From: Candidatus Latescibacterota bacterium
GTDB lineage: Bacteria > Latescibacterota > UBA2968 > GCA-2709665
DNA length: 64,000 nucleotides
Direction of reading: 5' to 3'
Assembly (NCBI GenBank): GCA_965219455.1
Contig: OZ244744.1
Span: forward strand, 5,376,001 to 5,440,000
Part shown: positions 1-64,000 of the stretch, piece by piece
Position numbering within the stretch: position 1 is the stretch's first letter
Layout: each line of letters starts with the position of its first letter
The notes under the pieces: generated by a model
Databases searched by the model: none
What the model saw: only the letters and a program-made list of their open reading frames with translations
What the model was told of the DNA's origin: nothing
Position numbers and translations under genes: made by a program

Positions 1-198
1 TGGTTTGAAGGAGATTTCACCGACTGGTACAAACGTACCTACCAGGTGGGAGACGTTCGAATCACGGATTACCTGAAAATCCATCTTGCCGAGCAAGATC
101 GCGCATTCCTTCATACACGCCCTCGGGTAACCGTTCGATACCTGCCGTACGATTGGACGCTTAACGACCGGGCGTTGCACCAGGACGTAACCCGTTAA
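1..198 (+). CDS. DUF547-domain protein, 3' end (partial)
   Basis: Frame 1 is open from base 1 to TAA at 196-198: WFEGDF...VRYLPYDWTLND, the typical DUF547 C-terminus; adjacent to an ArsS-type gene. Confidence 0.7.
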   Translation, partial: WFEGDFTDWYKRTYQVGDVRITDYLKIHLAEQDRAFLHTRPRVTVRYLPYDWTLNDRALHQDVTR

Positions 199-331
199 CT
201 CAATAACTACCCGACGATGCTGCGCCGTACGTCAGGGCTTCGGCGACGTCACCGTGCAAGTTGGTCTAAAGAGTACCGTCGGGTGAATTGAGGAAATCTG
301 CCGGTCTATCGTTAACGCAAAGGAGAGACCC

Positions 332-1345
332 ATGGGAGCGCCGTCGGAACTGCTGGCGATTCAACCCCGTGCGCAGTCCGAAGTACCGGGCAAGCTAATA
401 TCGTTTGGGGTGCGTTTGAGGCGGGAGGGTGTCGATCTCCGGCGCGAGACACTGGATACGCTTCAGATCAACGTAGGGAAGCTGTGCAATCAGGCGTGCA
501 GGCACTGCCACGTGGATGCCGGTCCGAATCGGACGGAAGTGATGACTCGCGACACGATGCGGTCGATCCTGACGTTTCTCGCCGCGACGGATATTCCGAT
601 GGTGGATATTACCGGCGGAGCGCCGGAGGTGAACCCTCATTTTCGATATCTGGTGAAACAGATCCGACGACTGGGTCGCAACATAATCGTAAGGTGCAAC
701 CTCACGGTGATATTCGAACCGGGTATGGAGGATCTTCCTGACTTCTACCGTGAGCACGAGGTGGAGTTGGTCTGTTCATTGCCCTGTTATCTTGAGGAAA
801 ACGTTGATCAGCAGCGTGGAAAAGGCGTGTTTTACGATAGCATCGAGGCGCTTCAACGCCTCAATTCGATCGGTTACGGAAGGCCGGATACAGGTCTTCA
901 GCTTCATCTGGTATACAATCCGGTTGGCGCCTCGCTCCCGCCGCCACAGGCCGAACTCGAGGCGGACTATAAACGGGCTCTGGGTGAGCGTTACGGAATT
1001 TCGTTCAATCGCCTCTTTACAATAACCAATATGCCGATCAGCCGGTTTAACGACTATTTGCAACGTCGTGGGGAATACGACGGCTACACGCAGACGTTGC
1101 ACGACCATTTCAACGTGAAAACGATCGATCGCCTGATGTGTCGGTTTCTCGTAAGCGTAGACTGGGAAGGCAACATCTACGACTGCGATTTCAACCAGAT
1201 GCTGGATATGCACCTGTCCGGCAAGCCAAAAAAACTGTGGGAGGTGTCGCCGGGGTGGTTAATCGACCGTAGGATCCGGATCGCCGACCACTGCTATGGT
1301 TGCACCGCGGGCGCGGGTAGCAGTTGCGGCGGTGATTTGACCTGA
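332..1345 (+). CDS. arsS: Arsenosugar-biosynthesis-type radical SAM protein ArsS (rSAM/DUF3641 family), Cys form
   Basis: [23 protein letters not shown] (CxxxCxxC), [10 protein letters not shown]-terminal [15 protein letters not shown]; RBS AGGAG. Confidence 0.85.
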
Positions 1346-1585
1346 AAGTCGATGATCCGCAAAGGTATCGGGCCCCTTTGATCGCTGCCTGGAGATATCA
1401 ATGCCGACTTCAGCCATCGCCTTGACCGCCAGCGGATTCAGGGTGGTGGGGTGGGTGCCCGCACTCAGAGATTCGAAACGGTCTCCCGCGATGTGCCGGA
1501 GAAAACCCTCCGCCATCTGGCTCCTGCAGGCGTTTCCCGTGCAGAGGAACAGTACTCGTTTCATTGAGCCCTGCACAGAGATCAT
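1259..1585 (-). pseudogene. arsC: Truncated thioredoxin-dependent arsenate reductase (LMW-PTP fold)
   Basis: [19 protein letters not shown]...SAGT...MAEVGIDIS...SK; similarity ends near 1350 and the rest is antisense of arsS; the downstream Cys residues are missing. Confidence 0.75.
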
Positions 1586-4083
1586 CCGCGGTTATCGGAC
1601 GGGACGACGTCAACTGAAAGGGTAATTGACGATGGCGGCAGACATCGGGTGTCGTCGCAGGCCTGAAAATCCAGGACCAGGTCCAACCGAAGGGCGCCGG
1701 GCGGGTAACGCCTGATTTCGAAGATTGCTGGAATCGTGACTTCGCCTTCGTAGACGGCCAGAGGCTGATCGGCAAAAGGAAAACGGACGCTTTTCGCCGT
1801 CGGGTACGAAATATCGATGGCTTCGAGCGGGTGTTCGGAAGATATGCTGAGCGTCGTTGGAACCAGAAAATCCAATGAAGCGGGGTTGGCGTTGATGTGC
1901 CAACCCTTCTTTACTTTCAATCTTACCAGGAGTTCCAGCCGACCTCCGGCAACCGGGGGTGTGGTGCGCACTATCGCCGAGGCTTCTACGGCCTCATGGC
2001 TTGCCGCAATGATCGAATCGGTGGATGCCCGTGCGCCCGACACCGCTGTATCGTGAACAATCGGCGTGAGTTTGGAGGAATTCATTTCCAGGTATCTCAA
2101 CAAACCGTGATACATATTGTTGAAACCGCCCTGACTCTGTTGCAACAAGGCACCAAAGGTATGCAGCGACCGCGACGCCAGGTCCATATATTCCGCTTTC
2201 TTCGTCAGCTTGTGAAGACTGAGCAAGGCATTCACGGCAACCGAATTACCGGAAGGTATGGCGCCGTCGTAGGGTTTCTTGGTACGGGTGATGAGGTGTT
2301 CAGCGCCGCTGGTGAAGAAAAAGCCGCCTCCATCCACATCCCAGTAAAGGCTGCGCATTCGCTCGGTCAGAGCTTCGGCTTCTCTGAGGTACCGGGGCTC
2401 TCCGGAAGCCTCGTACAGCGACACCAGGCCCTGGATGAGAAACGCATAGTCCTCCTGAAAACCCAGATTCTTTGCCGTTCCGTTCCGATAGATGCGAATG
2501 AGGTCGCCGTTCCCGTCTCGCATGCGACCCAGGACAAAGTTCGCAGCCCTGCGCGCGGCGCGCAGATAGGAAGCGGATTTCAATAGGGCGTATGCATCGG
2601 CATAGGCCGCAATCATCAAACCATTCCACGCGGTGATAATTTTGTCGTCCAGCAGGGGCCGAACTCGCAGTTCTCTGGCGGATAGCAGTTTTCGCTTCAG
2701 CGGCCGGAGCCGGTCCCGGAGACCCGCGGCGGACAGGGACAGTGTGTCTGCCAACGCGTCCAGGGTTTTTGGCAAATAGAGGACCATTCCGTCGCCTTCC
2801 GGCATTCGTGCAAGGTCGTAGACCTTGAGAAAGAGGTCTGCGTCCTCTTTGAGAATGCGCCGAATCTCGGCTCGGGTCCAGAGATAGTATTCACCTTCCT
2901 TGCCGTTGGTTTCCGAGTCCAGGGCGGAGTAGAAGGCGCCTTCCGGCGAGGTCATTTCCCGCGATACGTATCGGAGAATATCCTCAGCATTGTAACGATA
3001 GTGCTGATTGCCGGTCATCTGATACGCGCGGAGATAGATTCTGGTCAATTGGGCCTGGTTGTAGAGCATTTTCTCAAAATGCGGTACCTGCCAGCCTGGA
3101 TCGATGGCGTAGCGATGGAATCCGCCGCCGAGGTGATCAAAGATGCCGCCTGCGGCCATTTTGTCCAGCGTGCCGGTCACGATGTCCAGGAGTTCGCTTT
3201 CGTTCCGGCGCTGGTGTTGAGACATGAGAAGGTCGAGTGCCTGATCCGGTGGAAATTTCGGTGCGTCTCCAAATCCGCCATGTACGGGGTCATAGGACAG
3301 TTTGAGTTTTCCAATAGCCCGATCCAGGGTGCTATAGCCCAGCGCGATATCGGATTTTTCGGGTGGAGTTACCAGATGGATTCTCCCCAGGGCGGACGAA
3401 ATGTACCTGGATTGTGCGACGACATCCGACCTTCGGTTTGCCCACGCGTTTCGGATGACTTCAATGACGCGGGGAAAGCCCGGGCGGTTGTATCGGGGAT
3501 CGTCTTTCGGCGGAAAATAGGTGCCCGCAAAAAACGGATTGAGTTCGGGAGTGAGGAAAACGGAGTTCGGCCATCCACCGTGCCCTGTGATGATTCTGGT
3601 TGCTGTCATGTAGATTTCGTCGACGTCGGGCCGCTCTTCCCGGTCCACCTTGATGTTAACGAAGTTGTGGTTCATTTGTTCGGCAATCGCGGGATCTGAA
3701 AAAACCAGGCGTTCCATCACGTGGCACCAGTAACAGGTGGTGTACCCCACCGAAAGGAAAATGGGTTTGCCTTCCCGGCGTGCCCGCTCGATGGCCTCGG
3801 TTCCCCACGGATACCAATCCACCGGGTTGTGGGCGTGCAGCAACAGATAGGGACTGGTTTCGTAAACCAGCCGGTTGGTGTATTTCCAGGAACCGTCGGC
3901 CTCTCTGAGGCCGTGCGCAGCCCCGTCGGTGTTCGAGTCGGGCGCCGCTTCGTGAGACCTGTCGTGAGGCGGCGATGGCTGCCCCGAAGCGCTCGCGCGA
4001 CAGACGGCACCGATTGCCAGACCGATGACCATCACGGCCAGGATCGCATATCGAACCGGTGCGAATGTTAACGGATAGTTCAT
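1582..4083 (-). CDS. Secreted thioredoxin-domain protein (YyaL/DUF255 with alpha/alpha barrel) fused to a C-terminal DsbD-N-like domain
   Basis: [47 protein letters not shown]; C-terminal GWHINANP...[11 protein letters not shown]; hydrophobic N-terminus; start uncertain (4083 or 4155). Confidence 0.85.
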
Positions 4084-4162
4084 GTTGGCGGGATAAGGGA
4101 AAAGTCGATAATCCTGACGTTCACCGTTGCTGAGGCGATTTCCGGGACAGAACACTTGGAGG

Positions 4163-5410
4163 TCAGCGGATAAACGTGCGTCTGATTTTGTCCACAGCCT
4201 CTACGATGTCGTCCATGTCTTCTCGCGTGCCCAGGAGCATAGACTGATAGAACCAGACACTGTGCCTGCACGCATGTTCAACATTCGGGCACGGTAACCT
4301 GCGCACGAGATCGGGGTATTCTTCCGAAACGCTATTCAGGGCGCCCTCGTCCGTGAGCGGCCGCTGGTAACCGGGTGTACAATCAATGCCTTCGGCGATC
4401 AGGGCGCTTATGAATTCCTCTTTGCTCTGGCCACCGAATTGTTCCGTATCGTAGAGCGTCATATAGAGATGGTACCCATGCTGCGTGACCCAGGGACGCG
4501 TCGCCGGTGGGGTCACGCCGCCGACCCTTCGCAGTTCCCGGGTCAGATAGGCCGCGTTTCGACATCGAATCTCGGTCTGAAGTTGTAACCACTTGAGCCG
4601 TACCAGAAGGATGGATGCGAGATATTCTGAGGTGCGATAGTTCCATCCATGGCGTGGATATTCCCATCGTTCGCCACCGGGGCGCCGACCCACGTCTCTG
4701 AATGCGCATGCCCGTTCGTAAATGTGCCGATGGTTGGTGACGAGGCAGCCGCCCTCGCCAGCCGTGAGGTTCTTGCTGGACTGAAAGCTGTAGGCGCCAA
4801 CATCGCCAAGCGGGCCGACCTTCCGCCCGTTATGTTCGGTGCCGTGGGCCTGAGCGGCATCTTCAACAACCACCAGGCCGTGTTTGTTGGCGATGGCGTT
4901 CAGGGCGTCCATATCCGCGGGGTGCCCTCCCATGTGCACTGGAAGAATGCCTACCGTCCTCTCGGTTATGGCCGCCTTCACCGCGGCAGGGTCAAGGGTA
5001 AAGCTCACGGGATCGATATCTGCCAGTGCCAGCTTGCAACGCACCGACAGCGCGGCGCTGGCTGTGGCGATGAAGGTATAGTTGGGGACGATAATCTCCC
5101 CACCCTCCCGAAGCCCATCGAGATCGAGCGCTCCGGCTATGGAGGCGGATATCGCGTCGGTACCATGTGGCATCATTAAGCCGTAGTTGGCGCCGCAATA
5201 GTCCGCGAACGCCTGGCCGAACCGGTCGCTCCTGCTTGCCGGAAGACCCTCTGACCCTTCCAGGTAGACTTTCCGAAGCGCCGGCTCGATTTCGCGTTCC
5301 CACTCAATCTCGGTGTTGGCTGGCCAGGACGGCCACGGATTCTCGATCCGATTGCGTACGGGTGTGCCCCCATTCACCGCCAGCCGATTTGCAGAAATTA
5401 CATTTGGCAT
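4163..5410 (-). CDS. DegT/DnrJ/EryC1/StrS family PLP aminotransferase
   Basis: [40 protein letters not shown] (PLP lysine). Confidence 0.9.
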
Positions 5411-5560
5411 CGGAACTCCCGTAAATACGCGAGGCTATTTCCCGGTTTGTCCGGTCCTGACCGGGGCCTCACACCGTCGAAGGATGCCGGACGCCCGGGA
5501 GGCGCCGACGGGTGAGGTCCAAAGATACCCGCGGGCAAACGCACGGCGCTGGTGAGTGAA

Positions 5561-6796
5561 TCAATCCGCCACCAGTTCGCAGGCAGCCGCGCGGACCAGC
5601 TTCTCGCCTTCGACCGCGAGCCCGGCATATCTGGGTTCCATGCCGCCTTCGCGGTGGGCCTGGGGGGTACTCAGGTACCCGACGTCGGCTGTCGGGCCGG
5701 ACAGAACCATGGTGATTCCGCCCGGCGCCGCCGCCTTGATCGCAGACGCGGTTTCAACGAAGATTTCACCTGGAAGGTGCACTATATTGACGCCACACGC
5801 GGAAATCCGAGTGATCGTGTAGTCCAGAAATTGCCTGCCGGTTGCATAATGTCGGCTGCCGTAAGCCTGAAATCGTTGAAGCCCGTTCGACCGTTTCGGC
5901 GTCGTTATCAATTCGGCCTCGACGACATGGGGATTCTCGTACGAAAATGTGGGCATCGGAACGGTCTTCTGAGTGACGTGGAATTCTCCGGTACCGTACA
6001 TACGTACCTGTTCCAATGCGTAGAGTGCCGCCCCTCCGACGCTGTTGCCCACACGCCTGTACGTTCGCCCGGCCCGGCTGACGGGTACCACGTTTCCGAT
6101 ACTTCCGGGAAGAAACAGCGCATTGACCCCCGCTGCCTCGACCACGTTGCGGGCGACGCCGGGATAGTCAGCGGAAATATGCCCGTATTTGTCGGTGTTG
6201 CACAGCGCGTGGCAGCCGAATACGATTGCGCAATGGGTCGGATTACCCTCCGTATCGTCAATTCGGAGCACGTACACATTGTCGTCCACGTCTGCATAGG
6301 TGAGTTCGGGACGAGGATAGGGGAATTTGAAGTTGCTCATAACCAGGTTTCCGTCCTGATCATAGGAGCGCCGGTTATAGAGGATGTTGGGAGCGGAACT
6401 GGCGCCTGCTCCCAACCGGGAGGGTTCCATCGCGTGGGCCGCTTTACGGACGGCCGCAGCCATATTGTCCGCGAAAAAATCCTCCCTGCCGTAGTACTTG
6501 AGCGTCTCGCAGGGAATGCTGACGTAAGATTGAAACAAAATGGGCGTCGTGCCGACATGGGAAGCACAGGGCAGGATGTGGTTTGGATTCAGCCAGTCGA
6601 TGTCCTCTAACCGTACCCTGACGCGCGCCATGAGATCCTCTTCGATGCTGAAACAATCCCCGGCCAGGAAGGTGACGTTGGTGTCTCCTTTCCGAAGGAT
6701 CAGGGCACGGAAGGAGATCGGATCGTAGACTCGAAAAGCGCCATCTGATGGATCTTCAGGCGTGAAGTCCTGAATGCCAAAGCCGGTTTCCAGCAC
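5561..6796 (-). CDS. Neutral/alkaline ceramidase-like metallo-amidohydrolase
   Basis: YDPISFRALIL, ASHVGTTP, YNRR, FGCHA, ISADYPG, PGSIGNV, LPGEIFVE motifs. Confidence 0.7.
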   Translation of the reverse strand: MLETGFGIQDFTPEDPSDGAFRVYDPISFRALILRKGDTNVTFLAGDCFSIEEDLMARVRVRLEDIDWLNPNHILPCASHVGTTPILFQSYVSIPCETLKYYGREDFFADNMAAAVRKAAHAMEPSRLGAGASSAPNILYNRRSYDQDGNLVMSNFKFPYPRPELTYADVDDNVYVLRIDDTEGNPTHCAIVFGCHALCNTDKYGHISADYPGVARNVVEAAGVNALFLPGSIGNVVPVSRAGRTYRRVGNSVGGAALYALEQVRMYGTGEFHVTQKTVPMPTFSYENPHVVEAELITTPKRSNGLQRFQAYGSRHYATGRQFLDYTITRISACGVNIVHLPGEIFVETASAIKAAAPGGITMVLSGPTADVGYLSTPQAHREGGMEPRYAGLAVEGEKLVRAAACELVAD

Positions 6797-7065
6797 GTTG
6801 AACCCCCTCTGTTACAATTGCCGTGCGAAAGTGGTTCATTGATAGCGTAATTTCCACCGTGCGTCAAGCGTTTTCCTGCAGCGCACACCCAGGCGGGCGG
6901 TGAACCTTGACGTATCCGTCGGTATGGGTTACATTATCGTTTTGTCCGCGCTGGTGCGGCCGGTCCGCGCCGTGTACGGTTCAGTTGTATGGGCGCGAAA
7001 AGCCGACCCGAGCACGGGTGAGCGATTTCAGCAAATGCTGTTTGAGACGATGCAAGGGAGATTCG

Positions 7066-9933
7066 ATGAAGGCCCTGTTGAAAGCGCTTGAACGGGAACT
7101 ATCCGGCGAGGTTCGGTTCGATAAGGCTTCGCGAATACTATACAGTACCGATGCGAGCATGTATCAGATTGAGCCGTTGGGCGTCGTTCTGCCCAAGCAT
7201 CGACAGGACGTCCTGCGGGTCATTCGCGTGGCACGAGAGTTCGGAGTGCCCGTATTGCCACGCGGCGGCGGGACGGCGCTTGCTGGACAGAGCGTGGGCC
7301 CTGCGGTGATTATGGATATGTCCAAATTCATGAATGACATCCTCGAACTGAACGAGGAAGAGGAATGGGTACGGGTTCAACCGGGTGTGGTACTGGACGA
7401 ATTGAACTCATATCTGAAGCCAAATGGTCTGCAATTCGCGCCGGACGTGGCTACGAGCAGTCGAGCGACGATCGGAGGGATGATCGGCAACAATTCATCG
7501 GGGGCCCATTCGGTAATCTACGGGAAGACCATCGACCACGTACTCGAACTGAAGGTGGCCCTCGCAGACGGCACGGAAACCCTGTTCAGGGATATGTCCG
7601 ACGAGGAAGTCGCCACGAAGACGAAACAGACGGACCTGGAAGGCCGGGCATACAGTGAAGTCGTCCGGCTCGCCGGGAACCACCGGGCGGAAATCGATCG
7701 GCGGTACCCGAAGATTCTGCGGCGTGTGGGCGGGTACAACCTGGATGAATTCACGAAGCCACAACCGTTTAATATGTGCCGTATGATCGTGGGGTCGGAG
7801 GGCACCCTCGCCACTGTACTGGAAGCCAAGTTGCGCGTGATTCCACTTCCGCGTGCCAGGGTCCTGGGCGTGGTGCAGTTCGGGGATCTGATTGAGTCGA
7901 TGGCGGCGGTTTCACACATTCTGGAGACCGGACCGGCAGCCGTGGAACTGGTGGATCGAATGATACTGGAGCAAACCCGAGGATCGATCGCACTGTCCAG
8001 GGACCGGGGCTGGGTTGAAGGAGACCCCCGGGCGGTGCTTGTGGTGGAGTATTTCGGGGATTCGCCTGACGCATTGATTCCGCGGCTCGACGCGCTCGAG
8101 GCCACAATGTCGAAACATGGTCTCGGCTATGGATTTCGACGGGCCGTGTCGGCCGAGGAACAGGCAAATGTATGGAATGTGCGTAAGTCGGGTCTGGGAT
8201 TGCTGATGGGTGTCAAGGGTGATACGAAACCGGTGGCATTTGTGGAGGACTCCGCCGTTTCGCCGGAGAAATTGCCGGAATACATCGGCGACTTCGAGCG
8301 GATTGTGCGCGAGCACGATACGACGGCCGGTTACTACGCGCATGCCAGCGTGGGATTGCTCCACATACGGCCGATGGTGAATGTGAAAACAGCAGCCGGA
8401 GTGGCTAAAATGCGGTCCATCGCCGAGGCCGTTCGGGAACTGGTGCTGAGTTACGGTGGTGCGATGAGCGGTGAGCACGGGGACGGCCTTGCTCGAAGTT
8501 GCTGGAACGAACGGGTTTTCGGGTCCACGCTGTACAAAGCGTTTCGGGAATTGAAGCATGCGTTCGATCCACAAGGGCTGATGAATCCGGGAAAAATCGT
8601 GGACGCGCCGATGATGACGGAAAACCTGCGGTTCGGTCCCGAATACCGCGTTCAGGAGCTGCGCACCCACTTCGACTTTTCGGCTGACGGGGGATTCCAC
8701 CGGGCGGTGGAGATGTGCAACGGCGTCGGTGCATGCCGAAAGAAACTCCACGGGACGATGTGCCCTTCGTATATGGCGACTCTTGACGAGGCCCATTCCA
8801 CACGTGGAAGGGCAAATGCGCTCCGTGCCGCCATATCGGGTGGGCTAGAGGGTGGGCTGGCCGACGAGCGGGTTTACGAGATCCTGGACCTGTGCCTGGA
8901 GTGCAAAGCGTGCAAGTCGGAGTGCCCGTCCAACGTTGACATGGCCAAAATCAAATATGAATTCCTTGCACATTATTACGACAGGCACGGAAGACCCTTG
9001 CGGGAATGGTTGTTCGGTAATATTGATACCCTGAACCGTGCAGGATGCGCGCTGGCGCCGTTATCGAACTGGGTTGCCAACACCGGGCTCGCCAGGCTGG
9101 GGATGCGGTTTCTGGGCATCGCACCGAAAAGGGCATTGCCGCCGTTCGCGCGCCGGACGTTCACGGATTGGTTTGCCGGGCGCACGAAGCGACAGAGCGA
9201 GCGTAAGGTGGTACTCTTCAATGACACGTACCTCACGTTTAATGAACCGGACATTGGCATTGCGGCCACCCGCTTTCTGGAGGCCGCGGGATACGAGGTG
9301 ATCCTTCCAACAAAGCGGTGTTGCGGAAGGCCGCTCCTGTCCAGTGGCATGATCGAGCAGGTTAAGGAAAATCTGGCGTTCAACATGCGGCACCTTCATA
9401 CGTACGTCGTGCAGGGATACGATATCGTGGGTTTTGAACCCAGTTGCGTCTCGATGTTGACCGACGACTACCCTGAGCTGAACGCGGACCCCCGGGTTCG
9501 AGAGGTGTCCGAGCGGTGCTATACGGTGGAGTCCTATCTGAGCCGGCTGGCGGAACGTGGCGAACTGCAGGTGTCATTCTCGGATCTGAAGAAGGAGATA
9601 CTTGTCCACGGACACTGCCACCAGAAAGCGCTCTGGGGAATGGCGCCGTCGCTCGAGGTATTGAACTTGCCGCCCGGATACTCGGCTTCAGCCATCGATT
9701 CGGCCTGCTGCGGTATGGCTGGCGCGTTTGGTTATCAGGCGGAACACTACGACATTTCGTTGAAAATGGGCGAGGACCGGCTCTTGAACGTTGTGCGGGA
9801 GGCGGGGCCGGAAACGGAGATCGCCGCCGCCGGTCTGTCGTGCCGGCAACAGATTCTCCATGCAACCGGACGGAACGCGCGTCATCCGATTCAGATTCTG
9901 TGGGAGGCGGTGGCACCCGTGAAGGAGGAGTGA
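7066..9933 (+). CDS. FAD-linked oxidase with Fe-S and CCG domains (YdiJ/GlcD-GlcF fusion type hydroxyacid dehydrogenase)
   Basis: YSTDASMY, PRGGGT.LAGQ, SGEHGDG, CNGVGAC, CLECKACKSECP, CCG motifs; ATG at 7066 after AAGGGAG. Confidence 0.9.
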   Translation: MKALLKALERELSGEVRFDKASRILYSTDASMYQIEPLGVVLPKHRQDVLRVIRVAREFGVPVLPRGGGTALAGQSVGPAVIMDMSKFMNDILELNEEEEWVRVQPGVVLDELNSYLKPNGLQFAPDVATSSRATIGGMIGNNSSGAHSVIYGKTIDHVLELKVALADGTETLFRDMSDEEVATKTKQTDLEGRAYSEVVRLAGNHRAEIDRRYPKILRRVGGYNLDEFTKPQPFNMCRMIVGSEGTLATVLEAKLRVIPLPRARVLGVVQFGDLIESMAAVSHILETGPAAVELVDRMILEQTRGSIALSRDRGWVEGDPRAVLVVEYFGDSPDALIPRLDALEATMSKHGLGYGFRRAVSAEEQANVWNVRKSGLGLLMGVKGDTKPVAFVEDSAVSPEKLPEYIGDFERIVREHDTTAGYYAHASVGLLHIRPMVNVKTAAGVAKMRSIAEAVRELVLSYGGAMSGEHGDGLARSCWNERVFGSTLYKAFRELKHAFDPQGLMNPGKIVDAPMMTENLRFGPEYRVQELRTHFDFSADGGFHRAVEMCNGVGACRKKLHGTMCPSYMATLDEAHSTRGRANALRAAISGGLEGGLADERVYEILDLCLECKACKSECPSNVDMAKIKYEFLAHYYDRHGRPLREWLFGNIDTLNRAGCALAPLSNWVANTGLARLGMRFLGIAPKRALPPFARRTFTDWFAGRTKRQSERKVVLFNDTYLTFNEPDIGIAATRFLEAAGYEVILPTKRCCGRPLLSSGMIEQVKENLAFNMRHLHTYVVQGYDIVGFEPSCVSMLTDDYPELNADPRVREVSERCYTVESYLSRLAERGELQVSFSDLKKEILVHGHCHQKALWGMAPSLEVLNLPPGYSASAIDSACCGMAGAFGYQAEHYDISLKMGEDRLLNVVREAGPETEIAAAGLSCRQQILHATGRNARHPIQILWEAVAPVKEE

Positions 9934-9985
9934 GTTCCCGTCGGCGAATTCATGTGCGGCTAACTGGCAGAAAACAGGGGGCCTT

Positions 9986-10498
9986 GTGGATCTATTGAGA
10001 TATATCCGGGAAGTACCCGATTTTCCGAGACCGGGCATCCTTTTCAAGGATATCACAACCCTTTTGAAGGAACCCGCGGCGCTCGATGCCGCCGTTCGAC
10101 AGCTTGCAGACCCCTACCGGAATGCGGGCGTGTCACTCGTGGCAGGGATCGAGTCCAGGGGGTTCATCCTGGGCGCTGCCGTAGCTCGTGATCTGGGCGC
10201 GGGATTCGTACCCATTCGAAAATCCGGAAAGTTGCCCGCGAAGACGGCGTCGGCGAGTTACGTGCTGGAATACGGTACGGACAGCATTGAAATACATACC
10301 GATGCGATCGCCCCCGGCCAGCGTGTACTTCTCCTGGACGATCTGCTGGCCACGGGCGGCACCATGGAAGCCGCGGTCAAGCTGGTGAAAGGACTCGGTG
10401 GTCAGGTCCTGGGCATCGCATTTCTGATCGAATTGACCGCACTCGACGGACGCTCGAAATTGCACGGGGAAAGCGTGATGGCGCTGGTTGCCTACTAA
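9986..10498 (+). CDS. apt: Adenine phosphoribosyltransferase
   Basis: PDFPRPGILFKDITTLL, ESRGF, RKSGKLP, LEYGTD, LLDDLLATGGT. Confidence 0.97.
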   Translation: MDLLRYIREVPDFPRPGILFKDITTLLKEPAALDAAVRQLADPYRNAGVSLVAGIESRGFILGAAVARDLGAGFVPIRKSGKLPAKTASASYVLEYGTDSIEIHTDAIAPGQRVLLLDDLLATGGTMEAAVKLVKGLGGQVLGIAFLIELTALDGRSKLHGESVMALVAY

Positions 10499-10664
10499 CG
10501 GCCCGCCGCGCCGTCCGTGTGGCGTCCGCCGCCTGATCGAGCGGACGGGGTCTTCGCGGTGCGGTCGGCGGTTGTTGAGTTCTGCCCCCTGGTGTCCGGC
10601 CTGTAAAGTTATACACGGTTCGAAACGGGCGGAATATCTGAAAGAGCGCACATCTCGGGTCGAT

Positions 10665-10737
10665 GCCCCTGTAGCTCAGTGGATAGAGTAGCGGATTCCT
10701 AATCCGTTGGTCGCAGGTTCGAGTCCTGCCAGGGGCA
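10665..10737 (+). tRNA. tRNA-Arg (anticodon CCT)
   Basis: Acceptor stem GCCCCTG/CAGGGGC, D arm TAGCTCAGTGGATAGAG, anticodon arm GCGGA-TTCCTAA-TCCGT, T loop GGTTCGAGTCC; CCA not encoded. Confidence 0.95.
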
Positions 10738-10882
10738 TTCCATTCTTATTGAGAAAGATCTTCGCTTACCGAAAAGCAAAGCTTTTCGAACAGTTTCCCG
10801 GAGACACGCGGGTGCGCTTGAGGGTCGGGCGACCGGCCCCGAGGCGGACGCCGGCATCGACGGGGGAAGGCGAGTACTGAAG

Positions 10883-11929
10883 GTGCAGATTACGTCGGTC
10901 AGAGCAATCCAGCCGAAATCCGCCGGAAGTCCGAACGACTGGAGGACCTGGATGGGTCAGATCGCGGTCAGCGTTGGGACGGAAGACGGGCTGACGGGCT
11001 TTGGCGTCGGTGGCGGCGGTGCGGCAGGCATTCACGTTATCGAGAACGGACTGCGCGGGCTTCTTATCGGCAGCGACGCGACCCGGGTCGAAGACCTGTG
11101 GGACGAAATGTATCGGACAACACGACCCTACGGACGGAAGGGAATCGCGGTGATGGCGATCAGCGGCGTGGACCTGGCGCTGTGGGATCTGAGGGGGAAA
11201 CGCCACGGAAAGCCGATAGCCGGGGTTTTGACAGGCAAGAACCCATGCCCTCCAAAAACTGTTTCCTGCTACATGACGGGATTCTCAGCGGAAGAGGTTA
11301 TACGTTCCGGCGCAAAGGGGTTCAACGCACTCAAGTTTCACGCGGGGCTCAGCCCGAACCAGAAAATCGCCGACGTGGTTGTTCCGATTCGACGTGTGAG
11401 AGACACCCTCGGGCCTGATGTCCGTTTGATGGCAGACGCGGCGATGAATCTGGACGCCGACACGGCACTGCGCCTGGTCGACGCATTAAAGGGATGTCGT
11501 CTGGAATGGCTCGAGGAACCGCTGCCGCCAGAGGATCTGGAAGGATACGGGAAATTGCGTGACCAGAGCCCGATACCCATTGCGGGCGGGGAACATGAAT
11601 ACACGGCAGCCGCCTTCGAAGTTCTGATGAGGGAACGTCTCCACGCAATCGTACAACCGGACGCGACCTGGTGTGGTGGACTTACGGAACTGCTGAAGAT
11701 TTATAAAATGGGCGAGAAATACCGCGTTCGGGTCTGTCCCCATCGTGGAAGCGAAATCTGGGCGCTGCACGCGATTGCGTCAATAGATCCTCATCCACTG
11801 GCCGAATCGGGCAGACCGTGGATCGACTGGGTGGACGGGCAACCTGAAATCGAAAATGGAAGCGTCGCGATCGGAAACGCGCCCGGCTTCGGGGTCGGGC
11901 TGCCCATCCCGCCCTGCCGAATTCGCTAG
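10883..11929 (+). CDS. Mandelate racemase/muconate lactonizing (enolase superfamily) acid-sugar dehydratase-like protein
   Basis: AISGVDLALWDLRGK, LMADA, WLEEPL, AGGEHE, QPDATWCGG, CPH. Confidence 0.88.
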   Translation: MQITSVRAIQPKSAGSPNDWRTWMGQIAVSVGTEDGLTGFGVGGGGAAGIHVIENGLRGLLIGSDATRVEDLWDEMYRTTRPYGRKGIAVMAISGVDLALWDLRGKRHGKPIAGVLTGKNPCPPKTVSCYMTGFSAEEVIRSGAKGFNALKFHAGLSPNQKIADVVVPIRRVRDTLGPDVRLMADAAMNLDADTALRLVDALKGCRLEWLEEPLPPEDLEGYGKLRDQSPIPIAGGEHEYTAAAFEVLMRERLHAIVQPDATWCGGLTELLKIYKMGEKYRVRVCPHRGSEIWALHAIASIDPHPLAESGRPWIDWVDGQPEIENGSVAIGNAPGFGVGLPIPPCRIR

Positions 11930-12142
11930 ATTTCCCGTGGCGTTCTTGTTGAGTCTCCCCGGTGAATACCTGCAACGGCGCCTGGGCAACAATCAAGATG
12001 GGTCACGTCTCGAGCCGGGATTGGCGAGGCGGCCGGACGTGTGACGGCGCCCGGGTTCGTAAAAACAAGGTGGCAGCGAGGGGTACATTGCGATACATGC
12101 AAATCGGTCGCAAAGGCACGGCTGTCGGGGTGGGCAAAAGGG

Positions 12143-12171
12143 TTGACATCGGATCTGGAATGCCATAATAT
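12143..12171 (+). promoter_or_regulatory. Sigma-70-type promoter
   Basis: TTGACA-17 bp-TAATAT upstream of the ORF at 12307. Confidence 0.6.
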
Positions 12172-12306
12172 TTAGTGGGCCTGTCGCCTTTCACTGCACC
12201 TGCGGCCCTGCTTTCGGATCTTCATCTGCGGACGGAACCGGTTCAATTCGCCATCCGAAAACCCTGTGCGCGTCTCCCCCGGACGTTATGAGAAATCGGG
12301 AGGAGT

Positions 12307-12657
12307 ATGATGTCCCCTGAAAATGGTGAATATCTGGAAGACGATCGTATATTGGCGCATCTTGTGGATCCGATTGACGCTGAAGCGTTTAAAAATTTAA
12401 TGGAACACGCCCACCCGCGGGGCATGAGCGCCGCGGATTTTGTTCGTGAAGTGCCTGAACGCACGTCGCGAAAGGCGATTCGGAGGCTGTGCCTGAAAGA
12501 CAGGAAGCGGACGTTGCGTGCGAGATTATCCTCCTTCGCCAGGAATCTATGGGCGCGCCCCGCAGAGGATCCCAAGACCACTTATATTCAGACACTCTAT
12601 TCACGCCGCGACCGGCCGCAGATTCCGGGCGGGAACGGACAGAAGCCCAAACGATGA
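12307..12657 (+). CDS. Hypothetical protein
   Basis: Strong RBS GGGAGGAG, upstream promoter, ATGA overlap with the next ORF. Confidence 0.6.
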   Translation: MMSPENGEYLEDDRILAHLVDPIDAEAFKNLMEHAHPRGMSAADFVREVPERTSRKAIRRLCLKDRKRTLRARLSSFARNLWARPAEDPKTTYIQTLYSRRDRPQIPGGNGQKPKR

Positions 12658-12836
12658 TGCAGGAAAAGCGACAGGCGCTACAGGTACACATTCACGAACT
12701 GGAAGAACTGGTCGAGGCGATGCTTGTACATGCGCGATCCGGAAACCAGGAGGCCAGGGAACGGCTGGTTCACGTGCATCGAGAGGTGATGAATAAACGG
12801 CATCGCCTCAAAGACCTGTACAGGCAGGATGGCTGA
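12654..12836 (+). CDS. Small helical/coiled-coil hypothetical protein (60 aa)
   Basis: ATGA coupling to the previous stop; MMQEKRQALQVHIHELEELVEAML heptad pattern. Confidence 0.55.
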   Translation: MMQEKRQALQVHIHELEELVEAMLVHARSGNQEARERLVHVHREVMNKRHRLKDLYRQDG

Positions 12837-12934
12837 GGGTTGGGACCCATAAAGCGGAATATGGCGGGCAAGCTCCGAGGCGTTTCCAGGAGTTGTGCCG
12901 CATGTTTCGCCTTTTTTGATTCATGCGGATTCAG

Positions 12935-13357
12935 ATGCGAATTCTTGCGGTTGACTATGGTCGACGCCGCGTGGGCCTGGCCGTTTCCGACGAAATGGGA
13001 TTTGCCGCGCGGGGGTTGCCAACGGTGCGGGCGGGCTCACGAAGCTCGGCGGTAGATTCCGTTGCACAGGTGGCTTCGGACGTTGGGGCGGCCGCACTTC
13101 TCGTTGGTATGCCGCTCAATATGGATGGCAGCCGAGGTCCGATGGCCGAAGCGGCCGAAGCATTCGCTGCCGCATTGAATCGAACAACGGGGCTGCCTGT
13201 TCGCTTCTGGGATGAACGGTTGACCACCGTTGCCGCTCGACGTGCGATACGGGAGATCGGAGCCAGGGGGCGAGATAAAAAGGGCACTGTGGATCGGATG
13301 GCGGCGGTTTTACTTCTGAATAACTATCTGCAGGCACAGGACTCGGCGGAACCCTGA
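12935..13357 (+). CDS. ruvX: Holliday junction resolvase-like / pre-16S rRNA nuclease RuvX (YqgF)
   Basis: MRILAVDYGRRRVGLAVSD, VGMPLNMDG, WDERLTT, VDRMAA. Confidence 0.95.
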   Translation: MRILAVDYGRRRVGLAVSDEMGFAARGLPTVRAGSRSSAVDSVAQVASDVGAAALLVGMPLNMDGSRGPMAEAAEAFAAALNRTTGLPVRFWDERLTTVAARRAIREIGARGRDKKGTVDRMAAVLLLNNYLQAQDSAEP

Positions 13358-14448
13358 TGCGAACCCGGGAGAAGCAGAGCATGGCGCCGATCGGTTCGGA
13401 TAGTCGCCGGTCCTGGAGATCTCGCGTCTTCGGGTCGGTGATCGTTCGTTCCATATTCGCGCTCATCTGCGTGGGCGCCGTGGGCCTGGTGCTGGTGGTC
13501 CTCGCCTTGAACCGTCCCACAGGGTCAGGGGCAAGGGAGGTCGTCATTCAAAAAGGGATGACGGTTTTGCAGATGGGAAGGTTGTTGCGCCAGGAAGGGG
13601 TGATTCGAAGTCCACAGCTTCTGATCCTGTTTTCTTTGTTTAACGGGACCAGCAGGCACCTCAAGGCCGGGCTTCACCGGTTCCGGGAGGGCATGAGCAC
13701 CTGGGAGGTTCTCAAAGAACTTTCCGTGTCCAGAGACGATTACCGCGTTGTAACCCTCCCGGAAGGTATGAATCTGGAGCAGACGCTCCGGCGCCTGGCG
13801 GCTGCATTGGATTTGGACGAGAGGAAAATGGGGCGTCTCGCGTCCGATGCCGGATATTGTCGCCGTTTGGGTGTAACCGCGGACCACCTCGAGGGATACC
13901 TCTTTCCCGAAACCTATCGGTTTTCGCTGGCGATGGACGAAGAGCAAGTCATCAGGATGCTGGTACGGCATTTCTTCAGGATTTTCGATGGGAAAATGGC
14001 GGCGCGAGCGCGTCAGATGGACATGTCGGTACATAACGTCGTCACGCTGGCCTCCATTATCGAAGGCGAAGCGATGTTGGATGAAGAACGGGCGACGATC
14101 TCGGCGGTATATCACAACCGGCTCAAGCGAGGGATGTATCTCCAGGCCGATCCGACGATCCAATTTTCCATCGAGGGAGGTCCCCGCAGGTTGTTTGACG
14201 AAGATTACAAGATCGACTCCCCGTACAATACCTATCGCCATCGCGGTTTACCGCCCGGTCCGGTGATGAATCCGGGGGCCGCGTCGCTGAAGGGCGCACT
14301 GTACCCGTCGGATGTGGACTACCTCTTTTTTGTGGCCACGGGAGACGGATCGCACGTGTTCAGCAGAACTTCCCGCGAACACAATGATGCCAAGCGGAAG
14401 ACAAGGTGGGCCAGGAGACGCGGTTGGCAAACGTCCCGGATGCCTTGA
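13357..14448 (+). CDS. mltG: Endolytic transglycosylase MltG
   Basis: N-terminal TM, TLPEG, LEGYLFPETY, LASIIEGEA, LQADPT, SPYNTY..GLPPGP. Confidence 0.95.
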   Translation: MRTREKQSMAPIGSDSRRSWRSRVFGSVIVRSIFALICVGAVGLVLVVLALNRPTGSGAREVVIQKGMTVLQMGRLLRQEGVIRSPQLLILFSLFNGTSRHLKAGLHRFREGMSTWEVLKELSVSRDDYRVVTLPEGMNLEQTLRRLAAALDLDERKMGRLASDAGYCRRLGVTADHLEGYLFPETYRFSLAMDEEQVIRMLVRHFFRIFDGKMAARARQMDMSVHNVVTLASIIEGEAMLDEERATISAVYHNRLKRGMYLQADPTIQFSIEGGPRRLFDEDYKIDSPYNTYRHRGLPPGPVMNPGAASLKGALYPSDVDYLFFVATGDGSHVFSRTSREHNDAKRKTRWARRRGWQTSRMP

Positions 14449-14466
14449 AAAGAGGAAAACGAGGGA

Positions 14467-16620
14467 ATGCAGGCCATTCTCGAGGGTTTGAACGAACAGC
14501 AGAAAGAGGCGGTATGTGTTGTGGATCGCCCGGTTCTCGTGCTGGCCGGGGCCGGATCCGGAAAGACACGAGTGCTGACCCACCGTCTTGCCTACCTGAT
14601 TGAGGTATGCGGCGTCCATCCGGGCGCAATTGTGGCCATGACGTTCACCAACAAGGCAGCGGGTGAGATGAATGGCCGTGTAGCGAATCTGTTGAACCGA
14701 AACACCAGGGGAATGTGGCTGGGGACATTCCACTCGCTGTGCGCACGAATTTTGAGGAGGGAGTCCGCGGCGGCCGGCCTGGAATCCAATTTCTCCATAT
14801 ACGATTCGGACGACCAGCTTGCGTTGATGCGGCAGGTCATTCGAGACCAGGAGATTTCGGAGCGGCAGTTTCCTCCCCGCCAGGTTCGGGGGCGAATCAG
14901 TTCCGAGAAAAGCCGCATGGTCGATCCGGTCGCTTTTTCTCAACGTGCCGGCACCTTTTACGAGCAGCAGGTCGCCCGGATTTATCGGCAGTACCAATCG
15001 GCGTTACAACAGAACAACGCTGTTGATTTCGACGATCTTCTCATGCTGACAGTGCAGGTTTTCAGGGACGATCCGGAGATCCTGGGGCGGTACCAGAACC
15101 GGTTCGAGCACTGTCTGATCGACGAGTACCAGGATACCAACCGGCCACAGTATCTTTTCGCGCGTCTGCTGGCGGAAAAACATGGCCGCATCTTTGTGGT
15201 CGGAGACGACGACCAGAGCATCTATGCATGGCGCGGTGCGGATTTGGGAAACATCCTGAATTTCGAGAAGGATTTTCCCAATGCCCACGTCATCCGTCTC
15301 GAACAGAACTACCGGTCGTCACAGGTAATTCTTGACGCGGGAAACGCGGTGATTCGCAACAACCTCGGACGGAAGGGGAAAGAGCTCTGGACAAATCGGG
15401 ATCGCGGGGAACCGATTCGGCTTTCGCGATGCGCGGACGAAGTGGACGAAGCCCAATGGATCGCCCGGGAATCGAAACGTCTCAGGGCAGCGTACACCTA
15501 CGGACAAATCGCCGTATTGTACCGTACGAACGCTCAGTCCCGCGCGCTGGAAGACGGACTGCGTTACGAGGCGATTCCATATGTGATTGTGGGGGGCGTT
15601 CGGTTTTACGAACGCATGGAAGTCAAGGATGTGCTTGCTTACCTCAGGCTGATCGTGAATCCCAGCGATTCGATCAGCCTGTACCGTATTCTCAATACGC
15701 CGCGCCGCGGCATCGGCCGGACCTCTCTCGCAAGATTGGAAGCCTTCGCGGCGAGCGAGGGTATCACACCATCTGACGCTCTGTCTCGCGCCATTGACGT
15801 AGACGGCCTTACGGCCCGCGCGAAAGTGGCGATGGGGCAATTTCACGGAATGATTGAAGGATTCCGAAACCGGTTGGAGGATGAGCCGGCCCACCTGCTG
15901 GCGGGGCGCATCGTACAGGAAACCGGATATTTGCAGACGCTGGAAGAATTGACGCCCGCCGAGACCATTTCCCGCTCCGAGAATGTACAGGAACTGCTGG
16001 TGGCCATTGAAGATTTCGTGCAGCGATCCGACACACCTTCGCTGTCGGCATTTTTGCGGGAAGTCGCACTGGTTACCGACGTGGACCAGTGGCGTGAGGA
16101 GGCCGATGCCGTGACGTTGATGACGTTGCATAGCGCAAAGGGACTCGAGTTTCCGGCGGTATTTATTACGGGTCTGGAAGAGGGGTTGTTCCCTATCTTG
16201 AGGGAACACGACGATCCGCTGGTGGAAGAAGCGGCCGTGGAGGAGGAGCGGCGGCTGTTTTATGTGGGCGTCACAAGGGCGCAGGACCGGCTCCACCTGA
16301 TACATGCCACGCAGCGTCGGCGGTACGGAGGCGCAACGGTCAGTTCCGAGTCCAGATTCCTGCGAGAAATCCCAGGAGATCTGATCGTTCGCGGACACGC
16401 CTTTCAAGAGGATGTTCCCCAACGTGCCCGGATAGATACACCGACAGATATCGACCCCTTCCCGATGGAAGCGGGCTCGGCCATTCTCCATCCCAAGTGG
16501 GGACGCGGACGGATTGTCGACCGCTCCGGCAGCGGTCCGGATACCAAACTCACGGTTCGCTTTCAGAACGGATCAACAAAAAAGGTGGTCGTCCGGTTCG
16601 CCGGTCTTCGGCCGGGATGA
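14467..16620 (+). CDS. pcrA: ATP-dependent DNA helicase PcrA/UvrD
   Basis: AGAGSGKT, TFTNKAA, DEYQDTN, VGDDDQSIY, LEQNYRS, TLHSAKGLEF, EERRLFYVGVTRA, C-terminal Tudor-like domain. Confidence 0.95.
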   Translation: MQAILEGLNEQQKEAVCVVDRPVLVLAGAGSGKTRVLTHRLAYLIEVCGVHPGAIVAMTFTNKAAGEMNGRVANLLNRNTRGMWLGTFHSLCARILRRESAAAGLESNFSIYDSDDQLALMRQVIRDQEISERQFPPRQVRGRISSEKSRMVDPVAFSQRAGTFYEQQVARIYRQYQSALQQNNAVDFDDLLMLTVQVFRDDPEILGRYQNRFEHCLIDEYQDTNRPQYLFARLLAEKHGRIFVVGDDDQSIYAWRGADLGNILNFEKDFPNAHVIRLEQNYRSSQVILDAGNAVIRNNLGRKGKELWTNRDRGEPIRLSRCADEVDEAQWIARESKRLRAAYTYGQIAVLYRTNAQSRALEDGLRYEAIPYVIVGGVRFYERMEVKDVLAYLRLIVNPSDSISLYRILNTPRRGIGRTSLARLEAFAASEGITPSDALSRAIDVDGLTARAKVAMGQFHGMIEGFRNRLEDEPAHLLAGRIVQETGYLQTLEELTPAETISRSENVQELLVAIEDFVQRSDTPSLSAFLREVALVTDVDQWREEADAVTLMTLHSAKGLEFPAVFITGLEEGLFPILREHDDPLVEEAAVEEERRLFYVGVTRAQDRLHLIHATQRRRYGGATVSSESRFLREIPGDLIVRGHAFQEDVPQRARIDTPTDIDPFPMEAGSAILHPKWGRGRIVDRSGSGPDTKLTVRFQNGSTKKVVVRFAGLRPG

Positions 16621-16751
16621 TCGTAAGCCGTCAACGGCGCCGGCCTTTGGTCCGCTTCGCCAAAATCCTCTTGATTTCGAGTTTGATTTCGCTCATATTA
16701 CAGTCACAATGAAGACCGGATATAACCACAGTCCATTTTCATGGGTTACTT

Positions 16752-17039
16752 ATGTCGGTTACGCTGGAAGACGTACGAAAGGTCGCGCAACTTGCCCGGC
16801 TCAGGTTCAACAGGGAAGAGGAGGAACGCCTGGTTGTCGACCTGAATCAGATGCTGGATTATGCGGCCGCACTGGAGAAACTGAATACAACTGACGTTTC
16901 GCCCACGTCGCACGTACTACCTGTCTGTAACGTGTTTCGGGAGGATACGCCCGTTCCGTCTCTTTCCCAGACCGAGGCGCTGTCAAATGCGCCGAGCTCA
17001 GGCTACGGCCATTTCAGGGTTCCCAAAGTTATCGAATAG
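16752..17039 (+). CDS. gatC: Asp/Glu-tRNA amidotransferase subunit C
   Basis: VRKVAQLARL, NVFRED, ALSNAP, FRVPKVIE. Confidence 0.95.
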   Translation: MSVTLEDVRKVAQLARLRFNREEEERLVVDLNQMLDYAAALEKLNTTDVSPTSHVLPVCNVFREDTPVPSLSQTEALSNAPSSGYGHFRVPKVIE

Positions 17040-19438
<2,399 letters not shown>

Positions 19439-19479
19439 CTACCTGTTTTTCTGCAAACGTCCCCTTTCCTTCCAATTTT

Positions 19480-20805
19480 ATGCTTTTTTCCCTGTTTTTT
19501 TTGCCGTATTTCCTGGCCACGGCCTCTCCTGTTGGCGCAACAGAACTGATTCGTGCCGACCGCAGCGAAACCACCCTGCGGGACTCCGGCGTTTTGCGGA
19601 TTGAAGTGGGCAGGGTATCCTACCAACACCCTGAACGTCTACTCAGCGTAAATGCAGATTCCGCCCGCCTGTGGATTCCCGACGGGGGTGTATCAAGAGC
19701 GAGGTTTTTCGGTCGAGTCGCGTATCGGGATTCAGCACGACGGCTGGACGCCGCCACCTTGACGTACCTGCCACGCACGGAGGTAGCCACCTTTGCGGGT
19801 GGGGTGCGGGTCATCGAAAAGGACCGCCTCCTGATTGCTCAACGGGTGGCGTACCACAAAAAGGAGAACCGGTTGGACGCCCAGGGCGGGGTGACGCTGA
19901 GCTACGGCCGGCAGCGGATTTCACTGCGTGCGCCGGCAATGACGTACCATGTGTTGGCGGATTCGGGTTCAGGTACAGGTGGCGTTCACGCTGTACGCTT
20001 ACCGGAAACACCGGGAGATTCGCTCGCCGTCCGCTCGGATTCGATGCATTTTGCCAACCTGGGTAATCTCCTGCGGTTCCTTGGCCGGGTCCGTATGGAT
20101 CACGCCGGAATGCTGGCGGGTGCACCCCGCGGCCGCTATTTGAGGCGGCCGGACCGTCTGGAATTGGGAGGCGGGGCGTATGCTGTCTGGATTCAGAACG
20201 ATGAAACACGTGCTGATTCGGTAACTTTGAGCGCCGAACGGATACAGGTACAGGGTGCGGGTGGTAATGCGCTCAATAAAATCGTACTGGTCGGCGCTGC
20301 CAGGCTGCGGATGGAGGCAGTGCAGCCTGAGCGGGACGGTGCGCAGGCGGTTCAGGCCGATTCGGTTGTGCTTGGCATGGCGGGGGGCCAGATCGTCACC
20401 GTAGATGCAACAGGGGAGGCTTCGACGCTGTTGACCGCGCGGGATGGCGCCAGCGTGGACCTTAAGGGCCGGCGAATATGGATGGGCTTTCTGGAGGGGG
20501 ACCTCGATACCCTGACGGTTCAAGGGCACGGCATCGGTGCCTATATGTCATCCGATAGCGCAACCGTCAGTCAAATTTCCGGCGGCTCGATTGCGTTCGG
20601 ATTCAAAAAGGGAGCCGTACATTACGTCGGGATCAGGGAGGTTGCCCGATGTACGCACCGTTCGGAGACCGAGAATACCGGCGATATCCAGCTATCGGGC
20701 GATCATGTGAAACTGACGTTCGAGGGCGACAGGCTCACCAACGTTGAAGCGGAAGGCGGGGTTCGAGGCCGATACAAGCCGGCGGAATCCGGAGAGGCGC
20801 CGTGA
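19480..20805 (+). CDS. lptA: Extended LptA/OstA-like protein
   Basis: Signal peptide, repeated OstA-like beta units (ADS..., A.GGV), position between lptC and lptB; start uncertain. Confidence 0.65.
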
Positions 20806-21524
20806 TTTTGAAGGCCCGAAACCTGGTGAAAGCATATCACCGCCAGCGGGTTGTGGATGGTGTTGGCCTTGAGGTGAATCCGGGAGAGGTCGTGGGTCTT
20901 CTGGGCCCAAATGGTGCGGGTAAGACCACCACCTTTCACCTGATTGTGGGCCTGGTTCCGTGCAAGCAGGGGAAAATTTTTCTCGGCGAAGAGGAAATAA
21001 CCGGCATGCCGATGTATATTCGGGCACGGAAGGGTATCGGTTATCTGGCCCAGGAACCCTCCGTTTTTCGTAAGCTATCCGTGAAGCAGAATATCCTTGC
21101 GGTGCTGGAAACACTTCACGTGTCACGTGTAGAACAGGAAACCCGACTGGAGGCGCTTCTGCAGGAACTAGGACTCTCGAGTCTCGCGAATCGCAGAGCG
21201 GACCGTCTCTCGGGCGGCGAAGCCCGCAGACTGGAAATTACCCGTGCTCTGGCGAGACGCCCAAGATTCCTGCTACTCGATGAACCGTTCGCGGGTATTG
21301 ATCCAAGGGCGGTCGAAGATATCCAGGCCATAATCCGTATCCTGAAGGACCGGCAGATCGGACTGCTGATTACCGATCACAACGTACGCGAAACCCTGGC
21401 GATCACCGACAGGTCCTATATTCTCTCCAACGGAAGAATTCTGACCTCCGGTAGTCCCGTTGAACTGGCAGAGAATCCGGAGGTACGGCGCGTATACCTC
21501 GGGGATCGCTTCCGATTGGACTGA
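20802..21524 (+). CDS. lptB: LPS export ABC transporter ATP-binding protein
   Basis: [55 protein letters not shown]. Confidence 0.97.
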
Positions 21525-21753
21525 CAGAAAAATGGATTTGTCACGCGGTCCCATTTCCGTTATTATTTCTCCACCCGGTGAATGGATAACGGATCGATCG
21601 CTGATCAGACCAATCGTTCCGACCTGGCGAAAGTCGAAAATTACAACATGTTGATAATACGCATGTTAATCAGCATTATTTTACACTAGACCATCCGCTG
21701 GAGAGTTTGTTCTCTCCCGCTTTCACCGTCTTTTCAGGGATCTCTAAGGGCAT

Positions 21754-23223
21754 ATGATTCAACTGACCCAAACCGTTACCCTTCAACAGAAGTTGGCACC
21801 CCAACTCATCCAGTCCTTGCGTCTCCTCCAGATGGCTTCGCTCGAATTGGAACAGTTAATTCAGCAGGAACTGCAGACCAATCCGCTCCTGGAAGTTTCT
21901 GAAGAGACCGGGCGCGAAGAGGAGGAATGGGGTCTGGAGTCGGAAGATGCGGAAGCGGACGATATCGACGCCGGGAGGAAGGAAGCAGACGATGCGGATC
22001 CGCCGGAACTGGAATTCGGCGATGCGACGATGGCCGACGGCCGCTTCGATGAGAACCAGTGGAACGAACTCCTTAACGATGCCGGATATACCGCGCCCCG
22101 GCAGGAGTTCGATCCCAATGCAGAAGATTGGGAGTACGACGGCGCCGAACAGCAATCATTGGAAGCGGAGTTGCAGGTCCAACTCTCTCTTACCGATCTG
22201 GGCGTCGGGGAGCGGAAGATCGGCGAGTACATCATAGGCAATATCGACGAAGATGGCTTTTTGCAGGCACAGGTCGAGGATATTGCCAACGTGTTCGGAG
22301 AAGATGCCAGGACTGTAGAGCGGATTCTGGACGTCATACAGACGTTCGATCCACCGGGCGTGGGTGCACGGGACCTCCCGGAATGCCTGGCGATCCAGCT
22401 TCGCGAGCAGGGGCTGGAGGATTCCCTCGCGATGCGGATCGTGCGCGACCACTGGGATGATCTGGTGAGCCGCCGATACATCAAGATCTGTCGATCGCTG
22501 GGTGCGGACCGGGTCGCAATTGCCAACGCCGAAGGCGTGATCTCGGGCCTGAATCCCAAGCCGATGATCTACAGGGAAGGCCGAATCAATCACAATCTGG
22601 TCGTCCCCGACCTTGAGGTCCAGAAGGTCGGCGACGAGTACGTGGTTTCGCTTATCGACCCCAATCTCCCTTCCCTGCGGGTCAGCCCTGTCTACAGGAC
22701 ACTGCTGAGCAAGTCCGGTAAACCTGGTAGCCAGGCCAGAAAGTTCGTCGTGGATCGTCTGAATTCAGCCCGCTGGTTCATCAGCGCGATCAACCAGCGC
22801 CGTACCACGATGCTCAAGGTCATGCGTTGTATTGTCGACAATCAACGCGCGTTCTTCGACAAGGGAGTTGGATTCCTTAAGCCCATGGTGCTCCAGGAGG
22901 TCGCGGACCGGGTGAACATGCATGTGTCAACGATTAGTCGGGTGAGCAACGGGAAATATGTACAAACGCCACACGGTGTTTTTGAGTTGAAGTACTTTTT
23001 CGACGGCGGGCTGACCCGCAACAACGGCGAAGATATCGCCACAAGGAGCGTGAAACAAAAGATCGCCAGGTTGATTTCCGAGGAGAACACCAGAAAACCT
23101 TTGAGCGATCGGAAAATCGCCGATTTACTGATCGCAGAAGGCATCACGATTGCGCGCCGTACGGTAGCCAAGTATAGAGACCAGTTGAAGATCAATCCGG
23201 CCAGGTACAGAAAGTCAATTTGA
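21754..23223 (+). CDS. rpoN: RNA polymerase sigma-54 factor
   Basis: PQLIQSLRLLQ, DPPGVGARDL.ECL, HVSTISR, RpoN box ARRTVAKYR. Confidence 0.97.
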   Translation: MIQLTQTVTLQQKLAPQLIQSLRLLQMASLELEQLIQQELQTNPLLEVSEETGREEEEWGLESEDAEADDIDAGRKEADDADPPELEFGDATMADGRFDENQWNELLNDAGYTAPRQEFDPNAEDWEYDGAEQQSLEAELQVQLSLTDLGVGERKIGEYIIGNIDEDGFLQAQVEDIANVFGEDARTVERILDVIQTFDPPGVGARDLPECLAIQLREQGLEDSLAMRIVRDHWDDLVSRRYIKICRSLGADRVAIANAEGVISGLNPKPMIYREGRINHNLVVPDLEVQKVGDEYVVSLIDPNLPSLRVSPVYRTLLSKSGKPGSQARKFVVDRLNSARWFISAINQRRTTMLKVMRCIVDNQRAFFDKGVGFLKPMVLQEVADRVNMHVSTISRVSNGKYVQTPHGVFELKYFFDGGLTRNNGEDIATRSVKQKIARLISEENTRKPLSDRKIADLLIAEGITIARRTVAKYRDQLKINPARYRKSI

Positions 23224-23237
23224 ACGCGAGCAGGACA

Positions 23238-23348
23238 TAACAGTCCGTTGAAGAAGCTGCTCTGCAGGCGATGCATTGTCGTCCCGTCCCGGAAAGAGAT
23301 CGCGGAAATTCGGCTGCAGATCGGACGGACTTTTTCAACGGGCAGATA
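23238..23348. repeat. MITE/REP-like element copy 1 (internally shortened)
   Basis: Imperfect terminal inverted repeats TAACAGTCCGTTGAAGAAG / CTTTTTCAACGGGCAGATA; shares GCTCTGCAGGCGA, GTCCCGTCCC and GGACTTTTTCAACGGGC with copy 2. Confidence 0.65.
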
Positions 23349-23445
23349 AACACCGACAGACGACAACCGGCGGAATCTTGAGCGATGGGGTATTTTCGCT
23401 AAGATCCCGCCGGTTTTTTGCGTCTGTGCGCCCGTTTTGGATAAT

Positions 23446-24234
23446 CTATCCGTCGGATTGAATCGCGCTGATTTCGTCCGTTGAAATTTTGTGAACACTC
23501 TTGGGATTGAAAGTTTGCCGTGTGCCCGACCTGAGCGCAACTTCGATTCTTCCTCCTGTAAGGACGAAAAACTGGAGCAGGAACCCTCCGCCTTGCATCG
23601 ACTCGACCTGATATTCCCCGGTGTCCATCCCGTCGACCCATTCTGGAAGATGTGCCCTGAAACGGGCATCCGCGCAAACGGATTGCGGTAGCGCCATGAT
23701 CAACGTTCCAGGTATATCGTTCACGGCTTCACCAATTGTCCTTCGAATCCCGGCCAGATAGGGGATCACCTTCCCGGCGTAGTCGAAGTCTTCCTCGTCG
23801 CCCCGCTCGGGTGGAACAATACCCCACGTCATATGGTGTATAAATGGGTTGCCGTGACCCTGGGCGAGCATGTGATCCCGGGCCGCTTCATCCACAGGAT
23901 GGACGACCGCGACGTAGTCAAACCAGCCCTCTCCGCGAGCGGGGCTGTCCTCGGGCAGCCCCGAAGGCACGTTAATGTAGTCGTACCCGTCCACCGGCGA
24001 CGGATAGCACCGGGTGTCCCATCCGGCGACGTAACCGACGCGTTTCAAACGGCCGGCAAGAAGATGCGGGGGATCGACAAAAATTGCGGCATGGTCTGGA
24101 TTCGGCAACAGCGGTACGCCGGCGTCAGAGATTTTTCGTGCGACATCGAGCGCCTCCCGCAGCCGTTCGGAAGCGTTGGAGATGTCGAGTTGCTCGTTGA
24201 AATCGTCCGGCAGGATAACGTTTCCAGGCATCAT
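23446..24234 (-). CDS. Hypothetical protein resembling the HPPD C-terminal (VOC) metal-binding domain
   Basis: DHAAI, IHHMTW, GFLLQFF, RIEVALR.G in HPPD-like order; RBS GGAGAG. Confidence 0.6.
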   Translation of the reverse strand: MMPGNVILPDDFNEQLDISNASERLREALDVARKISDAGVPLLPNPDHAAIFVDPPHLLAGRLKRVGYVAGWDTRCYPSPVDGYDYINVPSGLPEDSPARGEGWFDYVAVVHPVDEAARDHMLAQGHGNPFIHHMTWGIVPPERGDEEDFDYAGKVIPYLAGIRRTIGEAVNDIPGTLIMALPQSVCADARFRAHLPEWVDGMDTGEYQVESMQGGGFLLQFFVLTGGRIEVALRSGTRQTFNPKSVHKISTDEISAIQSDG

Positions 24235-24243
24235 TCTCTCCTA

Positions 24244-24432
24244 TAGCAGTCCGTTGGAAAAGTTGCTCTGCAGGCGAGGTATAGTGTCCCGTCCCAGAAA
24301 TATGTTGCCATTGTGACCGAAGACAAGGCGCGCGACCGAGCCGAATCGGGGTATTCGGGGAGGGAGCGCAACGCAGTAATTTGGCCACAAGAGCCGGCCG
24401 CAGCCCGGATGGACTTTTTCAACGGGCTGTTA
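24244..24432. repeat. MITE/REP-like element copy 2
   Basis: Terminal inverted repeats TAGCAGTCCGTTGGAAAAG / CTTTTTCAACGGGCTGTTA; homologous to 23238-23348. Confidence 0.7.
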
Positions 24433-24866
24433 GGGAAAGGACGATTGAAATCAATCACAAGAATTGTATTGACAGGAAGATCAAACAACCGGCCTTGGCA
24501 AATAAAACGGCAACTTTCCGTATGTAAAATTGCGAACCGAATTGGCGGTGTCAAGCGGAATTCGTTTTGGGGAGACGAATAGAGAACGATACCATGGAAT
24601 GTCGGGGGGGTTGAGGGCGCTGCCGCAGGAAACCGATACGGAACAACGATTCGATGGCAAGGCTTCTGTAAGCGCATCAGACAGGCTTGACTATTCCATA
24701 ATTCCCGACTGTGTATCGGTCGGGATGTTTTTGTGCCACATCGACCGAAAGCGGTTTTCAATTTCGAGAGCCATTCTGAAAACAGTATTCATTACCGGGC
24801 AATCAGGGCAGAGGAGTCTATAACATAAACCTTTAATAAAAATCCACTTATGATCAAAAATATTAA

Positions 24867-24883
24867 TTGGCATACGGATTGCA
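24867..24883 (+). promoter_or_regulatory. Sigma-54 (-24/-12) promoter
   Basis: TTGGCATACGGATTGCA has GG-N10-GC and is close to YTGGCACGnnnnTTGCW; AT-rich upstream; 43 bp before the GTG start. Confidence 0.75.
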
Positions 24884-24925
24884 TTGGTCTGTTTGACGTG
24901 ATGGCGTTTGAAAAAGGAGAGATAC

Positions 24926-27100
24926 GTGAAACAGACCCTCTTGATCTTTATCGTGTGCCAGTTCCTGAATCAGAACGCGTTGTTGGCCCAGGCGATCGTC
25001 ACGCCGGATACGCTTCGCTTCGGTCCGGTGCGTGCAGGGACTTCAATTCTGGATAGTGTCATTGTCGTGAACAAGGGTGAGGCCGAAATGATCTTGACTT
25101 CCGGGGTTGTCGACGGAGCTGCCTTCCATTTACCGAACGACCCCTTTTCCGATGCAGACGTCGTGCTGTCGCCTGATCAGCCAATGAATCTTCGGGTTCG
25201 CTTTGAGCCCCAGGATCTGGTTGTCTACACCGCAAATCTGATCGTCGAGACCGGTAGCGACGCTCTGAATATACACCTCGTGGGCGAAGGCGTTCGAGAA
25301 GTTGTGGTCATTCAGGAGATCCTCGCCGATCCGCCCATGGAACTGGAAGGCGACGCCAATGGAGACGGGGCGCGCCACCGCAATCAGGATGAATTCGTGG
25401 AACTGCTGAATATCGGTTTTAAACCCGTCGAGTTGGACGGATGGCAGCTGAGCGATGCGGGCACCGCGGCCCGGGCGCGGTTCACGTTTCCTGAAAACAC
25501 CCTTCTCGAACCTGGCGAGCGCGTGGTTCTGTTTGGAGGTGGTTCTCCATCAGGTTTTTCAGGACTCGTGTTCGTCGACGACGGAACGATCGGAGGGGGC
25601 CTGAATAACCGGGGCGACGCGGTTTTTCTGATAGATCCTTCGGTGCCGGATACCGTGGCAACCGCCGCCTACGGTACCGCGGCGGACAAGAACCAATCGC
25701 TGGTGCGCCACCCGCAGGGCCGGGGACCATTCGTTCTCCATAGTCTGCTTCCCGGTGACGGCGCGCTGTTTTCACCGGGCCGGGCGCGTACGGTCATTCA
25801 GCGAATCGAAGTCGTACCTGCGGATACCACGGTGGAACTGGGAGCTATGATCCGGTTCGAAGCACGGGCTGTATTCGACAATGGGAGCGTGTCCACACTG
25901 GACGACCGGGTGGCCTGGCATTCGACCGATGATGCGGTTATCAGCCTTATGGACGACACCGGGACGGCGGTGGGCGTGGGTACAGCAGAGATAACCGCTA
26001 CAGTCGGGGATGAAGCGGCCACTCCCGGCAAGGTTGTGGTCATGGCCCCCTTCTTGTCGGATCTGCGGGTTGCACCCGCCGACACGCTGCTGGTGGTGGG
26101 TGATGCGCTCCAGTACCGGGTGGATGGCGTGAACGCCGACGGCGTCGAGGAGCCGATCGGGTCCGGGCTGGTTTGGCAAAGCTCGGATTCCACGGTGGCA
26201 CTCCCCAAGGGCGGCAATGTGATGTTGGCCGCGGGCTCTGGAAATGCCTCGTTGGTCGTTCACCTGGACTCCATGTCGGGCACGGCTACGTTCCGGGCTG
26301 GTGACCGTGGAGACCCGAATGCGGATGGCGAATTCGATTTGCTGGATGCGCTCCTTACCGTCTATCTGATCCTGGACATGCGGACCGACGCCGGACCGTA
26401 TGAGCGCAGCGCTGCGGATTTGAATCAGGACGGGCTTGTGGATATTCTGGATCTGGCTGTGTTGATACGCAAAATACTGGGGGTTCCGGCTGGCGGGGCG
26501 AAACCCGCATTGGCCAGTGCTGCCGCGTGGCAATGGGACGGTGAATGCCTGAATATACGTGCTACGTCCAGACTCTCGGCGATTCTGATTGCATTTGACG
26601 GTTACGTCGAGAGCGTGAAACCGCCCGTCGGAACGAAAGCGGTCGTTTCACATTCGCACCCGGGTCAAACACGCGTACTTGTCTTTCCAGTTTCGCCGGA
26701 CGCGCTGGATGGCGGTAACACGGGCCTCCGGCTGGTCACCCGGGGTGGGGCCGGAAGGGTGGCCGAAATGAGGGCCGCGGATATGTGGGGCCGACCGGTC
26801 GTGTTCAACTCCGAAAGGACGGAAAGGTTTGGATTGGAACAGAATTACCCCAATCCGTTCAACGCCTCCACGATAATGGTCTACAGTTTGCAGCGCCGGG
26901 ACTATGCACAGTTGCGAATTTTCTCGACGCTGGGACAGGAAATCGCACGGCCGATCGACGGCCCGGTCGCGGCGGGTACCCATCGAGTTGTCTGGGACGG
27001 CCGCGATGCGGAGGGGCGGCGAGCAGGGAGTGGTGTCTACCTTGTACATCTGGTGACCGGTAAACAGCGGTCTGTGATAAAGATGGTGCTGTTGAGATAA
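24926..27100 (+). CDS. Secreted protein: Ig (ASH-like) + lamin tail domain + 2 Big_2 + dockerin + FlgD-Ig/T9SS-type C-terminal domain
   Basis: Signal peptide; VIQEILADPP...DEFVELLN...GWQLSD (LTD); GDPNADGEFDLLD...ADLNQDGLVDILD (dockerin); QNYPNPFN...WDGRD..G...SGVY. Confidence 0.8.
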   Translation: MKQTLLIFIVCQFLNQNALLAQAIVTPDTLRFGPVRAGTSILDSVIVVNKGEAEMILTSGVVDGAAFHLPNDPFSDADVVLSPDQPMNLRVRFEPQDLVVYTANLIVETGSDALNIHLVGEGVREVVVIQEILADPPMELEGDANGDGARHRNQDEFVELLNIGFKPVELDGWQLSDAGTAARARFTFPENTLLEPGERVVLFGGGSPSGFSGLVFVDDGTIGGGLNNRGDAVFLIDPSVPDTVATAAYGTAADKNQSLVRHPQGRGPFVLHSLLPGDGALFSPGRARTVIQRIEVVPADTTVELGAMIRFEARAVFDNGSVSTLDDRVAWHSTDDAVISLMDDTGTAVGVGTAEITATVGDEAATPGKVVVMAPFLSDLRVAPADTLLVVGDALQYRVDGVNADGVEEPIGSGLVWQSSDSTVALPKGGNVMLAAGSGNASLVVHLDSMSGTATFRAGDRGDPNADGEFDLLDALLTVYLILDMRTDAGPYERSAADLNQDGLVDILDLAVLIRKILGVPAGGAKPALASAAAWQWDGECLNIRATSRLSAILIAFDGYVESVKPPVGTKAVVSHSHPGQTRVLVFPVSPDALDGGNTGLRLVTRGGAGRVAEMRAADMWGRPVVFNSERTERFGLEQNYPNPFNASTIMVYSLQRRDYAQLRIFSTLGQEIARPIDGPVAAGTHRVVWDGRDAEGRRAGSGVYLVHLVTGKQRSVIKMVLLR

Positions 27101-27198
27101 ATCCATTGGATCGCAGACAACAGCCGCTGTCAACCGACCTGGCAAACACCGAACCCCCACCCGGCACCTCCATCATCGAATATTGAGGGTATCTCTGC

Positions 27199-30100
27199 AT
27201 GCGTCGCTGTATACACACATTGGCAATCCTGCTTACCCTGGACAGGCCGCCGGCGGGTTACTGCACGCCAGCAGACACACTCAGTGTACTCGGTACAACC
27301 GTTCTGGCCGCGGATACGGCGGGTGTAGAGGTGGTCCTTAAAAATGCACAGACAATAGGGGGTACCTCGTGGACCCTGGGGTATGATTCTTCCGCCATGG
27401 CGGTAGTCGGAGTTGAGCAGACGGAGCGGACCGCAAACATGGTGATCTATTCCCATGCCGCGGGCGATTCAATTAATGCGCTCATCCTGGATCCCTCCAC
27501 CGGGCAGGCGATTCCGCCCGGCGAGGGAGCCATAGCGCTGCTGCGGCTGGTGATTCGCGAATCCGTCCCCGACGGCATCTACCCGGTGACGTTTCGTACG
27601 GTGGATCTGGTGAATGCCGCTCAGCCGCCAGAGCGACTTGCAGCCGTCGGGCTGGCCGGACAGGTTCGGGTTGCGTCCCAGCTTCTGTCCGTCCGGGCAA
27701 CTGGCGGGTCTCCCGGCGACACCGTCTCCGTGTCCCTCAAATTGCATAACAGGGCTGTGGTGGCAGGTTTTCAGGCTGAACTGAGTTGGCCTCAAGACGC
27801 GTTGAGTTTCGTGGAGGCGTTGCCCGCCGATCGGATTGCCCAATGGGATCTGTGGGCGGTTGCCAGAAACGGGAAGGGCGCCACGGTTCTCGCGGCCGAC
27901 CTGGACGGTACGAAGCGGATACCGCCTGGCGAAGGCACTATAGCCGTGTTGAATCTGGCCATCCCCGATCTATCCAACCGTAACGCAGTGCCCGTTTCTA
28001 TTGAAAGTGTGAGATTGGCGGATCCGGAGGGAACGGCATTGGCCGCAGCCTCGGAAGACGGCGAAGTCACCATCGTATCGCACTTGAATAGATCTCCTCA
28101 ACTAACTCTTCCTGAACATATTACGACGTCTGAAGATTCGATGCTTCTCTGGCGCGCACCGGCCTTTGATCCGGACGGGGATCAACTCGAATTCGAAGCC
28201 GAAAACCTCCCGGAATGGCTATCGCTCGACACCCAAACCGGCGAATTCAGCGGCGTACCCCTGGACAGGGATGTGGGCGTTTATTTGGTCAGTCTCCGGG
28301 TTTCCGACGGTCAATTCAGTGTTTCGGACACAACACGGCTTAAAGTCACCAATCTTCCGCCGAAGATTCTAGGTACGCCCGAACGCAGCGTCCGCGTGGG
28401 AGCCGCATACCGTTATGCGCCAGAGGTGCGAAACCTCGATGGTGGGTCTGTTCGTATTGAGCCAGACGGTATGGGTTTTCTGTGCGACGCGGAGTCCGGC
28501 CTCGTTACCTGGCGGCCCGAAAATACGGGCGAATTTCGCTTGCAATTGATCGCGGAGGATCCGAACGGCGGGGAAGCGGTACAGGCTTTCGCAGTAACGG
28601 TCGTAGCTGGTGCCAGAGTGGTGATCGATGAGGTATTGGCGGATCCGGCTACAGGTCCAAACGGCGATGCCAACCGAGACGGGGTTAGAGACGGCAGGGA
28701 AGACGAGTTTGTTGAAATATGGAATATCGACTCGAAGCCGGTGACGATAGGTGGATGGTGGCTAAGCGACGACGACGCCGGGGCGACGGGGCGATTTTAT
28801 TTTCCCGACGGCATGGTACTTGAACCAGGTTCGCGTGCAGTACTGTTTGGTGGTGGCAAACCAAAAGATATTCCTGGGCACGTATTTGTAGACGACGGCA
28901 GTATCGGTAATGGATTGACCAATAAGGGGGATCTGGTGTTGCTGGTCGATCCAGTCTCCGAAGATACGGTGGCAGTGGCCGATTTCCTGGCAAAAGGCGA
29001 CCTGAACCGGTCCGTGGTGAGGCTCGCCGAGGGCATTTACGTCCCACATCCCGATTTACCGGACGGTGGGGTCATATCCCCAGGCCGGCCGCATCCGAAG
29101 CCCATGGCCCCGGACGAAACGGCGAAACCCCCTTCGCCGGTATTTCTGGATGACCCCCCATCGTGGTGCCGGGTTGGCGCGCTCTGTCGGTTCGTGCCCA
29201 GAATTCGCAATCTGGACGGCGGGTTCGTGCACTTGGAGACCCGCGTGCTGGGTGTCGTGTGGGACCGTTCCACGGGTGAGATTTTATGGAGGCCCGATAA
29301 GGAAGGGCGTTTTCGTTTCTGGCAGACCGCGGTAAGTGGCGCGGGCGAAAAGACCGTCAGGCAGTTTGACGTATGGGTCGAGGCCCGTCCACAAATTGCA
29401 ATTGTCGAAATTCTGGCAGACCCTCCGCCCGGCGTAAACGGAGACGTGAATGGAGATGGAACGCGAGACAGCCAGGCGGACGAATTTGTGGAGATCTTGA
29501 ATGAAGGGCCGGATGCAGTCTGGCTTACGGACTGGCGGCTGAGCGACGATGATGTTTCAGCCCGCCGCCAGTTTCGGTTTCCCGATTTCACCAGACTCCA
29601 TCCTGGGGAACGAGCCGTGCTGTTCGGAGGAGGACGGCCTGGGGGGGTTAAGGGCCAGATTTTCGTGGATGACGGTAGCATCGGTAACGGATTGACCAAC
29701 AAGTCGGATGTGATTCTGCTGATCGACCCCGTTCTGAACGACACGCTCGCCCGTGCCTTATATTATGTCGAGACGGATATCAATCAGTCTCTGGCGTGGG
29801 ACGGTACGGCCTGGGTTCCGCATCAGACGCCGCCGGGCCGAGGCGTATTTTCGCCGGGACTGCCACGGGAGTTGGGAACCGTTGCCGGTGACGGCTCGGA
29901 CGACGGTGATGTCAGGCCGAATGAGGATAGTGAACGGTCCCTGAATCCAACAGGACACGTTCCGGCGGGCGTGATTGTCAGTGAAATCCTGGCGAGTCCC
30001 GCGTCTGGTCCAGGCGGCGATACCAACGCCGATGGTGAACGCCACGGATTTCAGGATGAGTTCGTGGAACTCCTGAATGCGGGAACCGACACGGCACGTC

Positions 30101-32058
30101 TTGACGGGTGCAGGCTCGGAGATGACGATGCGCCACCCGATCGTCTTTTTGAATTTCCGGACGGTACGATGCTTCCGCCTGGCGGGTTCCTGGTCCTGTT
30201 TGGTGGCGGTTCGACGTCGGATTTCCCCGGGAAAGCGTTTGTGGACGACGGCAGGATCGGCGACGGCCTCTCTAATTCCGGCGACACAGTCGTATTCCTA
30301 TCACCCGATGGCGTGGACACGCTAGACGCCGCCACCTATGTCAAGGCGCCTGAAGGAACCTCGCTCGTCCGTCTTGAAGATGCCACGCTGCAACGGCATG
30401 ATCGTCTGCCATTCGCCGGGATGTTTTCACCGGGCCGTGCGTCGCCGCTGCTGGTCGGGATCCGCATCGTACCGGACTCACTCGTCATGGAACCTGGATC
30501 CAGCCACGCCGTCACCGCAGAAGGCATTTTCGATTCGGTGACCGTGTCGGATGTCACGAACAGCCTGGAATGGATCGTTGAGGACTCCTCGGTTGCGCGA
30601 CTTGAACCGGGGATGCGGCTACTGGGTGTTGCGCCGGGAGAGACGGCTGTGCATGCACGGTTCGGGCGTCTCACGTCAAACGCCGTCGTCAGGATTCTCT
30701 CGAAGACTACGGACGATAGGGGCGATTCGAGCAATGTGCACGACGACAACACCGGCAGTGCGAATCCACTATCCAATTTTCCGCCGGTAATCCTTTCGCG
30801 CCCGGACACGCTGGCCATCGCGGGTCTCACGTACACGTACCGGCCGATGGCTGAGGATCCCGATGGTGATCCTGTGGTTTTTCTGGCGCCGCGGAGACCT
30901 GCCTGGCTTCAATGGACTGAAACCCGTTTGGAGGGCTTGCCGGAAGACACCGGAAACTGGCCGGTTGTCATGGCAGCCACGGACGGTGGCGACACAACGG
31001 AACAGGCGTTCACCATCCGCGTTGTAAGGCCCGGTTTTCGTCCCGAGAGCCGACCGGACAGCGTTGCCTACGTTGGTGTAACCTGGCGGATGTCTCTGGA
31101 TATCAGCGACGGGATTCAGACTCAGATAGACGGCGGACCCGTTCTCGAAGCCTCGGGCGAATCCCTGGTATGGCGCCCGCAGACGGGCGACGAAGGCCAA
31201 CGGGTAATCACGGTTTTCATGAGTGGAAACGGCGCCGAAAGCCTGGTCTTGACATTCCGGATCACGGTCTGGCCTCGGCCGCTGATCCGCGTCGATGAGA
31301 TTCTGGTCAATCCGATCGCGGATGTTAACGGGGATGGAACTCTGGACCCATACGGAGATCAATTCATCGAATTACTCAATGCCGTCGAGCACGCTGTGGA
31401 TCTGACGGGTTGGACGCTCGGTGACGACGACGGAGAACCGTTTACATTCCCCAGAGGTACGGTTTTGAATGGTGGAGATCGATTGACCCTTGTCGGTGGC
31501 GGGCTGCGCACGGCCCGGAAAGACCGATTTTCCGCCGGCGGCCGCATCGGGAACGGGTTGGCTGCCGCGGATCGGATCCTTCTGATCGCACCGGCCGGAC
31601 CGGATACGCTGGTCGATACGCAGTACACCAACGGACAGATTGACGCCTCTCTGGTGCCTGACCCGCAGAACCCGGGGGCTTGGCTGCCTCACAACCAGAT
31701 TTCGAGCCTGCCGTTGTCGCCGGGCTTGGCCACACCTGTGGCGGATACCGCCGTCGCTGACTCCGCGGGATACGCTGCAAATGGAGTTGAAGCCGACCCG
31801 GTTCACCCATTTCCAAACCCATTCAATTTGCATACGACCATCGGGTTTCGAAGCACCGGCGATCCGGCGGAATTTACGGTGTACAATATTCTCGGACAAC
31901 CCGTACGGCGGTTCATGGTCGGAGCCGGGGCGGGGTTACATCATTTGGTATGGGACGGACGCGACGATATGGGGCGGTCGGTAGGAACTGGCATATATCT
32001 CATTCACTTGCGAAACGGATTACGCGTCCGCACGATACGTGTGGTTCTGGTAAAATGA
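27199..32058 (+). CDS. Large secreted scaffold-like protein: 2 cohesin-like + Ig/cadherin (He_PIG) repeats + 4 lamin tail domains + Big_2 + FlgD-Ig/T9SS-type C-terminal domain
   Basis: Two repeats with IPPGEG.IA.L and AGFQ.EL; DPDGD..F....LPEWL; four I.E.LA.P...D.N.DG....DEF.E LTD units; PFPNPFN...WDGRDD.G..V.TGIY. Confidence 0.8.
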   Translation: MRRCIHTLAILLTLDRPPAGYCTPADTLSVLGTTVLAADTAGVEVVLKNAQTIGGTSWTLGYDSSAMAVVGVEQTERTANMVIYSHAAGDSINALILDPSTGQAIPPGEGAIALLRLVIRESVPDGIYPVTFRTVDLVNAAQPPERLAAVGLAGQVRVASQLLSVRATGGSPGDTVSVSLKLHNRAVVAGFQAELSWPQDALSFVEALPADRIAQWDLWAVARNGKGATVLAADLDGTKRIPPGEGTIAVLNLAIPDLSNRNAVPVSIESVRLADPEGTALAAASEDGEVTIVSHLNRSPQLTLPEHITTSEDSMLLWRAPAFDPDGDQLEFEAENLPEWLSLDTQTGEFSGVPLDRDVGVYLVSLRVSDGQFSVSDTTRLKVTNLPPKILGTPERSVRVGAAYRYAPEVRNLDGGSVRIEPDGMGFLCDAESGLVTWRPENTGEFRLQLIAEDPNGGEAVQAFAVTVVAGARVVIDEVLADPATGPNGDANRDGVRDGREDEFVEIWNIDSKPVTIGGWWLSDDDAGATGRFYFPDGMVLEPGSRAVLFGGGKPKDIPGHVFVDDGSIGNGLTNKGDLVLLVDPVSEDTVAVADFLAKGDLNRSVVRLAEGIYVPHPDLPDGGVISPGRPHPKPMAPDETAKPPSPVFLDDPPSWCRVGALCRFVPRIRNLDGGFVHLETRVLGVVWDRSTGEILWRPDKEGRFRFWQTAVSGAGEKTVRQFDVWVEARPQIAIVEILADPPPGVNGDVNGDGTRDSQADEFVEILNEGPDAVWLTDWRLSDDDVSARRQFRFPDFTRLHPGERAVLFGGGRPGGVKGQIFVDDGSIGNGLTNKSDVILLIDPVLNDTLARALYYVETDINQSLAWDGTAWVPHQTPPGRGVFSPGLPRELGTVAGDGSDDGDVRPNEDSERSLNPTGHVPAGVIVSEILASPASGPGGDTNADGERHGFQDEFVELLNAGTDTARLDGCRLGDDDAPPDRLFEFPDGTMLPPGGFLVLFGGGSTSDFPGKAFVDDGRIGDGLSNSGDTVVFLSPDGVDTLDAATYVKAPEGTSLVRLEDATLQRHDRLPFAGMFSPGRASPLLVGIRIVPDSLVMEPGSSHAVTAEGIFDSVTVSDVTNSLEWIVEDSSVARLEPGMRLLGVAPGETAVHARFGRLTSNAVVRILSKTTDDRGDSSNVHDDNTGSANPLSNFPPVILSRPDTLAIAGLTYTYRPMAEDPDGDPVVFLAPRRPAWLQWTETRLEGLPEDTGNWPVVMAATDGGDTTEQAFTIRVVRPGFRPESRPDSVAYVGVTWRMSLDISDGIQTQIDGGPVLEASGESLVWRPQTGDEGQRVITVFMSGNGAESLVLTFRITVWPRPLIRVDEILVNPIADVNGDGTLDPYGDQFIELLNAVEHAVDLTGWTLGDDDGEPFTFPRGTVLNGGDRLTLVGGGLRTARKDRFSAGGRIGNGLAAADRILLIAPAGPDTLVDTQYTNGQIDASLVPDPQNPGAWLPHNQISSLPLSPGLATPVADTAVADSAGYAANGVEADPVHPFPNPFNLHTTIGFRSTGDPAEFTVYNILGQPVRRFMVGAGAGLHHLVWDGRDDMGRSVGTGIYLIHLRNGLRVRTIRVVLVK

Positions 32059-32244
32059 CCCGGGGATAGATCATCCGCGTCCGCCCACGATTAAGGGCAA
32101 AACGCCGAAGGTGGCGGCGTGCTGAGCCTCCCGTACCCATGCGCCAGACTGCCTTCTTGCGGATGCAGAGAGTAAATGCCGCTCATCGTCGGCAGGTTCG
32201 TTGCGGTTGTAATGAAAAATTATCGAGGAAAGGGGGTGGAATTC

Positions 32245-32505
32245 ATGGCACAGCCCGAGATTACGTTCAGACACGGTTCCTGCAGCGCTTCCGTATTTGA
32301 GAACGAATATAACCGTGGCAAGGACAGTTTCAACGTCCGTACAGTTTCGTTTCAAAGAAGCTACCGGGACAAGCAAGGCGAGTGGCAGCGCTCCAGCAGC
32401 CTGCGCGTAAACGATATTCCTAAAGCGATCCTGGTGCTCAACAAAGCGTATGAGTACTTAACGTCCAACGGTCACGCTGAAGTCGAAGAAGAAGCCGAAA
32501 CCTGA
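32245..32505 (+). CDS. Small putative ssDNA-binding protein (PC4/Whirly-like)
   Basis: FRHGSCSASVFEN...VSFQRSYRDKQGEWQRSSSL..NDIPKA, acidic tail; RBS and its own terminator. Confidence 0.65.
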   Translation: MAQPEITFRHGSCSASVFENEYNRGKDSFNVRTVSFQRSYRDKQGEWQRSSSLRVNDIPKAILVLNKAYEYLTSNGHAEVEEEAET

Positions 32506-32531
32506 GCTCGGTTTCACAGTTGATTGCGAAG

Positions 32532-32570
32532 AGGGACAACCTGCGTCAGTTTTACGGGTGTCCCTTTTTT
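32532..32570 (+). terminator. Rho-independent terminator
   Basis: AGGGACA...TGTCCCT stem followed by a T run. Confidence 0.75.
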
Positions 32571-32666
32571 GTATTCTTACTGTTCTATTGTTGTTTCAAG
32601 GACGATTTATTCGTATCTTCCGGGGAACGTACATTGAGCGGGTTATCGAGAATGCGGAGCGTTCAC

Positions 32667-33587
32667 ATGGAAGATGCGCCCATCGATATTGAGCAATCTT
32701 TGGCCCGGCTGACGGGCGAATTGCAGAATTTCCAGGATATCGTCAAGCATATCAAACCGCCGTCGGGTGAAATTCCCGTATTAAAGGGAATCGACATCTA
32801 CGGAGAAACCATTCCGCTGAAAGGTCTGATCGGCGGCGATCATATCATATACGTCGATTTTAAGAAACGGTACGATCTGGAGGCGCGTATACGGCATGCG
32901 GAGAAAGAAGGCCGCAGGAGAGTAGCCGCAAACCTCAGGAGATGCCAGCGGATGGCCGGGATCGCGCTCGTGGATGTGTCAGGTCACCAGATTACTGACG
33001 CGATGCTGGCCGGTATGTTGCACGAGGCATTCTTGCTCGGCGCCATCTACGAACTGGACCAGTTCGGCACGATCACTGAGAAATTGTTCGAGAATTTGAA
33101 TACACGGATTTACAATTCTTCCAGCATCAGCAAATTCCTCACGATGATTTATGGAGAGATCAGCGAAGACGACACATTCAAATTTCTTTCTGCGGCCCAC
33201 CCCATGCCGATTGTGTTTTCCAATATGAATGATCGGATTATGGACATTAGCGAGGATCTGTTTGTGAATTTCCCTCCCATCGGAACTTTTCCCTCACAGG
33301 AGGATATCGACCGGCAGGCGATCGAAAGTGTGCTGGGCTTCAAGAAAAAATACGAGATCAATGAGTGGACGCTGATGGGGCCGGGCGACATTCTGTTGTT
33401 GTATACGGACGGGCTGACGGACCATCGTCGGGGCGACGACGACTATTACCCTGATCGGCTCGAGGGCGCGCTCCGGCGGGTCAAAGTGCTGCCGGCCCAG
33501 GGGATTTTCGAGGCCATAAAAGAGGATCTGCTCGACTTTGGCGAACCCCTGGACGATATCAGTCTTGTTGTAATAAAGAGGACTTAG
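32667..33587 (+). CDS. PP2C/SpoIIE (RsbU-like) Ser/Thr phosphatase without a sensor domain
   Basis: IGGDH, DVSGH, SAAHP, GDILLLYTDGL, DDISLVVIKR. Confidence 0.85.
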   Translation: MEDAPIDIEQSLARLTGELQNFQDIVKHIKPPSGEIPVLKGIDIYGETIPLKGLIGGDHIIYVDFKKRYDLEARIRHAEKEGRRRVAANLRRCQRMAGIALVDVSGHQITDAMLAGMLHEAFLLGAIYELDQFGTITEKLFENLNTRIYNSSSISKFLTMIYGEISEDDTFKFLSAAHPMPIVFSNMNDRIMDISEDLFVNFPPIGTFPSQEDIDRQAIESVLGFKKKYEINEWTLMGPGDILLLYTDGLTDHRRGDDDYYPDRLEGALRRVKVLPAQGIFEAIKEDLLDFGEPLDDISLVVIKRT

Positions 33588-33737
33588 TGTCCCGTTTCGG
33601 AAATATGTCACCATTCATCCGCCGAATTTAGGCAATCTATCTCAGGGACAGAACATTAAAAGTGTACGCATCGGCCGCGGTCCGTTGAAGCGCCGGCCTG
33701 AATCCGAATTAGTCGTTAATTCGCAGGAGGCAAAACC

Positions 33738-35147
33738 ATGAAGATGTTTGTCAATTCCCGCTGGATGGACAAGGACGAGAAAGTCGAGGTACTGAATCCC
33801 TACGATGGCTCGGTTATCGATACGGTACCCCGCGCCGACGGAAGAGACGTGCAGGCGGCCCTGGCGACGGCGGCCAGGGGCGCCGAGGTGATGGCGGCGA
33901 TGCCCGCCCACGAACGATACCGCATTCTGCATCGTGCCTCGGAGTTGATGGCGGAGCGCCAGGAGGATTTCGGGCAGACGATCTCCGCTGAAGAGGGGAA
34001 GATCATTTCCGAGGGGCGGGGGGAAGCTGCGCGGGCCGTCGATACAATGACACTCTCGGCCGAGGAGGCGAAACGGCTTTACGGTGAAACCATTCCGCTG
34101 GACGGCGCAACCGGCGCCGAGGGCAAGTTCGGCTTTACCGTTCGGGTCCCCTGTGGCGTCGTCGTTGCGATTACACCCTTTAATTTTCCCCTGAATCTGG
34201 TCTGTCACAAGGTAGGACCGGCTCTGGCAGCTGGAAATTCGGTGATTGTAAAACCGGCCACGGATACGCCGCTCTCCGCGATGAAATTGGTAAAGGTACT
34301 TGTCGATGCGGGCGCCCCGGCCGAAGCCGTGCAGTGCATCACGGGGCCAGGGGGTGAAATTGGAGACATGCTGTCTTCTGATTCCAGGGTGCGTAAAATC
34401 TCCTTCACCGGCAGCAGAGACGTGGGTGAACAGATTTGCAGAACAGCTGGGCTAAAAAAGGTAACAATGGAACTGGGGTCCAATTCTCCGTTAATTGTGA
34501 TGCCCGATGCCGATCTGGAAAAGGTGGCCGCCGCTACGACCGCGACAGGTTTTGCAAATGCCGGGCAAGTTTGCATTTCTGCGCAACGTGTCATGGTCAA
34601 CAAGGACGTATATGAGGACTTCATTGACGTACTCAAGCCTCAGGTGGAGGCTATGAAAACCGGCGACCAATTGGATGAGTCGGTGTCCATGGGTCCAATG
34701 ATTCGCGAAAAAGATGCCGAACGGGTAAGCGCCTGGATAAAGGAGGCCAGGGAGGGCGGTGCGAGGGTGATCGTTGGGGGTGACCGGGAAGGAACCTTAC
34801 ATGCGCCCACAGTGGTGGCAGATGTCGATCCAAAGATGCGGATTTCGTGTGACGAACTCTTCGGTCCGGCCGTTGGACTGACCCGATTCGAAACGATCGA
34901 TGAGGCCATTGCCTCTGCCAACGACACCAATTACGGTTTATCAGCCGCGTTGTTTACTGAGAATCTGGACCATGCGATGCGATTTGTAAACAAGGTGCAG
35001 TCGGGCAATATTATGGTAAATTGGGGTCCTCAATGGCGGGCAGACCTGATGCCTTACGGTGGTCTGAAAGAAAGTGGGATGGGCAAGGAAGGGCCCAAAT
35101 ACGCGGTGGAGGAGATGACGGAGTTGAAGATGGTGGTTTTTCATTAG
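33738..35147 (+). CDS. NAD(P)-dependent aldehyde dehydrogenase
   Basis: ITPFNFPLNL, KPA..TP, FTGS, MELGSN, NAGQVCIS, ELFGP, PYGGLKESG. Confidence 0.95.
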   Translation: MKMFVNSRWMDKDEKVEVLNPYDGSVIDTVPRADGRDVQAALATAARGAEVMAAMPAHERYRILHRASELMAERQEDFGQTISAEEGKIISEGRGEAARAVDTMTLSAEEAKRLYGETIPLDGATGAEGKFGFTVRVPCGVVVAITPFNFPLNLVCHKVGPALAAGNSVIVKPATDTPLSAMKLVKVLVDAGAPAEAVQCITGPGGEIGDMLSSDSRVRKISFTGSRDVGEQICRTAGLKKVTMELGSNSPLIVMPDADLEKVAAATTATGFANAGQVCISAQRVMVNKDVYEDFIDVLKPQVEAMKTGDQLDESVSMGPMIREKDAERVSAWIKEAREGGARVIVGGDREGTLHAPTVVADVDPKMRISCDELFGPAVGLTRFETIDEAIASANDTNYGLSAALFTENLDHAMRFVNKVQSGNIMVNWGPQWRADLMPYGGLKESGMGKEGPKYAVEEMTELKMVVFH

Positions 35148-35318
35148 GCACGAAGGGGGGAGTCCGCCGCGCGGAACACGAGGCGATGGCGCGGCTCCGA
35201 AAAACATGTGCTGCGAATGACACGCTCAAGGTCCGCATTGAACGCGAACGGCCGGTGTTCAGGGCCGACCCCTGCATGAAATTCGCGATTTCCTGATTCC
35301 GATCTTGTAATTGCGCAT

Positions 35319-35355
35319 TAAAAAAAGCGGAGTGGCGTTGTTGGCGCTCCGCTTT
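35319..35355 (-). terminator. Rho-independent terminator for the HU/IHF gene (possibly bidirectional)
   Basis: A run followed by an AAAGCGGAG...CTCCGCTTT stem. Confidence 0.7.
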
Positions 35356-35459
35356 AAGCGTAAACAGAGAGATTTTGTGGGGTCGGGACCCTACCATCTT
35401 TCCCGTCAACCTGACCCCGTGGGTGACCGTACGCCTGACCGTACCAGGCGAAGGTCACT

Positions 35460-35789
35460 TCACGTATGTAGCGGTTCGGATTCCTCCTGATCGGTTGGAT
35501 CGAGTGGCTGATGGAGTGCTTTCTTAATGAGCACACCGGCTTTAAAGTAGCTTTTCTTCCGTGCGGGCACATAGACAATTTCACCAGTCCGCGGATTTCG
35601 TGCGGCAGGCTTGGGCTTGGTATTTTTGACGCCCAGTACGCCAAAGCCACGAATTTCGATGCGGTCGCCGGAAATCAGGCTCTCGCGCATAGCCTTAAAA
35701 AGCGTGTCTACAACCTCGTAGGCGAGTTGCTTCTTGACGCCCAGGCGTTCGGAGATTTCGAGCGCCAGGTCCTTCTTGGTTGTTGTCAT
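35460..35789 (-). CDS. HU/IHF family DNA-binding protein (IHF beta-like)
   Basis: TKKDL, RIEIRGFG, ARNPRTGE, FKAG; RBS GGAGGAG. Confidence 0.93.
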   Translation of the reverse strand: MTTTKKDLALEISERLGVKKQLAYEVVDTLFKAMRESLISGDRIEIRGFGVLGVKNTKPKPAARNPRTGEIVYVPARKKSYFKAGVLIKKALHQPLDPTDQEESEPLHT

Positions 35790-36406
35790 TATTCTCCTCC
35801 CGTATGGCTTGCTCGATTTAGCCGAAACACAATATAGACCCAAAGTGTCGATTGCCGCAAGAAAAAAATTTACTATAAGTTACACAAATTTTTTCCAAAC
35901 GGGACTTGGGTATCAAGGTTTAAATTTTCTTATAATTGATTGTTTTTAATATACTTGCACGTAATTTCTCGTATTTTGTTGAATTTTATACACTTACGCG
36001 GACTGTCTCTTTGCGTATTGTCTGTTGGGGGCGCCACGCGGACACGGAGTCCGGCTTTAGCCGCTACACAATGTGACGATCCGCAGACGGATTTTCCGGC
36101 GAACCTGAAGGCCGATGACGGCCCGAGGATTGCTTGGGCAACGCCGTTTCGAGGAGCCGCATTTCAAGTTGAAGAATTGTCGGGAATGTGGATGTACACC
36201 TGGGAATAGATCGATGACATACGGCGAAACAGGACGCCGTCGCTGCTGGACCTGCGGTTGCGCGGCCCGATCCGTGGTGGGTCGGGAGGCGAATATCTCT
36301 TGGTCAAACGGGATACGTTTTAGGCCTTGAATATCGCGTCGCAAACCGATCCGTACCGAGGTGGGGTGCCGAGAGTGTATCTGAGGGCCACGGAACGTAA
36401 CCAAAC

Positions 36407-37621
36407 TCAGCCGTGTCGTTGTTCGTACAGTGCCTGAATGAGTCTGTCGACATGGTCAAATCCATTGCAAATGTGGGTAGATACCCGTATCCAGTGGGCG
36501 CGGTCGATTCTTTCCGTTGGCACGGTTATCCGATAATGCTTATAGAGGTCGAGGTTTTCGAATCCCGTGACGTGGAATGCCGAGATTGAACCGGACATGT
36601 CGGCCCTGGAGGGTGTGAGCAGTCTTGCCCAGCCGGTTGCCGCCAAACCTTCCCGTAGATAGGCAGCCAGTGTCTGGCCTCTCCGCAGAATCCGGTGTTT
36701 GCCAACCTGTTCCTGGAAATCGACGGCTTCGCCTACGGCGGCAAAGGCGGCCTGGTCACGGGTGCCCCAGTTTTCGATGGCCCACATATACGGAAGACCG
36801 TTGATCCGCAGCCTGCCGTCCCCACCCCGTTTTGCGCCCTCGCGGCTGTATCCCCAGCTTACAATGACGTGATCCAATTGCTCCTGTGCGCGCGGTGACG
36901 CGTAAAGGAACCCCGTACCCTTGGGCGCGCAGAGCCACTTGTGGCAATTGCCTCCGTAAAAGTCGCACTCAAGGGCATCCAGGTCCAGAGGGATCATGCC
37001 CGGGGCGTGTGCGCCGTCGACTGCAATCATCGCGCCACGGTGGTGGGCAAGGCGGGCCAACGCTCCAACGGGCGTAATCAGACCGGTGCGGGTGATGATG
37101 TGACTACAGAGAACCAGCCGCGTGCGACCGGTAAACTCGCTTTCAAAGGCATCAAGAATGGCTTCAGGATTGTCTGTCGCCAGAGGAAAGCGGGCGCGCT
37201 TCACCACAACCCCGTGACGTCGCTCTGCCAGATGAAGGCAATGATCGATTGCGCCGTATTCATGGTTCGAGGCCAGAATTTCGTCACCGGGGCGCCAGAC
37301 CAGACCGTGCACCACCATATTGATGGCTACGGTGACGTTGCAGGTGAATGCGATGTCCTCAGATGGCGCGTTGACAAAAACGCCCAGCCTGCGGCGACCC
37401 TCGTCCACGGCGTCCGAATGTCTCGCTCGATTCCGGATCGGGCTGCGTTCAACATCCTTCAGTATTGCCGTCATTTTCTCGAAGACCGGTCTGGGCTGCG
37501 CACCAACGGATCCGGTATTCAGGTAGACCTCATCGTCGGCAATCATATAGGCTCTGCGAATCGTCTGCCAATAGGCTTCCTCCGCTGTGGACGTCGGCCA
37601 GTTTACGTCTAATTGGGTCAC
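36407..37621 (-). CDS. Class V PLP-dependent enzyme (isopenicillin N epimerase / C-S lyase-like)
   Basis: YLNTGSVG, NHEYGA, VDGAHAPG, GNCHKWLCAPKGTG, GTRD, IRVSTH. Confidence 0.88.
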   Translation of the reverse strand: MTQLDVNWPTSTAEEAYWQTIRRAYMIADDEVYLNTGSVGAQPRPVFEKMTAILKDVERSPIRNRARHSDAVDEGRRRLGVFVNAPSEDIAFTCNVTVAINMVVHGLVWRPGDEILASNHEYGAIDHCLHLAERRHGVVVKRARFPLATDNPEAILDAFESEFTGRTRLVLCSHIITRTGLITPVGALARLAHHRGAMIAVDGAHAPGMIPLDLDALECDFYGGNCHKWLCAPKGTGFLYASPRAQEQLDHVIVSWGYSREGAKRGGDGRLRINGLPYMWAIENWGTRDQAAFAAVGEAVDFQEQVGKHRILRRGQTLAAYLREGLAATGWARLLTPSRADMSGSISAFHVTGFENLDLYKHYRITVPTERIDRAHWIRVSTHICNGFDHVDRLIQALYEQRHG

Positions 37622-37730
37622 CTATACCTCCTGGAACGATACCGAATGAAAATTAACGGTTATGGCCAGCCGATGTTCAGTCCCTGAAACAGATTTCCGA
37701 AACTCGGCCGTCGAGTCGCCCGGCTGGCAT

Positions 37731-37771
37731 CCCTTCGACAAGCTCAGGGCGGCGCCTTCGACAGGCTCAGG
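37731..37771 (+). repeat. Tandem REP-like units CCTTCGACA(A/G)GCTCAGG
   Basis: Two direct copies at 37731-37750 and 37755-37771. Confidence 0.7.
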
Positions 37772-38059
37772 AACCAGCGCCTGCGACCAGCGGAGGGTCG
37801 GCCCGACACGCGAGACGTGATGAACCGGCCTGCCTGTGCGTGCTGTCTCAGGCACGTAGACAGGCGGATGAATGGCAACATACTTGTGGGACGGGACACC
37901 AGCGCGGCGATGATTGGTGGCGTACGGATTGACCCACAATTGTAAACTCCGGATCACCCGTTTTCAAGTCCTTTGTGAGCGAAACCTGGACCGTCCGACG
38001 GGATGTCGGGCGCAACGCCGGATCTACCCGCGTTTCTTGAGCGTGTTTCCGTGTCTTGA

Positions 38060-38318
38060 CCGTCAACGTCCTCATGGATGTATTGAAGCCGGCGCGGATC
38101 CGAGCGAGTTGCAGGATCAATTTTTCGGGCTCTGTGAGAATCTGAATCTGGACGGAATGCGGCGTATGGTTGCTATCGGTCTTGATCCGAATCGGGCCGT
38201 CAACGACGGATGGAACTGTGATGTGCTCCACGGATGCCTGCAGACGTACTCGCGAAAGCCCGCCGCACATCTGCACGCCTGCATCAATCTGTTGATCGAC
38301 GCAGGCGCGACCGAGTGA
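38060..38318 (+). pseudogene. Possible ankyrin-repeat protein remnant
   Basis: IEAGADP, AIGLDPN, LLIDAGA ankyrin-like ends; no convincing start. Confidence 0.35.
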
Positions 38319-38475
38319 ACGCTTTTCATCGCCGACCTTCGTGTTTGTCCCATTCCGTGTACCTCGGCATTGCAGGTGACGTGCATCGAGAGAGATCCTT
38401 CCGGACCGCGCCGCCTTGAAGACCTGGCGGGATAATTCGCGTGAGGTCGCGGGTTTTAGCCCTCGGTACCCCGCC

Positions 38476-38504
38476 TTGACACGTTCATTTATCTTGTCTA
38501 TATT
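38476..38504 (+). promoter_or_regulatory. Sigma-70-type promoter of the formate dehydrogenase operon
   Basis: TTGACA-17 bp-TATATT. Confidence 0.7.
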
Positions 38505-38592
38505 AAAGTGCTTACAACAACGACGTGTTCCACATGGCAGGGCGCCGGTTCGCGGTTGGTTTCTGATCCACGCGCATCGACGGGAGTGTGCA

Positions 38593-40254
38593 ATGGCAAG
38601 CCCTTCGGACGATGAACTGGTTCGACGCTGGAAAGACGAGCCCGCGCCGCTGCTGCCGTTGTTGCACGCGTTCCACGATCGGGATGGATATGTCTCTGAC
38701 GAGGCCATCCGGTCCATCTCGGCCGGCTTGAAAACACCACTGGCAGATCTTTTTGGCACCGTAACGTTCTACCATCACTTTTCGCGCAAGCCAGGCGGGC
38801 TGGAAAAATCCCGGGTGTGCACCGGCCCCATATGCGCGCTTCGGGGCGCACTGGAAATATGCGATGCCCTGAACGGTGAACCGATGGCATGCGCGGGCAG
38901 ATGTGACGAACCGGTACCGGTGATTCAGAAACACCGCGTCCTCGTGGGAACAGATGCACGGTGCCTGCAAGAAGTCCCGACGCCACCGCCCGCGCCAAAT
39001 CCGGGCCGCCTGGAGGAATGTGTCTTTCGTCACATCCGCGCACCGCACCGCGCCACCCTCCAAGGATATCGCGGGACCCGCGGGTACGACGGGTTGGAAA
39101 AAGCCATAATGAAAATGCGGCCCGTGGAGGTTGTGGAACGGGTCACGGAAAGCGGGCTGGCCGGCCGCGGAGGGGCCGGTTTCCCGACAGGCGCAAAATG
39201 GAAGGCGGTCGCAGAGGCCACGGGCGAGCCGAAAACGGTTGTCTGCAACGCCGATGAGGGAGAGCCGGGCTGTTTCAAGGATCGAGCCCTGATGGACTAC
39301 GATCCGCACGCGGTGCTGGAGGGAATGGCCATCGCCGCGTTCGCAACAGGCGCCACACAAGGATTCATCTATCTGCGGTACGAATACCCGCAAACATTGA
39401 GCATTCTGGAAAGCGCCATTGAAGACGCGGAGAAGGCCGGGTTGCTTGGCGACGGCATTTTGGGGACGGACTTCGACTTTCGGGTGCATATTCGGCGCGG
39501 CGGCGGGGCGTATGTGTGCGGAGAAGAGGGGTCGCTGCTGAACAGCCTGGAGGGCAAGCATCCGTTTCCGAGAAACCGCCCGCCATTTCCCGTAACCCAC
39601 GGATTTGAGGATCTGCCCACGGCGGTGAACAACGTTGAAACGCTTGTTGCCGTACCTCAAATCCTCCGAAAGGGTGCAGATTGGTACCGGGGTCTCGGTC
39701 TGAACGGTCAACCTGGCACCAAAGTAATCAGTCTGTCGGGCGATATCGCAAAGCCGGGCAATTACGAGATCCCGTTCGGCTTGCCTCTGAAAACACTGCT
39801 TTACGATTGGGGAGGCGGCACACCCGATGGCCGGAAAATCCAGGCGGTGACCATGGCAGGGTTGTCCGGCGGGTTCGTAGCCGGCGACGCACTCGACGCC
39901 ACTCTCGACGAACCCAGCCTCCGCAGTTATGGATCTTTTCTGGGCGCCGGGGGCATCATCGTATTCGACGACAGCCGGGATATGGTTGAGGTCGCCCATG
40001 GCGCGATGGCCTTTTTTGCAGACGAGTCCTGCGGAAAGTGTTTTCCGTGCCGCATCGGGACGCGCCGGTTGGCCGAGCGGCTGAGCGGCGTTGGCGGACC
40101 GAGACAGGTCGGTCCCTGGCGGGCGGAAGTTCTTGATATCGGCCAGACAATGATGGCCACCAGCGCGTGCGGCCTGGGTACGGCCGCGCCTCTGGTGACC
40201 GAGAGCCTGATGAAGTATTTTCCGAATCAAGTCGAAAAGCACGTTGAAGGGTAG
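38593..40254 (+). CDS. NAD-linked formate dehydrogenase diaphorase subunit (NuoE-NuoF / FdsG-FdsB fusion)
   Basis: VTFYHHF, VCTGPIC...CAGRC (2Fe-2S); GRGGAGFP, CNADEGEPG.FKDR, YVCGEE, NNVET, SCGKCFPCRIG. Confidence 0.9.
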   Translation: MASPSDDELVRRWKDEPAPLLPLLHAFHDRDGYVSDEAIRSISAGLKTPLADLFGTVTFYHHFSRKPGGLEKSRVCTGPICALRGALEICDALNGEPMACAGRCDEPVPVIQKHRVLVGTDARCLQEVPTPPPAPNPGRLEECVFRHIRAPHRATLQGYRGTRGYDGLEKAIMKMRPVEVVERVTESGLAGRGGAGFPTGAKWKAVAEATGEPKTVVCNADEGEPGCFKDRALMDYDPHAVLEGMAIAAFATGATQGFIYLRYEYPQTLSILESAIEDAEKAGLLGDGILGTDFDFRVHIRRGGGAYVCGEEGSLLNSLEGKHPFPRNRPPFPVTHGFEDLPTAVNNVETLVAVPQILRKGADWYRGLGLNGQPGTKVISLSGDIAKPGNYEIPFGLPLKTLLYDWGGGTPDGRKIQAVTMAGLSGGFVAGDALDATLDEPSLRSYGSFLGAGGIIVFDDSRDMVEVAHGAMAFFADESCGKCFPCRIGTRRLAERLSGVGGPRQVGPWRAEVLDIGQTMMATSACGLGTAAPLVTESLMKYFPNQVEKHVEG

Positions 40255-40309
40255 AGGTTCGCGCCGGTGTGCGTGAGTCCCGTTGCCCATATCCGGAAGG
40301 CGGAAAGTG

Positions 40310-43048
40310 ATGGTCTTAGTTGAAAATGGAGACAGTACCGCCACGATCACTCTGGACAACGAGAAGGTAACGTTTTCCCAAGATGAAACCATTTTTGACG
40401 TGGCGCAAAGGCACTCGAAAGATGTGCCGACGCTGTGTTACGACTCCCGGCTGAAGCCCTTTGGAAGTTGCCGCCTCTGCGTCGTGGATGTGGAGGGCGC
40501 GCGAACCCCCATGGCTTCATGCACCACCCACGCGACACCCGGGATGGTCGTGCGTACGGAGACGGATGCGATAATGAGGTATCGAAAGGTGTTGCTGGAG
40601 ATGGTGGCGTCCGAAAACCCCGAGATTGATGTAGACCCCCTTAGTGGATATGCTTCCCAGGAACTGGCCACACTTGTGGATCGATACGGCGCGCGTACCG
40701 GCCGGTTTAAGGGAGCGCAGTCCGGACGCAACAAGGTGGAGGACGACAATCCGTTTCTGCTGCGTGATTATGACAAATGTATCTCATGCTACCGTTGCGT
40801 CCGGGTGTGTTCCGAGCAGGAGGGAGACGACGCAATCAGCGTCATGAACCGCGGCTTCGAGACACAGATTGTAACCGAATTCGATGGCTTGCTGAAAAAT
40901 TCGTCCTGTACGTTTTGCGGGCAATGTATCCAGACGTGCCCCACGGGTGCGCTTGCGGACAAGAAGGCGTTGCGGGCATCCGGCGATCCGGGGTCAATTG
41001 AAAAGACGCGCACTATCTGCCCGTACTGCGGGGTGGGGTGTTCGGTGGACGTAATGACCAAAGGGGAAGAGATTGTGGGCATCCAGCCCGCGATGGACGG
41101 TCCGGCGAACCTGGGTGCGCTTTGCGTAAAAGGACAGTTTGCATTCGACTTCGTGCATCACCGCGATCGGCTGAAGATGCCGCTGGTGCGCCGGGGAGAC
41201 GGCAGACTGCAAGAAGCGGGCTGGGACGAGGCGCTGGATCGCGCAGCGAGGGGTTTCATGCATGCTCGGGAGGTACATGGGAAGTACAGCGCCTACGGGG
41301 TGGCCTCCGGCCGTGCGCCTACCGAAGCGTCCTACCTGATGGGGAAGTTCATCCGCGCCGGCTTCGGTACCAACTACATAGACAACTGCAGCCGTGCGTG
41401 ACACGCCCCAACGGTTGCCGGTCTGGCAGCCACGATCGGACGGGGCGCAATGTCGAATCCACTGGCCGATATGGACAAACCCGATGTGTTCTTCTGCATC
41501 GGGACGAATATGACCGAGTGTCATCCGGTGGCGGCCACGCGGCTGAAGAAAGCGATACGTACGGGGGCAAAACTGATTGTCGCGGATCCGCGGCGAATCC
41601 CGCTGGCGGAGATGGCGGATCTGTATCTTCCGCTGCGGGTGGGATCGGACGTTGCCCTCCTGCTGGGGATGGCGCATGTCATCGCAAGGGAGGGGTTGAT
41701 CGACGCGGACTTTGTCGAAAAGCGGACGGCAAAGTTTGAGGACTTCCTGGAGCATGTGAAGGAGTATCCGCCGGAATGGGCCGAGCGAATTACGGGGGTG
41801 CCCGCAAAGGATATCGAACTGGCCGCCATCTGGTACGGCATGGCCGATAGGGGTGCGATCTACTATACGCTGGGAATTACCGAGCATATCTGTGGCGTGG
41901 ACAATGTTCAAAGCCTGTGTAATCTGGCCCTGATGACGGGAAACGTGGGTCGCGTCGGTACGGGCATCAATCCGATGCGCGGTCAGAACAATATCCAGGG
42001 CGCGGGGGATTCAGGAGCCATACCGGATAAATTTCCCGGGTTCCAGCCGTGCGACGACCCGGAGAGCGCGACAAAATTCTCCCGGCTTTATGGCCAGCGT
42101 CTCGAAGTGGAAAAGGGCGTTACCAAGGTGGCGGCACTGAACCTGTGCGGCGACCGGATCCGTGCAATGATGATCGACGGCGAGAACACGGTTGTATCCG
42201 ATCCGGACAGGGCGCATTGCACGCGGGCATTACAGAGTCTGGACCACCTGGTGGTGATCGATATCTTCCTGACGGAAACGGCTGAACTTGCCGACGTCGT
42301 GCTGCCGGCCACGGCCTGGGGGGAGACGGATGGGACGTGCACGAATACGGAGCGGCGTGTCCAGCGGCTGCGCGCGGCCGTCCCGCCCCCTGGAGAAGCC
42401 CGGCCTGACTGGTGGATTGTAAGCGAGGTTGCGAAACGGATGGGAACGCCGGGATTCGAGTTCGCTTCTGCGAAGGAGGTGTTCAACGAGTTGTGCAGCG
42501 TGTCGCCTATATACGCAGGGCTGAATTGGGATCGAATAGAACACGGCCTGTACCAATGGCCGGTGCCGGACGGGGAACATCCGGGCACGCCTATGTTGCA
42601 CGAAGGCGAGTTCGCAAACGGCCGGGGTATTTTCACGAATCACCGCTATCGCAATCCGGCCGAGACGGTGAGTGACGCCTTTCCGGTTTGGTTGACGACC
42701 GGTCGCAGATTGCATGCCTACCATACACGGACCCAGACCGGACGAGCGACGGGGATGGATTATTTTCTTTCTGAAGAGACGCTGGAGGTGAATCCATCGG
42801 ACGTGTCGGCCTGGGGTCTGACAGACGGCGGCTGGTGCCGGATGTCGAGTGCACGCGGTTCCATTCGGATCAAGGTTAAGGCGACCCGGCAGTCTCCACG
42901 GGGCACGGTGTTCGCCAGTTTTGGTTTCAATGACGTTCCGGTGAATATTCTGACCGGTTCGGGATACGATCCAGTGACGGAAACAGCTGAATTGAAGGTT
43001 TGCCCGGTTCGTATTGAAGCGGTTGTGCCGGAACGACATACAACCTAA
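40310..43048 (+). CDS. fdhF: Formate dehydrogenase alpha subunit, selenocysteine-containing (Sec at TGA 41399-41401)
   Basis: ORFs 40283-41401 and 41450-43048 are in frame; reads IDNCSRA-U-HAPTVAGL...GAMSN; CPYCGVGC, RGQNNIQG, TNTERRVQ; SECIS-like hairpin follows. Confidence 0.93.
41413..41431 (+). promoter_or_regulatory. Bacterial SECIS element
   Basis: GGTTGCCGGTCTGGCAGCC hairpin beginning 11 nt after the UGA, resembling E. coli fdhF GGUUGCAGGUCUGCACC. Confidence 0.85.
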
Positions 43049-43057
43049 GGATTAAAA

Positions 43058-43888
43058 TTGAATTCAAGTATAACACAGCGAGTCGTGTCGAGAGTGAATG
43101 GCGGCTGTCCGGTGCGCTCGATTCAGGACGATATCGCAATTGAAGAGCCCCTGGAAATCCGCGTGGCGGGGGATCCGGTGGCCGTGACCATGCGTTCACC
43201 GGGAGATGACGCGCGGCTTGCAGTGGGTTTTCTGTTTTCGGAAGGGATTATCGCGTCTATCGAGGACGTGGGGCGCGTATATCACTGCGGAAGGCCCGGT
43301 ACAGAGGCATACGGAAATGCGATCGACGTGCTGCCCGCGCCCGGCCACAGTCTGGATATAGAGCGGGTAAACGCCAGCCGGCGCGGCACACTGACGACGT
43401 CGGCGTGTGGGGTCTGCGGCAGACAAGGCGTCGAGGACTTGGTGGCGCGTTGTTCTGCGATGCCGCCTGGGCCGAAAATATCGGCGGAATTGCTCTTTGA
43501 AACCATTGAACAAATGACACGGATTCAGCCAACATTCACCCATACGGGGGGTGTGCACGCCGCCGCCGCATTCGGCCCGGATGGCCACGCGCTTGTATGC
43601 TGCGAGGATGTAGGCCGACACAATGCCTTAGACAAAACCGTCGGCGCCCTGCTTTTCGACCGATTGGTGGGAACCTCTCGGGGACCCGCCGTACTGGCCG
43701 TAAGCGGCAGGGCGAGCTTTGAAATCGTCCAGAAAGCGGCAGTCGCACGGATTCCCATTGTTGCAAGCGTCTCCGCGGCCAGTTCTCTGGCGGTCGATCT
43801 TGCAACCGATGTGGGTATTACCCTTGCGGGATTCGTTCGCCGGAAGGGCTTCAACCTGTACGCGCACCCTGAACGGATCGTGCGATAA
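43058..43888 (+). CDS. fdhD: Formate dehydrogenase accessory sulfurtransferase FdhD
   Basis: EEPLEI, TMRSPG, SACGVCG, TGGVHAAA, EDVGRHNALDK, SGRASFE. Confidence 0.95.
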   Translation: MNSSITQRVVSRVNGGCPVRSIQDDIAIEEPLEIRVAGDPVAVTMRSPGDDARLAVGFLFSEGIIASIEDVGRVYHCGRPGTEAYGNAIDVLPAPGHSLDIERVNASRRGTLTTSACGVCGRQGVEDLVARCSAMPPGPKISAELLFETIEQMTRIQPTFTHTGGVHAAAAFGPDGHALVCCEDVGRHNALDKTVGALLFDRLVGTSRGPAVLAVSGRASFEIVQKAAVARIPIVASVSAASSLAVDLATDVGITLAGFVRRKGFNLYAHPERIVR

Positions 43889-43898
43889 GGAGTGGAAG

Positions 43899-44126
43899 AT
43901 GCCTATTTTTGAGTTTGTCTGCGGCGATTGCCGTCATCCCTTCGAGATATTCATTCAGGGCTCCCAGGAACCGCACTGCCCATCCTGTGGTAGCAGCGAA
44001 CTTGAAAAGCAACTTTCGGTCTTTGCCGTAAGCGGAGGCAGCGGCCAAACGGCGACGCGCGGACCCTCGGGGCCCTGCGGAACCTGCGGAGACCCCAGGG
44101 GTCCCGGCGCCTGTTCATTGAATTAG
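43899..44126 (+). CDS. FmdB family zinc-ribbon protein
   Basis: MPIFEFVCGDC...CPSCGS..LEKQLS; Cys-rich tail; RBS AAGGAG. Confidence 0.85.
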   Translation: MPIFEFVCGDCRHPFEIFIQGSQEPHCPSCGSSELEKQLSVFAVSGGSGQTATRGPSGPCGTCGDPRGPGACSLN

Positions 44127-44135
44127 ACAATGGAT

Positions 44136-44163
44136 CCCGGTTGAGAACGCCGGGTTTTTTTTT
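44136..44163 (+). terminator. Rho-independent terminator of the fdh operon
   Basis: CCCGG...CCGGG stem followed by T9. Confidence 0.8.
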
Positions 44164-44245
44164 GTACATAAATTGAAAATGCGAACGAATTTTCGAACGA
44201 TTCTGGCCAATCCCTATAGATCGTCTGCTACCTGAAGCATGTAAG

Positions 44246-44263
44246 AATTGCATTTGTGCAATT
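44246..44263. promoter_or_regulatory. Palindromic operator-like site
   Basis: AATTGCA-TTTG-TGCAATT upstream of the methyltransferase cluster. Confidence 0.45.
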
Positions 44264-44410
44264 TACCAATTCGTACTATCTTTGGCGGAGTTGGCACGTT
44301 TCGCGTCATCTCCCGCGCCGGACGACGTGCCTGGATTCAATTCGTCGATCTGGCCGAACCCCAACAGCCAATGTCAGGCCTGGTGGCTGGCGCGCCGGGG
44401 AGTATTCGCC

Positions 44411-46159
44411 ATGGGCGGCTTTTTCACAAAAGCCTACCGCCGAATTCAACAATCGATAGCCGAGGATCGTTGTGTGATTCTGGATGGCGGTGTTGCAACG
44501 GAGTTGGACCGCTTGGGTCTTGGGGATCACGCCATAAGCGATCACAGCCTCTGGGGTACCTGGGCGTTGTACAATGAACCCCTTTCGGTGCTGGATGTAC
44601 ACCGACGGTTTGCGGAGGTTGGCTGCGACTTGATTTCAACCAATACCTGGGGGATTCTCGACGGATCGGAGATAGACGCACGCGGGCTGACGGCAGGTGC
44701 GGGAATCTCGCATCGGATGGACGTGGCGCGACGCGGCATCAGGTTGGCTCGCCAGGCAATTCAACAGGTGGGCAGGGATGGCGAATGCGCCGTGGCCTTC
44801 AGCGTAAATGGAGACATCGATACGTCTCAACGCCTGGAACGATTGCAGCTGCTTTCGAGGGTATTTGCAGACGATCCACCCGATCTCATTTTGATGGAGA
44901 CGATGTCCATTGTCCGCGAAGACCTCACGCTTCCAGCGGTCGAACTGATGATTCAGACCGGAATTCCGGTGTGGTTGAGCTTCCGGCGATGCATTCAGGG
45001 TCTGTGCGGCGTGCATGGGCAGCACTGGGGGGGTCCCGAGGATGACTATTTCGGCAGATTGGCTGGCCGTTTCGAACGAATGGAAATAGGGGCCCTCTTA
45101 ATCAATTGTCTGCCGGTGGAACACGTACCGGGTATGATTTCCTGGCTGAGGGATTTTACGGATCTTCCACTGGGCGTGTACCCGAACCTGGGGCGTTACC
45201 TGGACCCGGGTTGGAAATTCGACGACACGGTGGGATCCCGATGCTTTGCGGCGCTGGCCCAGGCCTGGCGCGAAGAGGGAGCGCAGATCGTCGGTGGGTG
45301 CTGTGGTGTCACTCCCGAACACATTGCCGAAGCCGGGAAGGCGCTGGCTTGCACCCGGGCGGGTCGAAAGCGAGTCCGGCCTCATACATCTGCGGGGGGT
45401 GGAGCCGATCGGGACGATCCGGTCGTTCCGTGCCCATGGGTCGACGAAAACATGCGGACGCTCTTTCCGTTGCCATTCCCTGAAATCGTGTGCGATCCGG
45501 AAGTTTTCGCTCCCACACAAGGTAGCTTTCTAATCTGGAAGCATCTCTTTCGAACGGGCGCCGGTCAAGGCAAACGCTGTCTGGATGTGGGGTGCGGCAC
45601 CGGAATCCTGTCCGTGCAACTCGCGTTGAACGGAGCGGAGCAGGTGGTCGCAATTGATATCCAGAAAGAAGCCGTAGGCAATACGATGACAAACGCTTTT
45701 CGAAACGGCGTGGCCGACCGCGTTTCCGGACGGGTTGTGGATCTTTATACCTATATTCCGGAAGAGAGGTATGACCTGGTAATCGGCAGTCTTTATCAGA
45801 TGCCGGTGGATCCGATTCGGCAAACAACCGGACATCGTCCCGCCGATTTCTGGGGCAGAAATCTGCTGGATCACCTGATTTCTCTGCTGCCGGAGATGCT
45901 TGCCGACGAAGGTGTCGCCTATCTGATGCAGATTTCGGCTTTGAGTCAGATTCGCACGTCCGAGCTGATTTCGATCGCCGGACTGGACGCGACGGTAATC
46001 GACTTCAGTTTTTTTTACTTCAGCCCGGTATTCGACGAAAATACCGATCAGATCAAGCGGGTCTCCGATTTGTCGGATGCTTTTCACCTGAGTTTCGGGC
46101 AGGAAAACGTGATGGTGATGTACCTGCTGGAGATTAGGTTCGGGGGACCGAAGCCATAG
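44411..46159 (+). CDS. Homocysteine S-methyltransferase domain fused to a class I SAM-dependent methyltransferase
   Basis: ILDGGVATEL, LMETM, LINC, VYPN, VGGCCG..PEHI (Zn ligands); then LDVGCGTGILS, AIDI. Confidence 0.85.
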   Translation: MGGFFTKAYRRIQQSIAEDRCVILDGGVATELDRLGLGDHAISDHSLWGTWALYNEPLSVLDVHRRFAEVGCDLISTNTWGILDGSEIDARGLTAGAGISHRMDVARRGIRLARQAIQQVGRDGECAVAFSVNGDIDTSQRLERLQLLSRVFADDPPDLILMETMSIVREDLTLPAVELMIQTGIPVWLSFRRCIQGLCGVHGQHWGGPEDDYFGRLAGRFERMEIGALLINCLPVEHVPGMISWLRDFTDLPLGVYPNLGRYLDPGWKFDDTVGSRCFAALAQAWREEGAQIVGGCCGVTPEHIAEAGKALACTRAGRKRVRPHTSAGGGADRDDPVVPCPWVDENMRTLFPLPFPEIVCDPEVFAPTQGSFLIWKHLFRTGAGQGKRCLDVGCGTGILSVQLALNGAEQVVAIDIQKEAVGNTMTNAFRNGVADRVSGRVVDLYTYIPEERYDLVIGSLYQMPVDPIRQTTGHRPADFWGRNLLDHLISLLPEMLADEGVAYLMQISALSQIRTSELISIAGLDATVIDFSFFYFSPVFDENTDQIKRVSDLSDAFHLSFGQENVMVMYLLEIRFGGPKP

Positions 46160-46352
46160 CTGGACCGGTTTGAAAACATCGCGCCGACCGATCCCGAACG
46201 TGGGGATACCCGGCTTCGGCGTCGGGGATCGGCTTGCAGCCTTGCGGTCGGCACGGCGTCTGGAGCACAAAACGGCCTCCGCTGATCGTGGTCAGCGCGT
46301 TTGAGCGAGGTTCTCCGGCGGTGTGGGCGCCGAATTCGCCAGGGAATGCAAT

Positions 46353-47183
46353 ATGGTCGATCAATTCCTTCAAGGACGCGCGGCAATTGTCACGGGAGGC
46401 GCGAGTGGACTGGGCAGGGCCATCGCATTGCGCCTGGCAGGCCGGGGTGCGGACATCTGCATTATGTCCCTGAGCAGCCGGCGCGTGAAAAGGGTACACA
46501 GTGAGGTGAAATATTTCGCGGACGTGGACGAAATCGAGACGACCCGGCAGGAAATCCGGGAAATGGGCGTACGGTGCATCGGTCTGGACGGGGACGTCAG
46601 TTCGGAAACCGACGTGGAGGACATGATCGGCCAGACCGTCAGAACCTTCGGCAGGTTGGATGTTCTGGTGAACAACGCCGCGACCAACGTTATACATCCG
46701 ATCCTCAACCACGACAACCACGCCTGGAGACGCGTGCTCGATGTGAATCTATTCGGACCCTACCTGTGTACCCGGAACGCACTGCCCCATATGATCGAAA
46801 GCGGATGGGGACGAATCGTCTCTATCGGTTCCACCAATTCCCACGTCGGGTCGTCCGATTACAGTGCTTACGCGGCATCCAAACACGGATTGTTGGGGTT
46901 CAACAGATCTCTCGCATTGGAGGTGGCGCGCCACCATATTACGGCCAATACCGTCAGCCCGGCAACAATCGAAACGCCGTCCGGACATATGCATCTGCTG
47001 CGGTGGGCGGAAGACCAGGGTCTTTCTCGTGAAGCCATGAGAGAGGAAATCATGAAATCCTATCCGCAGGGCAGATTTCTGCGCCCGGAGGAAATTGCCG
47101 ACCTGGTTGTCTATCTGTGCCGGGAAGAAGCGCAGGGAATAAACGGGGAAGATATCCGTGTGACAACGGGTGCGATGTATTAG
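46353..47183 (+). CDS. Classical SDR oxidoreductase
   Basis: TGGASGLG, VNNAA, YAASKHG, INGE. Confidence 0.92.
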   Translation: MVDQFLQGRAAIVTGGASGLGRAIALRLAGRGADICIMSLSSRRVKRVHSEVKYFADVDEIETTRQEIREMGVRCIGLDGDVSSETDVEDMIGQTVRTFGRLDVLVNNAATNVIHPILNHDNHAWRRVLDVNLFGPYLCTRNALPHMIESGWGRIVSIGSTNSHVGSSDYSAYAASKHGLLGFNRSLALEVARHHITANTVSPATIETPSGHMHLLRWAEDQGLSREAMREEIMKSYPQGRFLRPEEIADLVVYLCREEAQGINGEDIRVTTGAMY

Positions 47184-47248
47184 ATGGGGCCGCGAAATAG
47201 GTACCCGAAACCACCCTGTCCCGCCCTTGGCGTGTGAAGGAGGCGTTA

Positions 47249-48031
47249 GTGGATCTGGGATTGAAAGGCCGCCGGGCGCTGGTGACTGGCGCGAGTAAGG
47301 GCATCGGCAAGGCAATTGCATTTGAACTGGCAACGGAAGGTGCCGATCTTGCAATCTGCGCGCGCGGGTCCCTCGCGCTTCAGGATACGGCGGCAACGCT
47401 TAAGGCGGCAACGGGCGTGAACGTGTTCGCAGCCACCGCGGACGTCACGGTCGACATCGAGACCCAGGCGTTTGTGGAGCAGGGCGCCGCCGCGCTGGGT
47501 GGGCTGGATATTCTGGTGAACAACGCTGGCAGTGCGCTTCCCGGTACCTTCGAAGAGGTGGACGAGGCTAGCTGGCGTGCGGATCTGGACGTGAAGCTGT
47601 TTGCCGCGATGCACTGTGTGCGTACCGCCCTGCCTTATCTGAAAAAGAGCCCGCAGGCGAGGATCATCAATATCAACTCGATTGTCGGACGTCAGATTGC
47701 ACCGGAATACATCGCCAACAGCACCGATAGGGCGGCCTGTCTGGCGTTCAGCAAAGGCCTTTCGGACAACCTGGCACCATACGGAATTCTCGTTAACAGT
47801 GTGAATCCCGGCAACGTGAAGAGCCAGGCATGGGGCAGCACATTGGACTATTTCGCACCGGACGCGGACCTGAAGGACTATTATGCACTGGCAAGCCGGG
47901 AGACACCGCTGGGCAGGGTGGCGGAAGCGGCCGAGATTGCGGCAGTGGTGACTTTTCTGGCAAGCAAACGGGCGAGCTACGTCACCGGAGCGTCCATCGA
48001 CGTGGACGGCGGATTGGTGAGGTACATTTAG
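47249..48031 (+). CDS. SDR oxidoreductase with atypical catalytic motif
   Basis: TGASKGIG, VNNAG, NSTDRAA in place of YxxxK, YVTG..I.VDGG; GTG after AAGGAGG. Confidence 0.9.
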   Translation: MDLGLKGRRALVTGASKGIGKAIAFELATEGADLAICARGSLALQDTAATLKAATGVNVFAATADVTVDIETQAFVEQGAAALGGLDILVNNAGSALPGTFEEVDEASWRADLDVKLFAAMHCVRTALPYLKKSPQARIININSIVGRQIAPEYIANSTDRAACLAFSKGLSDNLAPYGILVNSVNPGNVKSQAWGSTLDYFAPDADLKDYYALASRETPLGRVAEAAEIAAVVTFLASKRASYVTGASIDVDGGLVRYI

Positions 48032-48227
48032 GTCCGGCGAGACAGAATCCGTGTGCCCGGGGATTCGGACGTTTTGCCTGCGGGCCCAGGTTCGTCGGCA
48101 AAAGATCGCGTGTTGCAGAAATTGCGACACGTGGACCTGGCGTCCCGTTCTACCGCTCGGCAATCCTGGACACGGTCCGTCTGCCCGTCACGTCGAACAA
48201 GAGGCCCCGCACGTTAAGGTAATTGTA

Positions 48228-50483
48228 TTGTCCAATCCTCGTTTTGAAAAATTGTCTCCCGTCCCCGGCCTGGGGCTGGAGGGCTATGCCGACGAAATAA
48301 CCCTTCCGGCGGGAGCGGAGATCGGTTTCAAATTGGGTGGCCCTCCGGGCGTGGCGGAGGTGAATCTGGCCCGGCTGATTCACGGGGATCCAAATTCCGA
48401 CGGTCCGGGTTACAGGGAAGAACGTGTTTCGTGGGGGCAGCAGGATCGGATTGAGGTGTCCGACCAGGCAACGGATTATGGTTCATTTATCGAGATTCCG
48501 AATTCCGACGCCCTGAACCCGGTGGGTGCGTTTACCGTGGCGCTCTGGTTTCTGCCCACTCTGGGTGGCGGCGGATGGCGCGCCCTGACGGTGAAGTGGG
48601 CGCGTGAAAACTTGAGCTACGGGATTTTTTTCGCCGGCGAGCGGTTTCTGACGGCTGCCGTGTCTCACGACGGCAAAACCGCGCACTGGGCAACGGCCAG
48701 AGAGTCCATCCATATTGGCAACTGGCAGTTCGTGGCGTTCTCGTACCAACCTGACTCGGGTGACATTTGTCTTTATCAGCAGATCGGGGATACGGCGGGG
48801 GTGGTCGAAACCCGATCGTCTCAAGATGCGCTGAGTTGTACATCGAAAAATATCGAGATGGGTACGGTGTTCGCGGGCACCGCGCCGCTGCTGTTTGGCG
48901 CCTGCCCGGACCCCGGCCGCGAAGGCAGCCATTGGGCCCACTTTACGGGCAAGATCGCGCACCCTGTGCTTTTCGGAACCGCGCTGGATCGCGAAGGGAT
49001 CCAGGCACTCGCCGGAGGACAGAATCCTTCAACTCTGGGGCCCCTGCTGGGATGCTGGCATCTTGGCGTGGAGGTGTCCGGCATCCGCGTCGTCGATCTG
49101 TCTGATAACAGGAATCACGGGTTTGCCGTAAATGCGCCGGGACGTGCGGTTACCGGCCCATTCTGGAAGGGAATGCCGTCCCGGCTCTATACGGATCTGC
49201 CTGACGACTACAATGCGATCTACCTTCACGAAGACGATCTGGAAGATGCCGGATGGCCAACGTCTCTTTCGGTGGAAATACCGCCCGACGCAAGATCCGG
49301 CATCTATACACTACGCGCCGGGACAGATGCCGACGCACTCTTCGTGCCGTTCATCGTGACGTCGGATGAACCGCGGTCGGAATTGGCGTGCCTGATCCCC
49401 ACGCTCACATGGCAGGCGTACGGAAGTAACCGTGCCGCGTACAGCTATACTGAAGACGGCGTGCTGGATCGAACGCTTTGCACCTACGACGTGCATAGCG
49501 ACGGGTCGATGGTTTACTATTACTCGCGGCTACAGCCCACGCGTGGATGGAATCCCGGTGCGGGATTCCAAAACTGGGGCGCGCACAATATTACCGCGAA
49601 TCTCTATCTGATCGACTGGCTGGAAGCGCTGGAATTCGAATACGACGTGTTTGCGGACGAAGATCTGCATTGCGGGGGCACCGAACTACTTTCGAAATAC
49701 CGATGTGTGATTCTGGGTAGCCATCCCGAATACCACACCGAAAACATGGTCGACAGCCTGGCGGCGTACGTGCGAAACGGGGGCCGCCTGGTCTATTTGG
49801 GCGGCAATGGTCTGTACTGGGTGATGTCCATCGACCCCCGTCGCCCGCACCTGATTGAACTTCGCCGGGGAGGAGAGGGCGACTACGGACCCACATACAA
49901 GCCGGTGCCCGGGGAGTCGCAGCACAGCACCACACTGGAGCTCGGGGGACTGTGGGCAAGGCGGAGGCGTCCGCCCCGTCGGACAGTCGGTGTGGAACAT
50001 GCGTCCAACACCTGGATGGAAGCCGAAGAAAAAAGGGGTTTTCGGCAACTTCCAGCAAGCAGTGACGCCAGGTACGCGTGGGTTTTCCAAGGTGTCGGAG
50101 AAGACGAGGTTATCGGAGACTTCGGTCTGAATCTGGGCAGCGCAGCAGGCTTCGAAATGGACGCCGTACAGGCATGGGCGTGGGACCGGCTCACGCCCGA
50201 GCCCGTCGTACTTGCCCGGGCGGCGCATCCCGAATTCATCCCCGCCCGACGTACGCACGTTTCGCCGACGGCGGATGTTGCAATTATGAATTACCCTGGA
50301 GGCGGCGCGGTTTTTTCGGCAGGCTCCGTAACCTGGACGGGCAGCCTATCCCACAACGGTTACGCCAACAATGTTTCCACCATCACCCGCAACGTGATTC
50401 GCCGTTTTCTGGATGCGCCCGGCGGCGGGACCGTACTTGGAGAGGCCGGCCATCCATCGCCGGAGAACACCTCTCCCGGATGA
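48228..50483 (+). CDS. N,N-dimethylformamidase beta-subunit family protein (with LamG-like insert)
   Basis: RLIHGDPN, LHEDDLED..W, PTLTWQAY, TYDVHSDG, GSHPEY, YLGGNG.YW, GFEMD, VFSAGS.TW; start uncertain. Confidence 0.85.
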   Translation: MSNPRFEKLSPVPGLGLEGYADEITLPAGAEIGFKLGGPPGVAEVNLARLIHGDPNSDGPGYREERVSWGQQDRIEVSDQATDYGSFIEIPNSDALNPVGAFTVALWFLPTLGGGGWRALTVKWARENLSYGIFFAGERFLTAAVSHDGKTAHWATARESIHIGNWQFVAFSYQPDSGDICLYQQIGDTAGVVETRSSQDALSCTSKNIEMGTVFAGTAPLLFGACPDPGREGSHWAHFTGKIAHPVLFGTALDREGIQALAGGQNPSTLGPLLGCWHLGVEVSGIRVVDLSDNRNHGFAVNAPGRAVTGPFWKGMPSRLYTDLPDDYNAIYLHEDDLEDAGWPTSLSVEIPPDARSGIYTLRAGTDADALFVPFIVTSDEPRSELACLIPTLTWQAYGSNRAAYSYTEDGVLDRTLCTYDVHSDGSMVYYYSRLQPTRGWNPGAGFQNWGAHNITANLYLIDWLEALEFEYDVFADEDLHCGGTELLSKYRCVILGSHPEYHTENMVDSLAAYVRNGGRLVYLGGNGLYWVMSIDPRRPHLIELRRGGEGDYGPTYKPVPGESQHSTTLELGGLWARRRRPPRRTVGVEHASNTWMEAEEKRGFRQLPASSDARYAWVFQGVGEDEVIGDFGLNLGSAAGFEMDAVQAWAWDRLTPEPVVLARAAHPEFIPARRTHVSPTADVAIMNYPGGGAVFSAGSVTWTGSLSHNGYANNVSTITRNVIRRFLDAPGGGTVLGEAGHPSPENTSPG

Positions 50484-50514
50484 ACAATAGAGATACACCG
50501 GAGAACCCATTCAG

Positions 50515-51582
50515 ATGAACGTCGGAAATCCGGTCAACCCCCGAAGCCTGTTGCAGCGCCTCGACGATGACGTGGTGATCTGCGCCGAGGGTTATCTGTT
50601 TGAACTCGAGCGCCGAGGGTATCTGCAGGCGGGCCCTTTCGTTCCGGAAGTCGTGCTCGAGCATCCCGAGGTCGTGGCCGGGTTGCACCGGGAATTCTGG
50701 CGTGCGGGTTCGGACGTGATTGAGGCGTTTACGTATTACGCCCATCGCGAAAAGCTGCGCCTTATCGGCAAGGAACATCTTCTGGAACCACTGCAGAAAA
50801 GTGCGCTGGCGATAGCGAAATCGGTCGCCGCCTCGGTCGAAGGAGAACGCCCGCTGGTTGCCGGCAACATTTGCAATACCAACATTTGGGATCCGGAGGA
50901 TCGCACAACGGACGCGCAGGTTGCAGCGATGTTCGACGAACAGGTGGCCTGGGCGGTTGAGGCGGGAGTCGATTTCATAATCGCGGAGACATTCTCCTTT
51001 TTCGGGGAGGCCGCGTTGGCGCTGGCGTCTGTCAAACGCGCTGGATTGTCGGCCGTGGTGACCTTTGCTCACCATCGGGAGGAAGGGTTGAGGGATGGGA
51101 TCCTGCTGGATGAGGCCGCAAAACGTCTGGAGCAGGCCGGAGCGGAAGTCGTGGGGGTAAATTGCACGAGAGGACCAAAGACGATGCTGCCCGACGTGGA
51201 ACGCATTCGGCGCGCGGTATCGTGTCACGTAGCGGCATTGCCTGTTCCGTATCGCACGACGGAGAATCAGCCGACGTTTCAGTCCCTTCAGGAGCCGGGC
51301 TCCGAGCCGCCACCTGCAGAACGTTCGTTTCCGACGGCGTTGGATCCCTTTACCTGCCACAGGTACGAAATGGCCGCGTTTGCCCGTCGGGCCTTCGATA
51401 TGGGTGTCCGATACCTGGGCGCCTGCTGCGGATCCGGGCCTCATCACGTCAGATCAATCGCGGAAGCGTTGGGACGAATCCCGCGTGCCAGCCGGTACTC
51501 TCCGGACATGTCCAGGCACTATGCGCTGGGCAGCGATTCCAGCCTGAAGAACCAAAACCGGGATTTTGTCGATAAGTTGTGA
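50515..51582 (+). CDS. Betaine-homocysteine S-methyltransferase-like protein
   Basis: EGYLFELERRGYLQAGPFVPE, LHREF.RAGSDV..AFTYY, GVNC, FPTALDP, GACCG. Confidence 0.88.
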   Translation: MNVGNPVNPRSLLQRLDDDVVICAEGYLFELERRGYLQAGPFVPEVVLEHPEVVAGLHREFWRAGSDVIEAFTYYAHREKLRLIGKEHLLEPLQKSALAIAKSVAASVEGERPLVAGNICNTNIWDPEDRTTDAQVAAMFDEQVAWAVEAGVDFIIAETFSFFGEAALALASVKRAGLSAVVTFAHHREEGLRDGILLDEAAKRLEQAGAEVVGVNCTRGPKTMLPDVERIRRAVSCHVAALPVPYRTTENQPTFQSLQEPGSEPPPAERSFPTALDPFTCHRYEMAAFARRAFDMGVRYLGACCGSGPHHVRSIAEALGRIPRASRYSPDMSRHYALGSDSSLKNQNRDFVDKL

Positions 51583-51756
51583 GATATCCCGTGGCCACAC
51601 CGTATTGGCAATCGTGTATTTTCTCGGAATTCTCCCTGTGTCCCGGAGGGCGCAAGCGCCGAGTCGGCCATGACGATGGATCCACCGGCGGAGGAATGGT
51701 GACATATTTCCGGGACGGGACACAAGTTTCGGAATCGACCCGGAGCGTTGAAGTCG

Positions 51757-53358
51757 ATGCGATCCTGCGCGGACGCCATTGCGGAAACTTTGCACGAAGG
51801 AAGGGTCCGGTACGTATTCGGTCATCCGGGCGGCGAGGTCGTGGATCTGATCGATGCGCTGGAGAACACGGGAATACGATTCGTGCTGACCGGCCACGAG
51901 GCCGCCGCGGCCTTTATGGCCAGCGCGATCGGGCGCCTGACCGGGACTCCTGGCGTCTGCCTGGCGACACTGGGGCCAGGCGGCTGCAATCTGGTTCTGG
52001 GGGTCGGCTCCGCTTACCTCGACAGGGACCCGATGCTGGCGATTTCAGCGCGGAGCCCCACATCGCGGGCCAGAGTGAGCGAGAAACAGAATCTGCTTCT
52101 CAATGAGCTGTTCGATCCCATCTGCAAATGGTCCGTCGCCCTGGGAACAACCGGCGTGGAAGCGACGGTGCGGTCCGCGTTGACGCTTTCGGCGGCGCCG
52201 CCTGTCGGCCCGGTGTACCTCACGATACCGAATGACGTCGCAGTGGCCGATACGGCGCCCGGCGTGGCAGCGTCGCCACCCTCCACGTCTCGCGTGTGCA
52301 ACGGGGACCTCGAAGCGATAACAAGGGCACTGAATCGGGCCGAACGTCCTGTTGGTGTTGTGGGCGTCGCCTTGAATGCCCGGCTGGATTCCGCCGCAGT
52401 GCGTCGGTTTTTTACGGAATCGCAAATCCCCTACGTTGTTCTTCCACAGGCAAAGGGCATTCCGGATGAGTTTGGTCCGGGGTATCTGGGCACCGTGGCG
52501 TCGGCCGCAGGAGACGCCGTACTTGTGAATCTGATCGGTCTCAGCGATTGCTTGCTGGGCGTGGGTTTCGATCCCGTGGAGTCGGCGCAGGACTGGCATC
52601 TTCGCCATCCGGTCTACTCCCTGGCCAATTCCTCAATTGCCTTTGGCGACTTTAAACCGGTTGCGGAGTGTGTGGGCGACGTCACATCCATGCTCGATCG
52701 GTTGCTGGAGGTGTATGACCGAGGCGCACGCTGGACGGCGGCCGAAATTCGCAACGCGCAGGTTGCCGTCGCGGATGCGATCCGTCCCGGGACGGATGCC
52801 AGCACAAACGGTCTTTCCCCTTACCACTTAATGCGTGAATTGCGCGATACGCTGCCCGAGGAGACCATTCTGTCAGTCGACGTAGGCGCCCACAAGATGC
52901 TGGTTTCGCAGGTCTGGCGGGCGCGTTCGCCAGGAACCTTTCTGACGTCGAACGGCCTGTCCGCGATGGGCTACGGGCTGCCGACGGCGCTGGCGGCGGC
53001 GCTGATCCGGCCAGGCCGACCGGTGGCAGGCGTGTTCGGGGACGCCGGTTTCGCGATGATGGTTCAGGAATTGGAAACGGCGCGCAGGTTGGACCTGCGT
53101 CCGTTACTGGTCGTGCTCTGCGACCGATCTCTGGCGATCGTCAAGGTCGCACAGGCCATGCGTAACATCCCTTACCGGGGCGTTGATTTCCAACCGGTGG
53201 ACTGGGCAAAGGTCGCTGACGGGTTCGGCGCACGGGGTTTAACCGTGACCACCCTGGACGCAGTGCGGAGGGTGGGGGAAGCGTGGCTGGCAAAACCGCA
53301 GTTGACGGTCGTGGCTGCGCGGGTGGACGATGAATTATACACAGCGCTGGAATATTGA
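51757..53358 (+). CDS. Thiamine pyrophosphate-dependent enzyme (acetolactate synthase-like family)
   Basis: FGHPGGE, HEAAAAFMA, TLGPG, DVGAHK, SNGLSAMGYGLP, GDAGF. Confidence 0.88.
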   Translation: MRSCADAIAETLHEGRVRYVFGHPGGEVVDLIDALENTGIRFVLTGHEAAAAFMASAIGRLTGTPGVCLATLGPGGCNLVLGVGSAYLDRDPMLAISARSPTSRARVSEKQNLLLNELFDPICKWSVALGTTGVEATVRSALTLSAAPPVGPVYLTIPNDVAVADTAPGVAASPPSTSRVCNGDLEAITRALNRAERPVGVVGVALNARLDSAAVRRFFTESQIPYVVLPQAKGIPDEFGPGYLGTVASAAGDAVLVNLIGLSDCLLGVGFDPVESAQDWHLRHPVYSLANSSIAFGDFKPVAECVGDVTSMLDRLLEVYDRGARWTAAEIRNAQVAVADAIRPGTDASTNGLSPYHLMRELRDTLPEETILSVDVGAHKMLVSQVWRARSPGTFLTSNGLSAMGYGLPTALAAALIRPGRPVAGVFGDAGFAMMVQELETARRLDLRPLLVVLCDRSLAIVKVAQAMRNIPYRGVDFQPVDWAKVADGFGARGLTVTTLDAVRRVGEAWLAKPQLTVVAARVDDELYTALEY

Positions 53359-53412
53359 AATCCCGTGGCGTTCCGGTATCGGAACGCCCGGGATGTGAAC
53401 GTGAGGTAACTC

Positions 53413-54750
53413 GTGCGTTTACCTGAACACGCGAAATATCTGATCATTGGCGCCGGGGTGCACGGTCTGAGCACCGGATTTCACCTCGCGCAAGACTTGA
53501 AAAGGCGACGCCGGGGAGGCGGGTCTGACGTGCTGATTGTGGACAAAACAGGGGTGGCCGCGGGCGCTTCCGGCATCGCCTGCGGCGTCATCCGAAACAA
53601 CTATTACCAACCGGCCATGCGCGAACTGATGGCTCACAGCGTCCATATATGGGAAACCGATCCGGAGGCATTCAGTTATCACCCCGTTGGGTACATGCAG
53701 ATAAGCCCCGAGTCCATGCACGAGGATGTTGCGAGCATCGCTCAACAGCAGCGCAAAATCGGTTACGAATCTGAGTTTATAGAAGGAGAAGCAGACTGCC
53801 TGAAATATATGCGGGGGCTGTTTCACGACTGGCAGGCCAGGGGAATCACATCCGTTCTTCACGAAAAAAAGGGGGGATATGCCAACAACCGGACGTCGAT
53901 GATGGGTCTGGCCGACAAGAGCAGGAGCGAAGGCGTGGGGATTCTGGAAGGCGTTGCGGTGACCGGATTTAGGTACGATGGCGGTGCAATATCGGCGGTG
54001 GAAACGGATCACGGCGTGATCCGGGCAGACGAGGTTATCATTGCCGTGGGGCCGTGGGCGAAATTGCTCTGGGAAATGCTGGACCTGCCCACGTCGGTGA
54101 GCATTAAGGGTTCGGATGGCGCCATGCATCACGATATCCCGATGTGGAATTACTGGTGTCTTCAGGAAGGTACGCTGGGCGTGGACCCTCATTATCTCAA
54201 AACCAACGACGGCAGGATGCCTCCGGTGATTCATCTGGACACAGACGCACCGCTGTATTCGGACGTCGACGGTTCGCTGATTACGGATCGCCTGTGGGGA
54301 ATATATTACAAACCCGATTTCCACTTCGGGGGCGTGCAGGGAGGGGCTATGCCCTACAGGGTGGAAAGACCACCGGGCGAAGTTGCGGTGGACCCCTATG
54401 GTCCGGAATCTCCCGATTTTATCGTTGGCGACCAGTTCGCGCACCAGTGGTGTTCCGCACTGGCATTTTGTCATAAGCGGTTCGAAGGAAAGTCTCAACT
54501 CTTCAAAAAGGAGCCGTCCGGTGGCATCGGCGCGTTTACACCCGATAGTTTCCCGGTGTTCGACCGGTTTCACAAGAACTGTTACATCATTGCGGATTCC
54601 AACCACGGGTACAAGATGATTGGCGTGGGTAAGCTGGTGGCGGAGGAACTGCTGGGGCAACGCTCCCGTCTCCTGGAGCCGTTCCGTTTTTCCCGTTATG
54701 CCAAGGGTAGACTGCACCCGGTGTCCAACAGCCCGTTTCCCTGGAGTTGA
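53413..54750 (+). CDS. FAD-dependent oxidoreductase, sarcosine oxidase beta / N-methylglutamate dehydrogenase subunit A-like
   Basis: IIGAGVHGLS, ASGIACGVIRNNYYQP, FTPDSFPV, SNHGYKMIGVG, C-terminal SNSPFPWS. Confidence 0.8.
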   Translation: MRLPEHAKYLIIGAGVHGLSTGFHLAQDLKRRRRGGGSDVLIVDKTGVAAGASGIACGVIRNNYYQPAMRELMAHSVHIWETDPEAFSYHPVGYMQISPESMHEDVASIAQQQRKIGYESEFIEGEADCLKYMRGLFHDWQARGITSVLHEKKGGYANNRTSMMGLADKSRSEGVGILEGVAVTGFRYDGGAISAVETDHGVIRADEVIIAVGPWAKLLWEMLDLPTSVSIKGSDGAMHHDIPMWNYWCLQEGTLGVDPHYLKTNDGRMPPVIHLDTDAPLYSDVDGSLITDRLWGIYYKPDFHFGGVQGGAMPYRVERPPGEVAVDPYGPESPDFIVGDQFAHQWCSALAFCHKRFEGKSQLFKKEPSGGIGAFTPDSFPVFDRFHKNCYIIADSNHGYKMIGVGKLVAEELLGQRSRLLEPFRFSRYAKGRLHPVSNSPFPWS

Positions 54751-54920
54751 GATTCGACCGCGAGCATCCGGACACCCCGATGCCAGAGAGCGCCGATAAG
54801 TCAATCCAGGCCAGTGACGTCAATACGCCCGGCCCCTTGTTGAAATCCGGTTGCTGCATTTCGCGGCCACAAATTGGAAACCCGGTGGCCCGCTTCAGGA
54901 GCACACAGGGAGATGTACTG

Positions 54921-56168
54921 ATGCAACAACCCGACGTCCGGCGACGCATGCGGGTTCGGCAAACGGATTGGGGCGACGCTGTGCGTATCGATCTCAATCA
55001 ACTGGGCGCGCGGTTGCCATCGCAGGGAATGCAGGGCGCGACATGGTCGGAAGCAACCAGCGAGGCATTGCGGGACGAATGGTCGGAATCCCAGAACGAG
55101 GCGCTTTGCGACACGATGGCGGAGGTCGCCGCCAGATGGGGCGGGACCTTCGATTCGTTTGCTGAGTGGACGGTTTTGCACAACAAGCTGTACGACGGCA
55201 CCCACATGCGCGATGTGCGCCGGGCGCGGTTCAGCCACGGGTACCGCGCGGCGATCACGACACTCGGCTGGGCGCATCCTGAGACCAGACTTTCCACGTG
55301 TATTCAGGCAGTGGGTTATGTTCCGAAAGCCAAGGTGACGTTCGAGCAGGCCATGTGGCGGCCGGAATCACTGTACAATACTGAGTTTATGGCGCTTGCG
55401 CCTGCCGTGGTGACGCGGTTCGGCGGTGGCCGGCACGTCCACTTGTCGGGCGTTGTCGCGTGGGACGAGGAGATAAATCCGCAATTCGAAGGACAGCCGG
55501 AACGTCAGGTTTCCCGCGTGTTCGACCTCATTGAGGACGTCTTCCAGGAGGCGGGAGGATCGCTGGCCGACGTTGTGCGACTCCGCCCATTCGCTCACTG
55601 TACGAGGATTGCGAGACTCATCCGAGCGGAGGTCAGCCGCCGCTGGGCGGGCCATCCACGGCCCGTGGTGATGATGTCGGACAGCCGGCGCTTTGGCGAT
55701 CCCCCAAGGCTGTATGCGGAAATTCAGGTCATGGGGGTCATGTCGGACGGCCATAGTGGTGTGCGGCACTCGGAAATGGATCTTCCTGCCGGGATTCCTG
55801 ATGAGGGCGCCACGCGTATTCGCTTCAGTCGGGCTCGTGATTGGGAACTGATCCAGGTAGGCGAACTGCGGGCGCCGCCGGGTACGGACCCGAACCGGGA
55901 GGCCGAGCACGTCACCGGACAGATGGCCGCGGCCCTCGAACGAGTATCGCTTACGCGGAGCGATGTCTGTTTGACATTCGCCTACGTCAGTTCAGCGGAA
56001 GCTGCCACAGCTTTCCAGGAAGCCGTGACCCAGGCGGCGCCGATGGACACAGTGCACGTGTTGCCCTGTCCCGCAATGCCCGAACTGGAGGGACGACGTA
56101 TCAAGGTGGAGATGACGGCCAGAAGACGCCTGGCGCCGGTATCGAGGACGGGTTCCGTGCGCCCCTGA
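54921..56168 (+). CDS. Multi-domain Rid/YjgF (RidA-fold) protein
   Basis: LSGVVA...Q...VFD.I...GGSLADVVRL...EIQ; similar units before and after; RBS AGGGAG. Confidence 0.65.
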   Translation: MQQPDVRRRMRVRQTDWGDAVRIDLNQLGARLPSQGMQGATWSEATSEALRDEWSESQNEALCDTMAEVAARWGGTFDSFAEWTVLHNKLYDGTHMRDVRRARFSHGYRAAITTLGWAHPETRLSTCIQAVGYVPKAKVTFEQAMWRPESLYNTEFMALAPAVVTRFGGGRHVHLSGVVAWDEEINPQFEGQPERQVSRVFDLIEDVFQEAGGSLADVVRLRPFAHCTRIARLIRAEVSRRWAGHPRPVVMMSDSRRFGDPPRLYAEIQVMGVMSDGHSGVRHSEMDLPAGIPDEGATRIRFSRARDWELIQVGELRAPPGTDPNREAEHVTGQMAAALERVSLTRSDVCLTFAYVSSAEAATAFQEAVTQAAPMDTVHVLPCPAMPELEGRRIKVEMTARRRLAPVSRTGSVRP

Positions 56169-56294
56169 CGGTATCGGTTCCGTAGGGTCGTACAAGACAC
56201 GATTCTCGCGAACCATCCTGGAACGTTCTTCACCACAGACTGGTCTAATGCATAGAGTGCTGCATACCATCTGAACCCCCATAAGGGTCTGAAA

Positions 56295-57185
56295 ATGCGT
56301 ATAATGGCGGCGGGTTTGACGAAATTCTATCCGAAGGGGACCGTGCCTGCGCTGGATAGCGTCGACCTGGAGATCGGTCAGGGGACATTCGGGCTCCTGG
56401 GTCCGAACGGTGCGGGAAAAACCACGCTCATCAAGATTCTCTCAACCCAGATGGCGCCAACCACCGGGCAGGTAAGGATCGGTGCGTGGGATCTGCAGCG
56501 GAATCGTTCCGAAGTGCGTCGAAGGCTGGGTTATCTTCCTCAACACTTCGGGGCGTATCCGCAACTGACGGCGTGGGAGTTTCTGGATTATATGGACCGG
56601 CTGGCGGTCGGGCGGCGTCGGAGCGGGAGAAAGGCGCGGGTGCGGGATGCGTTGGAGAACGTGGGGCTCTACGATGTGCGCAACCGGCGGACCGGCACGT
56701 ATTCCGGCGGAATGATGCGGCGGCTCGGCATTGCGCAGGCCATCGTCGGTGATCCTGAAATCCTGGTTGTGGACGAGCCCACGGTGGGCCTGGATCCTGA
56801 AGAACGCATACGCTTCAGGGGGATCCTCGCCCGGTTGAGTCGAGACAGGGTCATCTTGATTTCCACCCATATTGTGGGTGATATTTCGAGTACCTGCGAT
56901 GATCTGGCCGTGCTGAATGCCGGACGGATCGTCTACAGGGGTTCGCCAGCGGCGTTAGTTGCTCGCGCGAATGGCAAGACCTGGCGCGTACAGGCGGACG
57001 ACGCCGGATTCGAGACAATCTCCAAACGGTTTCTGGTCGTGACGGTTGCCGTGGACGGTGGCCGGATGGATCTTCGGATCGTGGGCGATGGCCAACCACC
57101 CGCCAACGCGGAACCGGTTTCACCGAATCTTGAAGATGCGTATGTCTATTTTATGGGTAGTGAGAATCTGGAAAGGGCGGCGTAA
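56295..57185 (+). CDS. ABC transporter ATP-binding protein (ABC-2 type)
   Basis: [37 protein letters not shown]. Confidence 0.95.
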   Translation: MRIMAAGLTKFYPKGTVPALDSVDLEIGQGTFGLLGPNGAGKTTLIKILSTQMAPTTGQVRIGAWDLQRNRSEVRRRLGYLPQHFGAYPQLTAWEFLDYMDRLAVGRRRSGRKARVRDALENVGLYDVRNRRTGTYSGGMMRRLGIAQAIVGDPEILVVDEPTVGLDPEERIRFRGILARLSRDRVILISTHIVGDISSTCDDLAVLNAGRIVYRGSPAALVARANGKTWRVQADDAGFETISKRFLVVTVAVDGGRMDLRIVGDGQPPANAEPVSPNLEDAYVYFMGSENLERAA

Positions 57186-57197
57186 GTCGCATTGAGC

Positions 57198-60100
57198 ATG
57201 AATTCGGCTTTCACCATATTGTCGGTCGCCAGATACGAACGCAAATTGCTGATGCGGACGATCAGATTTCGCATTCTGGGCGGTATCGGCGTACTTATCC
57301 CCGTTGTTCTGGGCGTGGGCCTGGCCATCGCGGAAGCCCGAGGCGTTGAATTCGAGTCTGTCAGCGGAATCGGCGCCTATATGCCCTTTTTCGTCTACAG
57401 TTTCCTGCAGACCGTCGTGATTGCGTTTATCGTCGGAGATTTCCGCGCCGGCGATGAGCGCGCAGGAATCTACGAGGTGGTTGCGGCCCGGCCGCTGTCC
57501 ACGGCCGAATTGGTCATGGGCAAATACCTGGGTGTTCTGGGTGCTCTCATTACGCTGAGCCTGGTTGTGCTGGTGCTCAGCCTGGGGGTACACGCGGCCA
57601 AGATCAGTATTACCGGTGCGCCGTTTGCCATTCGACCCTATCTGGCGTACTTGCTACTGCTGAACCTTCCGGGGCTCGTTTATATGTCCGCCCTTACGTT
57701 TTTTCTTGGTGCGGTGTTGCGTCGACAGGCTGCAGTGACGGTGCTGACCATTGCTTACGTCCTGGTTGTGCTTTTGTTTCTGGGAAGCCGATACGGCGGT
57801 ATTTACGATTTCGGTGCATTTTTCGCCCCCGTGTTCTATTCGGATATGCTCGGTCTTGGCGATATCCAACGTGTCGTGGAAATCCGATTTTTCTATATGA
57901 TGGCAGCCCTGTTTTTCTTCGGTTTGTCAATCGACCGGTATCCGCGCCTGCCGCAGTCCCGGCCCTGGCGCAGGTTCGGCCGATGTCTGACCGCCGGCGG
58001 TTTCGTCGCCGCGCTGGGCGTGTTCCTGTATATGGAGAGCCGGGACGCGGCCGATCTCGAATACAGGTCGGCACAGTTGGAAGTTCAGGAAAGATATGCC
58101 GAACAGCCGGCCGCTGCCGTAACCCATTACGCGCTGGACCTGGACCTGGCGACAGACAAGGCGCCACTGCGGGGCACGGCGGTTCTGAAAGTCCTGAACC
58201 CTCATCCCGTGCCGCTGGATACCCTCGTTTTCTCTCTCAACCCTGGATTGAAATTGCGGTCTGTGGGCACACAACAGGGAGGAGGCGTTACTGTCAGATG
58301 GCGGCGCGAATATTCTACCGTGCGGGTCGCGCGACCACTCCAACCCGATAGCCTGGCGACACTGGTGTTTGTGTACGACGGTTCGATCGACCGCAGCGGA
58401 TTCGATCTGAGGCGTCATCCGGACGCAAGGCGTTTGCAGAAAAGGCGCGCCGGGCCGGGAAGAAAAGGTGATCTGACCGCCTGGATTCGCCGCAATTCCG
58501 TATTCCTGCCGCCACGCAGCAGATGGTATCCCTCACCCGGCGTGGACTACGGGCATCAGGACGGAAAACCCCTTTCCTTCGCCACCGCAGATCTCAATAT
58601 TTCACTTCCCGCCGGGCTGGAAGTTGTGACCCAGGGTGTGCCGGTGAACCGGAAACCAATGGGCGGACGGGAGACGCATACATGGAAAGTGGAACGCCCT
58701 GTACCTGTTCTTTCGCTCAACGCGGGCGTCTATCGTGTCTATCAGGCGGAAATCCATGATATCCAATGCGCCATTTACGTGCATCCGGCCCACGCCAGAC
58801 AGGTCACCTTCTTCGAAGACGCGAAGGACGATGCCCTCAATACACTCGGCGAAATCCTGGATAGTGTTGAGCAGGAAACCAGCCTGGCCTATCCCTACCA
58901 ACGCCTATCGGTCGTTGAGGTGCCATTCCAGGTACAATGGTATTACGACGGATGGGAGGAAGCCGGTGGATTGGTGCAGCCCGGTGTGCTGATGCTGGAA
59001 GAGGACGTCCTGATGCGGTTGAGGTTACGGCAGCGGTTGAAGTGGATGCAGCGACGGCAGCGGCGAAACGACGACCCTGCGAGAATCAAACGGGATTTGC
59101 TGGTCAGAACGATGCTGAATACGTTTCTGGCGCAGGAATCGTCTCAAAGTGGAATATACCGGAGTCCCGTTGCGCAACTCTGGTCGTTCAACAAGGGATT
59201 CGAAGGCGAGCACTATTCCCTGCTGAAACGCGGTATGCCTGTCTATATGCAGAAACATCTCCTTACCAATCTGCAACAGACATTCTATTCGCGGCGGGGG
59301 CGCTTCCGGGGGCGGTTCCGGCGTAGCAGGGGCGCACGCGGCGTCTCCTGGGATACGGTAACGGCCAGGATGCGGCAGCGTTCCTTTTCGGAACTGGACC
59401 CGAATGACGATGCGGAACTCTACCGGGCGGTCGTCGATGCCAAGGGCGCCTCCATGTTCGGCATGATGCAGGCTGTGGTTGGAGACGAGGCATTCAGGGA
59501 CGTGGTAAGCGGATTCGAGGAAGCGAATCGGCATGCGGGTGTCGACTTCGCTTCGTTTGAGCGGGCGGCTGTGGGAGATTCCTCGCGCCAGGTGAACAAA
59601 CCCAACCTGAATCGCCTGGTCCGCGACTGGCTGCACGGCACCCAGGTTCCGGGGTACACACTGACACGGGCAAAAGCATATAAAGCGGACGACGGGTGGG
59701 GTATGATGACGTACCAGGTCATCGTACGGATCCGTAACGGTGAGTCGGGTCGCGGGTTCGTCCAGATTCGAGCGATGGGTGCCGAGGACGAGGCGGTAAA
59801 GGGAGTCGAGATAGAGGGAGGGCAGGAAGTCGAGGTGGGGTTGATCCTCTGGGAGCGGCCCTCAAGGATAAGCGTCGAGCCCTTTTTTTCACGCAACCGG
59901 CGCGTCCTGATGGCGCCGCTGCGCATACCCGAGCAGCCGATGGACGGATCCGCCACGACCTACGTGAGGGAGGTTGCCCCGGATGAGACCGGATTGACCG
60001 AGATAATCGTTGACAACGATGATGAAGGCTTCGAGATGCCGGTCCGCAGGGTGCGGCGTTATCTTCGGCCGCAGTTGAAGGGCGACAACTGGCAGGAAAG

Positions 60101-60560
60101 GCAGATGCCGTTTTCCTTCGGCCGGTATGAGAGCAACTTCCGGTGGAAGAAACCCGGCGACGGCGCGCAACCGGCCGTCTGGACCGCCAGGTTGCCCCAC
60201 AGCGGGGATTACGATGTTTACTATTATTTCCTTTCCCACAGATTCTCCAGGCGTCTTCGCATGGCATCGGAATTCAATCTGGCCGTTTACCACGGTGGCG
60301 AGGTGGATACACTGGCGGTCGAAGCACACAAACTGAAGGCGGGCTGGAACGTCCTCGGACGTTACCGGTTCGAGGGTGGGGAATTGGCACGTGTCGAATT
60401 GTCCGACCGCGCCAACGGGCGGCTGTACGCCGACGCAGTGCGCTGGAGGTACGTAGACCCTGACCATCCGGAGGACGTATATGAAGAGGAACTTCCCAAC
60501 TGGAACTTCGGCCGCGGCCGGCGCGGTGGGCGCGGACAAAGCCGCGGAGGACGATGGTAA
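57198..60560 (+). CDS. ABC-2 permease fused to an M1-aminopeptidase-like domain and a C-terminal golvesin/Xly-CBD-like domain
   Basis: N-terminal TM helices with ARPLS....GK; HY.LDL, LNPGL, WYP, YPY..LSVVE; IIVDNDD.GF...SGDYDVY...GW..LG.Y.F...YADAVRW. Confidence 0.75.
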   Translation: MNSAFTILSVARYERKLLMRTIRFRILGGIGVLIPVVLGVGLAIAEARGVEFESVSGIGAYMPFFVYSFLQTVVIAFIVGDFRAGDERAGIYEVVAARPLSTAELVMGKYLGVLGALITLSLVVLVLSLGVHAAKISITGAPFAIRPYLAYLLLLNLPGLVYMSALTFFLGAVLRRQAAVTVLTIAYVLVVLLFLGSRYGGIYDFGAFFAPVFYSDMLGLGDIQRVVEIRFFYMMAALFFFGLSIDRYPRLPQSRPWRRFGRCLTAGGFVAALGVFLYMESRDAADLEYRSAQLEVQERYAEQPAAAVTHYALDLDLATDKAPLRGTAVLKVLNPHPVPLDTLVFSLNPGLKLRSVGTQQGGGVTVRWRREYSTVRVARPLQPDSLATLVFVYDGSIDRSGFDLRRHPDARRLQKRRAGPGRKGDLTAWIRRNSVFLPPRSRWYPSPGVDYGHQDGKPLSFATADLNISLPAGLEVVTQGVPVNRKPMGGRETHTWKVERPVPVLSLNAGVYRVYQAEIHDIQCAIYVHPAHARQVTFFEDAKDDALNTLGEILDSVEQETSLAYPYQRLSVVEVPFQVQWYYDGWEEAGGLVQPGVLMLEEDVLMRLRLRQRLKWMQRRQRRNDDPARIKRDLLVRTMLNTFLAQESSQSGIYRSPVAQLWSFNKGFEGEHYSLLKRGMPVYMQKHLLTNLQQTFYSRRGRFRGRFRRSRGARGVSWDTVTARMRQRSFSELDPNDDAELYRAVVDAKGASMFGMMQAVVGDEAFRDVVSGFEEANRHAGVDFASFERAAVGDSSRQVNKPNLNRLVRDWLHGTQVPGYTLTRAKAYKADDGWGMMTYQVIVRIRNGESGRGFVQIRAMGAEDEAVKGVEIEGGQEVEVGLILWERPSRISVEPFFSRNRRVLMAPLRIPEQPMDGSATTYVREVAPDETGLTEIIVDNDDEGFEMPVRRVRRYLRPQLKGDNWQERQMPFSFGRYESNFRWKKPGDGAQPAVWTARLPHSGDYDVYYYFLSHRFSRRLRMASEFNLAVYHGGEVDTLAVEAHKLKAGWNVLGRYRFEGGELARVELSDRANGRLYADAVRWRYVDPDHPEDVYEEELPNWNFGRGRRGGRGQSRGGRW

Positions 60561-61684
60561 TTAATTATGTAACAAGGATATATATCCTTTTAGCGAGGTG
60601 CGTTTTGAATCGACGACTCACTGAATTCTACATGCTATTCATCGGTATTTCTTCGCTGTCGGGCTGCGGCGGGCAAACCGAACAGCGGTCCGTCGATCTG
60701 ACCGTCCCCGTTACGGTTCAGGCGGTACGGCTGGACACTATGGAAGCGACGGTGGGGGCCACGGGCACGCTCCGGTCCTCTAAAGAAGCTCGAATTCTAA
60801 CCGAGGTCGAGGGTATTCTTCGATTTGTCGCACGGGACGGCGGGGGAAGGCCGGCGGAGGGTATGCGGGTAACCCGAAACCAGGAAATCGCCCGTCTGGT
60901 GAACAAGGAACTCGTAGTGAATGCCCGCATTGAATCCCGGTCGCTTGCCAGGTCCGCTGCGAAGCGAACGCTTCGTGAACATGAAGTACTGGTTGAACGC
61001 AAGCTGGGTACGGAGAAAGATCTCGACGAAGCACGCCGCGCACTTGCCGAGGCCGAATCAAATTATGAAGACGCCCTCGTTCAGATCGCCAAGACGACGA
61101 TTCGTACACCAATCACCGGCTTTCTAACGGGATTGGCCGACATTACCGACGGTACACTCGTAGAAGCCCGTACGACCATTGCGACGGTGATGGATTACAG
61201 CCGTGTGTTCGTCGACCTTAAGATACCGAACGCCCATATCTCTTCGGTTTCGCCGGGTCAGGTTGTGCGTGTGGAGAACTATGCCCTGCCCAACCGGTTG
61301 TTTCTGGGGACCATCAAGGTGGTGGATCCGGCGATCGATCCGACGACCCGTACGTTCCGGGTGGTGGGGGTTGTGAAGAATCCGGACCTGATATTGCGGC
61401 CGGGCATGTTCGTGAAAGCGGAGATTGTCACGGAGTCACACGAAAACGCGGTGGTGATCCCGCGCCTCTTTGTCCTGACCCGCCAGAATCGCAAGGTGGT
61501 GTTCGTTGAAGAGGAGGGGAGGGCGCAGATGCGCAACGTGGTATTGGGGTTGGAGGGGTCGGAGCGGGTCGAGATTCTCGAGGGGCTTGAACCGGGGGAG
61601 CGCCTCATTACCAGCAACTACGAGACCCTGCGGCCCCGTACGCGCGTACGGGTAACCGGCGAGGGAGTGCCGGGGCAGCGATAG
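60554..61684 (+). CDS. RND efflux periplasmic adaptor (MFP)
   Basis: Lipobox-like LSGC, TIRTPITG, IDPTTRTFRV, LRPGMFV, EGLEPGE; start uncertain. Confidence 0.9.
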   Translation: MVINYVTRIYILLARCVLNRRLTEFYMLFIGISSLSGCGGQTEQRSVDLTVPVTVQAVRLDTMEATVGATGTLRSSKEARILTEVEGILRFVARDGGGRPAEGMRVTRNQEIARLVNKELVVNARIESRSLARSAAKRTLREHEVLVERKLGTEKDLDEARRALAEAESNYEDALVQIAKTTIRTPITGFLTGLADITDGTLVEARTTIATVMDYSRVFVDLKIPNAHISSVSPGQVVRVENYALPNRLFLGTIKVVDPAIDPTTRTFRVVGVVKNPDLILRPGMFVKAEIVTESHENAVVIPRLFVLTRQNRKVVFVEEEGRAQMRNVVLGLEGSERVEILEGLEPGERLITSNYETLRPRTRVRVTGEGVPGQR

Positions 61685-61920
61685 TTCCAGGGGCCGGATG
61701 TACCCGATATGTGGACCCGCAACGAATTCGAAAGATCCCGTCCGCGCCGATATATCAACAGAAAAAAACCTGTGAGTTCTCGTTTGGACCCCTCTGGGGC
61801 CCAGGGACTGCGTATGGGCCTTCCGGAGGGTTATTTTTGGCCCAACGCGTCGGGGCTCACATTCGTATGAGTATCCGGCAATAAAACACCTGGATAAACT
61901 TCTATCAAAGAGCTGATACG

Positions 61921-64000
61921 ATGTCTTTGCCCGAATTCTCGATAAAATATCCGGTGACGGTTGCAATGGCCACGCTGGCGGTCGCGCTCCTGGGTTGGAT
62001 CTCGCTGGCGCGGCTGGACGTGGATCTGTTGCCCGACCTGCGTTCTCCCGTGATCACTGTCGACCTGCGTTTTCCGGGTAAGACTCCCAGGGAAATGGAG
62101 GAGCGTTATGCGCAGCGGCTCGAAGGGGATATCGGTACGGTGCGCCATGTCAAGCGGGTACATTCAGTGTCTCGCTCCGGGCAGGCCGTGGTGATCGCGG
62201 AATTTGAATGGGACGCGGATATGGATTTCGCCCTGCTCGACGTGCAAAAAAAAGTGGCGCGTTACGCAGCGGATCCGGATATCACGAGTCTGGACGTGAC
62301 TCAGGAAGACCCTCAGGCGCTGCCGGTGATGCGCCTGGCCGTCTCCGGAGCGGATTGGCAGGATCCGGACGAATTGCTGGGCAGCGTGGAAACGATAATA
62401 AGGCCGAAACTTGAAGGGTTCTCCGGGGTGGCTTCGGTTGAAATCGAAGGGGGGGCGGAGAAGGAGATCCATGTCACGCTGGATTCCTATCTTCTGCAGG
62501 CCTTTGGTGTCAATTCCGAAACGGTCGTCTCGCGGATTCGTGAGGCGAATTCGGATGTCTCCGGGGGAACGTTGAAGGACGGACAACGTTCCTTTCTGGT
62601 CAAGGGTCTGGGACGTCTGACCGGTTTGCAGGACGTGAACAACCTGGTTGTGGGTGAGCGCGGAGGCGGAACGGCGAACGGCCAGGAAGACGCCCCAACC
62701 CAGCGGGTGCCCGTCACGGTTAGCGACGTGGGTACCGTGGCTCTACGATACAAGGAAAGGGAAACCATCGTGCGGCTCGACGGCATGGAGTGCGTCGGGC
62801 TTTCCGTTTACAAAGAAGCGGGTGCGAATACCTCGTCGGTGGCCAAAGGGGTTCTTCAAGAACTGGGAAGCCTTGAGTCCGACCTGGCCGGCATTCGGTT
62901 TACGGTGGTGGAAAATCAGGCACGTTTTGTTGAACGCGCGGTAAACGAAGTGGAAGAAGCGGCTGTTTTCGGTGCGTTACTGGCCGTGGGCGTGCTGCTG
63001 GCTGCGCTACGGCAGTGGACAGCCACACTGGTGATTGGACTTGCCATTCCGATTTCCGTACTGGCCACCTTCACGCTGATGTATTTCCAGGGGTTGACGT
63101 TGAATGTGATGACCCTGGGCGGGTTGGCGTTGGGGGCAGGCATGCTGGTTGATAACGCCATTGTCGTGATCGAAAACATCTACCGGCACCTCGAACGGGG
63201 GGAAACGGCCGCCGAAGCCTCCATCAGAGGCGCGAGCGAGGTCGGGGTCGCCATTCTGGCCTCCACGCTTACCACGGTGTCCGTGTTTCTGCCCATCGTC
63301 TATCTTCAAGGGTTGGCTGGCGAACTCTTCAAGGAGCAGGCCTGGACGGTAGCGTTTTCGCTGATTTCGTCTCTTGCGGTGGCCATGACTGTGGTTCCGA
63401 TGTTGACCGCCCGGCTTTTCGGGCGGTATCCTCGCCGATCCGCAAGAGGCGCCGGCTCGGCCACGTTCAGGCGCTTTCTGGGTGGATCACTCAGCCACAA
63501 GGGCCGCACGTTGGCGGTGCTTGCCGCTTGTCTTCTGGCCGCCGTCTACATGGCCGGGTCGATCCATACGTCTTTTATACCCGGGGAAGACGAGGGTGTG
63601 CTTCACGTGGACCTCTCGCTCCCGGAGGGCACGAGGCTCGAGTCAACGGACCGGGTGGCGAGACGCGTTGCCGCAATCACACAGGCGGTCACCGGAGAGG
63701 AAGCCCGTCACATTTACCTCCGCGTGGGAAACGATCCGAACCGGTTGACGGCCGTGGGAGAACCCACCGGCCCGAACAGGGCCGAGCTGACGGTGGTGCT
63801 GGTGCAGCGAACGGACCGGCGCAGTCTCTCCGAACTCACCGCCGCGCTGGATACGGCCATTCGGGAAGTGCCGGATATTAAGGTAAACTATCGCCTTCAA
63901 AAGGCTGCATTAGAAGGACTTATCGGTGGAGATGCCGCACCGGTTCAAGTCGAGGTCAGCGGAGAGAACCTGGATTTACTCCGGGAACTGACGGCAGATC
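61921..64000 (+). CDS. RND efflux permease (AcrB/AcrD/AcrF family), runs off the window end
   Basis: MSLPEFSIKYPVT...LDVDLLPDL; IPISVLATF, LNVMTLGGLALGAGMLVDNAIVVIENI, ASTLTT..VFLP. Confidence 0.93.
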   Translation, partial: MSLPEFSIKYPVTVAMATLAVALLGWISLARLDVDLLPDLRSPVITVDLRFPGKTPREMEERYAQRLEGDIGTVRHVKRVHSVSRSGQAVVIAEFEWDADMDFALLDVQKKVARYAADPDITSLDVTQEDPQALPVMRLAVSGADWQDPDELLGSVETIIRPKLEGFSGVASVEIEGGAEKEIHVTLDSYLLQAFGVNSETVVSRIREANSDVSGGTLKDGQRSFLVKGLGRLTGLQDVNNLVVGERGGGTANGQEDAPTQRVPVTVSDVGTVALRYKERETIVRLDGMECVGLSVYKEAGANTSSVAKGVLQELGSLESDLAGIRFTVVENQARFVERAVNEVEEAAVFGALLAVGVLLAALRQWTATLVIGLAIPISVLATFTLMYFQGLTLNVMTLGGLALGAGMLVDNAIVVIENIYRHLERGETAAEASIRGASEVGVAILASTLTTVSVFLPIVYLQGLAGELFKEQAWTVAFSLISSLAVAMTVVPMLTARLFGRYPRRSARGAGSATFRRFLGGSLSHKGRTLAVLAACLLAAVYMAGSIHTSFIPGEDEGVLHVDLSLPEGTRLESTDRVARRVAAITQAVTGEEARHIYLRVGNDPNRLTAVGEPTGPNRAELTVVLVQRTDRRSLSELTAALDTAIREVPDIKVNYRLQKAALEGLIGGDAAPVQVEVSGENLDLLRELTAD

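Follow-up and report, generated by a model that had tools for sequence, protein, structure and literature searches.

In the window analysed here, a stretch of 64,000 nucleotides from a Candidatus Latescibacterota bacterium, the region between 38.4 and 56.2 kb is tentatively read as two independent units, a formate dehydrogenase (FDH) operon (unit 1) and one version of a catabolic module (unit 2). Unit 1 (38.4–44.16 kb) is self-contained. Judging by its sequence, the operon is complete, encodes a selenocysteine FDH of the cytoplasmic, NAD-linked type and has a terminator of its own. Unit 2 (44.4–56.2 kb) contains eight genes in the same orientation and may represent the local form, reduced in gene content, of a real module that is shared horizontally. 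The coupling between the two is positional only. An earlier note on this DNA had described a catabolic route for a methylated or formylated amine; the co-occurrence of its genes and the BHMT and flavoprotein assignments stand, whereas formate release, the tie to FDH and the membership of a methyltransferase fusion are weakened or lack support. Every gene on its list was found again, all on the plus strand, with several boundaries corrected (Table 1).

Table 1. Features of the two units (positions in the window).
Feature	Position	Strand	Evidence
NuoE/NuoF-type diaphorase fusion	38416..40254	+	2Fe-2S_thioredx, Complex1_51K, SLBB, NADH_4Fe-4S (Pfam); NCBIfam nuoF_fam 427 bits
FdhA, formate dehydrogenase alpha subunit, NuoG-like N-terminus	40283..43048	+	TIGR01591
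FdhD sulfurtransferase	43058..43888	+	PF02634 224.7 bits; NF001943 265 bits
Zn-ribbon protein, 75 aa, final FDH operon gene	43899..44127	+	PF09723 49.8 bits
Intrinsic-terminator-like hairpin and T-run	44136..44164	+	6-bp stem, 5 GC pairs, then TTTTTTTTT
Homocysteine S-methyltransferase (MmuM-like) + class-I SAM methyltransferase domain fusion (HMT-MTase)	44411..46159	+	domain and family matches
SDR1, short-chain dehydrogenase	46323..47183	+	nearest 3-hydroxybutyrate dehydrogenase models, below cut-offs
SDR2, short-chain dehydrogenase	47234..48031	+	domain and family matches
DMFase-family amidohydrolase, LamG-like N-terminal part + DMFA2_C	48228..50483	+	PF20254 239.7 bits
BHMT-like zinc-dependent methyltransferase, homocysteine acceptor	50515..51582	+	PDB 1UMY, 1LT7
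ThDP enzyme, acetolactate synthase family	51748..53358	+	TPP_enzyme N, M, C domains
DAO-family flavoprotein	53413..54750	+	distant likeness to sarcosine oxidase beta, L-proline dehydrogenase beta, L-amino acid deaminase
Triple YjgF/Rid-like repeat protein, 415 aa, chorismatase-like fold	54921..56168	+	start ATG 54921

The Formate Dehydrogenase Operon

The NuoE/NuoF fusion is the electron-transfer subunit of the soluble FDH; 38416 is the start of its open reading frame, and the real start probably lies some tens of codons downstream. Position 38476, from which the earlier note had begun the region, marks a pair of promoter-like hexamers with 11 of 12 matches; the region has four sites of this kind, no more than chance would give (6.7 expected). 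Two halves of FdhA match TIGR01591 with 136 and 545 bits, and the gene has one in-frame TGA (41399–41401), whose read-through gives selenocysteine U373 in the motif CSRAUHAPT. A SECIS_3 (Rfam) match at 41396–41454 scores 51.5 bits (E 1.8e-9), under the gathering score of 63. The zinc-ribbon reading frame was absent from the earlier list; four relatives without the cluster also have a homologue downstream of FdhD, which in three of them follows FdhD directly. A hairpin (44136–44154) followed by nine T sits in the intergenic gap and closes the unit, just as the earlier note had placed a terminator between two units linked by position only; it is the strongest of 16 terminator-like sites, a number not above the 18.4 expected by chance.

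A Module Shared with Other Lineages

The module was surveyed in 79 genome loci with a DMFase-family gene and in 22 metagenome loci. Its invariant core consists of SDR1, SDR2, the iron-type DMFase-family amidohydrolase and the acetolactate-synthase-like ThDP enzyme, with the BHMT-like methyltransferase and the SoxB-like flavoprotein as usual companions. The core is found in Latescibacterota, Bryobacterales and Acidiferrobacteraceae at 53–74% identity (homologues of SDR1 in other lineages are listed at 59–72%, those of SDR2 at 67–81%), and the BHMT-like and DAO genes join it in the Latescibacterota and Bryobacterales versions. Cluster homologues accompany a DMFase-like gene of at least 56% identity at 6 of the 79 genome loci. 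Three of these, from Latescibacterota, hold all genes (L001, L002, L006); one Bryobacterales locus holds SDR1, SDR2, ThDP, DMFA2, BHMT and DAO (L003) and another DMFA2, BHMT and DAO (L005), and the Acidiferrobacteraceae locus has SDR1, SDR2, DMFA2 and ThDP (L004). The same patterns are seen in 6 of the 22 metagenome loci (L080, L081, L082, L084, L088, L101). In a DMFase tree of 79 rows, the window protein, Latescibacterota family f1, Bryobacterales and Acidiferrobacteraceae form a clade of 11 rows (SH-aLRT 99), apart from 65 paralogues that include other Latescibacterota and Acidobacteriota. Ranked by identity to the window, every gene compared gives one and the same order, with the sister genera first, Bryobacterales next and Acidiferrobacteraceae last.

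Recurrence in three lineages, together with the single amidohydrolase clade, thus argues that the module is real and horizontally shared. The earlier note had made its reading depend on the genes occurring together elsewhere and having a common origin; for the core both are found, since SDR1, SDR2, DMFase-like and ThDP genes stand together in loci from three phyla, within one clade and with one order of identity.

The module is also fluid, and its eight genes need not make up one pathway. The ThDP, MTase, 2-hydroxyacid dehydrogenase and triple-Rid genes of G042 adjoin ABC genes where the amidohydrolase and SDRs are missing; the flavoprotein gene is apart from the other cluster homologues in G042 and in G060, where 0.76 Mb separates it from the cluster; and intergenic gaps of 163–196 nt lie between several unit 2 genes. 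Such observations would fit a mosaic of small independent modules (for example SDR-SDR-amidohydrolase-BHMT, ThDP-tripleRid and the flavoprotein) packed by rearrangement between FDH and an ABC/RND block as anchors, with no single pathway at all. We consider this improbable, as the ThDP and amidohydrolase genes are found close together in all five versions, two other phyla included, the Bryobacterales module carries BHMT and the flavoprotein along, and all genes show high cross-phylum identity with a single rank order, which points to joint transfer.

The HMT-MTase fusion, which would also suit such a mosaic, was considered as a core gene and rejected. It belongs to a large, widespread and independent family, is present as a single copy in this genome, lies far from both FDH and the cluster in four relatives (G040, G041, G042, G060), sister genera among them, and is next to the cluster in the window's genus only; the earlier note had counted it as a pathway member. 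Its start was set to 44411 by inspection (the reading frame opens at 44282).

The Amidohydrolase and the Neighboring FDH

The amidohydrolase (751 aa, matching database cluster P0002) aligns over its full length with 6LVB and 8HUY. Its closest structural relative is the large subunit of Paracoccus N,N-dimethylformamidase (6LVB/6LVC; 290 bits, E 2e-85, residues 15–731 against 4–758), with which it shares the DMFA2_C domain. Residues Y398, Y420, H499 and E501 align with Y399, Y440, H519 and E521 of DMFase, reportedly its iron ligands and base; the window residues are invariant in 23 relatives, and the E521 position is backed by the mutant chain 6LVE. Unlike the Paracoccus system, the window locus has no small-subunit gene (no conserved small ORF was found upstream of the amidohydrolase gene) and no methylamine genes, and the nearest homologues of the window protein are uncharacterised. 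N-acetyl-(R)-beta-phenylalanine acylase (8HUY/8I5A), of the same family, is about as close (266 bits, residues 16–730) and shows that the family can also cleave N-acetyl amides of amino acids; the similarity is distant and does not imply a preference for aromatic beta-amino acids in the window enzyme. Relatives of 52–53% identity have genes for Opp/Dpp-type ABC transporters and BetI-type regulators as neighbors at two loci, one of which also has a D-Ser-dehydratase-like gene and RidA.

The near-equal match to an acylase weakens the release of formate that the earlier note had inferred. On that reading the enzyme would be a genuine formamidase, the neighboring Sec-FDH oxidises the formate, formate from oxidised N-methyl groups possibly also feeds it, and the whole is one functional system. 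The conserved iron-site residues and the top rank of DMFase agree with this proposal, and a cytoplasmic NAD-linked FDH, as deduced from domain content, would suit formate made internally. FDH lies directly upstream of the module in three genera (g1, g4, g5) although the intervening genes vary, and given this persistence a functional tie keeps some plausibility. In-situ RNA-library contigs, near-identical to the window, match both units, one spanning the fusion gene to SDR1 (46017–47010), one SDR1 to SDR2 (46832–47245) and one starting at 44306, past the terminator, with the reservation that the libraries may contain DNA and that strand and level are not readable from contigs.

The proposal is nevertheless unlikely. 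Besides the terminator and the acylase match, the adjacency is restricted to a single Latescibacterota family, and since the three genera are related it is worth about one event. The NuoEF-FdhA-FdhD-ZnRibbon operon stands alone, with no cluster homologue downstream, in four relatives (G040, G041, G042, G070), which come from sister genera except for one order-level relative. No FDH was found within 10 kb of the module in the Bryobacterales or Acidiferrobacteraceae loci, and in the sole paralogue locus with FDH nearby (L035) a transposase sits in between. Adjacency is thus synteny inside one family, and FDH could be a general C1 enzyme of this lineage, a chance neighbor rather than a dedicated partner.

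The Companion Enzymes

The BHMT assignment made earlier is strong, with full-length matches to BHMT1 structures (1UMY, E 3e-53; 1LT7, E 8e-53; residues 4–341) and the cysteine motifs GVNC and GACCG. The ThDP enzyme reaches 357 bits with NF006187 (cut-off 509), and its structural neighbors are catabolic acetolactate synthases. The closest relatives of the flavoprotein are SoxB, L-proline dehydrogenase beta, MTOX and DMG oxidase, which work on N-substituted amino acids, in keeping with the oxidation of N-methyl groups proposed in the earlier note. A BHMT-type enzyme near a SoxB/DMGO-like flavoprotein recalls the glycine betaine route through dimethylglycine and sarcosine oxidases, in which homocysteine accepts the first methyl and oxidation removes those that follow. 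However, the window flavoprotein scores 70 bits against a SoxB cut-off of 529 and has neither SoxA/D/G partners nor a folate-binding domain, and that route needs no amidohydrolase, ThDP enzyme, SDRs or triple-Rid protein, all of which the cluster has.

The last gene of unit 2 had been described as a Rid protein handling imines. Rid-like repeats are indeed present, but a single Rid domain was rejected, as the protein consists of three YjgF repeats, and a start at 54747 was also rejected, as a 60%-identical homologue fixes it at ATG 54921. The AF2 model (pLDDT 92, pTM 0.91) superimposes on chorismatase 5A3K_A with Z 21.7 and rmsd 3.4 Å over 281 residues, and because of this triple-repeat fold the handling of imines is one possibility among others. 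The chorismatases FkbO/Hyg5/XanB2 (5A3K, 5AG3, 4BPS) share the overall three-repeat YjgF architecture (Foldseek E 4e-10), but identity is only 10–15%, the window has no shikimate or polyketide context, and no chorismatase family model is among the NCBIfam matches. The 3x-RidA proteins described by Niehaus et al. (2015; PMC4433059) consist of three fused RidA domains; the window protein likewise has three Rid-like repeats on one chain and differs in that only one of them can be recognised by sequence, the middle one (Pfam Ribonuc_L-PSP 43.7 bits; RidA/RutC structures at Z about 16). Its family is very small, with 16 representative proteins at E<=1e-30 among 1.84 billion.

A Possible Catabolic Route and Its Alternatives

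Beyond gene content, conservation and fold, the chemical steps are read from family membership. We tentatively favor a catabolic role for unit 2, in which the cell would import and break down an amino or hydroxy acid that bears an amide and is N- or S-methylated. The amidohydrolase would take off an N-acyl group (formyl or acetyl), the BHMT-like enzyme would transfer an onium methyl to homocysteine to give methionine, and the flavoprotein would act on the secondary or tertiary amine that is left, oxidising it to an imine. More speculatively, the triple-Rid protein might hydrolyse the imine, enamine or enol-type product, after which the ThDP enzyme would cleave or decarboxylate the resulting 2-oxo acid or diketone, and the SDRs would interconvert hydroxyl and keto groups. 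A carboxylate substrate is suggested by the TRAP DctPQM transporter in the G060 version and DctP and DctQ in G059. Four of five versions have a second methyl-transfer gene in the cluster or close to it: in the window the HMT-MTase fusion, in G060 an additional HMT, in G043 a fragment of MttB and in L004 MttB.

Sister genera have enolase-superfamily, LarA-like, PhyH and TRAP-transporter genes that are missing from the window's genus, in whose own genome the best matches to missing genes are paralogues, 36–37% and 30% identical. The window cluster may therefore be incomplete, or act on another or downstream compound. Hydroxyproline-betaine and proline-betaine catabolism involves an enolase-superfamily epimerase, demethylases and DAO-type oxidases, with demethylation by Rieske oxygenases. 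The fuller sister-genus clusters have similar enzyme classes, with a member of the enolase superfamily, removal of methyl groups, oxidases of the DAO family and a step of deamination, but the betaine pathways are not known to have a counterpart of the amidohydrolase or the ThDP enzyme.

A further difference is that the enolase-superfamily member of the fuller versions is closest to acid-sugar dehydratases and cycloisomerases, with galactonate-dehydratase-type 5OLC (E 2e-65) and 4GGB (E 4e-62) nearest and acid-sugar dehydratase models also near. The window's genome contains 25 matches to this gene, which stands beside SDR1/SDR2 in four of five versions. The same loci have LarA-like racemase, GFO_IDH_MocA, PTE-family and Ldh_2 genes and a PhyH protein resembling "sporadic carbohydrate cluster" oxygenases, and BHMT-like paralogues elsewhere in the genome sit by oxidoreductases of the sugar type, with GFO_IDH_MocA, ILVD/EDD and heparinase-like genes next to them. 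The enolase-superfamily likeness and the paralogue context speak for a substrate of carbohydrate character more than for a simple amine. The module might then degrade a sugar acid or uronate-type compound that carries modifications, for example an N-acylated or amino-acid-amidated, methylated one from host or algal glycans, with the SDRs and the enolase-superfamily enzyme as classical dehydrogenase, dehydratase and dehydrogenase steps and the amidohydrolase, methyltransferase and flavoprotein just trimming substituents. We consider this scheme unlikely. The enolase-superfamily, LarA and PhyH genes are lost from the window's cluster, and the cluster genes that were scanned include no glycoside hydrolase, kinase or aldolase. 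BHMT-type (PF02574) enzymes are known to use onium methyl donors only, and these are unusual on sugars.

Compared with breakdown of a methylated acid, the reverse direction is very improbable. A biosynthetic cluster would start from methionine or some other amino acid and end at a methylated solute of the sulfonium or ammonium type, converting the amino acid to a 2-oxo acid (flavoprotein) and a 2-hydroxy acid (dehydrogenase), followed by methylation (SAM methyltransferase) and decarboxylation (ThDP enzyme or oxygenase). It would account for the SAM methyltransferase, D-2-hydroxyacid dehydrogenase and LarA-like racemase beside the flavoprotein and ThDP enzyme in sister genera, and for the SAM-MTase domain fused to HMT in the window. 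A cluster-specific exporter is absent, however, and the amidohydrolase, the methyl-removing BHMT-like enzyme, the TRAP importer of G060 (partly G059) and extra amidases (isochorismatase, CN_hydrolase) are together better suited to uptake and breakdown.

The cluster and its recurrence

The genes that the earlier note had assembled into a candidate pathway for a methylated or formylated amine are all present and co-oriented on the plus strand, and they lie downstream of a formate dehydrogenase (FDH) operon.

Features of the FDH operon and the adjacent cluster (window coordinates)
Feature	Position	Strand	Remark
NuoE/NuoF-type fusion	38416-40254	+	FDH operon
FdhA	40283-43048	+	open reading frame only with TGA 41399-41401 read as selenocysteine
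FdhD	43058-43888	+	265 bits
Zn-ribbon ORF	43899-44127	+	75 aa; FDH operon
Hairpin and nine-T run	44136-44164	+	terminator-like; end of FDH operon
MmuM-like homocysteine methyltransferase and class-I methyltransferase domain fusion (HMT-MTase)	44411-46159	+	about 585 aa
SDR1	46323-47183	+	short-chain dehydrogenase
SDR2	47234-48031	+	short-chain dehydrogenase
LamG and DMFA2_C protein (DMFase-like)	48228-50483	+	PF20254
BHMT-like protein	50515-51582	+	PF02574
ThDP enzyme, acetolactate-synthase-like	51748-53358	+	three TPP domains
DAO-family flavoprotein	53413-54750	+	DAO family
Rid-containing protein	54921-56168	+	415 aa; real start ATG 54921

The core of the cluster consists of SDR1, SDR2, the DMFase-like amidohydrolase (DMFA2) and the ThDP enzyme. 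The genome collection held 79 loci with a DMFase-family gene, and in six of them cluster homologues accompany a DMFase-like gene of at least 56% identity. Three Latescibacterota loci (L001, L002, L006) show full synteny. One Bryobacterales locus (L003) carries SDR1, SDR2, ThDP, DMFA2, BHMT and DAO genes at 56–74% identity, a second (L005) retains DMFA2, BHMT and DAO and is disrupted by transposases, and an Acidiferrobacteraceae locus (L004) has SDR1, SDR2, DMFA2 and ThDP at 53–68%. The remaining 73 hold paralogues at 30–44% identity without the partner genes. Six of 22 metagenome loci (L080, L081, L082, L084, L088, L101) show the same three patterns, the others being too short or paralogues. 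In a DMFase-like tree of 79 rows (84 loci offered; six whose best alignment spanned under 600 query residues were dropped), the clustered proteins fall into a single clade of 11 rows with SH-aLRT 99, apart from 65 paralogues that include other Latescibacterota and Acidobacteriota. Identity to the window drops in one order for every gene, from the sister genera through Bryobacterales to Acidiferrobacteraceae, which argues that the core is a real unit that has moved between phyla. The comparison of gene neighbourhoods that the earlier note had proposed thus bears out co-occurrence of the core in all three groups. In Bryobacterales, IS91-type and DDE transposases and an integrase lie beside or within the copies of the module (L003 16755–18829; L005 8825–9910 and 13810–14851), and such mobile elements fit horizontal mobility.

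Predicted enzymes of the cluster

The DMFase-like protein scores 239.7 bits for the DMFA2_C domain (Pfam cut-off 27) and aligns over its full length, residues 15–731, to the DMFase large subunit (6LVB_A, E 2e-85). In the alignment its Y398, Y420, H499 and E501 match Y399, Y440, H519 and E521 of DMFase and are invariant in 23 relatives; we take them to be a mononuclear iron site of two Tyr and one Glu with a nearby His, and the E521 position is backed in DMFase by the mutant chain 6LVE. Domain, homology and iron-site residues together place the protein in the DMFase family, and the full-length homology and conserved site suggest that it is very probably an active metal amidohydrolase. The N-acetyl-(R)-beta-phenylalanine acylase 8HUY aligns to it almost as well as DMFase (E 4e-78), and since this family member has N-acetyl specificity, membership would not dictate a formyl over an acetyl substrate. 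A gene for a DMFase small subunit, as in the alpha2beta2 enzyme, is absent next to the DMFase-like gene. The sole ORF upstream, 47830–48222, was considered as a DmfA1-like small subunit and rejected as a low-complexity, out-of-frame overlap of SDR2; it is conserved just where it overlaps SDR2, and in the sister-genus locus L081 a LarA-like gene stands in its place. For the DMFase-like protein the closest genome records, at 84–89% identity, are Candidatus Latescibacterota, and relatives are encoded in 583 matched stretches of the genome collection. DMFase-like paralogues in nine genomes (G128, G107, G136, G122, G126, G118, G146, G141, G133) were flagged with one internal TGA. Four loci were fetched as a selenoprotein test and the BLAST match spanned the TGA in one of the four; the selenoprotein reading was rejected, the TGA lying at the C-terminal end, which fits a true stop with an over-run match. 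In two relatives the DMFase-like orthologue appears as two overlapping pieces (G057:C5 1522390–1524638; G060:C1 1205696–1207908), which could reflect a frameshift or a decaying gene.

The assignment of a BHMT in the earlier note held in the sense of a BHMT-like protein, with a PF02574 score of 141.8 bits, a match over residues 4–341 to the mammalian BHMT1 structures 1UMY and 1LT7 (E 3e-53 and 8e-53), and GVNC and GACCG motifs that supply three cysteines, which we take, by motif and not by structure, to be the Zn triad. The protein falls under the cut-off of the bacterial BHMT model NF005718 (89.5 vs 338 bits). The window's own genome has ten PF02574 matches, eight of them further BHMT-like paralogues, which suggests that the methyl-donor specificity is likely to differ between the copies. 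The paralogues lie at contig C1 of this genome, positions 3188877, 3532533, 3638674, 3639901, 3674829, 3680640, 3681709 and 2787094 (loci L130–L133). Several of them adjoin GFO_IDH_MocA oxidoreductases, an ILVD/EDD dehydratase, a xylose-isomerase-like protein, a heparinase II/III-like protein or an AAT-family hydrolase, a carbohydrate-like setting that is unusual for homocysteine methyltransferase paralogues.

The HMT-MTase fusion, present in one copy in the own genome, belongs to a widespread, well conserved and apparently uncharacterised family (2652 proteins at E<=1e-3 among those candidates that were scored), whose members at 61–70% identity carry the labels Poribacteria, Acidobacteria, Tectomicrobia and Planctomycetes. 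In four relatives (G040, G041, G042, G060) the orthologue of the fusion sits well away from FDH and cluster alike; given this and the large independent family, the fusion is a neighbour in the window's genus and no core member. Four of five versions have a second methyl-transfer gene, at the cluster or close to it: the fusion in the window, an additional HMT in G060, a fragment of MttB in G043 and an MttB gene in L004.

The MgdA-like flavoprotein of the earlier note stands as a DAO-family, SoxB-related protein, but not as the enzyme named. It matches best to sarcosine oxidase beta and L-proline dehydrogenase beta (1Y56_B, E 9e-16), and to L-amino acid deaminase and dimethylglycine oxidase; it is far under every NCBIfam cut-off (70.3 vs 529 bits for SoxB, TIGR01373), and SoxA/D/G-like or MgdB/C/D-like partner genes are absent among the cluster genes. 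The ThDP enzyme is nearest to catabolic acetolactate synthases among the best 25 of 52 NCBIfam matches, but misses the acetolactate synthase cut-offs (NF006187, 357 vs 509; NF006378, 304 vs 510), and it may belong to another ThDP family.

The last gene had been read as a Rid protein, and here the reading changes. Instead of the single domain of about 130 aa that forms the RidA homotrimer, the 415-aa product, whose start is set by a 60%-identical homologue in L081, has three beta-alpha-beta repeats in one chain (AlphaFold pLDDT 92, pTM 0.91, with 16 homologues). The middle repeat alone matches PF01042, over profile positions 18–73, and single RidA/RutC structures cover this repeat only (Z about 16). 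Over the whole chain the predicted structure has the three-repeat YjgF fold of chorismatases: 5A3K_A matches with Z 21.7 and rmsd 3.4 Å over 281 of 335 residues at 11% identity, and Foldseek returns chorismatase 4BPS at E 4e-10. Identity to chorismatases is 10–15%, and in NCBIfam only RutC was matched at E<=1e-3. The conserved substrate-binding arginine of RidA is Arg105 (RidA numbering), and the matching position appears to vary (R, P, E, Q) in the family, in alignment A4 as read by eye (the HMMER alignments to RutC and Rid structures end before the motif). The match to cyclic amide hydrolases is weaker (barbiturase 5HWE, Z 9.6, rmsd 5.4 Å). These enzymes (AtzD, TrzD and barbiturase, the 'Toblerone' fold) are described as having three Ser-Lys dyads, one per repeat (PMC4051656). 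A cyclic amide hydrolase was rejected, as the 16 family members have one invariant Ser (S79) and no invariant Lys, and the dyads are not conserved. The triple-Rid family is very small: among 1.84 billion proteins, 16 representatives reach E<=1e-30. Triple RidA fusions have been reported (PMC4433059), and the window protein is far more divergent than these. In one 725-aa protein (P0102, within P0091–P0105) the triple-Rid part is fused to an N-terminal carbon-nitrogen hydrolase domain; a CN_hydrolase gene also stands just before the ThDP gene in G059 and G060. A 149-aa ORF that follows the flavoprotein gene in Bryobacterales was considered as a triple-Rid and proved unrelated; Rid-domain matches elsewhere in those genomes are weak only.

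The formate dehydrogenase operon

The FDH is a selenocysteine enzyme, with an in-frame TGA at the active site (U373, in the motif CSRAUHAPT of the read-through translation), an accompanying FdhD, and a SECIS_3 (Rfam) element at 41396–41454 that starts at the U373 codon and scores 51.5 bits (E 1.8e-9), short of the gathering score, 63. Between operon and cluster no RNA element or riboswitch was found at E<=1 except for a chance-level sRNA match over the terminator. The earlier note had formate from the amine oxidised by this enzyme. Adjacency supports such a coupling, for the FDH lies directly upstream of the cluster in the window's genus (g1) and in sister genera g4 (G043, L081) and g5 (G060); the intervening genes differ, and the three genera are kin within one family. 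Against it, the operon, including the Zn-ribbon gene, occurs without a downstream cluster homologue in G040, G041, G042 and the order-level relative G070, and no FDH lies within 10 kb of the Bryobacterales and Acidiferrobacteraceae modules in genome or metagenome loci. The terminator, the solo operons and the FDH-free modules show that the FDH is an ancestral, self-contained unit whose link to the cluster is positional. Dedicated formate-FDH coupling is thus quite unlikely, and an over-reading is corrected: a selenocysteine FDH as neighbour is no evidence for formate as the product. An FDH near a DMFase paralogue in L035 was not counted, a transposase lying between the two.

Near-identical contigs match both units, in two metatranscriptome runs that belong to a single study ('sponge metagenome') and in a further run whose kind is uncertain. 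One contig starts at 44306, past the terminator, another (46017–47010) spans the fusion gene and SDR1, and a third (46832–47245) spans SDR1 and SDR2. They come from RNA libraries with possible DNA content, so neither strand nor level can be read from them, and stretches without contig cover are not interpretable.

Fuller, reduced and scattered versions

The module is fuller in g4, g5 and L081. It is accompanied there by an enolase-superfamily enzyme, whose nearest entries are of the galactonate-dehydratase type (5OLC, E 2e-65), and by a LarA-like racemase that scores 307 bits with the malate racemase model. A small cupin, PhyH dioxygenases, a SAM methyltransferase, a D-2-hydroxyacid dehydrogenase, GFO_IDH_MocA, PTE-family, Ldh_2 and CN_hydrolase proteins, and a TRAP DctPQM transporter complete the list. 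In both Bryobacterales and Acidiferrobacteraceae an isochorismatase-family amidase and PhyH come with the module, joined by an EamA transporter in the former and an MttB-family methyltransferase in the latter. The g1 version is without the enolase-superfamily, LarA, PhyH and TRAP genes, and a search of the own genome with enolase-superfamily and DctP queries gave paralogues only (36–37% and 30% identity). Because these genes are missing and their own-genome matches are paralogous, the window's genus holds a reduced version of the module. Searching this 5.8-Mb genome with the L081 enolase-superfamily (MR_MLE) gene gave 25 matches, all at 37% identity or less, and the orthologue is therefore absent.

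Of the 21 other genomes of the family, 18 have a DMFase-like orthologue (14/14 in g1, 2/2 in g4, 2/2 in g5), the two g2 genomes having paralogues only or none, and g3 none. The flavoprotein gene is found in 19 and the ThDP gene in 18 of the 21, both in g3 and neither in g2. The g3 genome (G042) has a block of ThDP, MTase, 2-HADH and triple-Rid genes beside ABC genes, without amidohydrolase or SDRs, and no further cluster homologue lies within 10 kb of its flavoprotein gene; the G060 flavoprotein gene is 0.76 Mb away from the cluster. The module is fluid. Such scatter is what a mosaic of independent modules would look like, and the single clade and shared order of identities are what a unit would give; we consider the mosaic improbable.

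Possible function

By predicted function the conserved set would hydrolyse an amide, pass an onium methyl group to homocysteine, oxidise a secondary amine and act on a 2-oxo acid through the ThDP enzyme, with two dehydrogenases besides; a carboxylate importer and extra amidases come in with some versions. This set would best fit the catabolism of an amide-bearing, methylated amino or hydroxy acid, a tentative reading to which we give a little less than an even chance. A modified acid-sugar as substrate would suit the accessory genes and the surroundings of the other BHMT-like paralogues, both of which have a sugar-acid character; we consider this reading improbable. A biosynthetic role for the same enzymes is very improbable.

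A more far-reaching proposal, which as a whole we regard as rather unlikely, is that sponge-associated Latescibacterota, and by horizontal transfer Bryobacterales and Acidiferrobacteraceae, have a new catabolic route for a host- or alga-derived compound. The compound would be methylated, N-acylated, hydroxylated and carboxylic; candidates are unusual betaines and other marine solutes conjugated to amino acids. The novelty would be threefold: an iron amidohydrolase of the DMFase family would open the compound, one of the expanded BHMT-like set would act as a B12-independent, homocysteine-dependent demethylase, and the rare chorismatase-fold triple-Rid family would carry out a new imine, enamine or enol-ether hydrolysis. 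A literature search of titles and abstract beginnings found no paper that deals with the cluster, the fusion protein or DMFase homologues from sponges. If the catabolic reading is true, the cluster would represent an uncharacterised route for a methylated, amide-containing organic solute in uncultured marine and sponge-associated bacteria. The DMFase-like family, which is large and mostly unassigned, would thereby be set in a physiological context for the first time, and the triple-Rid family would gain a context too; homocysteine-dependent demethylation by expanded BHMT-like paralogues could then be a general strategy in this lineage.

Flanking genes

Downstream of the cluster are genes for an ABC ATPase, an ABC-2 permease/M1-like fusion and an RND pump. 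In the fusion ORF (57192–60560, 1122 aa), which follows the ABC ATPase gene, an ABC-2 permease region and a region like M1 peptidases are combined with a Golvesin C-terminal domain, and together with the ABC ATPase this ORF is a syntenic anchor beside the ThDP gene in G042 and G060. Upstream, at 24908–32058, two very large plus-strand ORFs of 730 and 1619 aa carry lamin-tail, cohesin, dockerin, He_PIG and Ig-like domains and may be a cell-surface scaffold.
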